Below are positions 1 through 64,000 of a stretch of DNA of 64,000 nt, in pieces; within the stretch, counting starts at the first letter, position 1; the number at the start of each line of letters is the position of its first letter. Under the pieces are notes generated by a model. That model had not been told where the DNA came from and made no database searches. It was given only the letters and a program-made list of their open reading frames with translations. Origin of the DNA: a virus; the IMG/VR virus record IMGVR_UViG_3300036790_000211, positions 6,512 to 70,511 of that record, one strand, 5' to 3'. The translations under genes and the position numbers were made by a program.

Positions 1-1205
1 CCCAGGCCGCGGGCTACCGGACGGTGCGGAAGCGCCCGGCCATCTCGATCAAGGCGCTGGTCGCCGCGTGGCCGACCATCACCGAGCCCAAGGAAGCCAG
101 GGACGCAGGGATCGATCCGCTGATCGGCTCCAAGCTCACCGTGCGAGAGGAGACGGACAAGTACGGCGTGCTCAGCGTCCAGCTGCGCGGCGGCATGACC
201 ATCCAGAAGGTCGGACCCTGCATCCCCTCGCTGGAGTCGGTGTTCGACGCGGCGATGGGGGAGGGTGGCGCCGGCGTCGCGCCCGCCGCCATCACCGTCA
301 TGAAGGACCAGGGCCGGGCCTCGCGCCTGGTGCTCCGGGTGCTCAAGGAGGATCCGCTGTCGGTCGTGCCCGAGTTCCCGGAGGACCAGCTGATCACCGA
401 CATCTCCCAAGCGATGCCGATCGGCATCCGCGAGGACGGCAGCGTGGTCAAGCTGCGGCTGCACCCGAAGATGGGGGAGAGCAAGGGCATCCTCATCGGG
501 GGGCGGAAGGGGTCCGGCAAGTCGACCGGGGTCCACGTCCTGATGACCCACGTCTCCAACTGCGAGAACGCATGCCCGATCGGCGCCGACCTGATGCACG
601 GCAAGGAGTTCAACCTCTGGAAGCGCAGCTTCCACCAGGTCGCCACCGAGAGGGGAGAGGCCGCGGCCATGCTGTCGGGGATACTCGAGGTCGTCGACGA
701 GCGCGGCCGGGAGCTGGCCCGCCGTGGCATCCAGTCCTGGAAGCCGACGCCGGAAGAGCCTGCGCTGGTCTTCTTCATCGACGAGCTCGCGGACCTCTCC
801 GAGTGGATGGGCCAGGTCTTCGAGATCTGCCGGAAGTGCCGCGCCGTGGCCGTGATCCCGATCCTCGCCACGCAGCGCCCGACCGCCTCCGCGCTCGGTG
901 ACGGCGGTACGGACATGCGGGCGCAGCTGGACACGGTCATCGGCCTGCGCGCCCGCGTCGACGACACCAGCGTGATCTTCGGGCCCGGCTCCATCAATGA
1001 GGGCTGGGGGCTCGACAAGCTCGGCGGACCGGGCAGCTTCAAGATCCGTTCGGACGACGACGACCTGCCGTACCGCGCCCGCTTCTGGAATCACTCGCCG
1101 GCGGCGATACGCCGGGCAGCGGCCAGGGCCAGGCGCCCGAACATCGACCAGCTCACGCACGAGGCATACGAGAGGGGATGGCTGAGAGGCGATCGCGTCA
1201 ACTGA
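1..1205 (+). CDS. FtsK/SpoIIIE (TraB-like) ATPase, 5'-truncated
   Basis: Walker A GGRKGSGKS, Walker B LVFFIDELAD, ILATQRP motif; frame is open to the window edge. Confidence 0.85.
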   Translation, partial: QAAGYRTVRKRPAISIKALVAAWPTITEPKEARDAGIDPLIGSKLTVREETDKYGVLSVQLRGGMTIQKVGPCIPSLESVFDAAMGEGGAGVAPAAITVMKDQGRASRLVLRVLKEDPLSVVPEFPEDQLITDISQAMPIGIREDGSVVKLRLHPKMGESKGILIGGRKGSGKSTGVHVLMTHVSNCENACPIGADLMHGKEFNLWKRSFHQVATERGEAAAMLSGILEVVDERGRELARRGIQSWKPTPEEPALVFFIDELADLSEWMGQVFEICRKCRAVAVIPILATQRPTASALGDGGTDMRAQLDTVIGLRARVDDTSVIFGPGSINEGWGLDKLGGPGSFKIRSDDDDLPYRARFWNHSPAAIRRAAARARRPNIDQLTHEAYERGWLRGDRVN

Positions 1206-1528
1206 GTCCTGATCTGGCTTCCGCGCTGCGGCAGGCACGGTATCGATCGGGCCTGTCGCAGCGTGTGCTTGCCCACAGGGCGGGGGTGTCACACGGACTC
1301 GTGGCGATGCTGGAGCTTGGTCTCCGCTCGCCTTCGACGGGGACCATCGGGCGGCTCTCGATCGCCCTGGTCCTCGACCGCGAGGTGCATCGGCAGCTGG
1401 TGCGCCACGCGACACCGAATCGGGCGCGTCGTGCTCGCCGGCGCCTGTCGAATCAACTCCGCTGGAGGACCAAGGTGGCCGCGCGGTCGGCACCGAGGAT
1501 CATCCGCGCATTCAAGAGAGGTCACTGA
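1178..1528 (+). CDS. XRE-family HTH protein
   Basis: LRQARYRSGLSQRVLAHRAGVSHGLVAMLELGLRSPS is a canonical XRE HTH. Confidence 0.8.
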   Translation: MAERRSRQLSPDLASALRQARYRSGLSQRVLAHRAGVSHGLVAMLELGLRSPSTGTIGRLSIALVLDREVHRQLVRHATPNRARRARRRLSNQLRWRTKVAARSAPRIIRAFKRGH

Positions 1529-1737
1529 TGCCCGACAAATTCTGGGAGTTCAAGGAAGGGGACGACTACCGCGTCAAGTTCCGGTGCAGGGACATCGGCT
1601 ACGGGGTCGAACTGGGAAACGGAGTGCTCACCTACGACGGAAGGGATGGGAACAAGCATGCCTTCACGGTCGCCGGAGGAGACGAGCACCTCTACCTCTT
1701 CGACGACGAGATCCGGTCGGCCGGGAAGGTTCAGTGA
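1528..1737 (+). CDS. hypothetical protein
   Basis: TGATG coupling on both sides, GC-rich third positions. Confidence 0.7.
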   Translation: MPDKFWEFKEGDDYRVKFRCRDIGYGVELGNGVLTYDGRDGNKHAFTVAGGDEHLYLFDDEIRSAGKVQ

Positions 1738-2393
1738 TGAACGTAGAGACGGCGCGCGAAGTGCTGGGCGTTTCTCCCGGCGCCGAGAGGGAGGCGATCG
1801 ACGGAGCCTATCGGGCCCTGAGTCGGAAGTACCACCCGGACATCGCAGGGCCGGACGGTGAGGCTCGCATGAAGGAGATCACCGAGGCCAAGGCCGTCCT
1901 TGAGAAGCGCCCTGCGCCGGGCTACACGGTGCGCGAGCCACGTGCTGCCCGCCGCCCGGCCCCGCCCCGCCATGTGGGGCTCTCTGAGAGCGTCCCAGCG
2001 GTCGCCGTGGCACGGGATGGCGTTCGGAGTCTCGCGGTCGGTGATGGCCGCCCAGCGGTCGCTCTGGGCGTCTTGGTGGGGCTGATGGCGTTGATGCTCA
2101 CTCACGCGGCCCCGCTGTCGACGGCGCTGCTCCTCGCCTACGTGCCCGCCTCGTTCCCGACCGGCATGCGCGTCTGGGTGGCGGCCGGATCATGGACGGC
2201 TGGGGCCAAGCTCTGCCCGACTTGTGGTCGTCCTCTCGGCGAGATCGCGAGCGAGGGCCTGGTGTCGATGATGTTCCTCACGCTGATCATCGGACTGATC
2301 GGTGCGGTGGGGTGCCCCTTCGAGACGGGATGGGTCATCGGAGAAGTAGCAGCTCGGCGGGTCGCGCCGAGGATCCCGTGGATCAGGGGTTGA
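1737..2393 (+). CDS. J-domain (DnaJ-like) membrane protein
   Basis: AREVLGV...AYRALSRKYHPD J-domain, then hydrophobic segments and CPTC; ATG at 1737 overlaps the upstream stop. Confidence 0.8.
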   Translation: MNVETAREVLGVSPGAEREAIDGAYRALSRKYHPDIAGPDGEARMKEITEAKAVLEKRPAPGYTVREPRAARRPAPPRHVGLSESVPAVAVARDGVRSLAVGDGRPAVALGVLVGLMALMLTHAAPLSTALLLAYVPASFPTGMRVWVAAGSWTAGAKLCPTCGRPLGEIASEGLVSMMFLTLIIGLIGAVGCPFETGWVIGEVAARRVAPRIPWIRG

Positions 2394-3234
2394 GCCAGGC
2401 CCCAGGGACCGTGCGGTCGGTGCTGCGCGGCTTGGGAGTCGGCGTCGGCTTGGGAGTCGGCGTCGACGTCGGCGTGGCGACAGGGGTGGGAGCGGGGTTG
2501 GACGATTGAACGACAGGCTGAGGGACGACAGGCATCGGAGTGACCTGGGCAACCGCGTTGCCCAGGGCGGCCTTCGGGGTCGGGGTGGGTCCGGGAGTCG
2601 GGAGCAGGGTGACGATAGCTCCGTACCCGCCGCCAAACTCCTTCGACGAAGCCTGACCTTTCGGGGTCGGCGTCGGCTGCCCGGGGAGGGACAGGTGCCC
2701 CTGCTCGGCCAGCTGGAGGACCGGCTGTCGCATGGCGAGGAACATGGTTGCCACTGCTCCCGCCACGATCAGGATGCCGACGACTTGCCGAGTCGCGATG
2801 GAGCTTCGGACGGTGGCGATCCTCGCCTCGAGCCATGGGATGCTGTGCAGGTTGCGGTAGAGCTTCCTCAGCTTCCCTGTCTCGGCGATGGTCACCGTGT
2901 CGACCAGATCGGCCAGGCTGTAGCCGATGCAGATCTCGGACACGGCGTTGAGCACGCGGCCGCGGACGGGTCCCTGCAGGGACTCCCAGCGGACTACCGC
3001 GGCCTCGTCGATCGGCTCAATGTCGCCGGCGGCGATGAGGTCGGCGAAGCGTGCGGCGAGGAGCCCCGCGAGTTCAACGCGGGTCAGATTGGCGCGGGTG
3101 CGGAACTTGTAGACGGTGCTGGCGCAGGCCGCACGGTCGCGATGCTCTGCGGTCGCGCTGCCCACGGGAAGCGCCACCACATCTCCCCTGTCCTCACCCC
3201 TCTCGCCAGAAGGCGAGACCAACGTCGGACGCAT
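2383..3234 (-). CDS. HTH + transmembrane + Pro/Thr-rich protein
   Basis: XRE-like N-terminus (RTRANLTRVELA...VRWES), TM VVGILIVAGAVATMFLAM, PTPT tail. Confidence 0.65.
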   Translation of the reverse strand: MRPTLVSPSGERGEDRGDVVALPVGSATAEHRDRAACASTVYKFRTRANLTRVELAGLLAARFADLIAAGDIEPIDEAAVVRWESLQGPVRGRVLNAVSEICIGYSLADLVDTVTIAETGKLRKLYRNLHSIPWLEARIATVRSSIATRQVVGILIVAGAVATMFLAMRQPVLQLAEQGHLSLPGQPTPTPKGQASSKEFGGGYGAIVTLLPTPGPTPTPKAALGNAVAQVTPMPVVPQPVVQSSNPAPTPVATPTSTPTPKPTPTPKPRSTDRTVPGAWLNP

Positions 3235-3683
3235 CAGACTGCGGCTTGCACCTCCGAGTCTCCGTCGTCGAACGCTCCGATTTCCTCAAGCCTCCGCATT
3301 TGCGTGTCAAGTGTACGGATTGCTGCGGCTGCTTGTGGTTTGAAAAGACCCGCCAGGTCGACCAGCGCGGCGGCCTCGGCGCGGAGGGAGTCGGGGTCGT
3401 CGTCGAAGCGCTGGAGGGCGCGCCCGGCCAGTTCGCCGGGGGACGCCGCGGCCTGGGCGATGGCGCACATGAGAGCGGGAGCCGGCACGGCCGTCTTGCC
3501 CAGGCGCCAGTCGAGGATGGTGCTCCGGGAGACGGGGTTGGGCCGCTGCAGGGCGCGAGACAGGATGCGTGCGAGCTCCGCCTGCGAGTGCGGGTACGCG
3601 CTCACTGCCTCGTCGAAGAGCGAGGCCAGGAAGCGCCAGTACGGTGAGCCCCCTTGGGCCGTGTCCATATGTTCCGGAATCAA
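3234..3683 (-). CDS. putative HTH repressor
   Basis: SQAELARILS...VSRSTILDWRLGKT; divergent from 3884..4174. Confidence 0.65.
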   Translation of the reverse strand: MIPEHMDTAQGGSPYWRFLASLFDEAVSAYPHSQAELARILSRALQRPNPVSRSTILDWRLGKTAVPAPALMCAIAQAAASPGELAGRALQRFDDDPDSLRAEAAALVDLAGLFKPQAAAAIRTLDTQMRRLEEIGAFDDGDSEVQAAV

Positions 3684-3883
3684 CCTCGAACTCCTCTGCC
3701 TCTTGCCGACTATCCACTACCCCGATCCGAGGTATGTGCCCCTGGCGGACACCTCCGATCTTCCGTTGTTCGGATGTCGCCTGGCGGTTATGATACTGTC
3801 CGGTTGGCGCTACAAACGGGGTAGCCACCACCCGGGGCGCTGTATACCACCAGTCGCACACCTGAGGAGCAAGCATAGGGCCG

Positions 3884-4174
3884 ATGAAGGGGCAGGATGC
3901 GTCAACGATCTGGATCTACGGCGTGGAGTACGCCATCGATCTGCCCCGGATTCGGGACCTCCTCGGCCGGCGCTCGCTAGAGCTGAACGTGGACAGCCTG
4001 ACGGCCATGGCGCCGAAGATCGGCATCTCCAGGCAGACTCTCTCCAAGGTCGTCAACGGCGGGTGGGTGCCAGGCAAGAACCGCGGCGCGGTGCTGACGA
4101 GGCTCGTTCACTTCCTCGGCATCAGCTGGGACGAAGTGCTCTCCCCTGCGAACGAGAGCGCAGCCGCCGCGTAA
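3884..4174 (+). CDS. Cro-like HTH protein
   Basis: SLTAMAPKIGISRQTLSKVVNG. Confidence 0.7.
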   Translation: MKGQDASTIWIYGVEYAIDLPRIRDLLGRRSLELNVDSLTAMAPKIGISRQTLSKVVNGGWVPGKNRGAVLTRLVHFLGISWDEVLSPANESAAAA

Positions 4175-4223
4175 ATCAGGTGCGAAATAGGTTGCTTTCG
4201 GGCCACACCTACTATCACATTTG

Positions 4224-4240
4224 TGGTAGAATGGTTACCA
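4224..4240 (+). promoter_or_regulatory. extended -10 promoter (TGgTAGAAT-GGTTACCA)
   Basis: TAGAAT at 4227-4232; near-identical 14-mer at 7642-7655 (-) and 57507-57520 (+). Confidence 0.6.
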
Positions 4241-4286
4241 GTGAGAGCGGACGGGCCGCTGGCGGGAGGAGGAGGCAAAAAAAGAA

Positions 4287-4367
4287 CGGCGGGTAGTCCC
4301 CCTTCGGGGAGTCGCCAGGGAGTGCCACCTCACCCAACGACCTACCCAGCCGCACACATGTGAGTCA
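4287..4367 (+). ncRNA. candidate structured leader: three-way junction with UGCCAC loop, plus GUGAGUCA box
   Basis: Pairings 4287-4290/4349-4352, 4291-4296/4342-4347, hairpin 4297-4310, 4311-4314/4338-4341, 4320-4322/4329-4331; loop 4323-4328; box 4360-4367. Confidence 0.5.
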
Positions 4368-4460
4368 GGAGAGAGCACCGTGGTGCGCTCGCCTAGGTGG
4401 CCGAGTCTACCACCCGGCAGGTAATCCCTGTCAATCGATGGTTAATCGGCCAAGTTCCCC

Positions 4461-4489
4461 CCCGGTGCCACCCGGGATGTGAGCAGGAG
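4461..4489 (+). promoter_or_regulatory. UGCCAC-loop hairpin element upstream of bet
   Basis: CCCGG-TGCCAC-CCGGG, then ATGTGAGCAGGAG. Confidence 0.7.
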
Positions 4490-4495
4490 AAGCAG

Positions 4496-5593
4496 ATGTC
4501 GGACACAGCGCTATCCATTCGAACGGAGCCCCAGAAGGCGCGCCTCGCCACCAGGGCCGACCTGTCCTGGACCGAGGAACAGCTCCAGATCATCAAGGAC
4601 ACCTTCGCCGGACAGAAGCTGACCAACCAGGAGTTCGGCGTCTTCATCGAGTACGCGCGGGCGATGCGCCTCGATCCTCTGGCGAAAGAGGTCTACGCCA
4701 CCAAGCGGGACGGCAAGCTGACCTTCCAGACCAGCATCGACGCCTTTCGCCGCAAGGCGCAGGAGACGGGCGAGTACGGGGGGAAGGTCTCGGAGCAGTG
4801 GTGCGGAATAGACGGCGTCTGGAAGGACGTTTGGCTTTCCGACCAGCCTCCGGCCGCCGCCCGAGTGGCGGTCATGCGGCACGGCCACCTGGGCCCGACT
4901 GTGGCCGTGGCCCGCTACAAGTCCTACGTTCAGATGACCAACGACAACGGCCAGAGCCGCCCCAACTTCATGTGGCACAAGATGGCCGACAACCAGCTCG
5001 CCAAGTGCGCCGAGGCCAAGGCTCTGCGCCAGGCGTTCCCCGAGCGGTTCGCCAGCCTCTACATCGACGACGAGATGGACCAGGCCGACAACCCGCCGGC
5101 TCCGCAGCAGGGCGGGCAGCAGCTGCAAGGACCGGGCGACTGGCACCAGCGCAACCAGCAGCAGCAGGCGTCGACCCCGAACGTGTCGTCCGCCGCGAGC
5201 GCACCGTCGCCCTTCAACCAGCAGCAGGTCCAGTCCGTTCCGGCCGACGCGAAGCCGGTCGACCAGGCCCCGGCCCCGGCTCCCCCGGCGGACCCGGCCC
5301 CGGTCCCGGCCCCGGTCCCGGCCCCGGACGGCGTGGTGCCCGGCAGCGATCAGCGCCTGGCGCTGGTCAGTGCGGTGTCGGACCTGGCGAAGCACGTCGC
5401 CACTGAGGGCGGCGCGGCCAAGCTCACGGGCTGGGCGCGAGACAACATCCTCGACCCCGCCGTCAACAACATGAGCGTCGTCGAGCCACTGGCGCTGCGC
5501 TGCGAGAACGAGCACGGCCCCGACTGCGCTGAGGGCACCAGGCTCGCCGCCGCCATCCACAAGGCGATGGGGCCTGCCGAGGCGGCCGCGTGA
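4496..5593 (+). CDS. bet: phage ssDNA-annealing recombinase Bet/RecT
   Basis: LDPLAKEVY...TSIDAFRRKAQETGEYGG...QLAKCAEAKALRQAFPE; AGGAG before ATG 4496. Confidence 0.9.
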   Translation: MSDTALSIRTEPQKARLATRADLSWTEEQLQIIKDTFAGQKLTNQEFGVFIEYARAMRLDPLAKEVYATKRDGKLTFQTSIDAFRRKAQETGEYGGKVSEQWCGIDGVWKDVWLSDQPPAAARVAVMRHGHLGPTVAVARYKSYVQMTNDNGQSRPNFMWHKMADNQLAKCAEAKALRQAFPERFASLYIDDEMDQADNPPAPQQGGQQLQGPGDWHQRNQQQQASTPNVSSAASAPSPFNQQQVQSVPADAKPVDQAPAPAPPADPAPVPAPVPAPDGVVPGSDQRLALVSAVSDLAKHVATEGGAAKLTGWARDNILDPAVNNMSVVEPLALRCENEHGPDCAEGTRLAAAIHKAMGPAEAAA

Positions 5594-6942
5594 CACAGAC
5601 CCTTGAACCCGCCGCCGCGGGAGCTTCTTCGAACGCTGAGAGTGGCATGGGAACGGAGGGGGCGGCGGCCCCCTCCCGCCCCGACGTCTGGGTCTGCCCA
5701 GGCTGCGGGCTCCCCCACCAGACGCACACCATGCACGGCCTCGACGCGGCCAACGATCACTGGCAGTTCTGCTCGAAGCCGACCGAGGACATGATCAAGA
5801 GGCGCGAGCGGCGCGGCCTCGACGAGAGGATCGTTCCGATCTCTCCGACCGCGCTGGACGTCTTCGACATGTGCCCTCGCCAGTCCTGGGCGAAGTCGCA
5901 CATGATCCAGCGCACGGCGTCGGGTAACGCGGCGAAGCTGGGCACGGCGCTCCACGCGTACGCGGAGACGGGGGTGGTCGACTTCCTGGCCGACCTCCCG
6001 GCCGAGGAGCTGGAGGAGTACTTCGAGTTCCTGCCGGCGGTGGACGCACTGAAGGCCGCAAGCCCCTTCGAAAAGGAGCCTGACCACATCGAGTACGAGA
6101 GCGTGGTCAACGTCGAGTACCCCCTCTCGGACGGGCGCATCGGCCAGCTTCAGATGAAGATCGACCGCGTCTCCTTCTTCGGGACGGCCGCCGTCATCGA
6201 CGACTGGAAGTCAGGACGGTTGGTGCCCGAGAACGCCACGCAGATGCAGGCCAAGAGCAACCAGAGCCGGTGCTATCCGGTCGCGGTCCTGCGCACGTGG
6301 CCGTGGGTCACGCACGTGGTGTTCCGCATCGGCGTGGTGCGGGAGAAGAAGGTCATCACCTCGCCGTGGTGGAGTGCCGACCAGGTTCGAGACATGGACG
6401 CGCTGATCGGCAAGAAGGTGGAGCGCTACGCGGCCGAGACGGAGTGGCGAGCGACGCCCGGGCCGCACTGCTCGAACATGTGCGACTTCGTGAAGCGGTG
6501 CCGAGGAGCGCACGACCTCCTCGACGGCTGGCAGCTGGTGACGGTGCTGGTTCCGGCGGACCTCAGCGTCAAGGAGAACCTGGTCAAGGCGGTGCAGGCA
6601 TACGAGCTTGTCCAGGCTCAGCAGGAGTCGCTTCACAAGGCGATCAAGGAACGCGCCCTGACGAAGAACACCGGACCGGTGGGCCTGCCTGACGGGCGCG
6701 TGTGGGGCTGGGGGTCCGAGCCCAAGACCGAGATGCTCGACCCGCGGCGGTTCCTCGAGGAGGTGCTGCCGCAGCACGTGAAGGGGGATGAGAGCCCCTA
6801 CAAGTACGTCACCTTCAACCGCAAGGCGGCCGCGGTGAAGAGAGCAGAGGAGGCAGCGCCGGAAGGGGTCGTCAAGAAGGACAGCTATGGAGCCTGCAAG
6901 GCGCGGGATCCGCAGAAGCAAAAGTCAGAGGAGGCAGCGTGA
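5590..6942 (+). CDS. PD-(D/E)XK (RecB-like) exonuclease
   Basis: SPTALDVFDMCPR, GTALH, KIDRV..IDDWKSG, C-terminal Cys cluster; coupled to bet. Confidence 0.85.
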   Translation: MTQTLEPAAAGASSNAESGMGTEGAAAPSRPDVWVCPGCGLPHQTHTMHGLDAANDHWQFCSKPTEDMIKRRERRGLDERIVPISPTALDVFDMCPRQSWAKSHMIQRTASGNAAKLGTALHAYAETGVVDFLADLPAEELEEYFEFLPAVDALKAASPFEKEPDHIEYESVVNVEYPLSDGRIGQLQMKIDRVSFFGTAAVIDDWKSGRLVPENATQMQAKSNQSRCYPVAVLRTWPWVTHVVFRIGVVREKKVITSPWWSADQVRDMDALIGKKVERYAAETEWRATPGPHCSNMCDFVKRCRGAHDLLDGWQLVTVLVPADLSVKENLVKAVQAYELVQAQQESLHKAIKERALTKNTGPVGLPDGRVWGWGSEPKTEMLDPRRFLEEVLPQHVKGDESPYKYVTFNRKAAAVKRAEEAAPEGVVKKDSYGACKARDPQKQKSEEAA

Positions 6943-7283
6943 TGGGTAGCAGCATCACCGCGTTCGACGTCGACCCGGACCGGAAGCGGAGGGTCGAGGC
7001 GATCATCCGCTGGAGCAACATGCGCCGTGGAGGCCACTGGATCAAGGCCGACTGGGTAGACGCCGTGGTCGGTCTGAGGATCGACACCAAGGACCTGTTC
7101 CGCGAGATGGACAGGGCCTGGCGCTTCCCGAACCAGATCTACGCGCCGTCGCTCCTGCTCATCCGCCTGCAGGACCGGGAGTGCGCGATCTTCAAGGGAG
7201 ACACGCGGACCTACCGGCCTCGACACGGACTCGTCAAGGCCGGTCAGTTCGATCCGTCCGCGTTCGTGGCGGCGAGGGCGTGA
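6939..7283 (+). CDS. hypothetical protein
   Basis: Translational coupling, codon bias. Confidence 0.6.
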   Translation: MMGSSITAFDVDPDRKRRVEAIIRWSNMRRGGHWIKADWVDAVVGLRIDTKDLFREMDRAWRFPNQIYAPSLLLIRLQDRECAIFKGDTRTYRPRHGLVKAGQFDPSAFVAARA

Positions 7284-7639
7284 CTCTCCACGCCGAGGAA
7301 TGCGTCGAGGTCCTGGGCGGTGATGCGTCGCATCTCCGTCTTGCCGCCGGCGGCGGAGGGGTTGAGAGACACGCAGCGCAGGAGCCCGTCGTTGATCAGC
7401 TTGTTGACGTGGCGGGGCGAGCAGCCGAGGCGGATCGCCAGGTCCTCGACGCGGTAGAGGTCGAGGTTCAGCTTGCCGAGCAGTTCGAGGTCGATGGTGG
7501 CCGCGTAGTCGGGCTTGAGGAGGCGCAGGACGGACACGTGAGAGACGCCCATGCGGTTGCCGATCTCCCGGGTGCTCAGGCCCTGGTCGCGCAGCGCGCG
7601 CGCCTGCTCTCGTCGTAGCTCAGTCTCAGGCTTGGTCAT
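7244..7639 (-). CDS. tandem HTH protein (Hin-like HTH + excisionase-like HTH)
   Basis: GLSTREIGNRMGVSHVSVLRLL and YRVEDLAIRLGCSPRHVNKLINDGLL...RITAQDLDAFL. Confidence 0.75.
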   Translation of the reverse strand: MTKPETELRREQARALRDQGLSTREIGNRMGVSHVSVLRLLKPDYAATIDLELLGKLNLDLYRVEDLAIRLGCSPRHVNKLINDGLLRCVSLNPSAAGGKTEMRRITAQDLDAFLGVESHALAATNADGSN

Positions 7640-7641
7640 GA

Positions 7642-7659
7642 TGGTACCCATTCTAACAC
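7642..7659 (-). promoter_or_regulatory. extended -10 promoter, near-leaderless
   Basis: Minus strand TGTGTTAGAATGGGTACCA-TC-ATG. Confidence 0.6.
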
Positions 7660-7677
7660 ACGTAGGAGATGCGGTCG

Positions 7678-9042
7678 GTGCCTGACGTTCAACCACGGCT
7701 TATGCCACAGGACCTCGAAGCCGAGGCATGCGTGCTCGGAGCCCTACTGCTCGACCAGGGCGCGATCGCCAAGGTCTATGACGTACTCGACCCTGACGGG
7801 GCCGACTTCTACCGCACCAACAACGGCCAGATCTACAAGGCCGCGATGAACCTGTTCCGCGATCAGAGTCCGATCGACAACATCACCCTGGCGGCGGAGC
7901 TGGAGAAGATGGGCATCTTGGAGCAGGTGGGTGGGCGCGCCAACCTTGCCATGCTCCAGGAGGCCACCCCGACCGCGGCCAACGTCCAGCACTACGCCGA
8001 GCGGGTCAAGGAGAAGGCCGGTAAGCGCAGCGTGATCGCCGCTGGCACTGCGGTGGTGGAAAAGGGCTTTGACGACTCTGTGACTGCCCGAGAGGCCGCC
8101 ACGGAGGGCATGAAGCCACTGCTCACCGTCGTGCAGGAGGAGCGCCGCAAGGGGCTGGTCCGAGTGGGTGACCATCTCGGCGAGCTGCTCGAGGAGATCA
8201 AGGCGCGCAAGGGGGGGCAGCTTCCGGGGTTGTCGACCGGCTTCTACGACCTCGACCGGGTGACGGCCGGCCTGCGCCCCGGCGAACTCGTCGTGATAGG
8301 CGGCCGTCCGTCGATGGGGAAGACCTCACTTGGTATGCAGTTGGGGGTCACGGCTGCGGCGGACGACCACAAGGTCGCCGTGTTCAGCCTGGAGATGACT
8401 CAGATGCAGGTGGAGGAGCGGGCGCTCTGCACGATGGCGCACGTCGACTCCTACCGGCTGTCTCGCGGGATGTGCGGCTTCGATGAGCTGGCGAAGATCG
8501 AAGCGGCGATGCTCGACTTCGCCAAGTACGAGCTCTACATCGACGACTCCAGCACGCAGCGCACGATCGACCTCATCGCGCAGATGCAGTCGCAGCAGGC
8601 GGCATCGCCGGTGTCGCTGATGATCGTCGACTACCTGACCCTCGTCGACGGGACCCGCAACCGCGACAACCGCGTGGTCGAGGTGGGGGAGGTGAGCCGG
8701 GCGCTCAAGGCGCTGGCGAAGGACCTCGCAATCCCGGTCGTCGTCATCGCCCAGCTGTCGCGGGCACCGGAAGGGCGAGAGGACAAGCGACCGATCCTCT
8801 CCGACCTCAGAGAGTCCGGAAACATCGAGCAAGACGCCGATCAGGTCTGGTTCCTCTACCGCGACGAGTATTACAAGAAGGAGAAGACCGCGGCCGAAGA
8901 TCGAGGCATCGCGGAGGTGATCGTCGCCAAGAACCGCAACGGCGCGGTGGGCACGGTGAAGCTCCGGTGGGACCCGACCTACACGGAGTTCCAGAGCCTG
9001 GAGAGTCGCCAGCACGCTGGCACGGGAGGGCCCCAATACTGA
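7678..9042 (+). CDS. dnaB: replicative DNA helicase
   Basis: PQDLEAEACVLG, GGRPSMGKT, IVDYLTL, SDLRESGNIEQDAD, AKNRNG. Confidence 0.97.
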   Translation: MPDVQPRLMPQDLEAEACVLGALLLDQGAIAKVYDVLDPDGADFYRTNNGQIYKAAMNLFRDQSPIDNITLAAELEKMGILEQVGGRANLAMLQEATPTAANVQHYAERVKEKAGKRSVIAAGTAVVEKGFDDSVTAREAATEGMKPLLTVVQEERRKGLVRVGDHLGELLEEIKARKGGQLPGLSTGFYDLDRVTAGLRPGELVVIGGRPSMGKTSLGMQLGVTAAADDHKVAVFSLEMTQMQVEERALCTMAHVDSYRLSRGMCGFDELAKIEAAMLDFAKYELYIDDSSTQRTIDLIAQMQSQQAASPVSLMIVDYLTLVDGTRNRDNRVVEVGEVSRALKALAKDLAIPVVVIAQLSRAPEGREDKRPILSDLRESGNIEQDADQVWFLYRDEYYKKEKTAAEDRGIAEVIVAKNRNGAVGTVKLRWDPTYTEFQSLESRQHAGTGGPQY

Positions 9043-9461
9043 TGAAGCTCGCTATCAAGATGGGACGGTCGTCGCCGGCGGCGGCCGTCGAGGACTCGTT
9101 ACCGGCGATGCCGGTGAGGGTTGGGGTGGAGCAGCTGGAGGAGGCGTACGAGCCTGCTCCCGTGGCCGAGCCCCCGGCCCCGGTCCGGGTGATCCCCCGC
9201 GACCCGAAGGACCACCGGAGCCCGTTCCTGGTGGAATGGCCGTTCGCGCTGAAGGCGTGGGACATCGCCAAGGAGCGCACGAGACTCGACCCGATCGGCG
9301 TCCGCCTGCAGGTATCGATCCTCGATCGGATCTGCGACTTCACCCGCTCGACCCCGCCGCAGCCGGTCCACGTTAAGGACATCGTCGACGAGGTGCTCGG
9401 GTCCAACTCGCAGGCCATCCAGGACCAGAAGGACGCGATCGCGATAGCTCGCCGTCGTTAG
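9042..9461 (+). CDS. hypothetical protein
   Basis: TGATG coupling to dnaB. Confidence 0.65.
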   Translation: MKLAIKMGRSSPAAAVEDSLPAMPVRVGVEQLEEAYEPAPVAEPPAPVRVIPRDPKDHRSPFLVEWPFALKAWDIAKERTRLDPIGVRLQVSILDRICDFTRSTPPQPVHVKDIVDEVLGSNSQAIQDQKDAIAIARRR

Positions 9462-9481
9462 CATCACGCATGCGATAGCAT
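9461..9481 (+). promoter_or_regulatory. operator-like 21-mer GCATCACGCATGCGATAGCAT
   Basis: 19/21 identical to 62400-62420. Confidence 0.5.
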
Positions 9482-9519
9482 GTGACATGCGCCGTCATTC
9501 GTCCATCTGAATACAGGTA

Positions 9520-9545
9520 GGAGTGCCACCTCCATGTGTGAGTCA
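9520..9545 (+). promoter_or_regulatory. UGCCAC-loop hairpin element sequestering an SD
   Basis: GGAG-TGCCAC-CTCC-ATGTGTGAGTCA. Confidence 0.7.
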
Positions 9546-9833
9546 AAGACCACTTCGTCTCTCGACGCGCCCGCCCTTCCCGAGCGACAGGATCTGCCGC
9601 TAGAGGACATCCTCACCCACCTCTCCGCTGCCCGGTCGCACGTGCGCACGGCTCGCGACGCCGGCCTGAAGGCGATCGAGAAGATGCTCGAGTCCGGGTA
9701 CTCGGACATGGGCCACGGCCTCTCCGCGCTGGTGATGGAGATGGACCAGCTGCTCTCCGACCTGCAGGCCGCGCACGAGCAGCGCATCAACGAGCACGAG
9801 GCCAGCCGGAAGGCTCAGATCGAGGAAGGGTAG
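9534..9833 (+). CDS. hypothetical coiled-coil protein
   Basis: AGGAG SD, codon bias. Confidence 0.65.
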   Translation: MCESKTTSSLDAPALPERQDLPLEDILTHLSAARSHVRTARDAGLKAIEKMLESGYSDMGHGLSALVMEMDQLLSDLQAAHEQRINEHEASRKAQIEEG

Positions 9834-10193
9834 GTGGGTCTCACGACGGCCCAGAAGCGAGCGCTCGCGATCTCCAAGGGACGTCAGTTCGAGAACACGG
9901 TGATGAACCTGTGCCATCTGGCCGGGGCCAAGAAGTGGCAGCACCAGCGGCCAGGACTCACCGCCAGCGGACGGTGGATGACGGCGATCTCGGGGGACAA
10001 GGGCGCACCTGACCTTCAGATCGTCACTCGGACGGGGAAGTACCTGCTCCGGGAACTCAAGTCCGGGCACGGGAAGCTGAGCCCCGAGCAGAAGGAATGG
10101 ATGGCCGAGCTCGTCGCCGCCGGCGTCGACGCCGCAGTGTGGATGGAGGCCGACGTGGACTCCGGACGCGTCTGGGAGGAGCTGACCGCATGA
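9834..10193 (+). CDS. VRR-NUC domain nuclease
   Basis: GAPDL...RELKSGHGKLSPEQKEWM. Confidence 0.85.
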   Translation: MGLTTAQKRALAISKGRQFENTVMNLCHLAGAKKWQHQRPGLTASGRWMTAISGDKGAPDLQIVTRTGKYLLRELKSGHGKLSPEQKEWMAELVAAGVDAAVWMEADVDSGRVWEELTA

Positions 10194-10663
10194 GGACCTA
10201 CTGGTACTGCGAAGCGGTCGACTACCCGCACAAGCCCGACGAGGCCGACGTCGACTACAACGAGCGCGACAAGCGGATGCCGGTCCCCGAGCCGGACGCC
10301 AACCTCGTGAGCAGCCGCCTGTTCGAACCCGACGACGGGGACTGGCCGACCGAAGAGATGCACTGGCCGGTACTCGACATCGACAAGCCGCAGGGCGGAC
10401 GCGATGCACTGACCCGACTCATCTGCGAGAAGTGCCCGGAGCTACGCGAGGCCGAGTGGAGCTGGATCCGCAGCACGACCCCCGGCAACGGCCACCTCTT
10501 CATCGACGGGGTGGCGATCGGCTGGGTGCGCTACATGACCCTGCTCCACCACCTCGAACAGAGGGGCTGGCTGGAAAAGGGATTCGTCGACGCAAGCCTG
10601 GCGCGGGGAGCCACGTTCGTTCGGAAGCCCGGACACAGGAAGGTCATGGAGGAAGTCGCATGA
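10190..10663 (+). CDS. hypothetical protein with AEP-like motifs
   Basis: VLDID and RSTTPGNGHLFI; ATGA overlap. Confidence 0.6.
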   Translation: MRTYWYCEAVDYPHKPDEADVDYNERDKRMPVPEPDANLVSSRLFEPDDGDWPTEEMHWPVLDIDKPQGGRDALTRLICEKCPELREAEWSWIRSTTPGNGHLFIDGVAIGWVRYMTLLHHLEQRGWLEKGFVDASLARGATFVRKPGHRKVMEEVA

Positions 10664-10812
10664 CGGAGGACCCCGCTCGGAAGCTGCGGGAGAAAGAGAC
10701 CACGATCGTCCACGCCCGGACCACCATGGACCAGGCGCTGCGAGCGATCAACGAGAACCGAATCGAGATGGCCCGGCTGCTCCTGGAGCAGGGCATCAAG
10801 GAGACCAGGTAG
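10660..10812 (+). CDS. small hypothetical protein
   Basis: GGAGG SD, ATGA overlap. Confidence 0.6.
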   Translation: MTEDPARKLREKETTIVHARTTMDQALRAINENRIEMARLLLEQGIKETR

Positions 10813-10817
10813 CCCAC

Positions 10818-12443
10818 ATGGCAGATCCCAACGTGTACTCGGTCGTGCTTGCGATCCCGCTGGACAAGCTGCACGACCACCCGCTGAACCCACGACACGA
10901 GATCCCGGAGGACGACGCACTCCGGGAGATGGCCGCGAGCATGCAGGCTCACGGCGTGCTGGAGCCGTTGCTCGTCATACCGGATGGTCCGAGGGGTGGA
11001 GATTGGCTCCTGGTGGCCGGTCACCGGCGCCGGGCCGCGGCCAAGCTGGCCGGGCTGACCGAGGTGCCAGGCATTCCGCGCCCGGACCTGGCCGACAACA
11101 TCGACGTGCTCGTGACCATGCTGTCCGAGAACGGCCACCGGAAGGACCTCTCCGCGATGGAGGAGGCCGAGGGCTTCAAGCAGCTGGAGCTTCTGGGACT
11201 CGACGCCGGTCAGATCAGCGATCGCGTCGGGACCGGAGCGGCCACGGTGAAGCGCCGCCTGAAGCTGACCGGGCTGCCCGAGCAGGTACGCGAGCGCGTC
11301 CACGCCGGCCAGGTCACCCTGTCTGACGCCGAGGCGCTGACTGAGTTCAACGGCGACGAGAAGGCCGTCGAGGACGTCCTGAAGGCGTGGGAGACCTACC
11401 ACAACATGTCGTGGGCCATCGAGAGCGTGAAGGGCAAGCGCGAGACTGCGGCAAAGAGCAAGGAGGCCAAGGCGGCACTAAAGGCCGAGGGCACGACGAT
11501 CATCCCCGAGCCCAGGCAGTTCGGCTGGGGCAGCGTGGCGAAGTCCCTGGTTCAGATCCCGAACCCCGACTCCGCGGGCGGCCACTACACGCCGGAGACG
11601 CACAAGGACTGTCCGTTCCATGCGGCGTTCATCGGTCCGGCCGGGGGCGCGATCTACGTCTGCACGAACCCGGAGGAGGCCGGCCACAAGGTGGACCGGT
11701 CGCAGCAGCCGCACGGGGGCATGTCGGAGGAGCAGCTCGCGAAGCGTGAGGAGGAGCACGAGGCTCTGATGGCGGCGCTGGAGCCCGCCCACAAGGTGAG
11801 GCGGAAGTTCCTCTCGGAGTTCATGAGCAGCCGCGACAAGGAGACCACGGCCAGGCTGTTGCGCAACTCCATCCCCGCCGTTGCTTCCACGTACTTCCGG
11901 GCCGACGATGCCGATGACATCCGCCTGTTCTGCGACCTCGCCGGGCTCGATCTGCCCGACCTCTCGAAGCTGGAGCAGGCGGGCCAAGGCGATAGCTGGG
12001 TTCAGGCTCGGAATGCCATGCATGAGGTGTGGACGAAGGTCGGTCAGATCGAGGACCAGGCCAAGCTGGCTCGAGTCCTGATGGCTGTGTTCTGCTTCCG
12101 GCTCGAGAGAGGGGCCGGGGACTACTGGGGTTGGCAGCGGGGAGAGCAGGTCAAGTGGATCGAGAGCCTGCGAGACAAGTGGGGATACGAGATCACGCCG
12201 GAGGAGCAGGGCTTGATCGACGAATTCCACGGTCGGGCCGAGCGCTGCGAGGTCTGTGGAGAGGAGTACGGCGAGGACGGCGAGTGCGACTGCGACGACG
12301 GACCGGAGGTAGGTGAGGAACTGGCGTCCGCAGAGGGGGAGGCGCTCGACGAGGACGGCGGCCCCGGGTCGGACGACGGCGAGGGCGACGGCCTGGAGGA
12401 AGAGTTGATGGCGGCTGCGGCCGCGGCAGGAGGTCTGGGGTAG
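10818..12443 (+). CDS. ParB/RepB/Spo0J-family protein
   Basis: HPLNPR, GVLEPLLV, LVAGHRRRAAA, SENGHRKDLSAMEEA, HTH. Confidence 0.9.
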   Translation: MADPNVYSVVLAIPLDKLHDHPLNPRHEIPEDDALREMAASMQAHGVLEPLLVIPDGPRGGDWLLVAGHRRRAAAKLAGLTEVPGIPRPDLADNIDVLVTMLSENGHRKDLSAMEEAEGFKQLELLGLDAGQISDRVGTGAATVKRRLKLTGLPEQVRERVHAGQVTLSDAEALTEFNGDEKAVEDVLKAWETYHNMSWAIESVKGKRETAAKSKEAKAALKAEGTTIIPEPRQFGWGSVAKSLVQIPNPDSAGGHYTPETHKDCPFHAAFIGPAGGAIYVCTNPEEAGHKVDRSQQPHGGMSEEQLAKREEEHEALMAALEPAHKVRRKFLSEFMSSRDKETTARLLRNSIPAVASTYFRADDADDIRLFCDLAGLDLPDLSKLEQAGQGDSWVQARNAMHEVWTKVGQIEDQAKLARVLMAVFCFRLERGAGDYWGWQRGEQVKWIESLRDKWGYEITPEEQGLIDEFHGRAERCEVCGEEYGEDGECDCDDGPEVGEELASAEGEALDEDGGPGSDDGEGDGLEEELMAAAAAAGGLG

Positions 12444-12877
12444 TGCGGATCGGACTGGTGGGGTGCGGCGGGCAGAAGCTCGCCGCACCGGCGGCGGCGA
12501 AGGACCTCTACACCTCAACGCTGTTCAAGAAGAAGCGCGCGTACGTGGAGCGCTACTGCGACGGCTGGTGGGTCATCTCGGCCAAGCACGGGCTGCTCGA
12601 CCCGGAGCAGGTCATCCAGTCGTACGACCTGTCTCTGGCCTCTCTGACGCCCACCGATCGCTACCGGTGGGCATTCCGCGTCGCGGAGCAGGTCGACCTA
12701 CAGCTGGAGCGCGGGACCACGATCGAGATTCACGCCGGCAACGACTACGCCCTGAACCTGAGCTCCGCGCTGCACGCACGGGGGTTCATCGTCCTGCGTC
12801 CACTGTGCCGGGTGCCGATCGGGCTTCAGCTCCAGTGGTACACACAGCAACTCGCCAAGGCTGAGGAGGCCGCCTGA
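12443..12877 (+). CDS. DUF6884-like protein
   Basis: IGLVGCGGQK..PAAAKDLYTSTLF...ISAKHGLL.PEQVI.SYD. Confidence 0.75.
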   Translation: MRIGLVGCGGQKLAAPAAAKDLYTSTLFKKKRAYVERYCDGWWVISAKHGLLDPEQVIQSYDLSLASLTPTDRYRWAFRVAEQVDLQLERGTTIEIHAGNDYALNLSSALHARGFIVLRPLCRVPIGLQLQWYTQQLAKAEEAA

Positions 12878-12878
12878 C

Positions 12879-13187
12879 ATGCAGATCACCATCTACGGCG
12901 CCAGCGACGACCTGATCGAGATCGAGGGAGACATCCGCGAGGAGTTCAGCCTCGACAACATGGACGACAACGGGGACCTGCTCGCCTTCTCGGACGGGAC
13001 GGTGCTCCGGATCGCCTACAAGAGCAGCGGCGTGTGGCGCATCACCAAGGTCTTCGAGGGGACCGCGACCATCGAGATCAACCAGGCTCCGGAGGCCGAC
13101 GAGGACAACTACAGCGACCGGGCCACGGTGACCGGAGATCCGCTCGTGTGGGTCGTCCACGGCATCGACTTCAAGAGGGCCGCCTGA
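12879..13187 (+). CDS. hypothetical phage protein
   Basis: IYGASDDLIEIEGDIREEF; GAGGAGG SD. Confidence 0.75.
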   Translation: MQITIYGASDDLIEIEGDIREEFSLDNMDDNGDLLAFSDGTVLRIAYKSSGVWRITKVFEGTATIEINQAPEADEDNYSDRATVTGDPLVWVVHGIDFKRAA

Positions 13188-13294
13188 TGGACAAGGAGGT
13201 CAAGCACGGCCTGGGCTGTCTCCTGGAGGCGCTGGCGCTGGCGATCATCATCGCCGCGCTCAGCATTCCGTGGGGGAACCTGTTCCATGGCTGA
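13187..13294 (+). CDS. small membrane protein
   Basis: TGATG coupling; single hydrophobic helix. Confidence 0.55.
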   Translation: MDKEVKHGLGCLLEALALAIIIAALSIPWGNLFHG

Positions 13295-13559
13295 GACGCC
13301 CGCGGAGCTGCGCCAGTTGCTGATCGAGGCCCTGGTCGACGAGTACCCGGACGGCTTCACTCTCAACGACATCGCCAAGATCGCTGACCGCCTCTGGGGC
13401 TGGATGGAGGCGAACTACGATACGCCGAGCTTCGCCCTGGTCCAGGAGAACGAGCGGCTGCGAGTGCGAGCGCAGAAGGCCGAACGGGAGTTGAGGGAAC
13501 TGGAGGCGCGGGACGCCTTCAGTTCAATGGACAGCCCATCAGACCGAGGTGATGTGTGA
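13287..13559 (+). CDS. hypothetical protein
   Basis: Codon bias, operon context. Confidence 0.65.
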   Translation: MAETPAELRQLLIEALVDEYPDGFTLNDIAKIADRLWGWMEANYDTPSFALVQENERLRVRAQKAERELRELEARDAFSSMDSPSDRGDV

Positions 13560-13692
13560 CCACCAACCCCCGTGAGTCCGGCGACCTGCTTGGCCCGACT
13601 GGCACCTCGACTACTGGGCCGAGACCGAGAGGCTCCTCTGCCCGGATTGCTACTCGAAGGTGCTCGCGGCGGAAGACGAGGGGGCGCAGTGA
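13556..13692 (+). pseudogene. apparently frameshifted small CxxC protein gene
   Basis: MTTNPRESGD from GTG 13556 continues in the -1 frame as PAWPDWHLDYWAETERLLCPDCYSK...; that frame's stop couples to the next gene. Confidence 0.4.
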
Positions 13693-13943
13693 GCGAGCCG
13701 CAGTACACCGCAGGCGCCATCCTCCGCGTCAACGGCCGCTGGAGCCTGACCCACTTGTTCAGGCGCGCCGTCCCCGAACTCGTGACGAAGTGCGGGCTGA
13801 CCTACGACGTCAGCGAGCTCTACGACGGTGAGGAGGAGGTGGAGTGTTTCCGCCGCGAGCATCCGGGCGAGCCTTCGTTCCTGCGCTGCGGCGAGTGCTT
13901 CCCGGACGGGACGGGAAGTGTGGGCCGCTCGATTTTGCTGTGA
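13689..13943 (+). CDS. hypothetical Cys/His protein
   Basis: GTGA overlap; TH...TKCG...CGEC. Confidence 0.55.
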   Translation: MSEPQYTAGAILRVNGRWSLTHLFRRAVPELVTKCGLTYDVSELYDGEEEVECFRREHPGEPSFLRCGECFPDGTGSVGRSILL

Positions 13944-13959
13944 TCTTGAGGAGGCAGCC

Positions 13960-14481
13960 ATGACCACCGAACCCCGCCAGCCCGATGAGCAACTTGTTGA
14001 GGGGTCATCGCCGGACCCGCAAGTTTGTCATAACCAGCCCGACGGCTTCGAGGAGTGGTGGGACGGCGCCATAGACTCCGCGTCCGACGTGGAAGGGATG
14101 CGCGCCGCCTGGGAGGCCGGAGCCCGCGCCGAGCGGGAGCGGGTGGTGCCGGGGGCCGCCGCTGGCCTGACCGAAGTGATCCTGAAGGCGCTGGAGGATG
14201 AGGCGACTGATCATGGCCGGGGATTCTTCGTAGACCGTATCGAGCGACATAAGTGGGACCTCATGGCTGGGTACATCGTCTCCGCCGTCCAGCCCTTCAT
14301 CGACCGGGAGCGGGGGCGGTATGAGGCGCTGGCGGCACAGCTTGACAAGGATATGTATTGGGAACCGGACGAAACCGCCGACTGGCTCCGCGTGAAGTAT
14401 CAGGACGGCCACATCCCAGAGCCCATCGCCGCCGCGCTGAGGGAGCACCCAGACCTGCCCGAGGAGGAGAAGGATGGCTGA
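13960..14481 (+). CDS. hypothetical protein
   Basis: GAGGAGG SD. Confidence 0.6.
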   Translation: MTTEPRQPDEQLVEGSSPDPQVCHNQPDGFEEWWDGAIDSASDVEGMRAAWEAGARAERERVVPGAAAGLTEVILKALEDEATDHGRGFFVDRIERHKWDLMAGYIVSAVQPFIDRERGRYEALAAQLDKDMYWEPDETADWLRVKYQDGHIPEPIAAALREHPDLPEEEKDG

Positions 14482-14758
14482 GCCCTACGTCCCCAACCCC
14501 GCGCTCGACGAGTGGGAGAAGGACAAGGGTCCAACCCTGCTCTACGCGGACGGCCAGGAGATTCGCGTGGGCGACGTCGTGGACTTCGGGTTCACGGGAG
14601 GCCGCCTGTTCGAGGTCGACGACGATTGGCCTGGCGATGTGATGAGGGTTGGAGCCGACTACGTAGTGGTGGACACCCACCTGAACAGCTGGGAGCGATT
14701 CGATCCGGAGAAGTTGAAGCTTCTGGAGCGGGAGAAGGAACAGTCAACAGACGTCTGA
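14474..14758 (+). CDS. hypothetical protein
   Basis: SD, overlap, codon bias. Confidence 0.6.
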   Translation: MAEPYVPNPALDEWEKDKGPTLLYADGQEIRVGDVVDFGFTGGRLFEVDDDWPGDVMRVGADYVVVDTHLNSWERFDPEKLKLLEREKEQSTDV

Positions 14759-14859
14759 CCTCAATGCTCACAGAGCCTACGCAATTCAGCGTACCCGTGA
14801 AAACCCGCAGAAATACGCGTAACCATTCCGCTCCGTTAATCGTTTCCGCTGAGCCGAGC

Positions 14860-14897
14860 TGCACACACACACGTGAGTCATCTGTCTGTTGGGAGGA
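14860..14897 (+). promoter_or_regulatory. GUGAGUCA box with (CA)n run, no UGCCAC hairpin
   Basis: TGCACACACACACGTGAGTCA, then GGAGGAG. Confidence 0.45.
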
Positions 14898-14906
14898 GCA
14901 TCGTCC

Positions 14907-15800
14907 ATGCATAAATTCGTTCGTGCCTTAGTGCCTGCGATCGCCGCCAGCGCCTTAGCCGTCTTCTTCGGCGGAGCGGCGGCCAGCGCAGACACCGCAA
15001 CGCCGATCTCCTGCACCGCCAACCCCGTCGTCGGCGAGTACGAAGTCAACTACGCCAACGCCCTCACCATCCGCGACACCCCCTACGTCATCACCGGAGG
15101 CGACACCGTCGACCAGGTGCTCCAGAGCGATGGCGTCTGGGAGCAGATCACGTCCGTCGGGGGATACGTCGACACCGGCGTTGTGACCCCGGAAGCTCCG
15201 CTCTCGCAGCTGGGCACCTTCTCCGTCCAGGGCAAGGGGCCGATCGAACTGAACATCTGGATCAATGCCGACGGCGGCAAGATGTTCACCTGGAAGGGCA
15301 CCTCCTACGAGGGCCCCGGCAACGACGACTACGGCCAGATCGAGGCCAGCCTGATCCACGGACAGATCTCGGTCGACGACTCGACCATGATCCACTGGCT
15401 CGGCGGCCCGCTCGACGGAACGCCTGACGTCTCCCTGGGCTCTCTGGAAGCCGGCACCGTCGTCAGCGGCGCCAACACCATCACCGGCAAGACCAAGTTT
15501 CAGCTGTGGGCTGGCACCGTCCTCCCTGGCGCCGGGAAGTCGGACGTGACCATAACCAGCATCGACGGCGACAACACCACGACCTGCACCGCGGCGACTC
15601 CGACCCCGTCCGCAACCCCCCCGCCGCCCTCGGCCACGCCGACCCCGAAAGGCTCCCCTCCGACTCCGACTCCGTCGACCAGCACGAGCGGCACCGGCTC
15701 CTCGAGCAGCGGCAGCGCAACCCCCGGCCTTCCCGACACCGGCCATCCGGCCGTATCGTGGTGGCAGGACATCGCGGACTTCCTAACCGCGCACATCTGA
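14907..15800 (+). CDS. secreted protein with P/T/S linker and LPDTG motif
   Basis: Signal peptide ending ASA-D, beta-rich body, TPTP linker, GLPDTG. Confidence 0.8.
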   Translation: MHKFVRALVPAIAASALAVFFGGAAASADTATPISCTANPVVGEYEVNYANALTIRDTPYVITGGDTVDQVLQSDGVWEQITSVGGYVDTGVVTPEAPLSQLGTFSVQGKGPIELNIWINADGGKMFTWKGTSYEGPGNDDYGQIEASLIHGQISVDDSTMIHWLGGPLDGTPDVSLGSLEAGTVVSGANTITGKTKFQLWAGTVLPGAGKSDVTITSIDGDNTTTCTAATPTPSATPPPPSATPTPKGSPPTPTPSTSTSGTGSSSSGSATPGLPDTGHPAVSWWQDIADFLTAHI

Positions 15801-15912
15801 ATCTCTCCCCCGCAGCCATGCTCGGTGGAGGGGCGGTGAGCGAGAGCTCGCCGCCCAGCCCCGAGCGGCCGGGAGCCTTCCGTATGACATCGATCCTCTA
15901 CGCAACGCTGAC

Positions 15913-15951
15913 GCCCGCCCCCGCCCTCCGGGGGTGGGCTTCTTCTATTTC
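15913..15951 (+). terminator. intrinsic terminator
   Basis: GCCCGCCCCC/GGGGGTGGGC stem followed by TTCTTCTATTTC. Confidence 0.55.
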
Positions 15952-15965
15952 AGGAGAAACGTTTG

Positions 15966-16175
15966 ATGCACAGCCGAAAGAACCTCGTGATCCGCTGGAT
16001 GCGGGAGACCGAGGGGACCCTCGAAGAGGAGTTGGAGTCGCCCAGGTGGATATGGGTGAAGCTGGGCGTCGCGGCACTGGTCGTCCTGGCGGAGCTCGCG
16101 CTGTACCACCATCTGTCGCCGCCGGCCCCGACTCCGTTCATGCGAGTGGCGATGTTGGTGAGGAGGATCAGCTGA
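15966..16175 (+). CDS. small membrane protein
   Basis: AGGAG SD, one TM. Confidence 0.55.
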   Translation: MHSRKNLVIRWMRETEGTLEEELESPRWIWVKLGVAALVVLAELALYHHLSPPAPTPFMRVAMLVRRIS

Positions 16176-16489
16176 TGTCCGACTTCTCCATCATTCGGGA
16201 TGGCGCATTCGAGGCCAGCATGAAGGCGACTGATGTCGAGCTCGACATCAAGTACCCGGAGATCCCGTCCGGGACGCCGTACGTCGATGCCATCCGAGAG
16301 GTGTCGGGGGCCATCACGTGGGAGCCGACCCCGGAGTGGGACCGGTGGTGGAAGCTGCAGGTGGTGATCAGGCTGCGCGATGACCTGCTCCTGCTGGCGC
16401 GGATGACGCTGCTCGATCCGCTCCAGCTCGCCCGTGAGTTTCCGCAGGACGCGGTGAGAGCCGGGCTAGTCGACGAGGAGAGCAACTGA
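16175..16489 (+). CDS. hypothetical protein
   Basis: TGATG coupling, GAGGAGG SD. Confidence 0.6.
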   Translation: MSDFSIIRDGAFEASMKATDVELDIKYPEIPSGTPYVDAIREVSGAITWEPTPEWDRWWKLQVVIRLRDDLLLLARMTLLDPLQLAREFPQDAVRAGLVDEESN

Positions 16490-16725
16490 TGCGCATCTTC
16501 GCGAAGCCGTCGGACGGAGAGGAGTTCGAGGTTGAGGACCTGTTCTGGTTCGAGGAGCACGGCGTCCACGACTTTGAGGGTGAGGGCGACTACTTCGAGC
16601 GGTACTCGTTCAGGTTTGAGCCCGACGAACGGCCGGCGCCTCGCGTGCTTCCCCCATACCGACCCATCAGAGAAGCGATCGGCTACATCGAGAAGGGCCA
16701 GCGACGCCCCAAGGAGAGCAGCTGA
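16489..16725 (+). CDS. hypothetical protein
   Basis: TGATG coupling. Confidence 0.6.
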   Translation: MRIFAKPSDGEEFEVEDLFWFEEHGVHDFEGEGDYFERYSFRFEPDERPAPRVLPPYRPIREAIGYIEKGQRRPKESS

Positions 16726-16943
16726 TGGACGGTGATCGCTGCCGCTACTGCTCGACGCCGCTGTGGGCATCCGCGAGCAACGTCAGGTGCGACACCTGCG
16801 GGGCGCCGATGCCCCACCCCAAGCCGCCACCGCCCGATCCGAACCTGCTCGCCATCCAGTACGACGCCTACCTCGTCGCGCACCTCATGATCGACGGGCG
16901 CTTCAAAGAGATCGTTGGGGTGACTCGCGACAATGATTCTTAA
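16725..16943 (+). CDS. zinc-ribbon protein
   Basis: CRYC...CDTC. Confidence 0.6.
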   Translation: MDGDRCRYCSTPLWASASNVRCDTCGAPMPHPKPPPPDPNLLAIQYDAYLVAHLMIDGRFKEIVGVTRDNDS

Positions 16944-16957
16944 CGTCATACAATGGA

Positions 16958-17158
16958 GTGGAGATGAGACGAACCGCACCGATGAACGCCAAGCCTCTGA
17001 CCAGAGCCACGTGCTGGCACACCTGGCTGTCCCGCCAGGAGGACGACACCAGAATCGCCCACACGTGCATGCTGCCGACCGACCACTCGGGTCCGCACCG
17101 CTGCGGGACTCAGTACCGCGGGCTCGTGTGCGGCGAGGAGAAGGACCCCGATGCCTGA
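16958..17158 (+). CDS. small Cys/His-rich protein
   Basis: CMLPTDHSGPHRC. Confidence 0.55.
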   Translation: MEMRRTAPMNAKPLTRATCWHTWLSRQEDDTRIAHTCMLPTDHSGPHRCGTQYRGLVCGEEKDPDA

Positions 17159-17360
17159 CCGACCGCTTTGGGAGGAGCTGAACGAGGGGGGCGCCGCCAT
17201 CGACCGCGCCGTCGACGAGATGGAGGACCGCGACGATCGACTGATTGAGCTACAGCGAACCAGCGATGCCAAGCTGGCTGAGATCCTGAGAACGGGATCA
17301 ACTCGTTCTGGGCTTACACGGCGCGAGACGTCGCCTCGATGCGGGACGCGTGCGTCTTGA
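17151..17360 (+). CDS. hypothetical protein
   Basis: SD and overlap. Confidence 0.5.
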   Translation: MPDRPLWEELNEGGAAIDRAVDEMEDRDDRLIELQRTSDAKLAEILRTGSTRSGLTRRETSPRCGTRAS

Positions 17361-17394
17361 CCATCCTGCGCCACGAGGAGAAGGAGGGGTGAGC

Positions 17395-17658
17395 ATGGAC
17401 CACGAATGCTCCGTCTGCTACCAGAAGGTGAGCCAGCACGACGAGACGTGCTGGGCGAACGGTGTCGAACACCGACACTGGCCCGCGCTGTGCTGCCCAG
17501 GCTGCGTCTGCCAATCGTTCGAGGCTGCGCACTCTGAACTCCACGAGCCCTTCAAGGATCCCGAGCCGTCCAACGCGTCGGAGGAGTACGCGATGGTCAA
17601 GGAGCGGCATCGCATCTACTGCGACATCGAAGAAGGCCCCGACGTGGGGGCGCTGTGA
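17395..17658 (+). CDS. Cys/His-rich protein
   Basis: CSVC..H...CCPGCVC. Confidence 0.55.
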   Translation: MDHECSVCYQKVSQHDETCWANGVEHRHWPALCCPGCVCQSFEAAHSELHEPFKDPEPSNASEEYAMVKERHRIYCDIEEGPDVGAL

Positions 17659-18686
17659 TTCCGGAAGACGCCGACCTGTCCTATTGGCACGGCGAGGCGA
17701 TCGAGCCGGTCGGCGATGATGTGCTGGCCGCGAGGATGGAGGCGCGGCGGTTCGGGCTCGACCGGAGCCCGCCGCACGTCTACCTGGCTACGCTGGCCGA
17801 GTCCGGGCGCCGATCTATGCGCGTCGCCCTCGACTGGCTGGCCCAGGCCGTAGACCCCGACATGCGCTGGGACACCTTCCCGTGGGAGCGCGTCCGCTAC
17901 GAGCACGCCGTCGCCCTCGTGACCAGGCTGATGGAGTCCGACCTGTCGCCGGCGACGTGCAACACCTACCGGGCCGCGCTGCGCGGTGTGGTGAAGCAGG
18001 CGTGGCTGCTCGGGCTCATGACGGCCGAGGACCTCGCGAAGATCAATGCCGTCAAGCCGGTCAAGGGCTCCCGTCTCCCGCGCGGCCGCGCGCTTACCAC
18101 CGGCGAGACGATCAGCACCTTCCGCGTGCTCGAGGACGACGACAGCACGTGCGCCCGCCGCGACGCCGCCCTGTTCGCGGTGGCCCTGTCGTCGGGCGGC
18201 GTCCGGCGGGCCGAGCTGGCCGCGCACCAGCTGGAGGACCTGGACCTCGACTCCGGCCGTCTTCGGGTGATCGGCAAGGGCAACAAGGAACGCGAGATCC
18301 ACCTCGGTGATGTCGCGGTGGGGGCGCTGCGGGACTGGCTCGCCGTGCGCGGCACGGAGCCGGGGCCGCTGTTCCTCCCGATCGACAAGGACCGCGTGAA
18401 TGTCATCCAGGGTCGGCACCTGGCGACGTCGACCATCTGGCTCGCCTGCCAGCGTCGGGCAATGATGGCCGGGGTCAAGAGGTTCAGCCCCCACGACCTC
18501 CGCCGTACGTCCATCTCCGACGGCCTCGACCAGTCCGGAGACCTGGGCCTCGTGTCCAGGATGGCCGGACACGCCAACCCGAACACGACGGCGAAGTACG
18601 ACCGGCGCCCAGACGAGGCCGTGCGCAAGGTCGCCCTCGGAATCCACATCCCCTACCACCCAAGGAGCAGGTCCGATGCTGAATGA
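17655..18686 (+). CDS. tyrosine recombinase (XerC/D-like)
   Basis: Catalytic set R (GVRRAEL), K (GKGNK), HDLRR, GH, TTAKY; no arm-binding extension evident. Confidence 0.93.
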   Translation: MIPEDADLSYWHGEAIEPVGDDVLAARMEARRFGLDRSPPHVYLATLAESGRRSMRVALDWLAQAVDPDMRWDTFPWERVRYEHAVALVTRLMESDLSPATCNTYRAALRGVVKQAWLLGLMTAEDLAKINAVKPVKGSRLPRGRALTTGETISTFRVLEDDDSTCARRDAALFAVALSSGGVRRAELAAHQLEDLDLDSGRLRVIGKGNKEREIHLGDVAVGALRDWLAVRGTEPGPLFLPIDKDRVNVIQGRHLATSTIWLACQRRAMMAGVKRFSPHDLRRTSISDGLDQSGDLGLVSRMAGHANPNTTAKYDRRPDEAVRKVALGIHIPYHPRSRSDAE

Positions 18687-18969
18687 CGAGAGCCTCGACG
18701 CGATCGCCGAGGTCGCCCGGAAGATGCGGGAGACGCCTCTCAAACCCATGGCAGTCACACAGCTGTATGGAATCGTGGTCGCCCTGGCCCAGGATCTAAA
18801 GGAAGTCCACGCTAGGCTGCAGGCGCTCGCCCCGGAGTTCGAGGAGAGGCACGACGTCCAGCCGATCTTTCCCGGCGGAAGTCTGAGGGTGGGGGCTAGC
18901 CAGTACCTCATCAACGGCCACGACGTCAGCGAGGAAGAGTACCGGCACCGGTACAAGGAGGGGCAATGA
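18676..18969 (+). CDS. hypothetical protein
   Basis: AAGGAG SD. Confidence 0.6.
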   Translation: MLNDESLDAIAEVARKMRETPLKPMAVTQLYGIVVALAQDLKEVHARLQALAPEFEERHDVQPIFPGGSLRVGASQYLINGHDVSEEEYRHRYKEGQ

Positions 18970-19051
18970 TGCCTCGCTCCAGGTGGCGGCGCCGGATGGC
19001 ACGTCGCCGGCGGATGGTGGGCTTCCTCGTCTTCCTCCGGCTGTTCGGCCT

Positions 19052-19118
19052 GAAATGAAAAGAAGCCGCCCCCGCATAGAAGGGACGCGAGCGCGCGTGT
19101 CCTCTATGCGGGGGCGGC
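19052..19118 (-). terminator. long hairpin terminator at the convergence of the two gene blocks
   Basis: 16-bp stem 19065-19080/19103-19118; minus-strand tail TTCTTTTCATTTC. Confidence 0.75.
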
Positions 19119-19137
19119 CGGGAGGGGGGGAGGAGTT

Positions 19138-19701
19138 TCAGGAGGAGGGCGAGCCTGCGTTTGTAACGCCGTCAGATAGCAGTTCGGTTACGGCTGGATC
19201 GACGCCCGCGTTCGCCTGGCCCGGAGCCTGGGTCACGACCGATCCCCTGGTGGCGGCGGCAGCGGCGATCGTCTTTGCCGAGACCGGGGGCGAGGGCGGC
19301 GGGGTGGGCGCGCTCACAGCGGCGAAGAGCTGCTTGATCTTGGTCAGAGTGCTGGATTCCAGACTGCCGACGTTGGCGACCGCTGCGGCCACGAGAGCCG
19401 TCTGGAGAGCCTGCACCGGGTCGGCACCGGTCGCGAGTGCGGTAGCGACCGCACCGCCCGCCACGACGGCCACACGGCTGTTCCAGAAGTCGGCCTTGAC
19501 CGATCCGACCAGGCCAGCGAAGCCGACGAGGCGGATCGCGGCGATCAGGCCAGCCTTGCGCTGGGCGCGGGCGGCCTTGACGTCGAGGGCGAAGTCGAGC
19601 AGGTCGTTGCCGGCCAGGTAGACGGCGGCGGCCCAGAGGATGACGGGTATGGCTGGCGCGATGTGCTGGCCCAGCTGCTCGATCACGGTGGTGGGGTCCA
19701 T
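19138..19701 (-). CDS. holin-like membrane protein
   Basis: Several hydrophobic segments, lysis cassette position. Confidence 0.55.
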   Translation of the reverse strand: MDPTTVIEQLGQHIAPAIPVILWAAAVYLAGNDLLDFALDVKAARAQRKAGLIAAIRLVGFAGLVGSVKADFWNSRVAVVAGGAVATALATGADPVQALQTALVAAAVANVGSLESSTLTKIKQLFAAVSAPTPPPSPPVSAKTIAAAAATRGSVVTQAPGQANAGVDPAVTELLSDGVTNAGSPSS

Positions 19702-19717
19702 GTGGTTGGGGGGCTCC

Positions 19718-20080
19718 TTACTTTCCTGGGTTGATCTTCTGGGCCAGCTCGATCAAGAGGTAGATCAGGCTGGCGAAGCTGGCGAAGCCGCCTACGGCGC
19801 CGAAGAACACGCCGGGTCCGGACTTGAGGACCCTTCCGAACGAGACCATCGGGTTCGCGTTGAGGGCCTTGACCTCGTCGACCAGGGCGTCGACCTTGGC
19901 GCCGAGGGCCTGGTTCGACTGGTTGATCTGCTCCGGCAGGTGGACGAGGGTGTCATTCAGGGTGTGGATCTCGTCCGTCAACTGCTGCCAGGCCGCGGTC
20001 TGTCGCACGGCATAGTTGAGGTCGATCCAGCTGCCGGGCGGCGCGCTTGGAGGCTGCGCGGGGCGCTGCTCATCGGTCAC
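19718..20080 (-). CDS. coiled-coil + TM lysis-cassette protein
   Basis: Heptad region, C-terminal TM. Confidence 0.6.
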   Translation of the reverse strand: MTDEQRPAQPPSAPPGSWIDLNYAVRQTAAWQQLTDEIHTLNDTLVHLPEQINQSNQALGAKVDALVDEVKALNANPMVSFGRVLKSGPGVFFGAVGGFASFASLIYLLIELAQKINPGK

Positions 20081-20496
20081 TCGATCAGCTCCAGTAGCCC
20101 ATGGATCAGAGTGCCGACCGTTCCGAGCAATCCGCCAGAGCCGCCCCCTGTGGGGGGTGGGGTCGGTGTCGGCTCCTTGGTCGCTGGTCGGGCTGGAGCG
20201 GCTGTGGGGTGCTCCACGGGCGCGGGCGCGGGTGCTACAACGTGAGTGCTGGGACGTGGCTCGGACGGAGCTTGCGGGGTGGCCGGGGATGATGCTGTTG
20301 CCCGTGGCCGAGGCGTGGCCGTCGAGCCTGGGCAGAACAGGATCTCGGGGCTGGGTGATGGGTACGGGTACTTCCTGACCTGGACGATCTCACCTCCGGA
20401 GAAGTGGAGGGCGAGCGCGGCCGCGCCGAGCGCGAGCGTCATGGACAGGACGATCGCGCCGACTAGGAGTCCAGGACCCCAGCGTCGGCGGACCAT
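20077..20496 (-). CDS. membrane-anchored Pro-rich protein
   Basis: N-terminal TM, P/A/T-rich remainder. Confidence 0.6.
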   Translation of the reverse strand: MVRRRWGPGLLVGAIVLSMTLALGAAALALHFSGGEIVQVRKYPYPSPSPEILFCPGSTATPRPRATASSPATPQAPSEPRPSTHVVAPAPAPVEHPTAAPARPATKEPTPTPPPTGGGSGGLLGTVGTLIHGLLELIE

Positions 20497-20499
20497 GGG

Positions 20500-21423
20500 T
20501 CAGATGTCCCCGATCAGCTTCGTGAGGTCTGCGCTGGCCTGGGCCTGCTGTGCCGCGGACAGGACCGGGGGGGCGCTGCTCACGGCCGGGATCGCCGCGA
20601 TCAGCTTCGCCATGAGCGCCTGAAAGCTGTTCTGCACGATCGACTCGTACAGGGCGACGTCGACGGCCATCACCTGCCAGCCCTTCGACGTGTAGGGCGT
20701 CTCGTCGGAACCGTCGGGGATCCCGGTCACACTCGGCCCGTCCACGATCTGGGCCGGCAGGTTGGGGGCGGTCATGATGTAGCCCATCTCTTCCTCCTGG
20801 GGCGCTGTGGTGGCGCTGGCCGGGTCGACCAGCATCTCGTCGGTGTCCACGCCGCCGGCGATGCCGGACACCTTTCCGCTGTCCGAGCTCTGCCAGATGG
20901 CGACACGGGACCATCCGGAGGGGGCCGCGGGCGCGTCCGCCTGGTAGGCGGCGAGGATCAGCGGGTACTTGCTGGCGACGTCGCTCGAGCCGGTCAGGCC
21001 GTGCGGCTGCATGAACCAGAGGCCCGAGTAGAGGTAGTCGTCGTCGTCGGGTTCCTTGAGCCCAGCCGCGACGGCCTCCATGAAGGCGTCGATCGCGGGC
21101 TCGACGTTGCCGCTGGCGGCGGTGTCCTCTCCGTCGCACATGGTCCCGTCGACGCCGGGCCGGAACGCTGGGACCGCCTGCTTGACGACGGCGAGGAACC
21201 ATGTCGCCTGCGCCTGGGCGGTCAATGCCGCGTGCCAGTAGTGGTAGGCGATGCAGGGCAGACCGGCGGACCGCGCGTTGCGCCAGTTGATGAAGAACTG
21301 CGGGTCGACGAAGCCCACGCCTTCGGTCGCCTTGATCTCGGCGAACTCGACGCCGCCCGCCTTCGCCTCGGCCCAGTTGATCGTTCCCTGGTAGGCCGAT
21401 ACGTCAACGCCCTTCTTGGTCAC
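20500..21423 (-). CDS. endolysin, GH25 muramidase
   Basis: GVDVSAYQGTINW, KATEG, AYHY, DGE, WQ...V.GI.G.VDTD. Confidence 0.92.
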   Translation of the reverse strand: MTKKGVDVSAYQGTINWAEAKAGGVEFAEIKATEGVGFVDPQFFINWRNARSAGLPCIAYHYWHAALTAQAQATWFLAVVKQAVPAFRPGVDGTMCDGEDTAASGNVEPAIDAFMEAVAAGLKEPDDDDYLYSGLWFMQPHGLTGSSDVASKYPLILAAYQADAPAAPSGWSRVAIWQSSDSGKVSGIAGGVDTDEMLVDPASATTAPQEEEMGYIMTAPNLPAQIVDGPSVTGIPDGSDETPYTSKGWQVMAVDVALYESIVQNSFQALMAKLIAAIPAVSSAPPVLSAAQQAQASADLTKLIGDI

Positions 21424-21433
21424 CGGGGTCCTC

Positions 21434-22153
21434 CTATTTGGTTGGGCCGACGTAGAAGCCGCTGAGCTGGCAGGCGGACGGCGAGTCCGACACCTGCAGG
21501 TAGACCGCGGCCGAGGCGTCGGTCTCGACCGAGAGCGTGTCGCCGGCGTTGAGGTGGACCAGGCCCGCCCAGGTGAAGCCGACGTAGTACGTGGTCGGGA
21601 TCTGCCAGTCGCCGCACGTCTCGGCCGACGATCCGTTGACGTAGAGCGCGACCTGGCTGCTCGTCTGCGAGACAGGGGGCTGCGACTTGAGGTGCAGGTT
21701 GACCTGGTACATGCCCTCGGCCGGGGCCGTCCACGTGTTGTTGGCCGTGCTCCACGCGCCCCACGGGTCCTCGATGACGCTGTTGAATGGAACCGCGCCC
21801 CAGGAGCCGGACGGCAGGCTGTGCGTCGTCGTCAGGCGGACCTTGAAGTGCGGCTTGAAGGGGTGGACCAGCGGGTAGGCGACGTAGCCGTAGACGTCGT
21901 CCTGGCGGATCATCTCGACGCGATCGCCCACCTTGGGCACGTAGTCGGTGACCGCACATATCCACTCGCCAGCGGATGCGCCGCCCCCGTTGAGCGGGGC
22001 CACCGTGACCACGCCGAGGCCGAAGTTGCTGACGTCGGTGATGATCGCCGAGAACATGCGATTGCCGATGTAGCTCGCCCAGGGCTCCGAGTTGAGGATC
22101 TGGACCACCCACTGGTGGATGACTCCCGCCAACTGCTTGCTCTTGACCTTCAC
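21434..22153 (-). CDS. minor tail protein with C1q-like domain
   Basis: VPFN..IEDPWGAW...WTAPAEGMYQV...VHLNAGDTLSV. Confidence 0.7.
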   Translation of the reverse strand: MKVKSKQLAGVIHQWVVQILNSEPWASYIGNRMFSAIITDVSNFGLGVVTVAPLNGGGASAGEWICAVTDYVPKVGDRVEMIRQDDVYGYVAYPLVHPFKPHFKVRLTTTHSLPSGSWGAVPFNSVIEDPWGAWSTANNTWTAPAEGMYQVNLHLKSQPPVSQTSSQVALYVNGSSAETCGDWQIPTTYYVGFTWAGLVHLNAGDTLSVETDASAAVYLQVSDSPSACQLSGFYVGPTK

Positions 22154-23418
22154 GCGATCATCTCCGAGCCGGTGACCTGGGTCAGTACGTGGGAGGTGGC
22201 GCCGGCGGTGGAGCACTGGTGCGTCCAGCCGATCTCCAGGAACTTGGCGTTAATGAGCCCGTGGTCAGGCGTGTCGATGATGCACTGGTAGATGTCGTAG
22301 TTCTGTGACACCGGCCAGGGGAAGGTGTTGAGGGTCCACTGGTTGAAGACCAGCGCGTACTGCTGTGCGAGCGTCTTCGCCTTCGCCGCGGCGACCGCAG
22401 CGTTCGGAATGCTGTTGTCGTTGATCGCGATCAGCTTCGGATGCCAGTTGGGCACAGAGATAGGCGAGGTGGGGTCGTTGTTCTGATAGACGTAGTTGAA
22501 GTAGCTCTTGTAATTGAATATCGGCTTCCCGTTGAACGTAGCGACCCTGGGATCAGCGCCGACGATGAGGACCTGGTTGTAGGCGTTCGAGAGGTCCGTC
22601 TTCAGCTGCAAGGGGTAGCCGATGATGCTGTTGTCACCGGTCCCGTCGAAGGTGAAGGACGGCGTCAGGTTCGCGTAGTTGGGGATCGGGTTCGAGCGCA
22701 GCACTCCGAGCTCATCCGCCCAGAGGTCCTGATAGTTGACCGTCTCCAGGAGGTCGTTGATGATGGTGAGCCGCGACGTGCCTGCGTCCCACGTCTGCGA
22801 GGCTTGGAGGGACTGGTTGGCCGCCTGGATCTGGATGTCGAACTTGTAGGAGCCGCCGTACGTGTTGATCACGTTGCGGACCGCGTCGATGTAGCCGGTG
22901 CCCGCAGGTACGGTCCAGGTGATCGGGACGGCCGCGTCGACGAGCAACTGGAGGACGTCGGTCCCTGCGCACTGGATGAAGCTGAACCCGGGGTTGATCT
23001 CGAGGTCGGGGATGGTGAGGACGAAGGTGCCGAGTACCCAATCCAGCCATCCGCCGTCCGGCGTTTGCAGCTGGTAGTGGAAGCGGATCAGGTCCTTGAG
23101 CGGGTTGAGGGTTACGTTTCCCTCCAAGCGCATCGACAGCTGCCGCTTCACTGACTGCGTGGTGTCGTGGGTGATGGTGGCGACAGAGGCCGAGGAGCGC
23201 TGGCCCGACACAGGTGCCATCTGGTTGCCGTTGATGGTCGCCGTGTTGGTCATGGCGCCCATGTCGACCCAGTTGCTGATGTCGGCCTCGAACTGGCCCT
23301 GCATGTTGAGCCGGTCCACGACCCACTGCTCGGAGTTGTCATTCTGGGTCAGGAAGGCGGCTACCTGGGCGGCGCTGTAGGACGTGCCGATAGAAGAGCG
23401 CTGCGCGAGTGACTGCAT
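22150..23418 (-). CDS. minor tail protein
   Basis: Position; WDAGTSRLTIINDLL...LWADELG pattern. Confidence 0.7.
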   Translation of the reverse strand: MQSLAQRSSIGTSYSAAQVAAFLTQNDNSEQWVVDRLNMQGQFEADISNWVDMGAMTNTATINGNQMAPVSGQRSSASVATITHDTTQSVKRQLSMRLEGNVTLNPLKDLIRFHYQLQTPDGGWLDWVLGTFVLTIPDLEINPGFSFIQCAGTDVLQLLVDAAVPITWTVPAGTGYIDAVRNVINTYGGSYKFDIQIQAANQSLQASQTWDAGTSRLTIINDLLETVNYQDLWADELGVLRSNPIPNYANLTPSFTFDGTGDNSIIGYPLQLKTDLSNAYNQVLIVGADPRVATFNGKPIFNYKSYFNYVYQNNDPTSPISVPNWHPKLIAINDNSIPNAAVAAAKAKTLAQQYALVFNQWTLNTFPWPVSQNYDIYQCIIDTPDHGLINAKFLEIGWTHQCSTAGATSHVLTQVTGSEMIA

Positions 23419-23451
23419 CTGAGTCTCCGGGGCCGCCGGTGAGCGGCGAGG

Positions 23452-26400
23452 TCAGGCTGCGGGGTTGTAGACCGCGCTCGACTCCACGAGGTTGAGCTCG
23501 TGGTTGATGTAAAGCGAGTGCTTGGAGCCGTGCTGCAGGTCGATCCCGCAGTAGATCACGTACCCCATCAGATCGCGGTAGCACATCTGATAGGTGTTGG
23601 CCTGCACCAGCTGTATGAACGCGTCGAGCGGGTCGATGAGCTCCTGGTCCTGGGAGAGCTGGATCTGCATCGTCCGGTACGAGTAGACGCCGTACCGGGT
23701 GCTGCCTCCCTTCGCCCCGAAGGTGATCGTGTTCTGAGCGTCGATCACCCGGTTGAAGGTCGGTTCATCCACCATGTAGACGCCGACGCGCATCGTGTCG
23801 GCGCTGGCGCCCAGGCTGTTCCCGTCGGCGTCGAAGCCGGCCACGTGCAGCATGCCGTGGAAACCGCCCTCGTCGAACTGGTAGCTCGGGCTGATCGTGA
23901 TGCCGGTCGGACCGGTGGCGATCGGGGACTCACCGCCGTCGGAGGTGACCCCGGAGACGCCGAAGTCCAGCGCCTGCATGAACGGGAGCTGGTCCATGTA
24001 CTTCGAGGACTGCGCTGAGCCGATGACAGCCACCACGTCGTCCCGGAGCAGGTTCCAGGTCGCCTGACCCGTCGCGCGCCAGTAGACGCGGTTCTCGACC
24101 GCCGTGGAGCCCGTGGAGTTCTCCCACCCGACGGTGACCCATCCGTTGACGGGATCCGCCACGGCGGTGACGTCGACCGGGGTGTCCGCGGCAGGGACGC
24201 CGATGGAGATATCGGTGTTGGTGACCTGGGTCTGGTTGGTCGACACCCCATCGTTCATCGGGACGTCGAGGCTCTGGGCCTGGGCGATGAGCGTGAGCGG
24301 GTTGGGGACCTGGTTGAGGTGCGGCGTCTCCGTGGCGACGTAGCTGTTGAGCTGGTCCTTCACCCATCCGGTGTCGATCTGGGTCACGCCGTCGTCGTCG
24401 ATCACCTGGAAGCGGTAGATCGTCTCGCCCAGCCCGCCCGCCCCCGGAGTGAAGGTGAAGCTCAGGGTGGGCTCGGCCGAGTCCGTGGAGGCTCCCTGCG
24501 CCGGCGAGAGGCTGGCGATGGTCGGGGGCTGCCCGATGTTGATGATCGTGCTCTCGACGTCCGAGGGATCGCCGTTGCCGTCCCAGAAGTAGATGTCTAC
24601 CTGGATGCGCGTCCCGTCGGCGATCCCGTACTTGGCGAGGTAGTTGACGGTGCCCTGTGGGGAGCTCGCCGCCATCTCGCCGAGGCCGACGTAGAAGACG
24701 AGCTCCTGCCCGTTCTTAACCGCGGTGATGGAGGCGCCGATCCCGAGGTCGGAGACATCCAGCGCGACCGGGGTGTTGTCCCCGTAGAAGCTGGACGTGG
24801 CAAGGGCCGGGTCGTAGGTGATGACGCTCATCGGACCCCCGGACCCGCCATCCGCGCCGCCACCGCTGCCGAGAGAGAGCACGCCCACGTAGTTCTTGAG
24901 GGGAGTCTCCGAGCCGCTGCCGTACGGCTGCCAGGATGCGCCGGCGAGATAGCACGCGGCCCCCTCTGCCATGTTTGCGGGCAGCGTCCCCGAGGAGTTC
25001 CAAGCGGTCCCGCCGACGCTGCTCGCCGGTAGCCACCAGGAGGTGGTGGTGCCTCCATCCGTCTTCGTGTTGTGACCACCGAAGACGTAGAGGTTGGCGG
25101 CGAACGCTCCCTCGGTCGGGCCGGAGGGAGTCCACCAGTGCGCCAGGTATCCCCCGTTGGCCGCGAAGGCGAAGCGTGACCGGGCGGACGGGAGGCCCGT
25201 CGAGACGGACGCGAAGTTGCCGGTCGGCGCGCCGGTCGTGACGCTGAACCCGGTCTTGTAGATGGTGGTCTGTGGGACTCCGCTCCCGTTCTCGCCGCCA
25301 ATGTAGTAGGCGTAGCCGGTGGGGTCGAGCCAGAGGGCTCCCCACGAGACGACCGCCGGGATGTCGATCTGAGAGTAGGAGGCGAAGGAGCCGTCCGGGT
25401 TGACCACGTGGCAGTTGACCGGTTCGTTCGATCCGCCGTTGTTGTAGATGGCCCAGAGGACGCCGCCCTGCTGGTTGCCAAAGTCGAAGCCGCACATCGT
25501 GTTGCCGGCATAGACCGTCACGGTGTTGGTGAAGAGGGACCACGCGCCGAGGGTTCCGTCGCCCTGGAGGGCGGCGTACATGATCCCCTGCGTGCTCTGC
25601 GTATACAGGTTGCCGTTGATCACGGCGAGCGCACCTGGCGCGCAGATGTCGGCGTTGGTGATCTGCGGGACCGGACTCTCGAACCGCCAGGAGCCCAGGA
25701 AAGGACCGCTCGAGGGGCAGGATATGATGATCCCGCTGATCCCGGAGAGCGGGAACGGGCTACCGGAGGTCTGGTCCGAGCCGATCAGCACATACATGCG
25801 GTTCGCGTACCAGACCGCCGCGTTCGGGCCGATGCAGAGGTCCGTCTGGTAGAGCTCGAAGGGGATCGCGTTGGTCTCGGGCGTGTCCACGCAGCCGGAG
25901 TCCCAGAGTGGCGTGGAGGCCATGGTGACGCCGTTGAGGCCGATGCGGGACACGACCGCTCGAAGGCCGCCGATGCCCACCGACGACGCGCTCTTGTAGA
26001 GGAGGTCGAGCTTGATCCCGTCGTCGCTCGTGTCGACGGTGGGCGGCGACGACGGACCCTGGCCCCCTTGCGTCTTGGTCGTGAGGACGGCGCTCGCGGC
26101 CCCTCCGGAAGTGTCCTCGTCGGCGAAGTCGCCGAGAGTCACCGTGGCGGGGGCCGCGGTCAGGTAGAAGCTGACGGCATAGACGTCTGCTCGGAGCCCC
26201 GAGAGGGACGCCGTGATCTCCTGTCCGGCCGTGATGGTGATCTGCGCAGACGGGCCGGGGAGGGTCTGACATCCGTAGTCGAGGGCGTTCCACAGCGCCA
26301 GGTACACGGCCTTGACGGTGTACTGGCCGGCGGGCAGGTTGGTCCCGCTCCCGGACGCCGCGAGTGTCGGCGCCGCAGGAGTCGGGAGTGGCCCGCCGGT

Positions 26401-26472
26401 GGTGCCATGGCCGTTGCACAGCATTCCCGCCTGGGCGGGAACGGCGAAGACTGGTGCGAGAGGACCAGGCAT
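23452..26472 (-). CDS. large tail protein (kelch-like and FN3-like segments)
   Basis: YYIGG/YVFGG repeats; follows the tape measure gene. Confidence 0.75.
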   Translation of the reverse strand: MPGPLAPVFAVPAQAGMLCNGHGTTGGPLPTPAAPTLAASGSGTNLPAGQYTVKAVYLALWNALDYGCQTLPGPSAQITITAGQEITASLSGLRADVYAVSFYLTAAPATVTLGDFADEDTSGGAASAVLTTKTQGGQGPSSPPTVDTSDDGIKLDLLYKSASSVGIGGLRAVVSRIGLNGVTMASTPLWDSGCVDTPETNAIPFELYQTDLCIGPNAAVWYANRMYVLIGSDQTSGSPFPLSGISGIIISCPSSGPFLGSWRFESPVPQITNADICAPGALAVINGNLYTQSTQGIMYAALQGDGTLGAWSLFTNTVTVYAGNTMCGFDFGNQQGGVLWAIYNNGGSNEPVNCHVVNPDGSFASYSQIDIPAVVSWGALWLDPTGYAYYIGGENGSGVPQTTIYKTGFSVTTGAPTGNFASVSTGLPSARSRFAFAANGGYLAHWWTPSGPTEGAFAANLYVFGGHNTKTDGGTTTSWWLPASSVGGTAWNSSGTLPANMAEGAACYLAGASWQPYGSGSETPLKNYVGVLSLGSGGGADGGSGGPMSVITYDPALATSSFYGDNTPVALDVSDLGIGASITAVKNGQELVFYVGLGEMAASSPQGTVNYLAKYGIADGTRIQVDIYFWDGNGDPSDVESTIINIGQPPTIASLSPAQGASTDSAEPTLSFTFTPGAGGLGETIYRFQVIDDDGVTQIDTGWVKDQLNSYVATETPHLNQVPNPLTLIAQAQSLDVPMNDGVSTNQTQVTNTDISIGVPAADTPVDVTAVADPVNGWVTVGWENSTGSTAVENRVYWRATGQATWNLLRDDVVAVIGSAQSSKYMDQLPFMQALDFGVSGVTSDGGESPIATGPTGITISPSYQFDEGGFHGMLHVAGFDADGNSLGASADTMRVGVYMVDEPTFNRVIDAQNTITFGAKGGSTRYGVYSYRTMQIQLSQDQELIDPLDAFIQLVQANTYQMCYRDLMGYVIYCGIDLQHGSKHSLYINHELNLVESSAVYNPAA

Positions 26473-26475
26473 TGG

Positions 26476-29400
26476 TTAGGCTCCGAGACGCGCCGCCATG
26501 GGCGCAGCGGTGGGGATGTCCGCGTTGACCTGGATCAGCTGGATGAGCATCTGCTGCATCGTGTTGGCCTGCTTCTGGAGCGCCGCAACGATCTGGGTCA
26601 GCTGCGGGTTCGCCTGGTACTGGCCGGACGCCGCGGTGCTGCCCGAGCGCGCCGCCAGGGCGGTTGCGATCTGAGTTGCGAACTGCTGAGCGCTGGTGCT
26701 GCTGGAGCCGCTGGTGAGCGACGTCGGCAGCGGCGAGATCCCGCCCCCGCTCTGCTGAAGCAGGGCCTTGGGGATGACCGCCTCCGGACCCGCCTCGCCG
26801 ACGAGGGCGAAGGTGGGCTTGTTGACGATGCCGCCGGCGGCGAGGTGTGTGATGCCGAGGTGCTGGGCCACGGAAGCCGCGTCGCCTCCGATCCCGGAGA
26901 CGGCGCCACCGACGGCGCCTGAGATGGCCGAGCCCAGCCCGGACAGGGCTCCGGTGATCCCTTTGAGGATTCCCTGGCCCACCTGCTTGGCCGCGTTTCC
27001 GACCTGGCCCACCATGTTGACCAGGATCGAAACGACCTTGCCTGGAAGCTGCTGAAACCACTGGACGATGGAGTTGATCAGGTCGGGGATGATGGAGTGC
27101 CCGACCAGGGTGTCGAACAGATTTTCGGCCGCCCCGATGATCCCGGAAACGAATCCGGTGATCAGGTGAAGCACGATGGAGACGAGGCCGCCGATCAGGT
27201 CGACGATCAGGTTTTTGAGGTTGCCGAGGACGGAGAGGAGGTCGCCCGCGACGTTGACGACCATGTTCTTGGCGTCGGTCCAGGCTTCGGCCCAGTGGCC
27301 GTGCAGGAGGTCGGCGACGACCTCGACGATCCCGGTGAAGAGATCGACCCAGACCTTGAAGACCGACCCCAGGAGATTGATGACGTCGATCGCGACCTGG
27401 ATCGCTACGGGTATGGCGACCCCCAGGGTCGTGATCAGCGCCTTGAAAACGCCGCCGATCAGCACCGCCAGAATGGCCGCGACCACGCCGAGGACGATCG
27501 CGAGGATCTTCAGCCCTTCCTCTAGATAGGTCAGGGCTTGGCCGGCCCCGTGGATCTGGCCCAGCCCTTTGGCGAGGGTCTTCCAGAAGCCCTCTGCCAG
27601 CTTGACCCCGGAGTTGAAGGCGACCCCCAACATAGCGATCCCCTTGCGGAGTCCATCTAGTAGCGGCACCACGACCTTGAAGGGCACTCCGAGATGGAGG
27701 AGCCCGACCCCCAGGGCTTCGACCGGATCGTGGAACTGCTTGAAGTCAGCGATGGCCGCCTTGACCGCCCCGGTGACGGTGGTCAGGGCTCCGGACACAT
27801 CGGACTTGATCTGTCCGAAATGGGACTTGATCGCAACCCCGACGATGAAGGCCACGGCAGCGAGGGCGGCGATGATGAGGATCACCGGACCGATCGCCGC
27901 GATCAGGGTGCCCATGGCACCGAGGATGGCCGGACCGATCGCGCCCAGCCCGGCGAGGATGGCCGGACCCAGCTTCAGGAACAGGCCGGGGATACCAGAG
28001 ATCAGGCCGGGGATCTTCCCGAGGAGCCCGATGAGGTTGGAGGGGTTGAAGAGGTCGAACACTCGGCCGACGGACTTGAGATCCGTAACCGAGTGGAAGA
28101 GGTCCTTGACCGCAGTGACCGGGCCCTGGAGACGGAAGGCCATCTTGAACTCGGAGCCGAGGCCGCCGATGATGGTCTTGGCTACGCCCAGGTGCTCGAT
28201 CCCGTCGAGCAGCTTGTCGAACCCTGCGCCGCCGATCTCCGCGATCTTGACCCCGAAGTCAGAGGCTGCCTTTCCAGCAGTACCAAGCCCGTCCTTCATC
28301 AGAGAGAAGACAGTCCCGAGCCCGGACATCTTGGAGCGAACCGTGGACCCGGCACCTGCCAGCCCTTCCAATCCGCCGGCCAGCCCTTTGAGCACGCCGC
28401 CGATCGGCGTGACCAGGAACTTGAACGGACCGAACACGCCGAGCAGCCGCATGACGGTGCCGCCGAGGAAGGTCGCCGCCCCGCTGATCATCATCATGGC
28501 GCCGCCCAGGAGCAGGAAGGTTGCCAGCCCCTCGGCCACCTCGCCCACCAGCTTCTCGTGGGCCATGACCCAGGACAGGATCCCGGTCACGATCGGGACC
28601 ATCTTCTGCACGAGCACATCGAGCAGGGGGATGAACGCCTGGCCGAGGGCTACATCGATGGACTGGAGCCCGGCGTGGATCTGCTGGAGGCCGAACGCCG
28701 GGTCGTTGCGGATGAAGGTCATCCACGAGTTGGAGAAGTCTCCCGTCGTGCCGGTGAGGTCCTTCTCCTTCTGCTGGAGGCTGCCGAGGTTTGCGACCAG
28801 GGAAGCGATGCCGGTACCGGACCGGATGCCGCCGAACGCGGCACCGAGGAAGGAACCGAACTGCTGGGTGCTCAGGCCGGCCGCGAGCATCTTCTGCTTG
28901 AGCCAGTCGAGGGTCTGACCCAGAGATCCTGTCGAGCGCAGCTTGGCTGCGACCATGGACTGGTTGATCCCGGCGGCGGCCAGGGTGGACGAGAATGTCG
29001 CCACCTCGGTAGCGGCCTGGGCGTTGCCGACGCCCAGCGCCTCGAGCGCGGTGTTCGCCGCGGCCGACGGCATGGTGATCTGGATCAGGGCCGAGCGCAG
29101 GTAGGTGGCCGCGCGGCTGGCCGGGATCGAGAGGTCGGTCAGCGTCGCCATGGAAGCGCCGAGGGACTGAATGCTCACCCCGGCCTGCTGTGCAACCGGG
29201 AGGATGCCGGACCCCAGCGCTGTGGCGAACTGGGAGAACGTCATCTCGCCAAGGCCGGTCGTCTTGTTGAGGACGTTCATGACCGTGTTGACAGCGGTCC
29301 CGGTCTTGCCGTAGGTCGACAGGACGGCGAGGACGGCCTTGAGCGTGGTGGTCAGGTTGGCGTGGCCGATGTCAGCGAGCTTTGCCGACTGAGCGAGGAT

Positions 29401-29838
29401 GTTCTCCTCACCCGCTACGTTCTGCATCGGCTTCGGCAGCGAGGTCACTGCGGACTGGACGACGTAGAACGCGTCGGCCAGAGAGTCAGGGCCGATGCCG
29501 ACCTTGGGGGCCAGCTGGATCAGGTAGTCCCCGACCGGCTTCATGGCATTGAGCGCCAGCCCTGCGTGGGTGACGACCATCACCATTTCGCTGTCGAAGG
29601 CGGCCGCGGCCTTGGCGGCTTCGTACATCCCTCCCACGAGGACGCCGCCCGCTGTGACCATCCCGGCGCCGACCTTCATCATTGAGAGGCCGACGTTCTG
29701 GAAGATGCCAGCGATCGAGTCGCCGCTGGCCATGACGTTCTTCTCCAGGTTCTTGATCGCGTTACCGACCTGTGAAGCGATCCCGCTCAACAGGTCGTAC
29801 CCGATGAATCGGATTACGAGGCTGTCTGTGAGGCTCAC
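26476..29838 (-). CDS. tail tape measure protein
   Basis: 1120 aa, Ala/Gly-rich amphipathic, TP901-like core, downstream of chaperone pair. Confidence 0.92.
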   Translation of the reverse strand: MSLTDSLVIRFIGYDLLSGIASQVGNAIKNLEKNVMASGDSIAGIFQNVGLSMMKVGAGMVTAGGVLVGGMYEAAKAAAAFDSEMVMVVTHAGLALNAMKPVGDYLIQLAPKVGIGPDSLADAFYVVQSAVTSLPKPMQNVAGEENILAQSAKLADIGHANLTTTLKAVLAVLSTYGKTGTAVNTVMNVLNKTTGLGEMTFSQFATALGSGILPVAQQAGVSIQSLGASMATLTDLSIPASRAATYLRSALIQITMPSAAANTALEALGVGNAQAATEVATFSSTLAAAGINQSMVAAKLRSTGSLGQTLDWLKQKMLAAGLSTQQFGSFLGAAFGGIRSGTGIASLVANLGSLQQKEKDLTGTTGDFSNSWMTFIRNDPAFGLQQIHAGLQSIDVALGQAFIPLLDVLVQKMVPIVTGILSWVMAHEKLVGEVAEGLATFLLLGGAMMMISGAATFLGGTVMRLLGVFGPFKFLVTPIGGVLKGLAGGLEGLAGAGSTVRSKMSGLGTVFSLMKDGLGTAGKAASDFGVKIAEIGGAGFDKLLDGIEHLGVAKTIIGGLGSEFKMAFRLQGPVTAVKDLFHSVTDLKSVGRVFDLFNPSNLIGLLGKIPGLISGIPGLFLKLGPAILAGLGAIGPAILGAMGTLIAAIGPVILIIAALAAVAFIVGVAIKSHFGQIKSDVSGALTTVTGAVKAAIADFKQFHDPVEALGVGLLHLGVPFKVVVPLLDGLRKGIAMLGVAFNSGVKLAEGFWKTLAKGLGQIHGAGQALTYLEEGLKILAIVLGVVAAILAVLIGGVFKALITTLGVAIPVAIQVAIDVINLLGSVFKVWVDLFTGIVEVVADLLHGHWAEAWTDAKNMVVNVAGDLLSVLGNLKNLIVDLIGGLVSIVLHLITGFVSGIIGAAENLFDTLVGHSIIPDLINSIVQWFQQLPGKVVSILVNMVGQVGNAAKQVGQGILKGITGALSGLGSAISGAVGGAVSGIGGDAASVAQHLGITHLAAGGIVNKPTFALVGEAGPEAVIPKALLQQSGGGISPLPTSLTSGSSSTSAQQFATQIATALAARSGSTAASGQYQANPQLTQIVAALQKQANTMQQMLIQLIQVNADIPTAAPMAARLGA

Positions 29839-29856
29839 CGGAGCGTCCCCTTGCCG

Positions 29857-30140
29857 TTACCGGCGTTGCTTCGGGTACTTGGACTGCTTGGCCTCTTCCT
29901 CGGCCTTCTTCTGCTCCAGCTCCTGGAGTTCGTCGGCGTAGATCGCGTACGAGCTCAGGACTTGGAAGTCGCGGGGGTGTGCGAGGAACTGGCGGTAGAC
30001 CTTCGACGGCCGAATGCCCTTCTCGAAGGCCCAGCCGACCAGGAAGGTGAGCGTGGACAGGGCGGGGTACTTCGGCACCATCCGCCCTGTCGGCTCACCG
30101 GCCGCGTCCGTCTCCTCGACGCGGACTCGGCTTAGCCGAA
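29857..30140 (-). CDS. tail assembly chaperone, frameshift extension (gpT-like)
   Basis: Open -1 frame entered near CTT TTC, just before the upstream stop. Confidence 0.6.
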
Positions 30141-30608
30141 AAGCTCGAGGTCTTCCGGCCGGTCCTCGGTGCCCGAGATCTTGGCGATGTGGCGCGAGAG
30201 CTCGGTCATGCGCCCGCCCAACTGCTTCCGCAGCTCGGAGTGGACGACACACCGAGTCCCAGGAAGGGGCGCGCCGGACGGGGAGAGCCGGCCCGCGGCC
30301 TTGTTCAGGCTGTAGGCACAGATCATGTCCTTGGCGACCATCAGGTCCGGGCGGCGTTTCCCGCCCTCCCCCTTGCGAGTCGCCATCTTCACGATCGCGC
30401 TCTGCTCGCCGTCGGTGAGCGCGGCGCAGAGGATCCGCTTCTCCACGCCGAGGTGTACGAAGCGGAACCAGTCGGTGACCTGGTCGTCCGCCATGCCGAG
30501 GAACTCCTCGATGGAGACCTCCTCGGCGGGGTCGACCGGAGCAGCGACCACGTCCTCGCCGTCGACGTCCTCGACGACAGTGCCGGTGTCTTCGTTGTGG
30601 CGGACCAT
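30132..30608 (-). CDS. tail assembly chaperone (gpG-like)
   Basis: Position between tube and tape measure genes. Confidence 0.65.
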   Translation of the reverse strand: MVRHNEDTGTVVEDVDGEDVVAAPVDPAEEVSIEEFLGMADDQVTDWFRFVHLGVEKRILCAALTDGEQSAIVKMATRKGEGGKRRPDLMVAKDMICAYSLNKAAGRLSPSGAPLPGTRCVVHSELRKQLGGRMTELSRHIAKISGTEDRPEDLELFG

Positions 30609-30964
30609 TACCTGCTCTCCTTGTCCGCCTGGGCAAGCTGCATCAGCTTCTGGCGGAGGTATGCGTTCTGTTCGCGGAGCTGCTCGCCCTGTGCGTCCTG
30701 GACCAGGCGCCGCAGAGTGGTGAACTGCTGCGGGCTGCTACACAGGAGCTCGCAGTAGTCGAGGATCAGCTTCTGGTGCTTCCAGAAGATGCCTCTGAGC
30801 TCTCCGCTCATCTCCATTGCCTGTGCCGAGGCTCCCTGGTGGGTGCGGTGCTCTGTAGCCACGCACGTCTCACCAGGGGGCTCGGGGTCGATGTTCTCGA
30901 CTTTCGCAGGGTTCCTCTGGAGTTCCTTGGCGATTGCCAACTGGCGCTCTGAGACCAGTCCCAT
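30608..30964 (-). CDS. hypothetical protein
   Basis: AAGGAG SD before ATG 30964. Confidence 0.6.
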   Translation of the reverse strand: MGLVSERQLAIAKELQRNPAKVENIDPEPPGETCVATEHRTHQGASAQAMEMSGELRGIFWKHQKLILDYCELLCSSPQQFTTLRRLVQDAQGEQLREQNAYLRQKLMQLAQADKESR

Positions 30965-30983
30965 CCGACTCTCCTTCAGGTCC

Positions 30984-31012
30984 AAAAGGACAGTGACCTC
31001 AGTCGGTCACTG
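30984..31012 (-). terminator. terminator after tail tube gene
   Basis: CAGTGACC/GGTCACTG stem + TCCTTTT. Confidence 0.55.
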
Positions 31013-31489
31013 ACCCATGATGTCCTCAGCGGTAAAGGTCACCGACTCGGTGGTGAGCTTGTCGGCGCTCCAGTTGTTCGTGTCCTTACCGAGGACCACG
31101 TTGATGAAGCGAAGCGAGGGCGGCGGCACAGTGCCTCCGTACTCGGCGGTCGGCACCATAATGATCTGGTACCTGTTGAACGCAGCCTGGCTCAGATACA
31201 TGGAGCTGGCGTTGCCCGCAGCGGTCGGGCTCGCCGCTCCCTGCAGCATCGCTCGGAGGGTGCCGTTCAACCAGTAGCCCTTGATGGTTCCGGCGACTGC
31301 ATAGCGGCCCCGCCGGTAGCCGGTGATCCGGCTACCCATGACAGGAACGCCTTCGATCATCTCGTCGGCGTCGTAGTCGATCTCGCTGATCTCAGCGATG
31401 TCGACCCACGTGCCGCCGGAGAAGACCTGCAGCTGGAGCTCAGAACCATGGGCAACGTTCTCCGGCTGAATCGGGTTCAGCGAAGTCAC
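31007..31489 (-). CDS. tail tube protein (XkdM-like)
   Basis: IAEISEI...VPVMGSRITGYR.G....GTIK.Y...TESVTFTAED. Confidence 0.65.
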   Translation of the reverse strand: MTSLNPIQPENVAHGSELQLQVFSGGTWVDIAEISEIDYDADEMIEGVPVMGSRITGYRRGRYAVAGTIKGYWLNGTLRAMLQGAASPTAAGNASSMYLSQAAFNRYQIIMVPTAEYGGTVPPPSLRFINVVLGKDTNNWSADKLTTESVTFTAEDIMGQ

Positions 31490-31492
31490 GTC

Positions 31493-31559
31493 GTCCTCCT
31501 GACTCACGTGTGCGGACGGAGCGCCGGTGCGCCCCCTGTCGGCCCTGTTGGCTCAGGGC
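31493..31559 (-). promoter_or_regulatory. variant hairpin (AGCCAA loop) + CCGCACACGTGAGTCAGGAGG
   Basis: GCCCTG-AGCCAA-CAGGGC at 31542-31559; box at 31500-31507. Confidence 0.6.
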
Positions 31560-31560
31560 G

Positions 31561-32106
31561 TTAGACGTCGACGCTCATCACGGCGGAGCCGGTGACGATG
31601 AGCTCGAACGTGAAGAGCTGCGCCCCCTGCTGCCACAGCGGCCGGGCCATCAGCACGGCGAGGTGCTGGAAGGCCGAGAGCCGGTTGCAGTTGTAGAGAA
31701 CGCACCCCTGGACCTGAGAGGCCAGGGCTCTCGCCGCATCCATGCCGCCGAGCTTCTGGTCGCAGACCGGGCTCACAGTGATGCGGGGGGTCAGGCGCTT
31801 CCCGCGCCTGGTCGACCCGGGCGCGGTGCCGGGGCCGAAGTTCTGACCCATCCGAGCGGCTACCTCGGGCGGGGTGGAGGTGTAGTCGTAGACGCAGATC
31901 AGGGGCTTCACCATCTGGCCGTCGGGGCCGATGAGCGAGGTCCCATTGGTGTCTATCTCGATCTGCGTGATGTCTTGCCAGGGCCATCCGGTCTGTACCT
32001 GGACGCCGTTCTCGACCGGGTATCCCGGGAGGAACGCGGGCGAGAAGTCCCAGTCGCGGAGCGCGGCCAGCAACTGGCTCACGCATTCGTCGATGCCACC
32101 GGCCAT
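31561..32106 (-). CDS. putative tail terminator
   Basis: Size and position upstream of the tube gene. Confidence 0.55.
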   Translation of the reverse strand: MAGGIDECVSQLLAALRDWDFSPAFLPGYPVENGVQVQTGWPWQDITQIEIDTNGTSLIGPDGQMVKPLICVYDYTSTPPEVAARMGQNFGPGTAPGSTRRGKRLTPRITVSPVCDQKLGGMDAARALASQVQGCVLYNCNRLSAFQHLAVLMARPLWQQGAQLFTFELIVTGSAVMSVDV

Positions 32107-32603
32107 CACCCTTCCTCCGCTTCGTCGACGAGGCTCTCCAGGACGGACTTGAGCGCGGCGGGCGCGAGGTCGTCAAAGAGGAGCTTCTCCAGCTCGAGGA
32201 AGGTGTGCGCCCAGAAGAGGCGCGCGAAGTGGCCGGGCCCGGGGCTGTCGACGCCCTTCTCGGTGAAGATGCCGTAGGGCTTGCCCTTGGGGTTCCCCTC
32301 GACGTTCGAGTTGAGGACTCCCTGCGAGATGTAGATCTCTCCGGAGGCGATGCCCAGCCCGATCTTGTTCTTGATCTGCGGGGCTTCCTGGAGGGTCATC
32401 GTCCGCTGGTACTCGGCCGGCTGGTACTGGTTGTAGACGTACTCGTCGATCATCGAGCGGGCGATGTTGATGCCCTCGGCGGTGGCCTCCTCGGTCATCT
32501 CCGTGGCCGCGGTCAGGATCTTCACGTCCGTGTTCAGGTAGCGATCGACGCGGGCGTCCCAGCGCTTCTGATCGATGTTGATTTCGAGGAGGGAGTTGCT
32601 CAT
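32106..32603 (-). CDS. putative neck/tail completion protein
   Basis: YQRTMTL...YGIFTEKG...ARLFW. Confidence 0.55.
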   Translation of the reverse strand: MSNSLLEINIDQKRWDARVDRYLNTDVKILTAATEMTEEATAEGINIARSMIDEYVYNQYQPAEYQRTMTLQEAPQIKNKIGLGIASGEIYISQGVLNSNVEGNPKGKPYGIFTEKGVDSPGPGHFARLFWAHTFLELEKLLFDDLAPAALKSVLESLVDEAEEG

Positions 32604-33061
32604 TTCTGGCTGATCGCCTCGAAGGTCCACATGGCGTTGTCGGGCGAGATCACGGGGTTGATGACCTGGAGCCGCGTCCCGTCCGGCGCGACCATCCAGT
32701 CCTGGTCCTGCATCGTCACGGGGTTGCCGTCGACGTCGAGCGCGGCCATCTGGCCCTTCATCCGCTGCATCCAGGCCCCCATCGCCACGGAGTCGCCGGC
32801 GTCGTTGGCTCCGACGCGCAGCTCCTGGGGAGTCCACGTCGCCCAGACGTAGGTGTCGCTGGTGGGCTCGCTGTCGTCCGTCCGGTACTGCGTGGCCTGC
32901 ACGAACGTGGTGTTGTACTGCGCGTTGCCCTCGCCACCCGTGTTGACGGTGACGGTGCCCTCCGGGGACCGGCTCTTGTAGAGCAGCGGACCGATCCCGT
33001 TCTCGATGCAGGTGTCGCGGTGGAGGCGCAGGATCTCCAGCTGCGCCCGCGTGGCGCTCAC
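32600..33061 (-). CDS. putative head closure protein
   Basis: Position, ATGA overlaps. Confidence 0.5.
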   Translation of the reverse strand: MSATRAQLEILRLHRDTCIENGIGPLLYKSRSPEGTVTVNTGGEGNAQYNTTFVQATQYRTDDSEPTSDTYVWATWTPQELRVGANDAGDSVAMGAWMQRMKGQMAALDVDGNPVTMQDQDWMVAPDGTRLQVINPVISPDNAMWTFEAISQK

Positions 33062-34230
33062 TCCGAGCCTCGGGCGATGATCGGAACCGCCATGCCGAGG
33101 GCGAGCTCCGTCCGGCTACGGACCTGCTGTGCCAGCTGGAGCAGCGCCAGCGGCGACGAGGCGCGCTGGACGATGCCGCTCTTGACGCTGGTCGACCGGC
33201 TGGCGCTGGTGGCCTCCGACTCGAGGACCAGCGCGTACAGGAGGTCGCCAAAGAGACGCTTCTGGTACTCGGGGACACTCGGGTAGCTGGTGCCGCCGGC
33301 GCCGTCGTCGAGGCTCACTGGCGCGTGCCAGGCCGTGTACCGCACCAGGAGAGGGATGCCCCCCTCCTGCGGGACCGGATCGAGGTCGACGCACGGGAAG
33401 CCGTTGATGTCGCGCTCCTCCCGCCAGTCGCCCACTCCGTAGTGGTCGAGCTCGGCGAGGAAGTTGTTGCGCAGCACGCGCGTGCTCTGCGCCGTCGGGT
33501 CGAGCACGAAGCGGCCCAGCGGCGAGCTTGGGATGAGCAAGAAGAACGCCAGGTCCGCGCCGGCGAGGATCTGCTCGCCGATCCGGTAGAGGACGTCGAC
33601 GACGCTCATCACCGGGGGCAGGCCCAGGCCCGACATGTAGGTGGGGTTCAGGCTGTAGCGCTGCTGGTAGGCGACCGTCTGGAGCGGTGAGGAGTAGGGG
33701 TCGTCGCCGGGGCTGCCGAGCACGAAGTCGCCCAGCGGAGAGAGGCGGCTGAACTCCTCCCCGATCCCCTCGCACACGGACTCGTACGTGGCGTCGGGCA
33801 CCACCTGGTAGGGCGGCGGGTCGACGTCGCGCATGAGGCCGCGGACGTAGCGGGCGGCATCCCAGGCGCTCGGTCCAACGAGGCAGCGGAAGGCGTCGGC
33901 GGCGCCGGTGATCTGGACCCAGAGGCCGGTGTCGCTGCTCGGGAAGCTCTCTTGCGCTCCGCCCGAGAAGGTGACCACCCAATAGGCGATGTAGCGGCCC
34001 GGGGTCATGGTGTCGCCCGAAGCCCAGGCGTAGCTGACCTGACCCTTCGTGGCGTTCGCGATGGTGGCCGTCGCGTTGATGACCTGCGCGCCGGTCGCGT
34101 AGTTGACCAGCACGAAACTGACCGAGGCCCCGCTAAGGTCGACCGCGTTTCCGTCGCCGTCCTCGAGAGTGAAGGCGGCAACGGGCGCGGTGTCCGTCGT
34201 GCGGATGGTGAGGTCTGGGGAGGGCTGCAT
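33058..34230 (-). CDS. BppU-like Ig domain fused to a putative head-tail adaptor
   Basis: DTAP...AVDLSGASVSF...GQVSYAWASGDT..PGRY...TFSGG..ESFP. Confidence 0.6.
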   Translation of the reverse strand: MQPSPDLTIRTTDTAPVAAFTLEDGDGNAVDLSGASVSFVLVNYATGAQVINATATIANATKGQVSYAWASGDTMTPGRYIAYWVVTFSGGAQESFPSSDTGLWVQITGAADAFRCLVGPSAWDAARYVRGLMRDVDPPPYQVVPDATYESVCEGIGEEFSRLSPLGDFVLGSPGDDPYSSPLQTVAYQQRYSLNPTYMSGLGLPPVMSVVDVLYRIGEQILAGADLAFFLLIPSSPLGRFVLDPTAQSTRVLRNNFLAELDHYGVGDWREERDINGFPCVDLDPVPQEGGIPLLVRYTAWHAPVSLDDGAGGTSYPSVPEYQKRLFGDLLYALVLESEATSASRSTSVKSGIVQRASSPLALLQLAQQVRSRTELALGMAVPIIARGSE

Positions 34231-36548
34231 CAGGTGGGCACCGCCTGGTTGCTACCGCCGTTCGACGGGATGGCTTGGTTCGATCCGGAGCTGGTGGGGA
34301 TCGCCTGATTGCCGGTGTTGATGGCGACCGCCTGAGTCGGCCCCTTGACCGGAGTGCCGAGGCTGCCGTTGTTCCATCCGCCGGGCAGCGATGTGACCGG
34401 CACAGAGCCGATCTGCGGCCCGACGACGACGGGCCCGGCTCCGTGGCCGTACGCGAGCGATTCGATCGCCACGGCGCCCGACACGGGTCGCACGCTGGCC
34501 GCTCGGGCAATGAGCGCCGCCAAGCTGGCGACGGGCACCGTCTGGACCGCCGCGCTCGCGGTCTGGGGTGCGCCGCCGCTGTGCCATGCTCCGGCCACGC
34601 TCGTGACAGGGACCAGCTGCGCGGACGGGTCGACGGCGACCGCGCCGGGCACCGCCCTGGCCGCTTCGCTGGTCACGAGGACCTGCTGCACGGACGGGCG
34701 AGAGATCTGCGGAGCGTCCGCCGCCTGCCAGGCTCCCGGCAGGCTGGTGACCGGGACCGTCTGGATGTCGGGCTCGACGGCCACGGCACCCGGTACGACC
34801 CCTGCCGCTTCACTCGTGACGGGGATGGTCTGGACGGACGGAGAGGCGATCTGTGCGGCCCCGGACCCGACCCACTCCCCGTCCAGGCTGACGACCGCAA
34901 CGGTCTGGATGGAGGGCTCGGCCACTACCCCGCCCGGTGCGGCGTCGGCTGCTTCGCTCGTGACCGGCACCGACTGCGCCGTGAGAGCCACGCTGCGGCC
35001 CCCGGTGGCGATCAGCGCGGAATCGCTCGTGACCGGGATCTGCTGGGCGCTCGGGGCGGCGTGGACCGCGCCGGGCACCACATACGGGGTGGGGCTCGTG
35101 ACGGAGACCGCCTGAATGGTGGGCTTGACGTCGACGGCGCCGGCGGCGGCCTTGGCGCTCAGGCTCGTGACCGAGATGGTCTGGACCGTCGGCGTCCCGG
35201 TCTGGGGCGATCCGCCAGAGGCAGGCTTGAACGCTTCGACCCAGCCGACGTAGGGGGCGCCGACGCCGTTGGTGTTGCCCCAGTTGACTTCGACCTCGTT
35301 GGTCCCGGTCCCCGTCGGGCCGTTGAGTGCGACCCAGGTCTGAACGGGTGCGGTGGTCGGCGGCGAGGAAGTGCCGATGAGCGTCTGGAGCTTGCCGGCT
35401 CCCACGCCGAGGCCGCCCGAGTCGGTCGCGTACCCCATGAAGGGGCCCAGGAGGAGATCGCCTGCGGCCGCGCCTGTCACGGCGGCACCGCCCGACTGGT
35501 TGGGGCTGGTGGTGGCCGAGTCGACGTAGCCGCTGACATCGACGCCATCGCTGTCGGTGACCATCACCAGGTCGATCGAGGCAGAGCCGTCGGTGCCTGC
35601 GGTGTGGGTTGCGGTCACGGTGAGCGCGCCCTCGGCGATCGCCGACGAGGCGGTGGCACCCCAGACCGACTGACGGATGTGGTTGTTCCCGTTGGCCTGA
35701 TCGGCAGAGTCGTGGAGCTGGGCCCAGGTCAGGCCGCCCCCGGAAACCGCGGTGACGTGCCCTGCGGTCCCCGTGTACCCGGTATCCGAGGCGCGCAGAC
35801 GGAGGTATGCCCCGGACGGGATCGCGGCGAGGGAGTTGGTGACGGTCGGGCTGGCGCCAGAGTCGTCGAGGTTCTGGCCGAGAAGGGTCGCCGTCGCCGT
35901 CGGCGTGCCCGCGCCTCCACCACTCGGGTTCAGCGAGAGGGCAAAGCCGACGAAGGTGCCGCTGGAGAAGCTGCCGCTGGAGGTGGCGGTGACGTTCGCT
36001 CCCGCAGCCGCCCCGTTCGAGTCGAACCAGGCCATCGGGCTCGACGAGGAGCGCGCGGTCAAGCCGGTCGGGGTGCCGTAGGTCTGGTTGCTCACCGAGT
36101 AGGGCACCAGCCCGCAGACGAACCAGTTGCCGTTCTGCACCTGGATTGGCTGCGTCGTGATGTCCGATCCGCTCTCGTTCTGCCCCCAGGCCGTTGCGTA
36201 GTCGTTGGAGGTGTAGGGGGTCGTGTTGTCGGCCCCGACGTACCCCCCGATCTCCAGGCCGTTGTAGCAGGAGGTCGAGGTGCCACCGTTCGAGAAGTGG
36301 AAGACTGGCGCGGCCGCGCTGCCGAGAGCCCAGTAGAGCGAGCCCCGCAGCCCGCCGTTGTTGACGCCGCCGTTGATGAGGGTCCAGCCAGTCGGAGCGG
36401 CCGGGACGTCAGGCGCGGTGCTCGCGTCCCAGTACACGAAGGCGAAGAGGACGTCGGTGCTGACCGTTCCCGAGGGCTTGGTTCCGGTGACGCTGGCGGT
36501 GTTGGCAAAGCCGTCCTGGGTCCAGCCTCGAAACCCGATGTCAGGCAC
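34230..36548 (-). CDS. Ser/Thr/Ala-rich virion fibre or decoration protein
   Basis: Two beta-rich domains plus repeated P(S/T)(V/I)QT(V/I)PVTS units. Confidence 0.7.
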   Translation of the reverse strand: MPDIGFRGWTQDGFANTASVTGTKPSGTVSTDVLFAFVYWDASTAPDVPAAPTGWTLINGGVNNGGLRGSLYWALGSAAAPVFHFSNGGTSTSCYNGLEIGGYVGADNTTPYTSNDYATAWGQNESGSDITTQPIQVQNGNWFVCGLVPYSVSNQTYGTPTGLTARSSSSPMAWFDSNGAAAGANVTATSSGSFSSGTFVGFALSLNPSGGGAGTPTATATLLGQNLDDSGASPTVTNSLAAIPSGAYLRLRASDTGYTGTAGHVTAVSGGGLTWAQLHDSADQANGNNHIRQSVWGATASSAIAEGALTVTATHTAGTDGSASIDLVMVTDSDGVDVSGYVDSATTSPNQSGGAAVTGAAAGDLLLGPFMGYATDSGGLGVGAGKLQTLIGTSSPPTTAPVQTWVALNGPTGTGTNEVEVNWGNTNGVGAPYVGWVEAFKPASGGSPQTGTPTVQTISVTSLSAKAAAGAVDVKPTIQAVSVTSPTPYVVPGAVHAAPSAQQIPVTSDSALIATGGRSVALTAQSVPVTSEAADAAPGGVVAEPSIQTVAVVSLDGEWVGSGAAQIASPSVQTIPVTSEAAGVVPGAVAVEPDIQTVPVTSLPGAWQAADAPQISRPSVQQVLVTSEAARAVPGAVAVDPSAQLVPVTSVAGAWHSGGAPQTASAAVQTVPVASLAALIARAASVRPVSGAVAIESLAYGHGAGPVVVGPQIGSVPVTSLPGGWNNGSLGTPVKGPTQAVAINTGNQAIPTSSGSNQAIPSNGGSNQAVPT

Positions 36549-36552
36549 CGGT

Positions 36553-37026
36553 TTAGATCTCGAAGACGACGCCGTCAGTGGCCGTGCTGTCCCACTCGAA
36601 GGTCACCGACCCGCCGTTGGTGGCGATGCTGCCGCCCGAGTCCTTGTACGTGACCAGGAAGCTCAGGGAGTCGCTGGCTCCCTTGATGTAGAGCACGATC
36701 GCCTTCACGGTCGGGCCGGAGCTGGCCGGCCCCAGGGCGCTCCACTCCGGGTCGTCGACGGTGAACTTGATCACGCCGTCGGTGTCGTCCTCGGTGAGGG
36801 TGGCCCCGACGATGTTCATGCCGCCTTCGGTGTATCCGGTGGTGCTCAGCTCGACGAAGCCGCTCGCGGCCTTGAGGTCCGCCAGGGTCTTGTCCGTGTG
36901 GGCTGGCGTGTAGGTGCTGGTCGAGTCGATCAGGAGCGCGTAGATGTCGGAGTTGCTGTCGAGGTCGTACCCGGATGTGCCCTTGAGCGCGCCGAGCTTC
37001 CAGCCGTTGTAGACAAAGTCGGCCAT
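36553..37026 (-). CDS. virion structural protein
   Basis: Position, beta-rich composition. Confidence 0.6.
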   Translation of the reverse strand: MADFVYNGWKLGALKGTSGYDLDSNSDIYALLIDSTSTYTPAHTDKTLADLKAASGFVELSTTGYTEGGMNIVGATLTEDDTDGVIKFTVDDPEWSALGPASSGPTVKAIVLYIKGASDSLSFLVTYKDSGGSIATNGGSVTFEWDSTATDGVVFEI

Positions 37027-37062
37027 GGGGACTCCCCTGATCTATCTCGTCGACGCGGAGCG

Positions 37063-37818
37063 TCAGACGGCGATCGGTAGGTGCTTGAGCCAGATCTGGC
37101 GGAAGCGAGCGGTGGCGTGGGCGTGGATGCCCTGGTCGCCGCCGTACTGGCGAGCGAAGCGCTCGTACTCAGGCGAGGCGCCGCCTCCTCCGTAGTGGCG
37201 GCAGCGGATCGGCACCACCCAATTGCGGCGCCCGGCGAAGTGAGCGCGGAGGCTCAGGTCGATGTCGTAGAAGTGGTGGATGAACTCCTCATCCATCCCG
37301 CCCAGGCGCTCCCAGAGGCCGCGCTCGCAGCACATGGCGAGGCCATCGAGGACCGCGACCGGGACCGGGCCGGCGGCCTCGTAGCCGTGGACCTGCCAGT
37401 CCTCGAGCGACGAGTAGAACTGGCCCCTGGTGACGTGGCCCATACTCCTTCCGCCGGCGAACCCGACCATGCCGGGGTTGGGGAGCGTCTTCATGAAGCC
37501 GACCAGCTTGCGGTCCCACTCCTCCTCCCTCATGTGGAGGTCGCAGTGCATGGAGGCGAAGAACTCGCCGGTCGCCAGCTCGGCCGCTCGGTTCATGGCG
37601 GCGGCGGATCCGACAACCTTCGGCAGGAAGGTGGCGGACACCTCGACGCCGCGGCCGGACAGGGCCTCGTAGACGTAGTCCGCCTCTCCGCGGTCCATGC
37701 CGTTGAAGCAGATGCAGACCTCGACGTCGGAGCTGGCGAGCCTGACCGTGTTCTCGGCCCACGCCGCTGCCTGATCTGGCCGGCCACAACAGGCGGTGAT
37801 GATCGAGAGCGTGCTCAT
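37063..37818 (-). CDS. glycosyltransferase family 2
   Basis: GSAAAMNRAAELATGE...HCD, VLDGL, GGMDEEF.HHFYDIDLSLR. Confidence 0.85.
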   Translation of the reverse strand: MSTLSIITACCGRPDQAAAWAENTVRLASSDVEVCICFNGMDRGEADYVYEALSGRGVEVSATFLPKVVGSAAAMNRAAELATGEFFASMHCDLHMREEEWDRKLVGFMKTLPNPGMVGFAGGRSMGHVTRGQFYSSLEDWQVHGYEAAGPVPVAVLDGLAMCCERGLWERLGGMDEEFIHHFYDIDLSLRAHFAGRRNWVVPIRCRHYGGGGASPEYERFARQYGGDQGIHAHATARFRQIWLKHLPIAV

Positions 37819-38351
37819 GCGACCCCCCAGGCGAGGTAGTCGATGCGCTCGTGGTAGCGGCCGCCCTTCGAGGCGAACCATTCGTCCGCGACCTGGGTCA
37901 CCCCGAAGTCGCACCCGGTCCTGCCGTAGTCGTGGAAGGCGATCCATCCACCCCACCGAACCAGCGGCTTCACGAGCTCCAGATCGCGCCGCACGCTCTC
38001 CTCGTCGTGCTGGCCGTCGATGAAGCAGCCGTCGAAGACCGGGACCGGGTGCCGCTCGGCCAGCACCGGGAGGATGTCCTCGAAGCGGTGCGGAAGGATC
38101 GAGACTATGGGCTCGACCTGGTACCGGCGGATGTTGTTCATGAACGAGTCGTACGTGTTGCCGAGGCCGGCGTGGACATCCCCCTCGAACCAGTCGACGG
38201 TCGACACGCGCCGGGCAGAGGAGGCAAGGACCACGGTCGAGAAGCCGTGGTGCGCGCCCAGCTCGAGGACAGTATTCCCCCGGGCCAGCATCGCCAGCTT
38301 GATCGCCTCGGCGCGGGAGAGGGCGGTCGGGATGTCGTTGGGGATGATCAC
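37815..38351 (-). CDS. class I SAM-dependent methyltransferase (Methyltransf_24-like)
   Basis: VLELGAHHGFST, FIDGQHDEESVRRD, GGWIAFHDY. Confidence 0.88.
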   Translation of the reverse strand: MIIPNDIPTALSRAEAIKLAMLARGNTVLELGAHHGFSTVVLASSARRVSTVDWFEGDVHAGLGNTYDSFMNNIRRYQVEPIVSILPHRFEDILPVLAERHPVPVFDGCFIDGQHDEESVRRDLELVKPLVRWGGWIAFHDYGRTGCDFGVTQVADEWFASKGGRYHERIDYLAWGVA

Positions 38352-39022
38352 CGCCTGGGGCCTCCGTTGAACGGGGTGGTGAAGCTCTCGGATCCTGGCT
38401 CCCCTCCCCACTTGCGGACGTAGTAGCGCTTGTTCGCTTCGAAGCGCTTCCCTCGCCCGGCGATCTCCTCCTCCCGCTCCGGAGTGGTGTTGCGGGTGGT
38501 CGAGCCGTAGTGGTAGAAGGGCGCCCAGCTGGCCCCCTCGTAGCCCGCCAACCTGATGCGGCGGTGCATGTCGTTGTCCTCGAAGTAGGCGGGCACGAAC
38601 GCATCGTCGAACTCGCCCACGATCTCGAAGAGGCGGCGGTCCACGCAGTAGCAGGAGAAGTCGGCGGCTCCGATTGCGAGCTCGCGGAAGTTGCGGTAGA
38701 ACGGCCTCTCTTCAGGACCCGGCCTCTCTTGGAAGTCGCGGATGTTGCGAGCGGTGACCATGAGAAGGTCCTCGCGCTCGGCCAGCTTGGCGGCCAGCTC
38801 CTCGCCCGTCTCGGGGAACAGGAGGCAGTCGTCATTGGGGACCACGACGTAGTCGAAACCCTCGTCGACCAGCCGGCGGATGCCGTAGTTCCAGGCCGCG
38901 GCCAGGCTCCAGCACATCTGCGAGGTGTCGACGACGAGAAGCCGCGCGCCTTCGGGGATCGTGTGGATCGTCTCGACCAGGCGGGCGCCGCTCCAGGTGG
39001 CGATGCAGTAGGCGATCTTCAT
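38348..39022 (-). CDS. glycosyltransferase family 2
   Basis: LAAAWNYGI, PNDD, VGEFDDAFVPAYFEDNDM. Confidence 0.88.
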   Translation of the reverse strand: MKIAYCIATWSGARLVETIHTIPEGARLLVVDTSQMCWSLAAAWNYGIRRLVDEGFDYVVVPNDDCLLFPETGEELAAKLAEREDLLMVTARNIRDFQERPGPEERPFYRNFRELAIGAADFSCYCVDRRLFEIVGEFDDAFVPAYFEDNDMHRRIRLAGYEGASWAPFYHYGSTTRNTTPEREEEIAGRGKRFEANKRYYVRKWGGEPGSESFTTPFNGGPRR

Positions 39023-39321
39023 CAGGAGGCCCCCTGCTGCCTGATCAGCCTCGCCCCGGCCTCGAAGACCCGAGCAACGTACTCGCGCTCGTCCGCCGTG
39101 AGGGGCGGGTTCTCGCGGCCGCCGAGGCGATATCCGACGGCCAGGTTCCCGCGCCGGGGATTCTCCTGGTCGGTGGTCATCCAGGCGGTCACGCTCGCTT
39201 CCTGGTCGACGACCTCCGTTGGAAGGGACTCGGTGCCGAGGGATCCCGTCGGGACCGGCCTCGTGTCGTAGCGGACGACGTACTCGTCGCCTTCCATGCG
39301 GGCCGACTTGACCTTCCCCAT
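39022..39321 (-). CDS. hypothetical protein
   Basis: TGATG coupling on both sides. Confidence 0.6.
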   Translation of the reverse strand: MGKVKSARMEGDEYVVRYDTRPVPTGSLGTESLPTEVVDQEASVTAWMTTDQENPRRGNLAVGYRLGGRENPPLTADEREYVARVFEAGARLIRQQGAS

Positions 39322-40580
39322 CACAGGTACTCCTCGACGACCTTGAGCACGGAGAGCCCCTGGTCCGCGAGCGTGTGGTTGGCCCGCACGTACTCGGCCG
39401 CGGCCTGACCCTTCCCGCACCCGCCGCGCCACAGCGCGTAGGCGTCGCGCAGCTGCTTCACACCGTCCTTCTCTGACGGGATCCACCAGTTGCCGACGTC
39501 GCCGTACCGAGACACGTAGTCGGCGCCGAAGCCCCTGGGCGGACCGGCGTACTCCTTGCCCTCGGTCTTGATCGGGTAGGACCACTTCGGATCGAGGTAG
39601 GCGCGCATGCCCGAGTTGTCGGCGCAGACGACCTCCATGCCCGTGCTCATCGCCTCGATCGGCGGCAGCCCGGTCCCCTCACCCTTCGAGGGCCAGAGAA
39701 AGCAGTGGTGCTCGTGGTAGAGCTGGCGGACGTGCTCGGGCGGACTGTCGCCCTGGATCAGCCTGATCCGGCGGTCCTTCAGGGCCTCGGCGGTGATGTC
39801 GTGGATCGCGACGGTGCGCCGTGTCTTGATGGTGAGCTCCCAACTCTGGTCGCCCTCACTGGCCGCTTGGAAGATCCGGATCGCACCCTGCCAGTTCTTG
39901 CGCTCGGTCAGCGCGCCGAGGATGAGTACCCGGAAAGGGCCTTCGTTGGAGCGCTCGGTGTAGGAGAAGTAGTCGGTGTCGACTCCAGCCGTCAGGACCG
40001 AGATGGGGCATCGCACCCCCGCCTTCTTCCAGATCGGCACCTGAAACGGGCTGGTCGTGATGAGGTGATCGCATCGGTTGACCTGCTCCGCGTGGAAGTC
40101 CGGGATCCGGTCGGTCTCGAACTGCGTGATCGCGATCTTGGCGAGGCTCTGGCTGTCCCAGATCATGTCGTCGTAGGGCACCGTCATCGCCAGGGCGACC
40201 TTCGCCGGCAGCGCCGCGTTGTTCGCGTTCCGCTGGGCGATCACGTCGGCGTCGAGGTAGCTCCGGTCGACGAAGTGGCCGGGGTTGCGCAGGCGCGCGT
40301 CGGCACCGAGGAGCCGCATCGCCCGCCAGATGTCGAGGGCGTGCCTCCCGTACCCGTCGATCACGGACAGCGGAGCCCAGAAGTCGAAGTAGGGGCGTCC
40401 GTCGCCAGTCGTCGAGCGGAGCTCGTCGGCCATCTGCGAGAAGTCGAAGTGCAGGGAAGGGCCGCCGTACAGTTCGACAAAGCCCCTGGGCACCCGCGTG
40501 GGGACTCCCTCCTGGAGCGTGATCTCCCCGTAGCGCATCGGTCCCTTCGCGTTGCGCGTGACGGTGATGTAGTCGTCCAT
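39321..40580 (-). CDS. glycosyltransferase family 4 (GT-B)
   Basis: GYGRHA, GVDTDYF, ERKN, PSKGEGTGLPPIEAMSTG (EX7E). Confidence 0.9.
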   Translation of the reverse strand: MDDYITVTRNAKGPMRYGEITLQEGVPTRVPRGFVELYGGPSLHFDFSQMADELRSTTGDGRPYFDFWAPLSVIDGYGRHALDIWRAMRLLGADARLRNPGHFVDRSYLDADVIAQRNANNAALPAKVALAMTVPYDDMIWDSQSLAKIAITQFETDRIPDFHAEQVNRCDHLITTSPFQVPIWKKAGVRCPISVLTAGVDTDYFSYTERSNEGPFRVLILGALTERKNWQGAIRIFQAASEGDQSWELTIKTRRTVAIHDITAEALKDRRIRLIQGDSPPEHVRQLYHEHHCFLWPSKGEGTGLPPIEAMSTGMEVVCADNSGMRAYLDPKWSYPIKTEGKEYAGPPRGFGADYVSRYGDVGNWWIPSEKDGVKQLRDAYALWRGGCGKGQAAAEYVRANHTLADQGLSVLKVVEEYL

Positions 40581-40605
40581 TGATCCTCAGAGGTCCATCG
40601 ATCCA

Positions 40606-40643
40606 ACGAAGAGGGGCTGGGGGCGGCCGAAGCCGCCCCCAGC
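40606..40643 (-). terminator. hairpin after major capsid gene
   Basis: 12-bp stem 40616-40627/40632-40643, UUCG loop; weak U tract. Confidence 0.6.
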
Positions 40644-40669
40644 TGGGGGAGTGGGCTACCTGACTCGGA

Positions 40670-42064
40670 TCAGGTCCACTGACCGAAGCCCGCCGTCGGC
40701 CCGTAGATGAGCTGGAAGGCGTAGGGCTTGGTCACCACCTCGGCCGACCGCTCCCGAAGCGTCCGCGTCCATGCGTCCACGTTCTGGAAGTTGCCGGTGG
40801 AGGGGTCGTAGTCCGCGTAGACCTTCGGCCCGGCCTGGACCGGGACGTAGGGGGCGTACACGTGCCCAGCGCGGAGGGGGTCCGGGTTCGGGACGTACAT
40901 GATCGCCACGTTGTCGGGAAGGAACTCGGTGCCGACGATCTGCCAGCGGGCAGCGTAGGAGCCGTAGTCCGTGATGCCGACGCTCGACATGTCGCCCGGG
41001 TCCGGGTTGCCGACGGCGGTCGCGGTGTTCAGCTTCTGGAGGAAGCCGGCCATCGAGTAGCCCGCGATGATCTTGCCGGGCATGCGCCGGTTCGCCCGGT
41101 TGAACTGCGTCGCGCCGTCGACCAGGGAGGCGAAGATCGCCTGCTTGTAGTCGACCAGCGTCCCGCTGCCGATCTGCGACAGGTTCGGCATCTGGATCGG
41201 GGTGAGAGCACCCTGCCACACGCCGGGCAGGTCGCTGCCCACCGAGGGGTTCCAGTTTCCCTGAGCCGCGTTGAAGATGGTGCCCAGGTGCCGGCCGAAG
41301 AGGTCGCGGACGACCTCCTCTCCGGTCGCCGCCATCATCTCGGACTCGACCGAGAAGTTGAGCAGCGCCTTGGCGTCTTCCTCGGCCTCAGTCGTCCAGG
41401 TCGCGCCGACCATCAGCTTGACGGCGTTGATGATCTGGCGGACCAGCTTGAGGTTGACCTTCGCCGGCACCCCGAGCTCGGGGGTCAGGAGGTCGTTGTA
41501 CTCAAGCGAGAGGAAGTTGGTGGGCGGGGTCAGGGTGGTGAGCGTCCCGTTCTGGTACGCATTGGCCCTGAGGTAGTCCAGCCAGAAGACGTACGAGCTG
41601 GGACCGGACATGGTCTGGACCCGGCTGATGTCGTTCTGGAGGACGATCGCGTAGAGACGCCGAACGATCGGCATCACTTCGCGGGTGGGCAGAGCCTCGG
41701 AGCCGGTCGTGGTCTCTCCACCGGCCTGCTCGAGGTAGATCTTGACCCGCTCTCCGCGGATCTCGGCGACGGCGTACTGCTCCTGGTCCTTCTGGAAGAA
41801 CCGCTGGTTGTCCAGGATCAGGGCCATTTCGCCGATCTGGTAGTCGCCCTTGAGCTCCGGGCAGTTGACCTTGCTCAGCTTCTCGTGGAAGCGCTTCGCC
41901 TGGTCAGACTTCGCGTGCTCCTGGTTGAGCCATCCGGCCGCGCCCCACTTCTCCACGAGGTAGCCCTTGTAGGCGTCTCGCTTCTCTGTGGTGTCGAGGC
42001 TCATGCCGAGGGCGACCCGCTGCATATCGGCAGCCGAAAGCGGCTCCTGGGTTGCAGTGGTCAC
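40670..42064 (-). CDS. major capsid protein, T4 gp23-like
   Basis: LVEKW, ALILDNQ, PIVRR, VQTMSGPSSYVF, YAPYVP. Confidence 0.85.
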   Translation of the reverse strand: MTTATQEPLSAADMQRVALGMSLDTTEKRDAYKGYLVEKWGAAGWLNQEHAKSDQAKRFHEKLSKVNCPELKGDYQIGEMALILDNQRFFQKDQEQYAVAEIRGERVKIYLEQAGGETTTGSEALPTREVMPIVRRLYAIVLQNDISRVQTMSGPSSYVFWLDYLRANAYQNGTLTTLTPPTNFLSLEYNDLLTPELGVPAKVNLKLVRQIINAVKLMVGATWTTEAEEDAKALLNFSVESEMMAATGEEVVRDLFGRHLGTIFNAAQGNWNPSVGSDLPGVWQGALTPIQMPNLSQIGSGTLVDYKQAIFASLVDGATQFNRANRRMPGKIIAGYSMAGFLQKLNTATAVGNPDPGDMSSVGITDYGSYAARWQIVGTEFLPDNVAIMYVPNPDPLRAGHVYAPYVPVQAGPKVYADYDPSTGNFQNVDAWTRTLRERSAEVVTKPYAFQLIYGPTAGFGQWT

Positions 42065-42071
42065 GTGTGTT

Positions 42072-42123
42072 CTCCTTGACTCGGTTCACGTGTGCGGCTG
42101 ATCCCCGGGGGTGGCACCCCGGG
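42072..42123 (-). promoter_or_regulatory. UGCCAC-loop hairpin element upstream of capsid gene
   Basis: CCCGGGG-TGCCAC-CCCCGGG (42104-42123), then GCCGCACACGTGAACCGAGTCAAGGAG. Confidence 0.75.
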
Positions 42124-42129
42124 ACGGGA

Positions 42130-43773
42130 TCAGTCGGGGAGGTTGGCCTGGATCGAGAGGTCGGGCACCTTGGACCCGTTTCCGGATCCGCCGTCCTGGT
42201 CGATTCCCTGGCCGGGCTGGCCGTTGCCGGAGCCGGCCATCAGCGCCTGCAGGACCTCCTGCCGGATCGCCTCCGGGGTCGGCGCCGCGGGCGCACCGGC
42301 CGCTGCGACGGGGACCTGGAGCATCAGGTCAGCGACGAGAGCGACGGCCTCGCCCTTGGTCTTGCCCTGGACCAGCTGCTTGAGCAGCGGCCTCTTGTCC
42401 TCGGGCAGCCGGGCGCCGGCCTTGTCGAGGAACGCCTCGAGCTCGATCTTCTCGACCTTCGCCTCGGCAGCGCGCCGGCGCTCCTTCTGCTTGGTCAGCT
42501 TCTCCTCGAGCTCGACGACTCGGGTCTGCAGAGGCTCCTCGATCGCCTGCACCAGGTCCTGGTGGTCGGAGCGAAGGGCCTCCAGAGTGAGGTTCACGTT
42601 CGGTTCCTCCTCGTGAGGTGGGGTGGCGGGGTCGTCCTGCGGCAACGGAGCGATGTCGATCGCCTCGTTGAGGATCTGGACGCCCCATGTGGGCTGAGCC
42701 GGCCCGTCGGGAGCGAAGTCGATGCCGCTGGGGCACATGTCTTCGCAGACCAACATCGGCTCGCCGTTCACCTTCTGGAGAGCGAGCTTGTAGCCCGGCT
42801 TTCCGTCAGGGGCGGTGGGCGCTGCTCGGAGCGATACCGAGTTCAGCTTCCCTGCTCGCGCGAGGACCTGGATGTCCTTCCCGTCCGTCGTGGGCTCGAT
42901 TTCGAGGACTGCGTAGCCAACGCGCCCCTCCTGCACAACGTCGACGACCGCACCCGGCGGGAGGTGCTGGCCGTCGTGAGCGTGTGCGTGCCGGCCGTAG
43001 ACGGTCAGGTGCTGCTTCTGCTGGGCGAGGATGCCCTTCATCCGCTCGACAGTTCGAGGGATCACCGACTCCTGCCAGAGGATCGGGTAGCGGAAGCCCT
43101 GCGCGTTCGCCTTGGATCCCCCCACGTAGAAGGGGACCTTCATCCGCATGCTGCCGGACTCGCCGGCTGCGGGCTCCTGGAGGATGGTTACCCCAGGGAT
43201 CTGGTCGGAGTCGAGGGTGAGGAAGGTCTGGAGGGTCGCCCCCTCCTGGTTCAGCTTCTTCTTGCCCTTCTTCGCCTTCGGACCGGGCTTGCCGTTGGGC
43301 TCGACATAGTCGTCGTCCTTGTCGCCCTTCCCCGTCTTGGGGTTGTACGGCTGGGTGTCGTTGTCTCCGTCCTTGTCCGGATCCGGATCCGGATCCGACG
43401 GCTGCGGGGGTCGGCCCCCGCGGGTGCCTGGCCGCGCCAGCTTCCGGCGCACCATCGGGGGCGCCGCCGACTGGCCGATGCCCCACCCTTTCGGGAGCAT
43501 CGACGTCTTGCCCAGCGCGCGAGCCCGCTTGACGATGTGAGCCTTGATGGAGCTGTGCGCGTTCTTCGTGCCCCGCCCGATCGCGTGGATCGCCTTGCGC
43601 AGGAACGCGGGGTTGGGGATCGGGTAGCTGCCGTCCTTCATGGCGACGCCCTGGCCGGCCCAGCGGCGGCGGTTGGCAGTGCTGAGCCTGACGCTCTCGC
43701 ACCAGATCGTGAAGTCCGGTTCCTCGACCTGCCTCCACGGCATCGGCGGCGTCGCTGTGGCTGTGAGGCTCAT
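42130..43773 (-). CDS. prohead protease/scaffold fusion with extra N-terminal domain
   Basis: AMKDGSYPI...AIHAIGRG N-domain; His (HAH) and Ser (SVSLR) protease motifs; C-terminal coiled coil. Confidence 0.75.
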   Translation of the reverse strand: MSLTATATPPMPWRQVEEPDFTIWCESVRLSTANRRRWAGQGVAMKDGSYPIPNPAFLRKAIHAIGRGTKNAHSSIKAHIVKRARALGKTSMLPKGWGIGQSAAPPMVRRKLARPGTRGGRPPQPSDPDPDPDKDGDNDTQPYNPKTGKGDKDDDYVEPNGKPGPKAKKGKKKLNQEGATLQTFLTLDSDQIPGVTILQEPAAGESGSMRMKVPFYVGGSKANAQGFRYPILWQESVIPRTVERMKGILAQQKQHLTVYGRHAHAHDGQHLPPGAVVDVVQEGRVGYAVLEIEPTTDGKDIQVLARAGKLNSVSLRAAPTAPDGKPGYKLALQKVNGEPMLVCEDMCPSGIDFAPDGPAQPTWGVQILNEAIDIAPLPQDDPATPPHEEEPNVNLTLEALRSDHQDLVQAIEEPLQTRVVELEEKLTKQKERRRAAEAKVEKIELEAFLDKAGARLPEDKRPLLKQLVQGKTKGEAVALVADLMLQVPVAAAGAPAAPTPEAIRQEVLQALMAGSGNGQPGQGIDQDGGSGNGSKVPDLSIQANLPD

Positions 43774-43886
43774 GCCTTGCTCCCCTTCTTCTTGCCGCCC
43801 TTCTTGCCCTTCTTCCGCTTCTTGAGCGGGCCGGGCGGCAGGCGAAGATCAGCGGTGGTGTTGGTCGTACCGGCGGTGTCGGTCAT
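43770..43886 (-). CDS. 38-aa lysine-rich microprotein
   Basis: AGGAG SD; MTDTAGTTNTTADLRLPPGPLKKRKKGKKGGKKKGSKA; ATGA overlap with the protease gene. Confidence 0.7.
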   Translation of the reverse strand: MTDTAGTTNTTADLRLPPGPLKKRKKGKKGGKKKGSKA

Positions 43887-43895
43887 GCCTGGCTC

Positions 43896-45731
43896 CTACT
43901 CGGGCTGCCCTTCGTCCCGCTGCGTCTGGGGACGGGGCTGATCCGGCTCCCCGGTCGGCGGGCCGGGCGAGTGGACGATGGTCACCGGCCCCGCAACCTT
44001 GTGGTTGTGGTTGTGGGTGACCTCGCCCCTGTGCAGGGTCACGACCGGGTGACCCGCGATCGGGTCGTACGGAACGGGCGGCAGGTCCTGCTGAACCGGC
44101 TTCTTGCCGGGGGCGCCGGCGGGGGCCGCGGGCTTGCCCTTGGGCTGCACGGATCCGGCCGCCTTGGCCGTCTTGACCTGGGTCTTGCCCTGGGTCTTCG
44201 CCATCGCCATCTGGTGCTGGTTGGCCTGGTCCGCCTGGTCCGCCTGCTCCTGCTGCTGCTGGTCGTGCTGCTCTTGGAGCTTCGCCAGCTCCTCCTCGAT
44301 CTCGTCGGGAGGCATCTGCAGGATGTTCGCCATGACCCACTCGGGAGTCACGACCGGGGTCATGTTCATCTGGGACGCGCCCAGGAAGATGCCGACGGCC
44401 TGCGCCCGGGCGAACAGCGCCTGGGCTGCGCTGAGCTCGTCGGCGGCCTTCAGCGCGGGCCAGGTGATCCGGTAGGTGACCTTGGTCGGGTCCTTCCCGG
44501 CGAGGATGAACGCCAGGTTGTAGATCGGCTCGAGCACCTGGGTTCCGGCGTCCTGCTGGAGGCCGCGGAGGAAGCGCACGTACTGGACGTCCTGCTGGGT
44601 CAGCGTCGCCTTGGCGTTGATCTCTTTCTCGAACCCGAGGTGCGCCGGCGGGACGTGCGTCGTGCTGATGAGCTTCTTCTGCAGGAAGATCACGTCGTCG
44701 ATCTGGTGCAGGTCGCCGTTCTGCGGGTCGATCGTGTCGATCTTCGACAGCTGCGGCACCGGAGTTCCGTTGAAGTTCACGGTCCCGGTCGTCACGAAGA
44801 AGTCGGTCAAGACCTGCATCTGCGCGTCACGGCGGTTGTCGAGGCGCCCCTTGGTCTGGACCGCCTCCTTGTAGGCGCTGACCGCCTTCCGCTTCTCGGC
44901 CGGCCCCAACCCTGACGTGTCGATGTAGTAGACGAGCTTGAGATAGGCCCTGGTCAGGCGAGCGACGACCATCGCCTCCTGCAGGGCGCGGAGCTGCTTC
45001 CACGTGTTGCGGCTGACCCGGCCGAGGGCCTGTCCGTAGGGGCTGAACCCGTCCCAGTTGAGCCGGGCGTGGATCAGCTGCCACGGGAAGAAGGCCGCGA
45101 CGACCTTCTGCTCCTCCTCCGAGTCGCGCTGGTCGAACGCGCACTCACCGGGCTCGTTCTCACACTTCCCGTTCGCGTATCGAGGCCTGCCCATGAGCAG
45201 GTTGCCCTTGGGGTCCTGGTTTCGCCAGATCGTCTTGGGCGGCAGTTGCTTGACCGCGACCAGCTGGAGGTCGGCGTCCACCTTGTTGACCACGGGCTCC
45301 GTGAACGAGTCGCCGTACTTGACCAGGTTTCGGACGATGCTCTTGATCGCCCGGTGCATCCCCAGCTTCGCGTTCGCGTCGTCGATGACCGCCTGGTCCT
45401 CGGGGTTCTCCGCGATGACCTGGAAGCTCTCCTGGGCTCCGTCCTCGCTCGACACGACGTTGTTCGCGATCGTGTCCAGCGCGACCGAGAACTCCTCGGA
45501 GAGCCGGTCCATGTCCTCGCAGTCCCAGTACACGTCCCAGCGGTTGTCGCCGAGGTTGAACTGGCCGCTGACCTTGGACGTCGCGGCGTCCATGACGACA
45601 CCGCTCTGGGTGGTGTTGCGCTCCTCGACCTGGGGGCCGAGGTCGTGCTGGTAGTTCGCCCAGCGCGCCATGACCCGAGCCACGAGCCGGGGCACGCGAC
45701 GCGAAGTGAGCTGCGAGGGGTCAATGGACAC
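43896..45731 (-). CDS. portal protein, T4 gp20-like
   Basis: LRALQEAMVVARLTRA..KLVYYID, DDVIFLQKKL....VP. Confidence 0.85.
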   Translation of the reverse strand: MSIDPSQLTSRRVPRLVARVMARWANYQHDLGPQVEERNTTQSGVVMDAATSKVSGQFNLGDNRWDVYWDCEDMDRLSEEFSVALDTIANNVVSSEDGAQESFQVIAENPEDQAVIDDANAKLGMHRAIKSIVRNLVKYGDSFTEPVVNKVDADLQLVAVKQLPPKTIWRNQDPKGNLLMGRPRYANGKCENEPGECAFDQRDSEEEQKVVAAFFPWQLIHARLNWDGFSPYGQALGRVSRNTWKQLRALQEAMVVARLTRAYLKLVYYIDTSGLGPAEKRKAVSAYKEAVQTKGRLDNRRDAQMQVLTDFFVTTGTVNFNGTPVPQLSKIDTIDPQNGDLHQIDDVIFLQKKLISTTHVPPAHLGFEKEINAKATLTQQDVQYVRFLRGLQQDAGTQVLEPIYNLAFILAGKDPTKVTYRITWPALKAADELSAAQALFARAQAVGIFLGASQMNMTPVVTPEWVMANILQMPPDEIEEELAKLQEQHDQQQQEQADQADQANQHQMAMAKTQGKTQVKTAKAAGSVQPKGKPAAPAGAPGKKPVQQDLPPVPYDPIAGHPVVTLHRGEVTHNHNHKVAGPVTIVHSPGPPTGEPDQPRPQTQRDEGQPE

Positions 45732-45954
45732 GGACTTCTCCTGGGGCGCTACACCTCGTCGATGTGAACGCCGAAGATCTGCCAGATGACCCGCGGGTCA
45801 TCCATCTCGTGAGGTTCGAATTCAGGGCCCTGCTCGCCTTGCACGTAGGGCGCGGCGCCGAGCACGTTCCGTCCGCCGGCGCCGAAGATGCCGGACAGGC
45901 GGGTGAAGACGTCGATCAGGGGCCAGGAGGCGTCGAGGCCGTTGGTCTCGCTCG

Positions 45955-47340
45955 CTACTGGCTGTAGCGCCCCCTCGGTTGGCCGAGCGCGCGTGGGGAT
46001 GGGCCGACTGGCGTCGACAGCACTGATAGCTCCGGTTCGTTCCCCACTTCCTGGCCGAGGCTTTCGGCCCCAGCGCAGAGATATCGGAGAGCGTCGAACA
46101 TGTGGCTCGCCATGTTGTGCTTCGGCCGGTCGAGCAGCTTCTCCTCGTCCGTCCTGTCCTGGTCCCATACGTACCTCTTGCGGTAGTCGATGAGGTGTTC
46201 CACGCCGCGGAGCACCTTGAGGCGGCCGCCGGTCAGCCGCTCGTAGACCAGGTCGATCCCGGCCCGAACGGTGGAGCGCGGATCGATGGCCGACTTCGCG
46301 GATCCGGGCAGGCGGGCGGCGCGCACCGGGTAGCCCAGCGTGTTCGCCCGGAGCATCAGCTCCTTCCCCTCCGGATCCCCGAAGGCGAGGTCGGTGCCCT
46401 GAGCGAGGCCCATCTCGCCCCAGCGGCGCACGTGCTCATCGATCGTCTCTCCGCCGAGCTCGTACTCAGCGACGACGTAGAGGACGTCGTGCTCTTCATC
46501 CAGCCGGGCCCAGAGGCCAATCGTGGGGTCGTTGACACCCCAGTCGTGCCCGGAGAGGCACGGCCAGTCGGGCGGCATGTCGAAGGGCTCGACGATGAGG
46601 TCGCGGTCGTCCGGGCGCGGGTAGATCAGGCCGAACGCCCGGCTCCAGTCGCCCTCGTAGAAGGCGGCGAACTTCTCCGGCCGCATCGTGGCCCGCGCCC
46701 GCTCGATCGAGTCGCGGTCGTACTTCAGGTTGTCCTGGGTGCGGCACTTGACCCACTCGATGCCCTGGTCGCCGGCTTCCCAGCGGTCGAAGACATGGCT
46801 CTTCAGCCAGTTCTCGAAGTACGGGACGGTGGTGATCAGGATCGGAGTGGCGTGGGTGTTGGTCCTGCGGAGGGCGACCTCCCACGCGAGCAGCGCCATC
46901 ATGCCGGCCTCGTCGATCCAACAGAAGCCGTCGAGGTGGGGCCCCTCGAGCGAATTGGGGTTCTCGCTGGAGCCGAGGAGGATCTGAGCCTCGTTGGGCA
47001 GCGTGATCGTCCCCTCTCCCTTGTTGAGCTCGGCGTTGCAGCCGATCTCGTGGAAGAACTGCATCAGCTCGTAGACCATCACGCGCTGGACGTGCCTTTG
47101 GTAGCCCGTGCCCAGGGCCATGCCCCGGGCGCCCCACTTAAGAGTCCCCTTCGCCTCGTCGATCAGGTGCTTCCAGCACCACAGGGGCGCCATCCACGTC
47201 TTCCCCGAGCCCGTCCCCCCCACCAGGGCCGTGATCCTGCGCTGGGAGTAGTAGGCGCGGAGCTGGTGAGCGTAGAGGAGCGGGTTGGCCCTGCTCGGCG
47301 ATGATTCGCGCTGCGGTGGGGTCGTCTGGGTGGGGGGCAA
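45955..47340 (-). CDS. terL: terminase large subunit
   Basis: HQ motif, GGTGSGKT, WIDEAG, ITTVP, GHDWG..DP, HMFDALRY; TTG start uncertain. Confidence 0.92.
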   Translation of the reverse strand: MPPTQTTPPQRESSPSRANPLLYAHQLRAYYSQRRITALVGGTGSGKTWMAPLWCWKHLIDEAKGTLKWGARGMALGTGYQRHVQRVMVYELMQFFHEIGCNAELNKGEGTITLPNEAQILLGSSENPNSLEGPHLDGFCWIDEAGMMALLAWEVALRRTNTHATPILITTVPYFENWLKSHVFDRWEAGDQGIEWVKCRTQDNLKYDRDSIERARATMRPEKFAAFYEGDWSRAFGLIYPRPDDRDLIVEPFDMPPDWPCLSGHDWGVNDPTIGLWARLDEEHDVLYVVAEYELGGETIDEHVRRWGEMGLAQGTDLAFGDPEGKELMLRANTLGYPVRAARLPGSAKSAIDPRSTVRAGIDLVYERLTGGRLKVLRGVEHLIDYRKRYVWDQDRTDEEKLLDRPKHNMASHMFDALRYLCAGAESLGQEVGNEPELSVLSTPVGPSPRALGQPRGRYSQ

Positions 47341-47782
47341 TGTTGATCACCACGGCCAGCTGGTTGGGCTGGGAGTTCTGCTGCAACTGGCCTGCGGCAG
47401 TGAACCCGAACATCTCGCGCAGCGAGTCGACGGCCTTGAGACCGACCTCGGCCGACCGCGGGTTGCCGGAGAGGATCCCCCTCTGCAGGCTGTTGAAGAT
47501 CAGGTCTATGCGGCCGACGAGGAGCATCTTCATCTCCTCGGCGTCCTCTCGATCGAGCGCCCGCATGTACTTGATGCCGAGGTTCCAGTACCAGCTGGGC
47601 TCCATCGGCTCCTCGCCGGCGCGGAGCCGCTCGGCGTTCAGCTTGTCCGCGATCTGCCGGGCCCGGAAAGCGCTGATCCTGGCCTCGTAGACCTTCTTGC
47701 CGATCTCGCGCTCCTCCGGAGTCATGATCCGATCGCTGACGGCGGGAACGTTGGAATCGCGGTCGGCTCGGTGTCCGGCCAT
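47138..47782 (-). CDS. putative terminase small subunit
   Basis: HTH-like ARQIADKLN, helical, directly upstream of terL. Confidence 0.6.
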   Translation of the reverse strand: MAGHRADRDSNVPAVSDRIMTPEEREIGKKVYEARISAFRARQIADKLNAERLRAGEEPMEPSWYWNLGIKYMRALDREDAEEMKMLLVGRIDLIFNSLQRGILSGNPRSAEVGLKAVDSLREMFGFTAAGQLQQNSQPNQLAVVINIAPHPDDPTAARIIAEQGQPAPLRSPAPRLLLPAQDHGPGGGDGLGEDVDGAPVVLEAPDRRGEGDS

Positions 47783-49107
47783 CAGGCGGCCTCCTGGTCG
47801 AGAAAGCTCCTCTTCTCCCCCGTCGAGGAGAGGATCGGCAGCGTGCCGGTCACCTCCTGGTATCGGCGGAGGATCAGGTCGCACGACCGCGGCTCCAACT
47901 CCATCAGGCATGCGACGCGCTTGTGGAGGTCGGCGGCTATCAGCGTGGTCCCGGTCCCGCCGTAGGGGTCGAGGACCAGGTCGCCGGGCCGGGAGCAGGC
48001 GAGGATGCAGCGGGCGGGGAGTTCGATCGGGAAGGGTGCGGCGTGCTCGGCGTTGTGCGCCGGGTTCATGTCCCAGACCGAGCACCATCCCTTGATCTCA
48101 GGGGTGTCGTTGAAGAGGAAGTCGGCGCCCTTGTAGAGCCAGTAGATCCGCTCGTCGGAGGGGATGAACATGCGGGCGTTGACGGCCACGCCGCCCGGTC
48201 GCCGCCACACGATCTCCTGGCGGAAGCGGAACGGACCAGGGAGCCACTGCAGGGGCGAGATGAGCTCCTTGTCTCGGAAGCGGTTCTTGTGGTTGTAGAA
48301 CATGCTCCCGCCGTCTACGAGGATCTCGTTCCACTCCAGGAGGGCGGCGCGCTGCTGCTGCTGGTACTCCTCCTCGTCGAGGGAGTCGGAGTAGGCGACG
48401 TTCGCCATCTTGGCCACGAACTTGTCGCCGTCGCGAGCGAATCGGCCTGACGCCTTGAACTGATCGAGGCGCTGGTTGTAGGGCGGGCTCGTGACGATGA
48501 GGCGGGCCTGGCGGCCGTCGAGCAGGCGGGCCAGGTGATCGGCGTCCGTGCCGCTACCGCATAGGAGCCGGTGCGGACCCAGGATCCAGAGGTCGCCGGG
48601 CATCGTGGTCGCGTCGCCTGCCTCGCCGGCGCCGGTCTCGTTGGCCTTGTCGTAGCCGATCGCCGGGGTCTGGGCGTTCTCCGCGATCAGCTCCGCGAGG
48701 AACTTGTCGTCGTAGAGGGAGCCGTCGAGCTCTCCGGTGGAGTCTCGGATCCCGGTGAGCAGCTGCTCGAGGAGCCCATTGTCCATCCGAGATCCCTCGT
48801 GGGCACGGTTCTCGGCGGCCAGGATCTCCCGAGCCTGCGGGTCATCGTGATCGAGTGGAATCCGGTGAACAGCAAACGACCCATCCGGATCCGCCTCCAT
48901 GGCCGACATGTAGGTGTGATTGCCGAAGAGGATGTAGCCGTCCTGGCTGATGCCGATCGCCCGGAACTGGCCGTGAGCGGCGAGGCTGCGGCCGATCTTG
49001 TCCGTGTCGCCGTTGTTCGGGTTGTCCGGGTGCGGGCGCAGGGACGAGAGCGGGACGACCTCGGTCCAGCGGACCAGGTCCTCGGGGGTGATCTTGATGC
49101 GGCGCAT
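47782..49107 (-). CDS. ParB-like domain + N4C/N6A DNA methyltransferase
   Basis: LRPHPDNPN N-terminus; TSPPYN; HAAPFP; VLDPYGGTGTT. Confidence 0.92.
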   Translation of the reverse strand: MRRIKITPEDLVRWTEVVPLSSLRPHPDNPNNGDTDKIGRSLAAHGQFRAIGISQDGYILFGNHTYMSAMEADPDGSFAVHRIPLDHDDPQAREILAAENRAHEGSRMDNGLLEQLLTGIRDSTGELDGSLYDDKFLAELIAENAQTPAIGYDKANETGAGEAGDATTMPGDLWILGPHRLLCGSGTDADHLARLLDGRQARLIVTSPPYNQRLDQFKASGRFARDGDKFVAKMANVAYSDSLDEEEYQQQQRAALLEWNEILVDGGSMFYNHKNRFRDKELISPLQWLPGPFRFRQEIVWRRPGGVAVNARMFIPSDERIYWLYKGADFLFNDTPEIKGWCSVWDMNPAHNAEHAAPFPIELPARCILACSRPGDLVLDPYGGTGTTLIAADLHKRVACLMELEPRSCDLILRRYQEVTGTLPILSSTGEKRSFLDQEAA

Positions 49108-49117
49108 CGGGGCTCCG

Positions 49118-49147
49118 GAAATGAAAAGAGCCGCCCGAAGGCGGCTC
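49118..49147 (-). terminator. intrinsic terminator immediately upstream of the methylase/terminase block
   Basis: GAGCCGCC-TTCG-GGCGGCTC-TTTTCATTTC. Confidence 0.8.
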
Positions 49148-49168
49148 CTGCCACATGGAATCGGACCT

Positions 49169-49330
49169 CTACGCGGCGACGCGCCCCTCTGCGTGCTCAG
49201 GGCAGCACGGGTAGCCGCGGCGGTCCTTGGCGTCCAGATAGATGGTGTGGTGGGTGGGGTCGCCGCAGATCCAGCACTTCTGCTCGAACATCGGCATCCC
49301 CTCGACCAGGGCGAAGACCTTGCGCTTCAT
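49169..49330 (-). CDS. 53-aa CxxC protein
   Basis: MKRKVFALVEG...CWICG...CCPEH; ATGA overlap. Confidence 0.6.
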   Translation of the reverse strand: MKRKVFALVEGMPMFEQKCWICGDPTHHTIYLDAKDRRGYPCCPEHAEGRVAA

Positions 49331-49596
49331 CGAACACGCATTCTACGGGCCCGGAGAGAGACGGGCGGCGCGCCGGACCATCCGCCCTCTGCTTCGGGCA
49401 TGGACGCCTCGGGCCGCGTCCCCCGTGAAACCGAGTGATGCGCGCTCTTGTCTGCGGATCGGCCCGCCTCTCTCCGAACGCGGAGCCGGTCCCGCTCGGC
49501 CTCGAAGTCGTCGTAGCGATCGCTGAGGGCAACGGCCCGGTAACCGAACGCGTCGACCAGGACGTCTTCGAGGTCGCGGAGCCGGACCTCAGACAC
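49327..49596 (-). CDS. hypothetical protein
   Basis: Operon context. Confidence 0.5.
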   Translation of the reverse strand: MSEVRLRDLEDVLVDAFGYRAVALSDRYDDFEAERDRLRVRREAGRSADKSAHHSVSRGTRPEASMPEAEGGWSGAPPVSLRARRMRVR

Positions 49597-49768
49597 CGAC
49601 CCGCTTCGCCTTGCAGTCCTCGCACCAGTGGAACGGCTTGACCTTGCCCCGAGCCTGTTCGCGGTTCTTGATGCTGAGGAGGGGCACGCCGCAGTCGGTC
49701 GCGCCGCCGGCCGGGGGGATCGAGTGGATCAGGCCGGTGGCCGAGTCGAGCTTGACCTTGCCGGCCAA
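49589..49768 (-). CDS. 59-aa Zn-binding protein
   Basis: GGAGG + TTG; H...DCG...CEDC. Confidence 0.55.
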   Translation of the reverse strand: MAGKVKLDSATGLIHSIPPAGGATDCGVPLLSIKNREQARGKVKPFHWCEDCKAKRVGV

Positions 49769-49847
49769 ATCAGAACCTCCACACGAGGATGGTGATCAGC
49801 TGGGTCGTGTTGCCCCAGACGACTCGGACCGTCTCCCAGATCCACAT

Positions 49848-50174
49848 CTACCAGGCCTCCCCGACGCGCTCCGGCCAGTGCCAGGTGCCGCCCGGCTTGC
49901 CGATGTCGTTGAGGAAGACGCGCCGGTTGAAGAACATCCCCTCCGGGTTCATCACGGCCAGGTCGACCGAGAACATGTCGGTGACGGCGGTGATGATCGC
50001 GGCGCGGCAGACCGACTGGTACTCCCCGCCAGGGGTGCCGTAGCTGACGTAGTGGACGATGCGGCCCACCGTCGGCATCGGCTCTTTCTCGGCCTTGGAG
50101 ACGGCGCGGACGGCCTCGTCCGGGTCGCCGAGGTCGCTTCCGCAATGGGGGCAGAGGAAGCGGGAGCTACTCAC
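49848..50174 (-). CDS. hypothetical phage protein
   Basis: CPHC; PTVGRIVHY...AAIITAV...GTWHWP. Confidence 0.7.
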   Translation of the reverse strand: MSSSRFLCPHCGSDLGDPDEAVRAVSKAEKEPMPTVGRIVHYVSYGTPGGEYQSVCRAAIITAVTDMFSVDLAVMNPEGMFFNRRVFLNDIGKPGGTWHWPERVGEAW

Positions 50175-50536
50175 TGACACGCCTCGCAGACGTCGCCATC
50201 CGGCTCTTCGACCGGCATCGCGGCGACGTACACGGAGAAGTGGTCCTGCGACCAGTTGCCGGTCGGCTTGCCGGGGAACGGGTTCCCGTGACCGGACAGG
50301 CTCACGCTGAACCGCTGGAGCCCCTGCTCCTTGACCAGCCAGAGGGCGGCACCGAGAGCCTTCGCCGCGGCCGACATCTGGGCCTCGTGCATCTCCTCTT
50401 CGATCTCGTCCGGCAGTCGACCGCCAGGCCGCGTGAAGCACGCCTTCCAACCCCTGCGGGCCTCGGCGATCGCGGCGTGGCCCAGCTCTTCGAGGGTGTC
50501 GGGGGTGGAGTCGGAGACGGAGATCGAGAAGGACAT
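50171..50536 (-). CDS. hypothetical protein
   Basis: AAGGAG SD. Confidence 0.65.
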   Translation of the reverse strand: MSFSISVSDSTPDTLEELGHAAIAEARRGWKACFTRPGGRLPDEIEEEMHEAQMSAAAKALGAALWLVKEQGLQRFSVSLSGHGNPFPGKPTGNWSQDHFSVYVAAMPVEEPDGDVCEACQ

Positions 50537-50932
50537 TCAGGCGCTCCTTGGGGCGGATTCGGGGAGTGACTCGACGGCGCTGCGGCGGCAGAGCCGGATG
50601 AGGCCGTCCCAGCCGGACGCGTTGAGGCGGCAGCAGGCATGGGTGACGGGCTCAGGGGTGTAGTCGGGGCGGTTGCGGCGCGGGTTCTCGTCCCAGAGGA
50701 AGCAGGCCGTCATCAGGCCGTTGGTCACGCTCATGGGGAGGATCGGGTCGGCCCGCCGCCAAGAGTCGGTGATCTGCTGCCAGTGCCGGTCGCAGATGAA
50801 GCGCCCGGGCCGGACCTTGCTGAATCCACCGTGGCGGGGCATCGGCCAGGGACGGGTCAGGCGACCGATGTTCTCCGCCACCTGGCGCCGGCTCATGCCG
50901 CCCAACCAGAGGCGCGTCTCTTCGTTGGTCAC
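50537..50932 (-). CDS. hypothetical protein
   Basis: GTGA overlap, codon bias. Confidence 0.55.
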   Translation of the reverse strand: MTNEETRLWLGGMSRRQVAENIGRLTRPWPMPRHGGFSKVRPGRFICDRHWQQITDSWRRADPILPMSVTNGLMTACFLWDENPRRNRPDYTPEPVTHACCRLNASGWDGLIRLCRRSAVESLPESAPRSA

Positions 50933-51114
50933 TCCCAGGCGCCCTCGGCCCACCGCTGGTAGGCGAATCGGTCGATGCGGTGGACGTCGGCTTCGAGCTC
51001 GACCTCGTGGGACTTCTCGTCGCGAGCGATGTGCTGGTTGACCGGGTTGCGGCGGAGGACCTGGAAGTAGCCGATAGGGTCGCGCTCCTTGGCCCAGCGC
51101 ATGAACTCGCGCAA
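50929..51114 (-). CDS. hypothetical protein (start uncertain)
   Basis: Coding-like frame coupled to the next gene. Confidence 0.4.
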   Translation of the reverse strand: MREFMRWAKERDPIGYFQVLRRNPVNQHIARDEKSHEVELEADVHRIDRFAYQRWAEGAWE

Positions 51115-51167
51115 GGTTGCTGGAGGCCGTGTATCTGTTATCGGCCGGTCGTGGTCGTCCGCGCAGT

Positions 51168-51824
51168 TCAGGAGGGGGGCAAAACAGTCCAATCCAGCTG
51201 CTCCAGGCGTGTTTTTGGCCGGTTTCGGGACGTAGTGGTGCGATTTGGGCCGGTTTTGGCCTGAAAACGGGCTCGTTCCCGCCGGATCCGCGCGATTTCG
51301 CGCTCCGCGGTGCGCGCTGCGGAGGTCTTGGTGGCGATCGGCGCGGCCTCGCGGCGCACGGTCCTCGAGGCTCGCTTGAGCGCGTGCCGGACGCTGCCCG
51401 CATCCCATGGGCGGCGGCCTTCCGGGGCCATCACGCGGGCGATCTCGTCGAGGTCGATGCGCATCCCTTCGACGCCGTATCCGTCCATGAGCGCGACGAA
51501 CGCGGCCAGGTGCGACTTCGGGAGCGTGGACAGGGCGCGCAGCACGTCGAGGCGGAAGTTGATCGCGGCGAACGGGTTGCTCGTCGACTCGGGGACGTCG
51601 AGCTGGCTCAGCTCTGCGATCCACTCCCAGGTGCAGAGCGCGGCGGGCCGGGGCAGGTCCGCCGGCTCCTCGACCCCCTCGGAGGTTTGCCGGGAGACGT
51701 GGGCCGCGTTGCGCTCCGACCAGTCCTTGAAGCGCCGGGTGTTCTCCCAGGCGGCTCCGAAGTAGAGCGCGTCGAGCTCGAATGCGACGCCGGCGAGCGG
51801 GCCGCCGGTGAAGCGGTCAGGCAT
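51168..51824 (-). CDS. sigma70 region-4-like DNA-binding protein
   Basis: LRALSTLPK...LDEIARVM...GSVRHALKRASRTVR. Confidence 0.65.
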   Translation of the reverse strand: MPDRFTGGPLAGVAFELDALYFGAAWENTRRFKDWSERNAAHVSRQTSEGVEEPADLPRPAALCTWEWIAELSQLDVPESTSNPFAAINFRLDVLRALSTLPKSHLAAFVALMDGYGVEGMRIDLDEIARVMAPEGRRPWDAGSVRHALKRASRTVRREAAPIATKTSAARTAEREIARIRRERARFQAKTGPNRTTTSRNRPKTRLEQLDWTVLPPS

Positions 51825-52086
51825 CGCCAACTCCTTGCGCCGCCACCTCTGCGGCAGTCGGGGCATCTTCCGGATGGTGCTTTCGACAGACAACCCAGGT
51901 CGTCCCGTCGACCTGGTGCCGACCGACCCTCCAGCACCCCTTGATGTGGCAGGTGTGGCGCCAGTAGAGCGTGAACGCCGCCCCGAGGAGGCCGAGATCT
52001 CCAGCGACCCCGCTCCACCACGCGTACCAGGGGCCACTCACGTTCGTGATGCCGAGGACGTTCAGGATCGCCCCCAACGCGGCCAT
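51817..52086 (-). CDS. membrane protein with Cys/His tail
   Basis: SGPWYAWWSG...CHIKGCWR...CRKHHP. Confidence 0.65.
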   Translation of the reverse strand: MAALGAILNVLGITNVSGPWYAWWSGVAGDLGLLGAAFTLYWRHTCHIKGCWRVGRHQVDGTTWVVCRKHHPEDAPTAAEVAAQGVGDA

Positions 52087-52538
52087 CAGGCGAGTCCTCC
52101 GAGATGTGCGGCTCCCCATGCCGCCCCGCCGGCGGCGATGAGCAGGGCAAAGGTCTGGGCGTAGGCGCGGATCCCGGCGTGGTCAGGGCGCAGATGCGAG
52201 ATGACGATGGCGGCGGCTCCGATCACAACCGCGGCCAGGGCGATCCCGAGCGCACCCGGGAGAAGTGCGTATGGGAGGGCGGGCGCGAGCGCTCCGAGCA
52301 AGGTTGCTACCCCCATCACTGCGGCCCGCCGGACTCGGCCCGGCCCTCCCCTGTCGCCGAGGTACTGGCCTGACGCCATGCTCACCGCGTTCCCCGCGGC
52401 GCCCGCTGCGCAGGCACCGAGGACGATCCCCGGCGAGGCATGCGTGGCGATCAGGCCGAGCAGCACCCCCATGGTGCCGCTCAGCCCGTCGAAGCCGCCG
52501 AATGCGGCGTCGCCCAGCTCCTCAGCGGTCAGGTTCAC
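52086..52538 (-). CDS. VIT1/CCC1-family Fe2+/Mn2+ transporter
   Basis: LGDAAFGGFDGL, GNAVSMASGQYL, GALAPALPY; about five TM. Confidence 0.85.
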   Translation of the reverse strand: MNLTAEELGDAAFGGFDGLSGTMGVLLGLIATHASPGIVLGACAAGAAGNAVSMASGQYLGDRGGPGRVRRAAVMGVATLLGALAPALPYALLPGALGIALAAVVIGAAAIVISHLRPDHAGIRAYAQTFALLIAAGGAAWGAAHLGGLA

Positions 52539-52828
52539 GCGGCGGCGGCCTCTGCGGGTGCGGGGGTGAAGCTCTGCGCGAACGAGGCGTCCGGCACGGG
52601 CAGGGCGCCCTTGGCCGTCTCCACGACGCGCGAGTTGAGCTCCACCGGCTCCCACTTCCGCGAGGTGCTGTTGAAGACCTCGACCTGCGGGGCGTCGGCC
52701 ATTCCGGTCGTGATCGCCCGCGCCGGGATCCCCAGCCCGTCCAGATCGGCGAGCAGGCCGTCGTAGGTGGTGATCACGTCGGTCGCCCTGACCTTGACGG
52801 GGATGTGAACGAAGTCGCTGAACTGCAT
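52535..52828 (-). CDS. hypothetical phage protein
   Basis: AAGGAG SD. Confidence 0.65.
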   Translation of the reverse strand: MQFSDFVHIPVKVRATDVITTYDGLLADLDGLGIPARAITTGMADAPQVEVFNSTSRKWEPVELNSRVVETAKGALPVPDASFAQSFTPAPAEAAAA

Positions 52829-52839
52829 GCGTGTGCTCC

Positions 52840-53181
52840 TTATGGCGAGGTGTCGTCCGCCCGTGTATCGGGAGGACCCCAGAAGAGGTGCCCGATCAGC
52901 GACCCGGCCGCGATCAGGCCAATGCCCATCCACCAGGGATGCGTGTGCCACGTCTGCCTGGTGCGCTGAGTAATGGGCTTCCACGCCGTCCAGAGGGCGG
53001 CGCTCTCGTAGGCGAGGAAGGGGACCGACCCGGCCAGGGCGAGCGATGCTGAGCCGTAGAACGCGGTGTCCTCGGCGGGCGTTGCTTCGATCCCCTTCTT
53101 CGCGGCGAGCGCAGAGAGCAGGGCCGCGGCTCCCGCAGCAGCTGCGAAGGAGATCGCCCCGGTGGCGTTGCGCTGCCTCAT
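52840..53181 (-). CDS. membrane protein
   Basis: Three hydrophobic segments; GGAGG SD. Confidence 0.6.
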   Translation of the reverse strand: MRQRNATGAISFAAAAGAAALLSALAAKKGIEATPAEDTAFYGSASLALAGSVPFLAYESAALWTAWKPITQRTRQTWHTHPWWMGIGLIAAGSLIGHLFWGPPDTRADDTSP

Positions 53182-53543
53182 CAGCACCGCCTCCCGTCGC
53201 TGCGCCACCGACAGCGCAGCCCCACCCCTTCGTAGGCTGCATGGAACGTCAGGTCGTCGAGGTGCCAGAAGAGATGTTTGCCGCCGCGCTCGATGTGTAG
53301 CAGCCAGTAGTGAGGCTCGAGCACGAACGTCGGCGTTTCCCACGGCTCGATCCACAGGTCGCTATCGGTAGACAGAGATGTCCTCGGGGCGGTGGTGTAG
53401 CCCTTGCAGATCGGGAAGGCCGACACGGCCGCGGTCCCTCTCCTGCAGAAGCCCAGGAACTCCCGGATGTCCTCGCCGTTCTTGCCGTCGAAGTAGATCG
53501 CATCGACCTCCGGGGACTGTCGGAGCCGGAACTTGCTCCTCAC
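53181..53543 (-). CDS. hypothetical phage protein
   Basis: EVDAIYFDGKN...FHAAYE. Confidence 0.6.
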   Translation of the reverse strand: MRSKFRLRQSPEVDAIYFDGKNGEDIREFLGFCRRGTAAVSAFPICKGYTTAPRTSLSTDSDLWIEPWETPTFVLEPHYWLLHIERGGKHLFWHLDDLTFHAAYEGVGLRCRWRSDGRRC

Positions 53544-53890
53544 GGCTTGACGTCCTCCTTGGCGGGGATTAGAAGCAGGATCTGGCCGTCGTACTCGCCG
53601 TCGAAGTCGTCGAGCAGGGCAGCGATCCCGTGGAGCTTCATCTGCTCGGGCTTCCACTCCTTCGGGTCTTGGTGCGGCGCACCCTTGGCGCGGAAGAAGG
53701 CGAAGTCCGGCTTGTGATAGCCGGCCGTGTCCCACTCCTCGAGGGATGCCTGCTCCTTGGACTCGTCTCGCTCGCTGAGGATCCCGACCTGGAATCCCGC
53801 CTTGCGCAGCCCCTTGGCGATCGGGCCCAGGAGCTCCGGGAAGGCCAGCGCGGTCCCGTCGAGGTCGAAGGCGACGCGTGCGGCGCTCAT
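53540..53890 (-). CDS. HAD-superfamily hydrolase (capless)
   Basis: AFDLDGT, ILSER, K, LLDD. Confidence 0.8.
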   Translation of the reverse strand: MSAARVAFDLDGTALAFPELLGPIAKGLRKAGFQVGILSERDESKEQASLEEWDTAGYHKPDFAFFRAKGAPHQDPKEWKPEQMKLHGIAALLDDFDGEYDGQILLLIPAKEDVKP

Positions 53891-54027
53891 CGGCCCATCG
53901 CCTTGATCACGACCTCCCCCACGGCGAGCACGAAGACCATGAGCAGGCAGGCGACGCCGAGGACCTTGATCGCCAGGTCGAGGGCGGCGTTTACCCGCGT
54001 CAGCCGCATGCGAGTGCGCAGCTTCAT
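53887..54027 (-). CDS. 46-aa membrane protein
   Basis: ATGA overlaps, one TM. Confidence 0.6.
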   Translation of the reverse strand: MKLRTRMRLTRVNAALDLAIKVLGVACLLMVFVLAVGEVVIKAMGR

Positions 54028-54248
54028 CGGACGTGGACGTAGCCGAGGAGGACCAGGATCACGACGACGGCGACGGCGACGAGGGCCAGTGCGGCGACCC
54101 GCGTCGCGTTCTTGACGATCGCCTCGGCGGCCACATACAGGGCGACCATGGCGAGGACCACAGCGATGCCGAGGAGGGCGAATGGAGCGGTCACGCAGAC
54201 CAGCAGCAGGAAGGCCGCAGACCGGCCGACCGAGCCCCAGCCTTTCAT
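54024..54248 (-). CDS. small 2-TM protein
   Basis: Hydrophobic, ATGA overlap. Confidence 0.6.
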   Translation of the reverse strand: MKGWGSVGRSAAFLLLVCVTAPFALLGIAVVLAMVALYVAAEAIVKNATRVAALALVAVAVVVILVLLGYVHVR

Positions 54249-54358
54249 AGCCAGCCCCACAGGGCGCGGCCGAGGATCACGACCCCAGCGACCGCGACGG
54301 CACCGATGAAGACCAGACCCCAGTAGGCCGTCCAGTGTTTCCGGGAGATCTTGCTCAA
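54245..54358 (-). CDS. 37-aa membrane protein
   Basis: AAGGAGG + TTG, one TM. Confidence 0.6.
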   Translation of the reverse strand: MSKISRKHWTAYWGLVFIGAVAVAGVVILGRALWGWL

Positions 54359-54906
54359 GCCGCCTCCTTCGCGGGGATGGATCGGAGTGCCCACCCGAGC
54401 TTCGAGCTCCAGTTGGGCTTGCTCAGGTGGAGCCAGGTGGGCGGCTTGCCCATGGTCTTGGCCTCGACGATGTGGTGCTTGAGCTGGGCCGCGGGCTTGC
54501 GGTCCTTCTCGCCGGCGAAGCTGCGCACGTTGCGGTCGACGGTGATGCGCACGCCCTCGTGCTCCCACTCGGTGCGGTGGTAGCGGACGACGGCCAGGGG
54601 GGTGAAGCCCTGCTTGGCGATCTCCGCCCGGTTGGCTCGGGAGCGCTCCTTGTGGACCGTCCGGCCGACCTTGGTCTTCTCCTCGTAGAACCAGGGACCG
54701 GCGCCGTTGTAGCGGCGTAGGCGGCAGTTGACGCCGGGCTTCCCTGGGTGCGCGAGGTAGACCGTCTGGACGTGGTAGCTCCGCGTCCTCGCCCGGCCTC
54801 TCAGGTCTTTGAGGAGGCTCTGGGCGCGGTCAGGCGCAACGCGCCACCGGCGCTCCCGGCGGACGAACAGCTCCTGAAAGAGCTGAACCTCACCCGGGTT
54901 GGGCAC
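54355..54906 (-). CDS. VTC-domain (CYTH/triphosphate tunnel) protein
   Basis: VQTVYL, RLRRY, EEKTK, KER, VRYHR, RITVDRNV, IVEAK, SK. Confidence 0.75.
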   Translation of the reverse strand: MPNPGEVQLFQELFVRRERRWRVAPDRAQSLLKDLRGRARTRSYHVQTVYLAHPGKPGVNCRLRRYNGAGPWFYEEKTKVGRTVHKERSRANRAEIAKQGFTPLAVVRYHRTEWEHEGVRITVDRNVRSFAGEKDRKPAAQLKHHIVEAKTMGKPPTWLHLSKPNWSSKLGWALRSIPAKEAA

Positions 54907-54926
54907 GGTCGCACACGGCTATCGGG

Positions 54927-54944
54927 GCAGGGGTGGCACCCTGC
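54927..54944 (-). promoter_or_regulatory. UGCCAC-loop hairpin at the 5' end of the long leftward operon
   Basis: GCAGGG-TGCCAC-CCCTGC. Confidence 0.7.
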
Positions 54945-54970
54945 GTCCGGCTCTCCATGACTCGCCGCGG

Positions 54971-55000
54971 ACTTTAGCAGGAGCATCGAATAGTTTGCAA
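54971..55000 (-). promoter_or_regulatory. sigma70-type promoter
   Basis: TTGCAA-18 nt-TAAAGT with TGn extension. Confidence 0.55.
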
Positions 55001-55120
55001 ACAAACTTTCTGGCAGGAGCCCCCTGGGGCGGACCGGTTCGGGCCGCTTGCGGTTGCTCACCACGCGCGCGCGCGCAGAACTGCGCATGTGCGCGAGGCA
55101 GGAATCCCAGGCTGGGGGCA

Positions 55121-55162
55121 AAGGAAAGGCCCCGTCCAGGGGAGAAACCTGGACGGGGCCTT
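55121..55162 (-). terminator. terminator hairpin
   Basis: Perfect 15-bp stem 55126-55140/55148-55162. Confidence 0.65.
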
Positions 55163-55247
55163 GGTCGTGTCGCGGGTGTAGCAGTCCGCGATGAAGCTCC
55201 TACATCGTATCACTCATGCGCACGATGCGAGCGCATCAGATGTGTGC

Positions 55248-55466
55248 TCACATCACGCATTCGGGGATCGGCTCCAAGCCGTTATCCCTGCGGCAATCGT
55301 TGATGTAATCGCGGACTCCGGCGCGCCCCCAGCACTCGGGGCACGCCTTCTCGGCGATGGCCCAAGAGGGCTCCTGGCGGCCCGTGGCGCGATGGATCTC
55401 GACCACCAGCTCGAGGCACGGCTTCCACTCGTGGCAGAACTCGCAGACGTGATCGACGAGATTCAT
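55248..55466 (-). CDS. small Zn-finger protein
   Basis: CEFC...CPEC; ATGA overlap. Confidence 0.55.
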   Translation of the reverse strand: MNLVDHVCEFCHEWKPCLELVVEIHRATGRQEPSWAIAEKACPECWGRAGVRDYINDCRRDNGLEPIPECVM

Positions 55467-56197
55467 GCGGCTTCTCCCTCGGCCTGCAGGGAGGACCGGA
55501 CGCGCTGGACGGTGGAGGTGCCGATGCCCAGATGCTTGGCGATCGCGGCGTCGCTCTTGCCGGAAGTCCACGGCTGGCCCAGGGCCTCCGCGGCCAGCTG
55601 GGCGGCGCCCGGCTGGGTGGGTCGGGCGGTGTTGCCCTTGTCGGTCTGCCCATCGCCCACCTGCCCAGACTCGTTGCCCTTGGGCAGCCGCTTGGGCGGA
55701 TCCTTGGGCAGGTCCTGGTCGCGGGTGGTGGGCGGTTGGGTGGGCTGCGCCTGCTCACGGTTGGGCAGGTGGTCAGCGATCGCCTGGGCAGGGTTCCACT
55801 TCGCATGCCGGCCGTGGAGCATCCAGTACCAGCAGCCCAGGGCGAGGAGCGGGGGGAACGTGTGGGCGTAGAAGGCGAGCGGGTTGCCCACGTGGTGGAA
55901 GACGTTGAACAGGATCGAGGTGCCCGCGCAGAAGGCGGCGAGTGCCCAGGCGCCCCAGCTGGGCGTGTTGCGGGTGGCCGACTCTCGGGCGAGGAACACG
56001 GCGACGAGCTCGCCCAGGTCGGTGATCGCTCCGACCCCGCGGGCCTCCCAGAGGGTGTAGCCCAGGGTCGAGACGCTGGCGACCTGGGCGAAGTAGCTCA
56101 CGCCCATGGCTATGACGGTGATCGCCCAGACCCCCAGCTCGGCGGAGTAGCTACGCCAGGTCGTCTTGCCGACGACGGCGCGCTTCGGCTTGCTCAT
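55463..56197 (-). CDS. DUF2637 (Spd-like) membrane protein with C-terminal HTH
   Basis: SY...L...A...D pattern, S..FNV.H, PPL; SDAAIAKHLGIGTSTVQRVR. Confidence 0.7.
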   Translation of the reverse strand: MSKPKRAVVGKTTWRSYSAELGVWAITVIAMGVSYFAQVASVSTLGYTLWEARGVGAITDLGELVAVFLARESATRNTPSWGAWALAAFCAGTSILFNVFHHVGNPLAFYAHTFPPLLALGCWYWMLHGRHAKWNPAQAIADHLPNREQAQPTQPPTTRDQDLPKDPPKRLPKGNESGQVGDGQTDKGNTARPTQPGAAQLAAEALGQPWTSGKSDAAIAKHLGIGTSTVQRVRSSLQAEGEAA

Positions 56198-56202
56198 GGT
56201 TC

Positions 56203-56234
56203 TCTCCTGACTCACTGGCCCGGGTGGCACCGGG
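56203..56234 (-). promoter_or_regulatory. UGCCAC-loop hairpin element
   Basis: CCCGG-TGCCAC-CCGGG-CCA-GTGAGTCAGGAGA. Confidence 0.75.
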
Positions 56235-56245
56235 GTGGACGTGGC

Positions 56246-56548
56246 TCAATCTTCGATGCCCAGCGCGGCCTTCTTCTCCCGCTCGTACCTGGCGACGGCA
56301 GTGGCCTTGTCGATAGCGTCGATCTCGGCTCGGCGCTGCTCCGCTCTCGGCAGGAGCTCCGGGACCGAGTGCTCCTCTCCCCTGCGCCGGCGGACCCAAT
56401 CGGAGTCTGCGGCCCACTCATCCCAGTTCTCGAGCGCCAGCCGGACCTCAGCAGCATCCGGGCGCCCGTTCTCCTGCGCCCGCTTGTGCAGTCGCTCCCG
56501 TAGCGCGGTTGGCACTCTCACTATCATGCGGTTGTCGTTGTCTGCCAT
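56246..56548 (-). CDS. ribbon-helix-helix (Arc-like) protein
   Basis: RMIVRVPTALRERLHKRAQENGR.DAAEVRLALE. Confidence 0.75.
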   Translation of the reverse strand: MADNDNRMIVRVPTALRERLHKRAQENGRPDAAEVRLALENWDEWAADSDWVRRRRGEEHSVPELLPRAEQRRAEIDAIDKATAVARYEREKKAALGIED

Positions 56549-56567
56549 TGGCATGCATTGTATGCCA
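56549..56567 (-). promoter_or_regulatory. leaderless -10 (TACAAT) inside a palindrome
   Basis: TGGCATGCA-T-TGTATGCCA; TACAAT 8 nt before ATG. Confidence 0.6.
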
Positions 56568-56569
56568 TT

Positions 56570-57170
56570 TTCTCATCAGGATGTTGGTTCAGGATTTTCA
56601 GGAATTGAGGATGTTGGGAAGTTCTTCAGTCGAGAGAGGAGGGACCCCTTTCCTGTTTTTGACACACCGCGGCATATAAAAAGCCCCCCCGGCCCCGAAC
56701 AGGCGTACGGCAGGTGGCCGGCTTGTGCTGAGGCTCCTCATCTTGTTGCGTGGTGAATATTGGCAGGTCTCAAATTGGCGGTTGGCTCCCACGTGGTGGT
56801 GGTCTGCCAAGTGGGAGCTCGACATCATGTGCGTGCATGCATGCGTGGCGTGTGGATATGTAAAGCCAGGCTCGACATGACGGCTATTGAATACCCACAT
56901 CTGTACTCAGGCATGGCTCGATGTCTGGATATGGGTTTGCTCCAATTACGTAAAGTAGTGCTTTACATATTGATTGCGGGCGCCATAGTTTCGTTTATGT
57001 ATGCGTCGCTTTCGTTTCTGGAATTGCTCCCCCGCGTACGTGCGTCCAATTCGCGCGTACGCGTGTGCGATATCCGGGGTTACTACTACACCGTTCCTGA
57101 CAGGTACATCAGCAAGCGGGCATGCCCGGTCTTTCGGGCCGGTCCGCTTGCTGTCTACGTATCCACTTGA
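56570..57170. other. low-GC intergenic block with alternating purine-pyrimidine tracts
   Basis: Visibly AT-richer than the flanks; no convincing ORF. Confidence 0.55.
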
Positions 57171-57506
57171 CGAAGAGGAGACAGAGAGCGCTCTCGGTAC
57201 GGGAGCGATCCGTTGGGGTTGCCCGATCCGCCACGGACGTGGCTTGACGGGCTACCGGGGACGGGGGGGACGTCTACCACCGCGCGCGGGTGCGAGCGTA
57301 CGGGCGCACACGGAGCGCACACGGCCACGGAGCCGGACGCGGGAGCGTAGCGCGAGCCATCCCCGCCAGCCGCCCATCCGTGGCCGTACGCTCGATCTGA
57401 GAGCCCCAGAACGCCCGTTCCCCAAACACCCGTACGTCTTAACAACTCTTTGCAACTTCCGGGACAAGTTGCTCCCAAAACGGCCCACACGCCGCTGCGA
57501 CGTGGT

Positions 57507-57520
57507 TAGAATGGGTACCA
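57507..57520 (+). promoter_or_regulatory. leaderless promoter TAGAATGGGTACCA
   Basis: Immediately before ATG 57521; identical to 7642-7655 (-). Confidence 0.65.
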
Positions 57521-57718
57521 ATGAACAGCACGAACGGCAAGCCGAGCGCAGAGACGATGTACGCGGTGAGGAGCGAGAGCGGATCGTTCGTAGGACAGTG
57601 GAACAACCTGTGCCAGGCGGAGAGCGAGGCTCGGGTCTGGGCCAGGCGGCACGGCCAGGACGCGACCGTCAGGACCGGATACTCCGGACAGGTGATCTAC
57701 AGCACCACGACGCGCTAG
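57521..57718 (+). CDS. hypothetical protein
   Basis: Follows the promoter. Confidence 0.6.
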   Translation: MNSTNGKPSAETMYAVRSESGSFVGQWNNLCQAESEARVWARRHGQDATVRTGYSGQVIYSTTTR

Positions 57719-57790
57719 CGACCGACACGAGCCTGGCCCTGGGTTTGACGGGCCAGCTGGCGCGGCAGGTACCGCGCACATTCAACATCC

Positions 57791-57826
57791 GGCCCTGCCA
57801 CGGGCCCACATGTGATCAGAGGAGAG
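57791..57826 (+). promoter_or_regulatory. UGCCAC-loop hairpin element (C-G closing pair)
   Basis: GGCCC-TGCCAC-GGGCC-CACATGTGATCAGAGGAGAG. Confidence 0.75.
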
Positions 57827-57832
57827 TTTTCG

Positions 57833-58552
57833 ATGGCAGATCAGTACACAGCCGTTGCGCCCCGCTTCAACCGCGATCAGATCGAGCGGAAGGTCTACCG
57901 CATCCTGGTCATCGAAGCCTTCCAGGGCATGGAGAAGTACCTCCCCTCCGAGGGCGAGCTCTCCGAGTCCGTCCAGGCATCGATGGTCGAGGGCCTGACC
58001 GAGGCCGGGGTTGAGCACTACGTCCACCAGGGAGTCCTGAGCGGAGCACCCGCGATCATGCAGGTTCCCGGTTCGAAGGAGAAGGTCAAGGTCTACTCCT
58101 CCGAGTTCGTCCACCTGTACGCGACGAAGCCTGTCCTCCCCTCCGCTGGCGGCGCGGCATCCAAGCCGAAGAATGACGCGCAGCGGTACGCCCTCATCGC
58201 GTCCACCCTCCGCCAGGCGGAGAAGGACGGCCTGTCCGTCGACAAGACCCGCGAGGCGTTCAAGGTCGCGGCGACGACCGCGGACTTCAAAGAGATGGTC
58301 ATGGACGCCATGTGGGCGGACATGGAGGACCGCGTGATCCAGAATCGCGCCGAGCAGGCGGCCAAGGCTCAGGCCAAGGTCGCGGAGGCCGCCGCGGCCC
58401 TTCAGGCAGCGATCGCGGAAGGCGAGACCGAGGGCACCGAGCCCGTCGCCGAGCCGGAGGACGTCGACCACACGGCCGCCCTGGAGGCCGCAGGCCTGGA
58501 CCTCGACGAGGACCAGGACGCGGAGGACGAGGACGGCGAGGACCTGGAGTAG
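57833..58552 (+). CDS. hypothetical protein with acidic tail
   Basis: GAGGAG SD, strong codon bias. Confidence 0.75.
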   Translation: MADQYTAVAPRFNRDQIERKVYRILVIEAFQGMEKYLPSEGELSESVQASMVEGLTEAGVEHYVHQGVLSGAPAIMQVPGSKEKVKVYSSEFVHLYATKPVLPSAGGAASKPKNDAQRYALIASTLRQAEKDGLSVDKTREAFKVAATTADFKEMVMDAMWADMEDRVIQNRAEQAAKAQAKVAEAAAALQAAIAEGETEGTEPVAEPEDVDHTAALEAAGLDLDEDQDAEDEDGEDLE

Positions 58553-58570
58553 AACCTCACTCCTCTGATC

Positions 58571-58593
58571 GGGGCGGGCAACGTGCCCGCCCC
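58571..58593 (+). terminator. GC-rich hairpin
   Basis: 10-bp stem; no clear U tract. Confidence 0.4.
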
Positions 58594-58622
58594 ATCTCCC
58601 CCGCAGTCTCAGGAGGTCCGAC

Positions 58623-58949
58623 GTGATCGTTTCCCAGGCCGGCACGTATTCCGAGTTCGCGGCGCTCCTCGCGGCGTCCCATTCCAACGCGGCGGATGCT
58701 CTCAAGTCCGGAGCGCTCAAGGTGCGCGTGGCGCCTGCTCCCAAGCACGAGGTCGAGCGCGGCCTCGACGCCACGCGGCTCCCATGCGGACCGGTGAGCG
58801 CATACCGGCCACGCGTCGAGCTTGTGACGAAGTCAGACCGGATCGCGGAGCGCGAAGCTGCCGAGCAGCTGGCGAGCAGGCACCCGGTCGCGGTGCGGCG
58901 AGAGGTCGCGGAGGCCCTGCGCGGCCTGGCGCGAGCCGGGAGGAGTTGA
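58623..58949 (+). CDS. hypothetical protein
   Basis: AGGAGG SD. Confidence 0.6.
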   Translation: MIVSQAGTYSEFAALLAASHSNAADALKSGALKVRVAPAPKHEVERGLDATRLPCGPVSAYRPRVELVTKSDRIAEREAAEQLASRHPVAVRREVAEALRGLARAGRS

Positions 58950-59028
58950 TGGCGAAACCGAGCCCGGACCTGGGGTTTATGGTCCGGCGAGCGCGGCCCT
59001 CGATTTGGCCGACATGCGGAGGTGAGAC

Positions 59029-59121
59029 GTGTTCGGATTCTGGACGTGGAACGCTGACGGCTCGACCGGATTCGCGGTGCGCCTGTTCGGGCACCTCTTC
59101 GAGGCTTGGAGGCAGTGGTGA
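59029..59121 (+). CDS. 30-aa Trp/Phe-rich peptide
   Basis: GGAGGTGA SD; MFGFWTWNADGSTGFAVRLFGHLFEAWRQW. Confidence 0.5.
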   Translation: MFGFWTWNADGSTGFAVRLFGHLFEAWRQW

Positions 59122-59345
59122 TCCTGACCGGACACATCGGCCCCGACTCGAAGATGAGGCCGGTAGGCAGGGAGAGGCGATTCAAGGTCTCGCGGGGCCG
59201 GGGAGGTTCCCCCAGGCCCGCGACCACGAACGAGCTCCAGGAAGGCTCGACGAAATGGTGGAACAGGACCATGCGGCCGCGGATGGCAGAGGCCCTGAGC
59301 GAGTACCACGAGCAGCTGCGCGCCGAGCGCATGGAGGTGGCGTGA
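59115..59345 (+). CDS. hypothetical protein
   Basis: GGAGG SD, coupling. Confidence 0.5.
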   Translation: MVILTGHIGPDSKMRPVGRERRFKVSRGRGGSPRPATTNELQEGSTKWWNRTMRPRMAEALSEYHEQLRAERMEVA

Positions 59346-59644
59346 TGCCCGGCGAGGAGGTGTGGAACGCGACCGGCGAGCAACTGACCCTGCCCGACTA
59401 CGGCAGCGGCTTCACCCTGGAGCTGATGGAGGACGGGCGGCTTGTGCTGGAGTCCGGCGACGAATACCTGCGAGCGCTGACCGTGGAGGACGAGGACCGG
59501 CTCCTCGCGCTCCTGGAGGGGCGGCGGCGCCGGCGTCATGAGGTTCGGGTCGATCCGCTGACCGAGGAGCCGATCCCAGTCGACACCATCGCCTACTGGC
59601 GAGAGCGCCTGAGTCACAGCAAGTGGCTCGACGAGATCAGGTAG
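59345..59644 (+). CDS. hypothetical protein
   Basis: TGATG coupling, GGAGG SD. Confidence 0.65.
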   Translation: MPGEEVWNATGEQLTLPDYGSGFTLELMEDGRLVLESGDEYLRALTVEDEDRLLALLEGRRRRRHEVRVDPLTEEPIPVDTIAYWRERLSHSKWLDEIR

Positions 59645-59677
59645 ACACGGACGTCCGTTCGTAGCACCATATAGCCC

Positions 59678-59713
59678 TGGCCGGTGCCACCCGGCCACAG
59701 TGAGTCAGAGGAG
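59678..59713 (+). promoter_or_regulatory. UGCCAC-loop hairpin element upstream of helicase
   Basis: TGGCCGG-TGCCAC-CCGGCCA-CA-GTGAGTCAGAGGAG. Confidence 0.75.
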
Positions 59714-59722
59714 ACGTCCCGG

Positions 59723-62200
59723 ATGCAGCTCAAACTGCGCATCGGTCGAGGCGCGAGCACCTCCAAGCCGAAGCCACCTCCCCCACCTCCCGAGCCGGAG
59801 GGCCCTGTGCTCCAGCCGACGTCGGTCGAGGAGTGCCTCATGGTCCTGACCGCGGCTGATCAGGACCGGGCGCGAGAGGACAACGGGATCGGCTGGAGCG
59901 GATTCGACAGCGACATCGGGCACCGGCTCGCGGCGAAGGCGCAGGCAGGACGGCTGAATCCGTGGGACCGGCTACGCGCCTACAACAAGCTGCACAGGTA
60001 CAGGAAGCAACTGGAGCGCGCCGGCCTGGACTTCTCCGGGATGAAGCCACCTCCCGAGCCGATCGCACCCGAGCCGGTGCGCGAGGTCAGCGTGGTCAAG
60101 GAGGGCGTGTACGCTGGCTGGTTCTCGGTCAAGGTCCAGCACGTATCGCAGCCTGAGTGGAACCAGTACCAGGACCAGCGGTCGATGCTGGCCGGGCGGC
60201 GCGTGGAGGTCATCGACGGAGTCCGCGTGACCCTGGTACCGCCCGACGGATCGAGTGCTCGCACGATGGCGAAGTTCATCGAGCGGACGGAGGACTTCGC
60301 GGTCGAGGCCCAGGTGGGCGAGCGCTTCGAGGAGCTGTTCGGCAAGGCCGAGCGCTTTGCGAAGATGAGCCGAGCGGTCGAGCCCTCCGCCGAGTGGGAG
60401 GCGACCGATCCCCGCATGTTCGACGCCCAGAAGGCCGGTGAGGAGTACGTGCTCGCCGGGATGGCCGAGCGTCTGACGACCGGCGAGGGCAGCGGCGTCC
60501 TGATCGGAGATGACATGGGAACGGGCAAGACCGCGACCGACCTCCTCTCCGCCTACCGCGCGGGAGCCTTCACGACCGGCATCCTCGGCCGCAAGGGCAT
60601 GCTCGTGATCTGCCCGGCAGGCATCAAGCTCAACTGGGAGCTGGAGGCGCATCACTGGCTGGGGCGCTGCATCGATCCTGACTGCCGGCGCGGACCTGTC
60701 TGCCGCGAGGCCTCATGCCCGGACGCGGCGCCCGACAAGGACCACCGCCACCCTGCGCATAGGCCGGGCCCGGACGGCGAGGCCGCCACGTGGGACCGGA
60801 TGCACCGGTGCTGGAACGTGGCCGAGCCCCTGGTGCCTGACTTCTCGGTTCAGGTCCTCGACGGCATCAACGCCCAGATGATCATGGGCGACCTGGTCGT
60901 GGCGAACTACGACATCCTGCGCTGGCAGAAGGGCACCGAGGACGAGCTCAACGACGTCTCGATGTTCCTGTCGATGCGCAATTGGGCGGCGATCTCCTGT
61001 GACGAGTTCCACGCCTGCAAGAACCCAGAGGCGATGCGGACGAAGGTCGTCAACGAGATCATCGGAGCCGTCAGCCCACCGTTCCTCACCGGCATGACCG
61101 GCACCTTCGTCCTCAACCGGACGGCGGAGGCGTTCCCGCAGTTGAAGATCCTCGACTGCCTGACCCACTTCGGATCAGGCCACGCGGCCGAGGCTCGCTA
61201 CGTCCACGGATCGCCGGAGGACAAGCAGGAGTTCAACCGCAAGCTGCGCGAGCTTGGGTGCTACCTGCAGCGGCCGAAGCGCTCGCAGGTCATGGACCCG
61301 CAGCAGCACGTGCTCCCGCTCGACAAGGTGCCGAGCTTCCACCTCCCCGACCGGCTGAGAGTCAGCGGCCAGTCCGGGAACATGGTTGCGAAGGAGCACC
61401 TGGCCGAGGCCCGCTCGATCCTCGAGGGGCTGGGCTACGAGTGGATCGCCGGAGCCATGGACGCGGAGCTTCAGAACCGCATCGAGCAGGTCGAGATCAT
61501 GGAGGCCGACGAGACGAAGATGGCCGACTACGAACGCTGCCTTCGCGAGTTCCAGACCTGGTACGCGACGGAGCTGCAGGGCAAGTTCGGGGACGGCTGG
61601 GGCGAGCGCTGGAAGCGCGGGATGAACGGAGAGGCCCTGGTCAAGCTCAACAAGCTGCGCGAGGCCACCGTCCGCGTGAAGCTCAAGAGTTCCGCCAGGT
61701 GGGCCGAGACGATCATCGAGAGCGGCGAGAAGCTGGTGCTCTTCACCTGCCACGAAGAGAGCCGCGCCTACCTCATGAAGAAGCTCGCGCCGTGGAGCCC
61801 CGCCAGCATCTACGGCGGAATGACCCCAGCGCAGAAGCAGGAGTCGATCCGCGAGTTCCAGACCAATCCCCGCTGCATGGTGATCGTGGTCCAGCTCCTC
61901 TCGGGGGGCGAGGGCATCAACCTCACCGCAGCGCACCACGTCGCCATCGTGGAGACGTACTGGAACGGCGGCAAGATCGACCAGGCCGCGGCCCGCGTCG
62001 ATCGCGGTGGACAGGACCACGACGTGGTGATCCACCACCTCTACGCGGACCAGACGGTCGACCGGAAGATGGCTGAGCGCTGCCAGAAGAAGGCCCTGGA
62101 GACAGCGGCCGTCATCAACGGCGGCGAGGTCGAGACCTCAAAGCTCTGGGTCGAGCTCATGGACATCGCCCTGGGCGTCGAGCCGGCGGTGGCCGCATGA
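59723..62200 (+). CDS. SNF2-family helicase
   Basis: DDMGTGKT, ICPAGIKLNW, DEFH, MTGT..LN, GGEGINLTAA, QAAARVDR.GQ. Confidence 0.9.
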   Translation: MQLKLRIGRGASTSKPKPPPPPPEPEGPVLQPTSVEECLMVLTAADQDRAREDNGIGWSGFDSDIGHRLAAKAQAGRLNPWDRLRAYNKLHRYRKQLERAGLDFSGMKPPPEPIAPEPVREVSVVKEGVYAGWFSVKVQHVSQPEWNQYQDQRSMLAGRRVEVIDGVRVTLVPPDGSSARTMAKFIERTEDFAVEAQVGERFEELFGKAERFAKMSRAVEPSAEWEATDPRMFDAQKAGEEYVLAGMAERLTTGEGSGVLIGDDMGTGKTATDLLSAYRAGAFTTGILGRKGMLVICPAGIKLNWELEAHHWLGRCIDPDCRRGPVCREASCPDAAPDKDHRHPAHRPGPDGEAATWDRMHRCWNVAEPLVPDFSVQVLDGINAQMIMGDLVVANYDILRWQKGTEDELNDVSMFLSMRNWAAISCDEFHACKNPEAMRTKVVNEIIGAVSPPFLTGMTGTFVLNRTAEAFPQLKILDCLTHFGSGHAAEARYVHGSPEDKQEFNRKLRELGCYLQRPKRSQVMDPQQHVLPLDKVPSFHLPDRLRVSGQSGNMVAKEHLAEARSILEGLGYEWIAGAMDAELQNRIEQVEIMEADETKMADYERCLREFQTWYATELQGKFGDGWGERWKRGMNGEALVKLNKLREATVRVKLKSSARWAETIIESGEKLVLFTCHEESRAYLMKKLAPWSPASIYGGMTPAQKQESIREFQTNPRCMVIVVQLLSGGEGINLTAAHHVAIVETYWNGGKIDQAAARVDRGGQDHDVVIHHLYADQTVDRKMAERCQKKALETAAVINGGEVETSKLWVELMDIALGVEPAVAA

Positions 62201-62412
62201 CCACCTCCACCTTCACGACCGGAACGTCCGGCCTCTGCCAGGACTCCAGCTGCGGGGCAATCGCCCCGCCGCTGGAGGAGCGCCTGCAGGCCGGCTGGGT
62301 GATCCACGTCAACCAGCAGGGAGAGGCGTGCGGCTGGACTTGCCCCGCCCACTCGCGGAAGCGCCGACGGCGTGCGGAGACACGAGGAAAGATGCGATCG
62401 CATCACGCATGA
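62197..62412 (+). CDS. small Cys-containing protein
   Basis: ATGA overlap. Confidence 0.5.
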   Translation: MTTSTFTTGTSGLCQDSSCGAIAPPLEERLQAGWVIHVNQQGEACGWTCPAHSRKRRRRAETRGKMRSHHA

Positions 62413-62425
62413 GATCGCATACAAT
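62400..62425 (+). promoter_or_regulatory. operator-like 21-mer overlapping TACAAT -10
   Basis: GCATCACGCATGAGATCGCAT-ACAAT. Confidence 0.55.
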
Positions 62426-62434
62426 GTAGTCAGA

Positions 62435-62468
62435 CCCGGGTGCCACCCCGGGAAGTGAGTCAGGAGGA
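62435..62468 (+). promoter_or_regulatory. UGCCAC-loop hairpin element
   Basis: CCCGGG-TGCCAC-CCCGGG-AA-GTGAGTCAGGAGG. Confidence 0.75.
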
Positions 62469-62475
62469 AGAGACC

Positions 62476-62721
62476 GTGATAGCCGAGCACCGTGCGCCCA
62501 TCGTCGAGGCGGCGCCGCACACCGTCCGCGCCTACATGGACAGGACTGAGATGGTCCAGCCCGCGCCGACGCTGACCGATGCGGAGGCGCTGTTCGAGAT
62601 GTCCCAGGTCCTCAACACCGAGCCGGTATGGGACGACGTCGACTGCCTGCCGAAGCTGGTCGAGCTCCTGCAGCGGACCGGGCGCGTCGTGAACCCGAAG
62701 CGGGAGGGCGACTACTCATGA
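62476..62721 (+). CDS. hypothetical protein
   Basis: AGGAGG SD, GTG start. Confidence 0.6.
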   Translation: MIAEHRAPIVEAAPHTVRAYMDRTEMVQPAPTLTDAEALFEMSQVLNTEPVWDDVDCLPKLVELLQRTGRVVNPKREGDYS

Positions 62722-62957
62722 ACCGCATCAGACGGACGTTCGCCGCGTTGCGCGCCTACTTCGACGCTCGACCAGCAGAGTTCCACGATCCCACCGGCCA
62801 GGCCCCCAGGAGCTACGCCGCGAGCATTTCCGCCCTCCACCTGACGCCGGAGGAGTGGCACGACAGCCTCGACGCCCAGCTCGATGAGTTGTTCCGCACC
62901 GTTCGCAGCTGCGAGCGCGCGTGGGCCATTTTCCCCGAGCTGAGGGGGGGCCGGTGA
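62718..62957 (+). CDS. hypothetical protein
   Basis: ATGA overlap. Confidence 0.55.
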   Translation: MNRIRRTFAALRAYFDARPAEFHDPTGQAPRSYAASISALHLTPEEWHDSLDAQLDELFRTVRSCERAWAIFPELRGGR

Positions 62958-63166
62958 AGTACGTCGACGCCACCCTGATCCCGGAGGCCCTGGGCTCGAC
63001 CCAGGACCACCTCACGCTCCTCGGTCACGACGCCGAGTTGATGCCCGCCTCCGTGTCGAGCCCCCGCGTCTGGATCGCCACCTGCGCATGCGGACGTGAC
63101 CTGTTCATCAACGCGGACGGCAGCGACCCGCTCGGGACCCTGCTCGACAACCAGTGCGACCGATGA
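62954..63166 (+). CDS. hypothetical protein
   Basis: GTGA overlap; CACG. Confidence 0.55.
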   Translation: MKYVDATLIPEALGSTQDHLTLLGHDAELMPASVSSPRVWIATCACGRDLFINADGSDPLGTLLDNQCDR

Positions 63167-63414
63167 CCTACTTCACCTACGGTCCAGACGACTACGTCCT
63201 GGCCGCGGACAAGGCCCAGGAGATGGCCGACAAGACAGAGATGACCTGGTGGGTGATCGAGAAGTTCGATGACGAGAAGCCCAACGAGGTGACGTTCTAC
63301 AAGGCCATGTCCGAGCAGGACGCCAGGCGCTACATCGCGGAGAGCACGACAGCCCGCCTGGCCGAGACGTTCGACCCGCAGCCGCCGAAGGCCGATCCCT
63401 GGGACGACCGATGA
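63163..63414 (+). CDS. hypothetical protein
   Basis: ATGA overlap. Confidence 0.6.
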   Translation: MTYFTYGPDDYVLAADKAQEMADKTEMTWWVIEKFDDEKPNEVTFYKAMSEQDARRYIAESTTARLAETFDPQPPKADPWDDR

Positions 63415-63836
63415 AGCCCTACCGCGAGCGGCTGGAGGGCACCCGTCGCGGGCTGGCCGAGAAGATCAACTACTTCGAGAGTTCCTGGGGGATTCCGGGC
63501 TCACGCGAGATTCGCCGGATCAACGAGATGCGGCTGGTCGAGGCGAAGCTCGCCGCCCTCCCCTCTCCCCTACCGCACGACCTGCCGACGTCCGTCGACC
63601 TGGTGCTGGACGTGCCGGTCGTGCTCTACGACGACGGGCAGCCGATCGAGGAGACACCGCGCCAGGCGATAGACGCCGGCGCCGCCTACCGCTGCACCAA
63701 CCCCGAGTGCATGGGAGCACTCACAGCCCTGGAAATCGTCATGCGCGACCGCCTCTGCGGGCACTGCGCGGACAAGGCGGCCGACGCCCTCGCTGAGTAC
63801 GGCGAGGAAGTGTGGCCGGAGGAGATAGCGATCTGA
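63411..63836 (+). CDS. hypothetical Zn-finger protein
   Basis: CTNPEC...CGHC. Confidence 0.6.
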   Translation: MKPYRERLEGTRRGLAEKINYFESSWGIPGSREIRRINEMRLVEAKLAALPSPLPHDLPTSVDLVLDVPVVLYDDGQPIEETPRQAIDAGAAYRCTNPECMGALTALEIVMRDRLCGHCADKAADALAEYGEEVWPEEIAI

Positions 63837-64000
63837 TGGCCAAGATGCTCACCGACCTGGAGTGGGTCAAGCTCGCAGCGTCCAGGGATGAGATGCGGGC
63901 CAAGGGGGTGCTCTGCGGGATCCACGTCCGAGAGGACGGAGTCGCTGAGGCGACGGACGGACACCGCTTCCACCGCGCTCCCGTGGAGGGCTTCCCGGCC
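63836..64000 (+). CDS. DnaN (beta-clamp)-like protein, 3'-truncated
   Basis: AASRDEMR..VLCGIHV....EATDGHR. Confidence 0.55.
   Translation, partial: MAKMLTDLEWVKLAASRDEMRAKGVLCGIHVREDGVAEATDGHRFHRAPVEGFPA

Follow-up and report, generated by a model that had tools for sequence, protein, structure and literature searches.

What holds one hexamer constant in the loops of hairpins whose stems differ, and what reads it? The question is raised by the 70.5-kb genome of an uncultured soil phage, which probably infects a high-GC soil bacterium and in which nine hairpins with differing but complementary stems share an invariant TGCCAC hexaloop, compared to 0.8 expected. Coordinates refer to the 64,000-nt stretch of this genome that was analyzed (the window).

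Hairpins with an invariant loop

All nine hairpins listed in a first-pass annotation were recovered at the same places and with the same stems. As a bare hexamer, TGCCAC shows no enrichment (31 copies versus 35 expected). Across 300 dinucleotide shuffles of the genome, copies closed by a stem of at least 3 bp averaged 0.82 (largest 4) compared to nine observed, and those closed by at least 4 bp averaged 0.24 (largest 2) compared to eight. TGCCAC is also the commonest hexaloop, with 8 copies compared to 3 for the next loop. Based on rough gene calls, 12 of the 31 sites are intergenic, nine of these being the hairpins, and none of the 19 coding sites forms one; non-coding DNA makes up 10.5% of the window. 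All nine hairpins are intergenic and sense to the downstream gene, as annotated.

The annotated covariation also held up. In the alignment of the nine copies, all stem pairs changed on both sides (7/7), and 77.8% of cells were paired compared to 48.2% after shuffling, a level reached in 0 of 500 shuffles. A covariance model built from the copies scored them at 22–28 bits, with the next best sequence at 14.5 bits. These results support the view that the stems are selected for pairing and that the element is a strand-specific, multi-gene set tied to ribosome-binding sites. The annotation had not recognized it as a described family, and Rfam gave no hit even at E values up to 10. The composite element was not found in IMG/VR, JGI metagenomes or GTDB genomes, and no relative carries it.

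On the plus strand, hairpin 1 (GAG-TGCCAC-CTC, 4320..4331) has the weakest sense stem and a model score of 23.2 bits; it is part of a larger three-way structure and faces, on the other strand, the candidate antisense RNA described below. Hairpin 2 (CCCGG-TGCCAC-CCGGG, 4461..4476) ends 19 nt before the RecT ATG at 4496. The region of hairpin 3 (GGAG-TGCCAC-CTCC, 9520..9533) includes a 13-nt stretch identical to 4319–4331, and the reported overlap of stem and ribosome-binding site is present as sequence, with GGAG forming the 5' arm and the ATG at 9534 directly past the 3' arm (9520–9536). Hairpin 7 (GGCCC-TGCCAC-GGGCC, closing pair flipped, 57791..57806) follows a leaderless 65-aa gene and lies 26 nt before the ATG at 57833, hairpin 8 (TGGCCGG-TGCCAC-CCGGCCA, 59678..59697) lies 25 nt upstream of the SNF2 helicase start codon (ATG, 59723), and hairpin 9 (CCCGGG-TGCCAC-CCCGGG, 62435..62452) lies 23 nt before a GTG at 62476 and begins 9 nt past the last base of a TACAAT −10-like hexamer (62420–62425).

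The minus strand carries hairpin 4 (CCCGGGG-TGCCAC-CCCCGGG, 42104..42123), which separates the Gp23-type capsid gene (likely starting at a GTG at 42064) from the late gene upstream of it; hairpin 5 (GCAGGG-TGCCAC-CCCTGC, 54927..54944), ~18 nt 3' of the expected start of a TGCTAAAGT promoter-like site; and hairpin 6 (CCCGG-TGCCAC-CCGGG, 56219..56234), which lies 21 nt before the ATG at 56197 and just 3' of a leaderless ribbon-helix-helix gene. Hairpin 5 is followed at 54904–54917 by a degenerate hairpin, CGTG-TGCGAC-CGTG. RecT, Gp23-type capsid and SNF2 identities were confirmed. The capsid and SNF2 names of the annotation thus stand; its bet gene is RecT (not Bet), its DUF2637 gene matched only HTH_23, and its tail tube takes its name solely from gene position.

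The box at the ribosome-binding site

The annotation had described a box after most hairpins, and GTGAGTCA(GGAG) or a close variant does follow eight of the nine: the box is exact in five cases and a variant in three (4479, 42089 and 57812), and the hairpin at 54927–54944 lacks a clear one. Exact GTGAGTCA occurs seven times, always in sense orientation and upstream of a start, and the exact 12-mer GTGAGTCAGGAG four times, with no copies at one mismatch.

Boxes on the plus strand comprise CACATGTGAGTCAGGAG, which includes the Shine-Dalgarno (SD) sequence (4355..4371, 28 nt 3' of hairpin 1), the variant GTGAGCAGGAG (4479..4489), GTGAGTCA just within a predicted ORF (9538..9545) and again without a hairpin (14873..14880), the variant GTGATCAGAGGAG (57812..57824), GTGAGTCAGAGGAG (59700..59713) and an exact GTGAGTCAGGAG (62455..62466). 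Minus-strand boxes are exact GTGAGTCAGGAG at 56204..56215 and, before a putative major tail gene, at 31496..31507, and the variant GTGAACCGAGTCAAGGAG before the capsid gene (42071..42089), which is preceded by CAGCCGCACAC, a sequence also present in the 4323 module. The perfect box at 31496..31507 lies 34 nt downstream of the AGCCAA-loop hairpin that had been annotated as a variant copy at 31542 (6 bp, 31536–31553, minus strand); the hairpin itself is at noise level by the model and not significant (10.7 bits, E = 4.6). The reported ATG-TGA start-stop is present as ATGTGA at 4357, 4476 and 57809, corresponding to only 3 of ~11 boxes, with no consistent upstream ORF ending at the box TGA.

A candidate antisense RNA and other possible readers

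We see about an even chance that hairpins and boxes are the target sites of one trans-acting, phage-encoded antisense RNA that blocks translation, judging from sequence features opposite the first module copy. This RNA, of ~120 nt, would be transcribed leftward from ~4398 to 4277 (4277..4398, minus strand; ~122 nt between the predicted ends). Its candidate promoter (4404..4434, minus strand) consists of TTGACA, a spacer that is long at 19 nt, and TGgTAGACT; it is the sole match to TTGACA-N16-19-TANNNT in the 64 kb on both strands (0.08 expected; at least one in 7 of 100 shuffles) and one of six TGNTANNNT sites (14.2 expected), all six of which lie in intergenic regulatory gaps. The sole run of at least six T on either strand of the window is a T7 at 4283–4277 (minus strand), 3 nt past the closing stem of the antisense structure, and the UUCUUUU-type tail resembles the tails of other terminator-like hairpins in the phage. 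Instead of a simple hairpin, the putative terminator has a branched fold with a three-way junction, and a terminator scan gave no call at it. A minus-strand ORF at 4393–4647 has a GC1 of 0.44 compared to 0.69 in RecT and looks like a shadow ORF, so the terminator would serve no protein gene.

The antisense RNA folds at −59.8 kcal/mol (z = −2.83; 1 of 200 shuffles as good) with five G-U pairs, compared to −47.4 (z = −1.52) and no G-U pairs for the sense strand at the same place. This advantage is partly compositional, because the antisense strand is likewise the better folder at 42111 (−55.0 versus −37.2), a place where the search gave no antisense promoter. In the predicted architecture, a 5' hairpin is followed by single-stranded ACUCACAUGU (the box complement), a 12-bp hairpin presenting GUGGCA in its loop (antisense to 4311–4341), a second hairpin, an outer stem and the UUCUUUUUUU tail (T7). 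Both ACUCACAUGU and the GUGGCA loop, the exact complement of UGCCAC, are unpaired in this fold.

Under the antisense reading, the apical GUGGCA loop would form a 6-bp loop–loop kiss with every UGCCAC loop, and a single-stranded stretch (...CUCCUGACUCACAUGUG...) would then pair with the box and SD, blocking 30S binding and possibly inviting cleavage. Targets would include RecT, the 9534 gene, the capsid and tail genes, the HTH gene at 55463, the 57833 gene, SNF2 and the 62476 gene. We propose that stems may vary because their sole task would be to present the loop, and that loop and box would be kept constant by the need for every copy to match one RNA; if true, a single RNA may switch translation of ~10 phage genes together.

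Any antisense transcript of one module is automatically complementary to the others, and three observations are therefore circular as evidence: the longest perfect complements to the antisense RNA among the start regions of 93 genes (15 nt at 55463, 13 at 9534, 12 at 62476 and 31007, and 11 at the capsid gene, compared to a background of 6–7 nt); the duplex energies with its 34-nt open part, where module or box genes take all of the top seven places (−46.9 to −38.9; median −26.1); and the pairing of box variants, whose 1–5-nt indels would give bulged duplexes as checked by eye. Independent support comes only from the promoter match, the T7 run, the antisense fold energy and the unpaired GUGGCA loop and ACUCACAUGU; that the RNA is made, acts in trans and represses translation is what we infer. 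Its loop and anti-box are 28 nt apart compared to 2–5 nt in most targets, so simultaneous use of both contacts would need refolding, and the RNA might act solely in cis on the RecT leader.

The main rival, which we consider unlikely, is that a phage or host protein reads the UGCCAC loop, perhaps along with the box, to repress or activate translation of the downstream gene, much as HTH and ribbon-helix-helix regulators bind hairpins in the 5' UTRs of anti-CRISPR operons. Nothing points to the loop-specific protein suggested by the annotation: no RNA-binding, sigma or RNA polymerase family was found when 80 of ~110 predicted proteins were compared to Pfam, nor any RNA-binding family among 10 proteins compared to PHROGs, and antisense-RNA signals are present. 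A single protein site is also hard to square with the 2–34-nt spacing between hairpin and box and with the box indels, and would leave the antisense promoter, terminator and fold unexplained. A protein reader would nonetheless suit the small regulator genes adjoining hairpins (HTH_3 at 3884–4174, Arc/FitA-like at 56246–56548 and HTH_23 at 55463–56197), as well as the very weak 3–4-bp stems (4323 and 9524), which keep the exact loop as expected with a clamping factor. The HTH proteins Aca2 and Aca1 bind RNA hairpins ending ~20 nt before the start (PMC13551039), and six of the nine hairpins here end 19–26 nt before theirs; however, the Aca motifs have conserved stem pairs read like DNA, whereas stems here vary freely.

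We think it quite improbable that the hairpins act in cis without a specific reader, as processing or stability signals or structural insulators spreading as a gene-start cassette. Such hairpins could protect the downstream message or stop GC-rich upstream RNA from masking the SD, but an invariant loop is needless for insulation or exonuclease blocking, 3–4-bp stems are too weak against nucleases, and loop and box (6 + 12 nt) identical across fully diverged stems argue for sequence-specific recognition. Consistent with a cis-only role, the hairpins sit at junctions without translational coupling and are kept in 10/10 minimum-energy folds. Relatives of the capsid gene lack the element, the gene being coupled directly to the upstream gene with no intergenic element, which indicates that the module was gained at the capsid site in this lineage. 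PeSLs offer a parallel as repeated composite regulatory cassettes in T4-type genomes (PMC4122927).

Nut/put-like antitermination, also raised by the annotation, fits poorly and is very unlikely. The hairpin, alone or with a phage protein, would modify RNA polymerase for terminator read-through, and the copies at 57796 and 56224 do directly follow the first small gene in the rightward and leftward early units, the positions of nutR and nutL in the lambda layout. However, there are nine sites, of which three fall within a single rightward operon and another precedes the capsid gene within the late operon, all tightly linked to SD and start; the loop has six bases rather than five, the linear box is downstream and contains the SD, most copies have no terminator after them, and no N- or Q-like family was matched among the scanned proteins. 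Finally, a single-stranded or cruciform DNA hairpin serving replication, recombination or a hairpin-reading polymerase is likewise very unlikely: the strand bias would follow from the direction of replication out of an origin in the 56.5–57.5 kb gap (the sense strand is the lagging-strand template if replication starts in this 972-bp gap, which lies in a 2-kb window tied for lowest GC) and the stems hold no RNA-proving G-U pair except one terminal U-G at 42111, but all copies lie 0–48 nt from a start codon, 8/9 are joined to an SD box, the 32-kb interval from 9.5 to 42.1 kb has none, and the scanned proteins gave no match to a phage RNA polymerase or primase family.

Comparison with known systems

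Lambda nut sites (boxA and boxB, with the N protein) feature an RNA hairpin with a fixed loop and free stem that is sense-specific and lies early in two divergent early units. The element shares these properties but differs in loop length and sequence, box/hairpin order and copy number, and is linked to start codons. PeSLs (promoter-early stem-loops) of T4-type phages couple a sigma-70 promoter with a terminator-like stem-loop. The likeness is one of repeated composite regulatory modules at gene boundaries, linked to gene gain and loss and in both cases found in a phage with a Gp23-type capsid (PMC4122927; PMC2839356); here, in contrast, a promoter-like site precedes only 3–4 of nine hairpins and the conserved partner is the SD box.

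SAS, the start-associated sequences of Cluster K mycobacteriophages, are asymmetric conserved SD-containing motifs found in one orientation just upstream of a subset of starts, about half with an inverted repeat immediately upstream, and their function is given as unknown (PMC3203893, PMC12699233). The box resembles them in its asymmetry, SD content, single orientation and position before a subset of starts, but their consensus GGGATAGGAGCCC is absent, with 25 matches at up to 3 mismatches compared to 32 expected and none at a start. ESAS keep their arms and vary in the spacer, whereas the present element keeps its loop and has covarying arms, a pattern that points to RNA. Aca1 and Aca2 RNA operators are 5'-UTR hairpins of anti-CRISPR operons that end ~20 nt before the start and repress translation (PMC13551039). 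The element is likewise a short 5'-UTR hairpin ending ~20 nt before the start codon; the operators, however, occur once per operon and are recognized by HTH proteins at conserved stem pairs, compared to free stems, a fixed loop and many copies per genome here.

The proposed antisense RNA resembles the C4 antisense RNA of P1/P7 (immI) and the CI RNA of P4, small phage RNAs with exposed parts complementary to repeated sites beside ribosome-binding sites. C4 is required for full repression of ant (PMC8198154). In both systems the RNA holds back lytic or anti-repressor functions, which we propose for the RNA here. Rfam contains a C4 family, whereas the element matched no Rfam model up to E 10, and the phage here probably infects a high-GC soil bacterium. 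In contrast to C4 and CI, recognition here would rely on a hexaloop kiss together with anti-SD pairing, and ~9–11 targets would be spread over early and late operons, compared to two sites in one operon.

The hairpin family and the box at the ribosome-binding site

The first-pass annotation reported nine intergenic hairpins with an invariant TGCCAC (UGCCAC) hexaloop, and all nine were found where it had placed them: the copy before RecT at 4461–4476(+) and, each named here by one loop position, hairpins 4323, 9524, 42111, 54933, 56224, 57796, 59685 and 62441. The TGCCAC hexamer was itself unenriched (31 copies versus 35 expected). When enclosed by a stem of at least 3 bp, it occurred nine times compared to a mean of 0.82 in 300 shuffles (largest value 4), and stems of at least 4 bp numbered 8 versus 0.24; TGCCAC is also the commonest hexaloop of the genome. 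Based on rough gene calls from GC3, which leave 10.5% of the window non-coding, nine of nine hairpins fall in non-coding DNA; the 19 TGCCAC sites in coding sequence include no hairpin. Every hairpin is sense with respect to the gene that follows, as had been claimed.

When the nine copies were aligned without gaps, 77.8% of cells were paired compared to 48.2% after shuffling, a value that none of 500 shuffles reached. All seven stem pairs vary on both sides, which upholds the covariation described earlier, and the covariation score fell from 0.69 to 0.29–0.39 when the partner was slid by one column. This covariation shows the hairpin to be under selection in its own right. An unfiltered covariance-model search over the window and the first 6.7 kb of the genome scored the nine copies at 22–28 bits and everything else at 14.5 bits or less. 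The AGCCAA hairpin at 31542(-), annotated as a variant copy, does not qualify as a significant family member, at 10.7 bits (E = 4.6). The hexaloop hairpin was kept in the predicted minimum-energy fold of all ten local contexts.

The distance from the 3' arm to the start codon is 19, 20, 21, 23, 25 and 26 nt in six of the nine copies, and 0, 39 and 48 nt in the rest. The GUG made up of the closing G and the first two loop bases was considered as a start codon and rejected: by eye, about one-third of the copies share a frame with the gene they precede, the proportion expected by chance. A degenerate hairpin, CGTG-TGCGAC-CGTG, was also seen at 54904–54917(-), 9 nt past hairpin 54933; it agrees at five of six loop bases, and its 3' arm holds the predicted GTG start of a VTC/CYTH-like gene, with the Shine–Dalgarno sequence (SD) absent.

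The second conserved part of the element is a box at the ribosome-binding site. Exact GTGAGTCA occurs seven times, every copy standing in sense orientation shortly before a start, and the exact 12-mer GTGAGTCAGGAG occurs four times, with next-best matches carrying at least two mismatches. The box or an indel variant of it stands behind eight of the nine hairpins, with 54933 ambiguous. An additional CCGCACAC before the box is common to the long-spacer copies (4323 and 42111) and to the tail-gene site, which has a box only. Outside the window, a box variant, GTGAGTCGAAGGAG, lies at genome position 5529(+) ahead of a gene at 5598.

The ATGTGA start-stop noted in the first-pass annotation is present in no more than three boxes, and no upstream ORF stopping at the box TGA was consistent across copies. 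A pseudoknot between loop and box was set aside on the reasoning that the linker is merely 2–5 nt, and the idea that the box is an extended SD was rejected, as it seems to lack complementarity to the 3' tail of 16S rRNA. Two short promoter-proximal ORFs, at 4241–4363(+) (40 codons, low GC3) and 54955–54890(-) (22 codons), extend across a hairpin and end where a box, or a sequence resembling one, supplies a TGA stop codon. Neither is likely to be a gene, but they might be translated leaders.

Genomic setting and occurrence elsewhere

The virus record is 70,511 bp long with 67% G+C and 127-bp direct terminal repeats, and the window covers bases 6512–70511. Among the genes in the window are a Gp23-type capsid gene, a T4-type terminase, RecT with a PD-(D/E)XK nuclease, DnaB, ParA/ParB, an integrase-family gene, SNF2 and a number of small genes of the HTH and ribbon-helix-helix types. 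Beyond the window, within genome positions 1–6700, a NUDIX hydrolase gene (4571–5269(-)) runs against the direction of the rightward operon that contains it. A 972-bp non-coding gap (56549–57520) separates divergent early promoters, falls in one of the two lowest-GC 2-kb windows (0.624–0.625) and may be an origin or control hub.

All seven TA[GC]AAT hexamers in the window are intergenic. The extended -10 pattern TGNTANNNT is depleted, with six copies versus 14.2 expected, and all six lie in regulatory gaps. This distribution suggests that stray promoters are selected against within coding sequence. A start codon comes ~8 nt after TAGAAT or TACAAT at 57507–57523(+), 7655–7636(-), 4227–4243(+), 56562–56546(-) and 49345–49328(-), and three of these sites have TAGAATGG(G/T)TACCA in common. 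Judged from sequence, the arrangement suggests leaderless first genes of early units, for example at 57521(+), 56548(-) and 49330(-).

Four of the nine hairpins (4323, 9524, 54933 and 62441) have a promoter-like -10 site within 100 nt upstream. Hairpin 62441 starts 9 nt past the last base of its -10 hexamer, and hairpins 54933 and 4323 lie ~18 and ~85 nt, respectively, past the expected transcript start. The remaining hairpins come after a stop codon, which for 56224, 57796, 59685 and 42111 is the one that ends the gene before. With promoter-like sites upstream of some copies and stop codons upstream of others, the element is therefore tied to translation starts; it is not tied to transcript 5' ends or terminators. 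Scans for consensus promoters and terminators yielded nothing useful at the hairpins, and a direct-repeat search nothing relevant.

Operator-like palindromes adjoin promoter-like -10 sites at 62391–62425, 9461–9481 and ~55204–55230(-). GATGCGATCGCATC and a common 12-mer, GCATCACGCATG (9461 and 62400), lie just upstream of TACAAT or TAGCAT, and CGCATGAGTGATACGAT, akin to these palindromes, is found near 55210 on the minus strand. The palindromes are probably phage repressor binding sites and do not belong to the hairpin–box element.

Searches with a composite pattern returned eight loci in IMG/VR, all low-GC and without hairpins, 23 loci in GTDB genomes, none with hairpin and box together, and 24 loci in JGI metagenomes, without a hairpin. 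Two stem patterns matched at least 119 loci and 90 loci in IMG/VR, with multiple copies in none of the matches listed. Homologues of the capsid protein were found at 40–63% identity. TGCCAC hairpins were absent from 14 IMG/VR capsid loci (all at 58% local identity or less), and most of the nine relative loci inspected have the capsid start immediately at the upstream gene's stop codon. In relatives at 35–48% capsid identity, the start mostly abuts or overlaps the upstream stop (TAATG, TGATG or TAGATG) and the intergenic element is absent from the 160 nt upstream. Since these relatives are without the element and their capsid start is mostly at the upstream stop, we conclude that this lineage gained the copy before the capsid gene. 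The hairpin model found nothing convincing in five whole relative records.

A sequencing-run search placed the genome in two soil-metagenome DNA runs and listed no RNA run. DNA and protein searches of a phage collection found no close relative among cultured phages, and a protein search found no relative of the SNF2 protein among metagenomes. The X2 run holds a near-identical variant of this phage, with ~120 single-base differences over 44001–64000; none of the 40 differences listed (there are 83 further ones) alters a hairpin or box, which is uninformative given the ~0.7 expected there. In the same variant, a 67-nt stretch at 63322–63390 is swapped for 145 other letters.

A candidate antisense RNA and rival readings

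When the opposite strand was searched within 350 nt of the modules, a promoter-like -10 turned up at one of them only: TAGACT at 4409–4404(-), opposite hairpin 4323, with TG ahead of it and a perfect TTGACA beyond a 19-nt spacer. This candidate promoter (4434–4404(-)) is the sole match to TTGACA-N16-19-TANNNT in the window (0.08 expected) and also counts among the six TGNTANNNT sites. Further along the same strand, ~120 nt downstream, lies the only run of six or more T in the window (T7, 4283–4277), 3 nt past the closing stem of a stable structure. The candidate transcript would thus run leftward from ~4398 to ~4277. Its predicted fold has an energy of -59.8 kcal/mol (z = -2.83, five G-U pairs, equalled by 1 of 200 shuffles), compared to -47.4 for the sense strand (z = -1.52, no G-U pairs). 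In the predicted antisense fold, a 12-bp hairpin carries a GUGGCA loop, the complement of the hexaloop, and ACUCACAUGU, the complement of the box, is left unpaired. The sole minus-strand ORF at this locus resembles a shadow of RecT, leaving no competing gene. An antisense RNA gene opposite hairpin 4323 would account for the oddities of that copy, namely its 3-bp sense stem, 28-nt spacer and burial in a three-way junction, and likewise for the doubtful 14-codon ORF behind it.

Across 93 gene starts, the longest perfect complements to the RNA (15, 13, 12, 12 and 11 nt) all belong to module genes, that is, genes behind a hairpin or box, compared to 6–7 nt elsewhere. The seven best duplex energies with the 34-nt open part of the RNA likewise all belong to module or box genes. 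This evidence of target fit is circular, because the modules share motifs with the copy to which the RNA is antisense, and the complementarity is a capacity, not a use. Caution also attaches to the long promoter spacer (19 nt) and the branched terminator, to hairpin 42111, where the antisense strand again folds better and no promoter was found, and to the spacing of the two contacts in the RNA, which differs from that in most targets.

We put at about even chances the reading that the hairpins and boxes are target marks of this candidate antisense RNA, which would block translation at ~ten genes. First contact would be a loop–loop kiss between the RNA and a hairpin, followed by pairing across the box and SD; translation would then be blocked at ~ten genes, capsid and tail among them. 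Such silencing would be in keeping with a temperate or plasmid-like way of life (integrase, ParA/ParB), in which lytic genes have to be kept off. More tentatively, and short of calling it probable, the ~120-nt RNA may act as master reader for a translational regulon that extends over the whole genome, with nine hairpins and at least ten boxes on early as well as late genes, capsid and tail among them; targets would be found by a six-base kiss, after which the SD is covered.

The reader proposed in the first-pass annotation was a loop-specific protein, which we consider unlikely. By analogy, the Aca1/Aca2 precedent may favor such a protein, matching the ~20-nt distance, but Aca1 and Aca2 read conserved stem pairs. 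A candidate was sought and none found: no RNA-binding family came up among 80 proteins scanned with Pfam or 10 compared with PHROGs, atlas and PDB searches by sequence with a 239-aa early protein were empty, and a basic-peptide scan gave a few small basic ORFs, none of which could be linked to the hairpin. A role that needs no reader, such as processing, insulation or a cassette, is improbable. Antitermination of the nut/put type, also raised in that annotation, is very improbable, there being nine sites, of which three (57796, 59685 and 62441) share a rightward block and a fourth (42111) belongs to the late operon. Lambda-type nut sites consist of a boxB pentaloop hairpin after a linear boxA, with one promoter-proximal site per early operon; here the loop is a hexaloop, and the linear box is 3' of the hairpin with the SD inside. 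For an N-like arginine-rich reader, the scanned proteins gave no family match, and a few small basic ORFs are present. We give a hairpin acting at the DNA level scarcely any credence.

For the antisense reading, the genome supplies a concrete and cheaply testable candidate reader, a small RNA exactly complementary to both conserved parts. If this is confirmed, recombination, helicase, capsid and tail genes would all be gated by a single RNA, in a regulon much larger than those of classical phage antisense RNAs, and the case would provide a template for reading leader hairpins with an invariant loop and a free stem.

Comparison with known systems

Rfam 15 gave no match at the gathering score, in agreement with the first-pass annotation, which did not recognise a described family in the element, and none of the 12 matches at E values up to 10 fell on a hairpin, a box or 4277–4434. 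Searches of the main text of articles, including work on actinobacteriophage stem-loop leaders, found no description of a UGCCAC hairpin of this kind. To our knowledge, start-associated phage repeats such as SAS/ESAS and PeSLs have been known for more than a decade without a mechanism.

The likeness in layout and difference in sequence from the SAS/ESAS of Cluster K mycobacteriophages, stated in the first-pass annotation, both held. SAS/ESAS are closest in layout, being an asymmetric SD-containing motif in one orientation before a subset of starts, a likeness and not homology (PMC3203893, PMC12699233). The 13-bp SAS consensus GGGATAGGAGCCC is absent here, with 25 matches at three or fewer mismatches versus 32 expected and none at a start. 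ESAS are inverted repeats of 17 bp whose arms are conserved and whose spacer varies, whereas here the pattern is reversed, with the loop fixed and the arms free. PeSLs fuse a sigma-70-type promoter to a stem-loop in each copy, whereas a -10-like site is near four of our nine (PMC4122927). Aca-type RNA operators have a hairpin that ends ~20 nt before the start, as in six of nine copies here; their conserved stem pairs, however, are read by the operon's own HTH protein, whereas here all seven pairs vary on both sides (PMC13551039).

In proposed mechanism, the nearest systems are the C4 antisense RNA of P1/P7 and the CI antisense RNA of P4. An RNA of the C4/CI type is a small transcript that has a promoter and a terminator of its own and whose exposed segments can pair with repeats at ribosome-binding sites. 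The candidate RNA may be of this kind, given its promoter-like, terminator-like and folding signals and its complementarity to the repeated marks. It is not a homologue of C4, which is required for full repression of ant (PMC8198154), or of CI, and has no Rfam match in sequence or structure; compared to C4 and CI, its putative target set is far larger.
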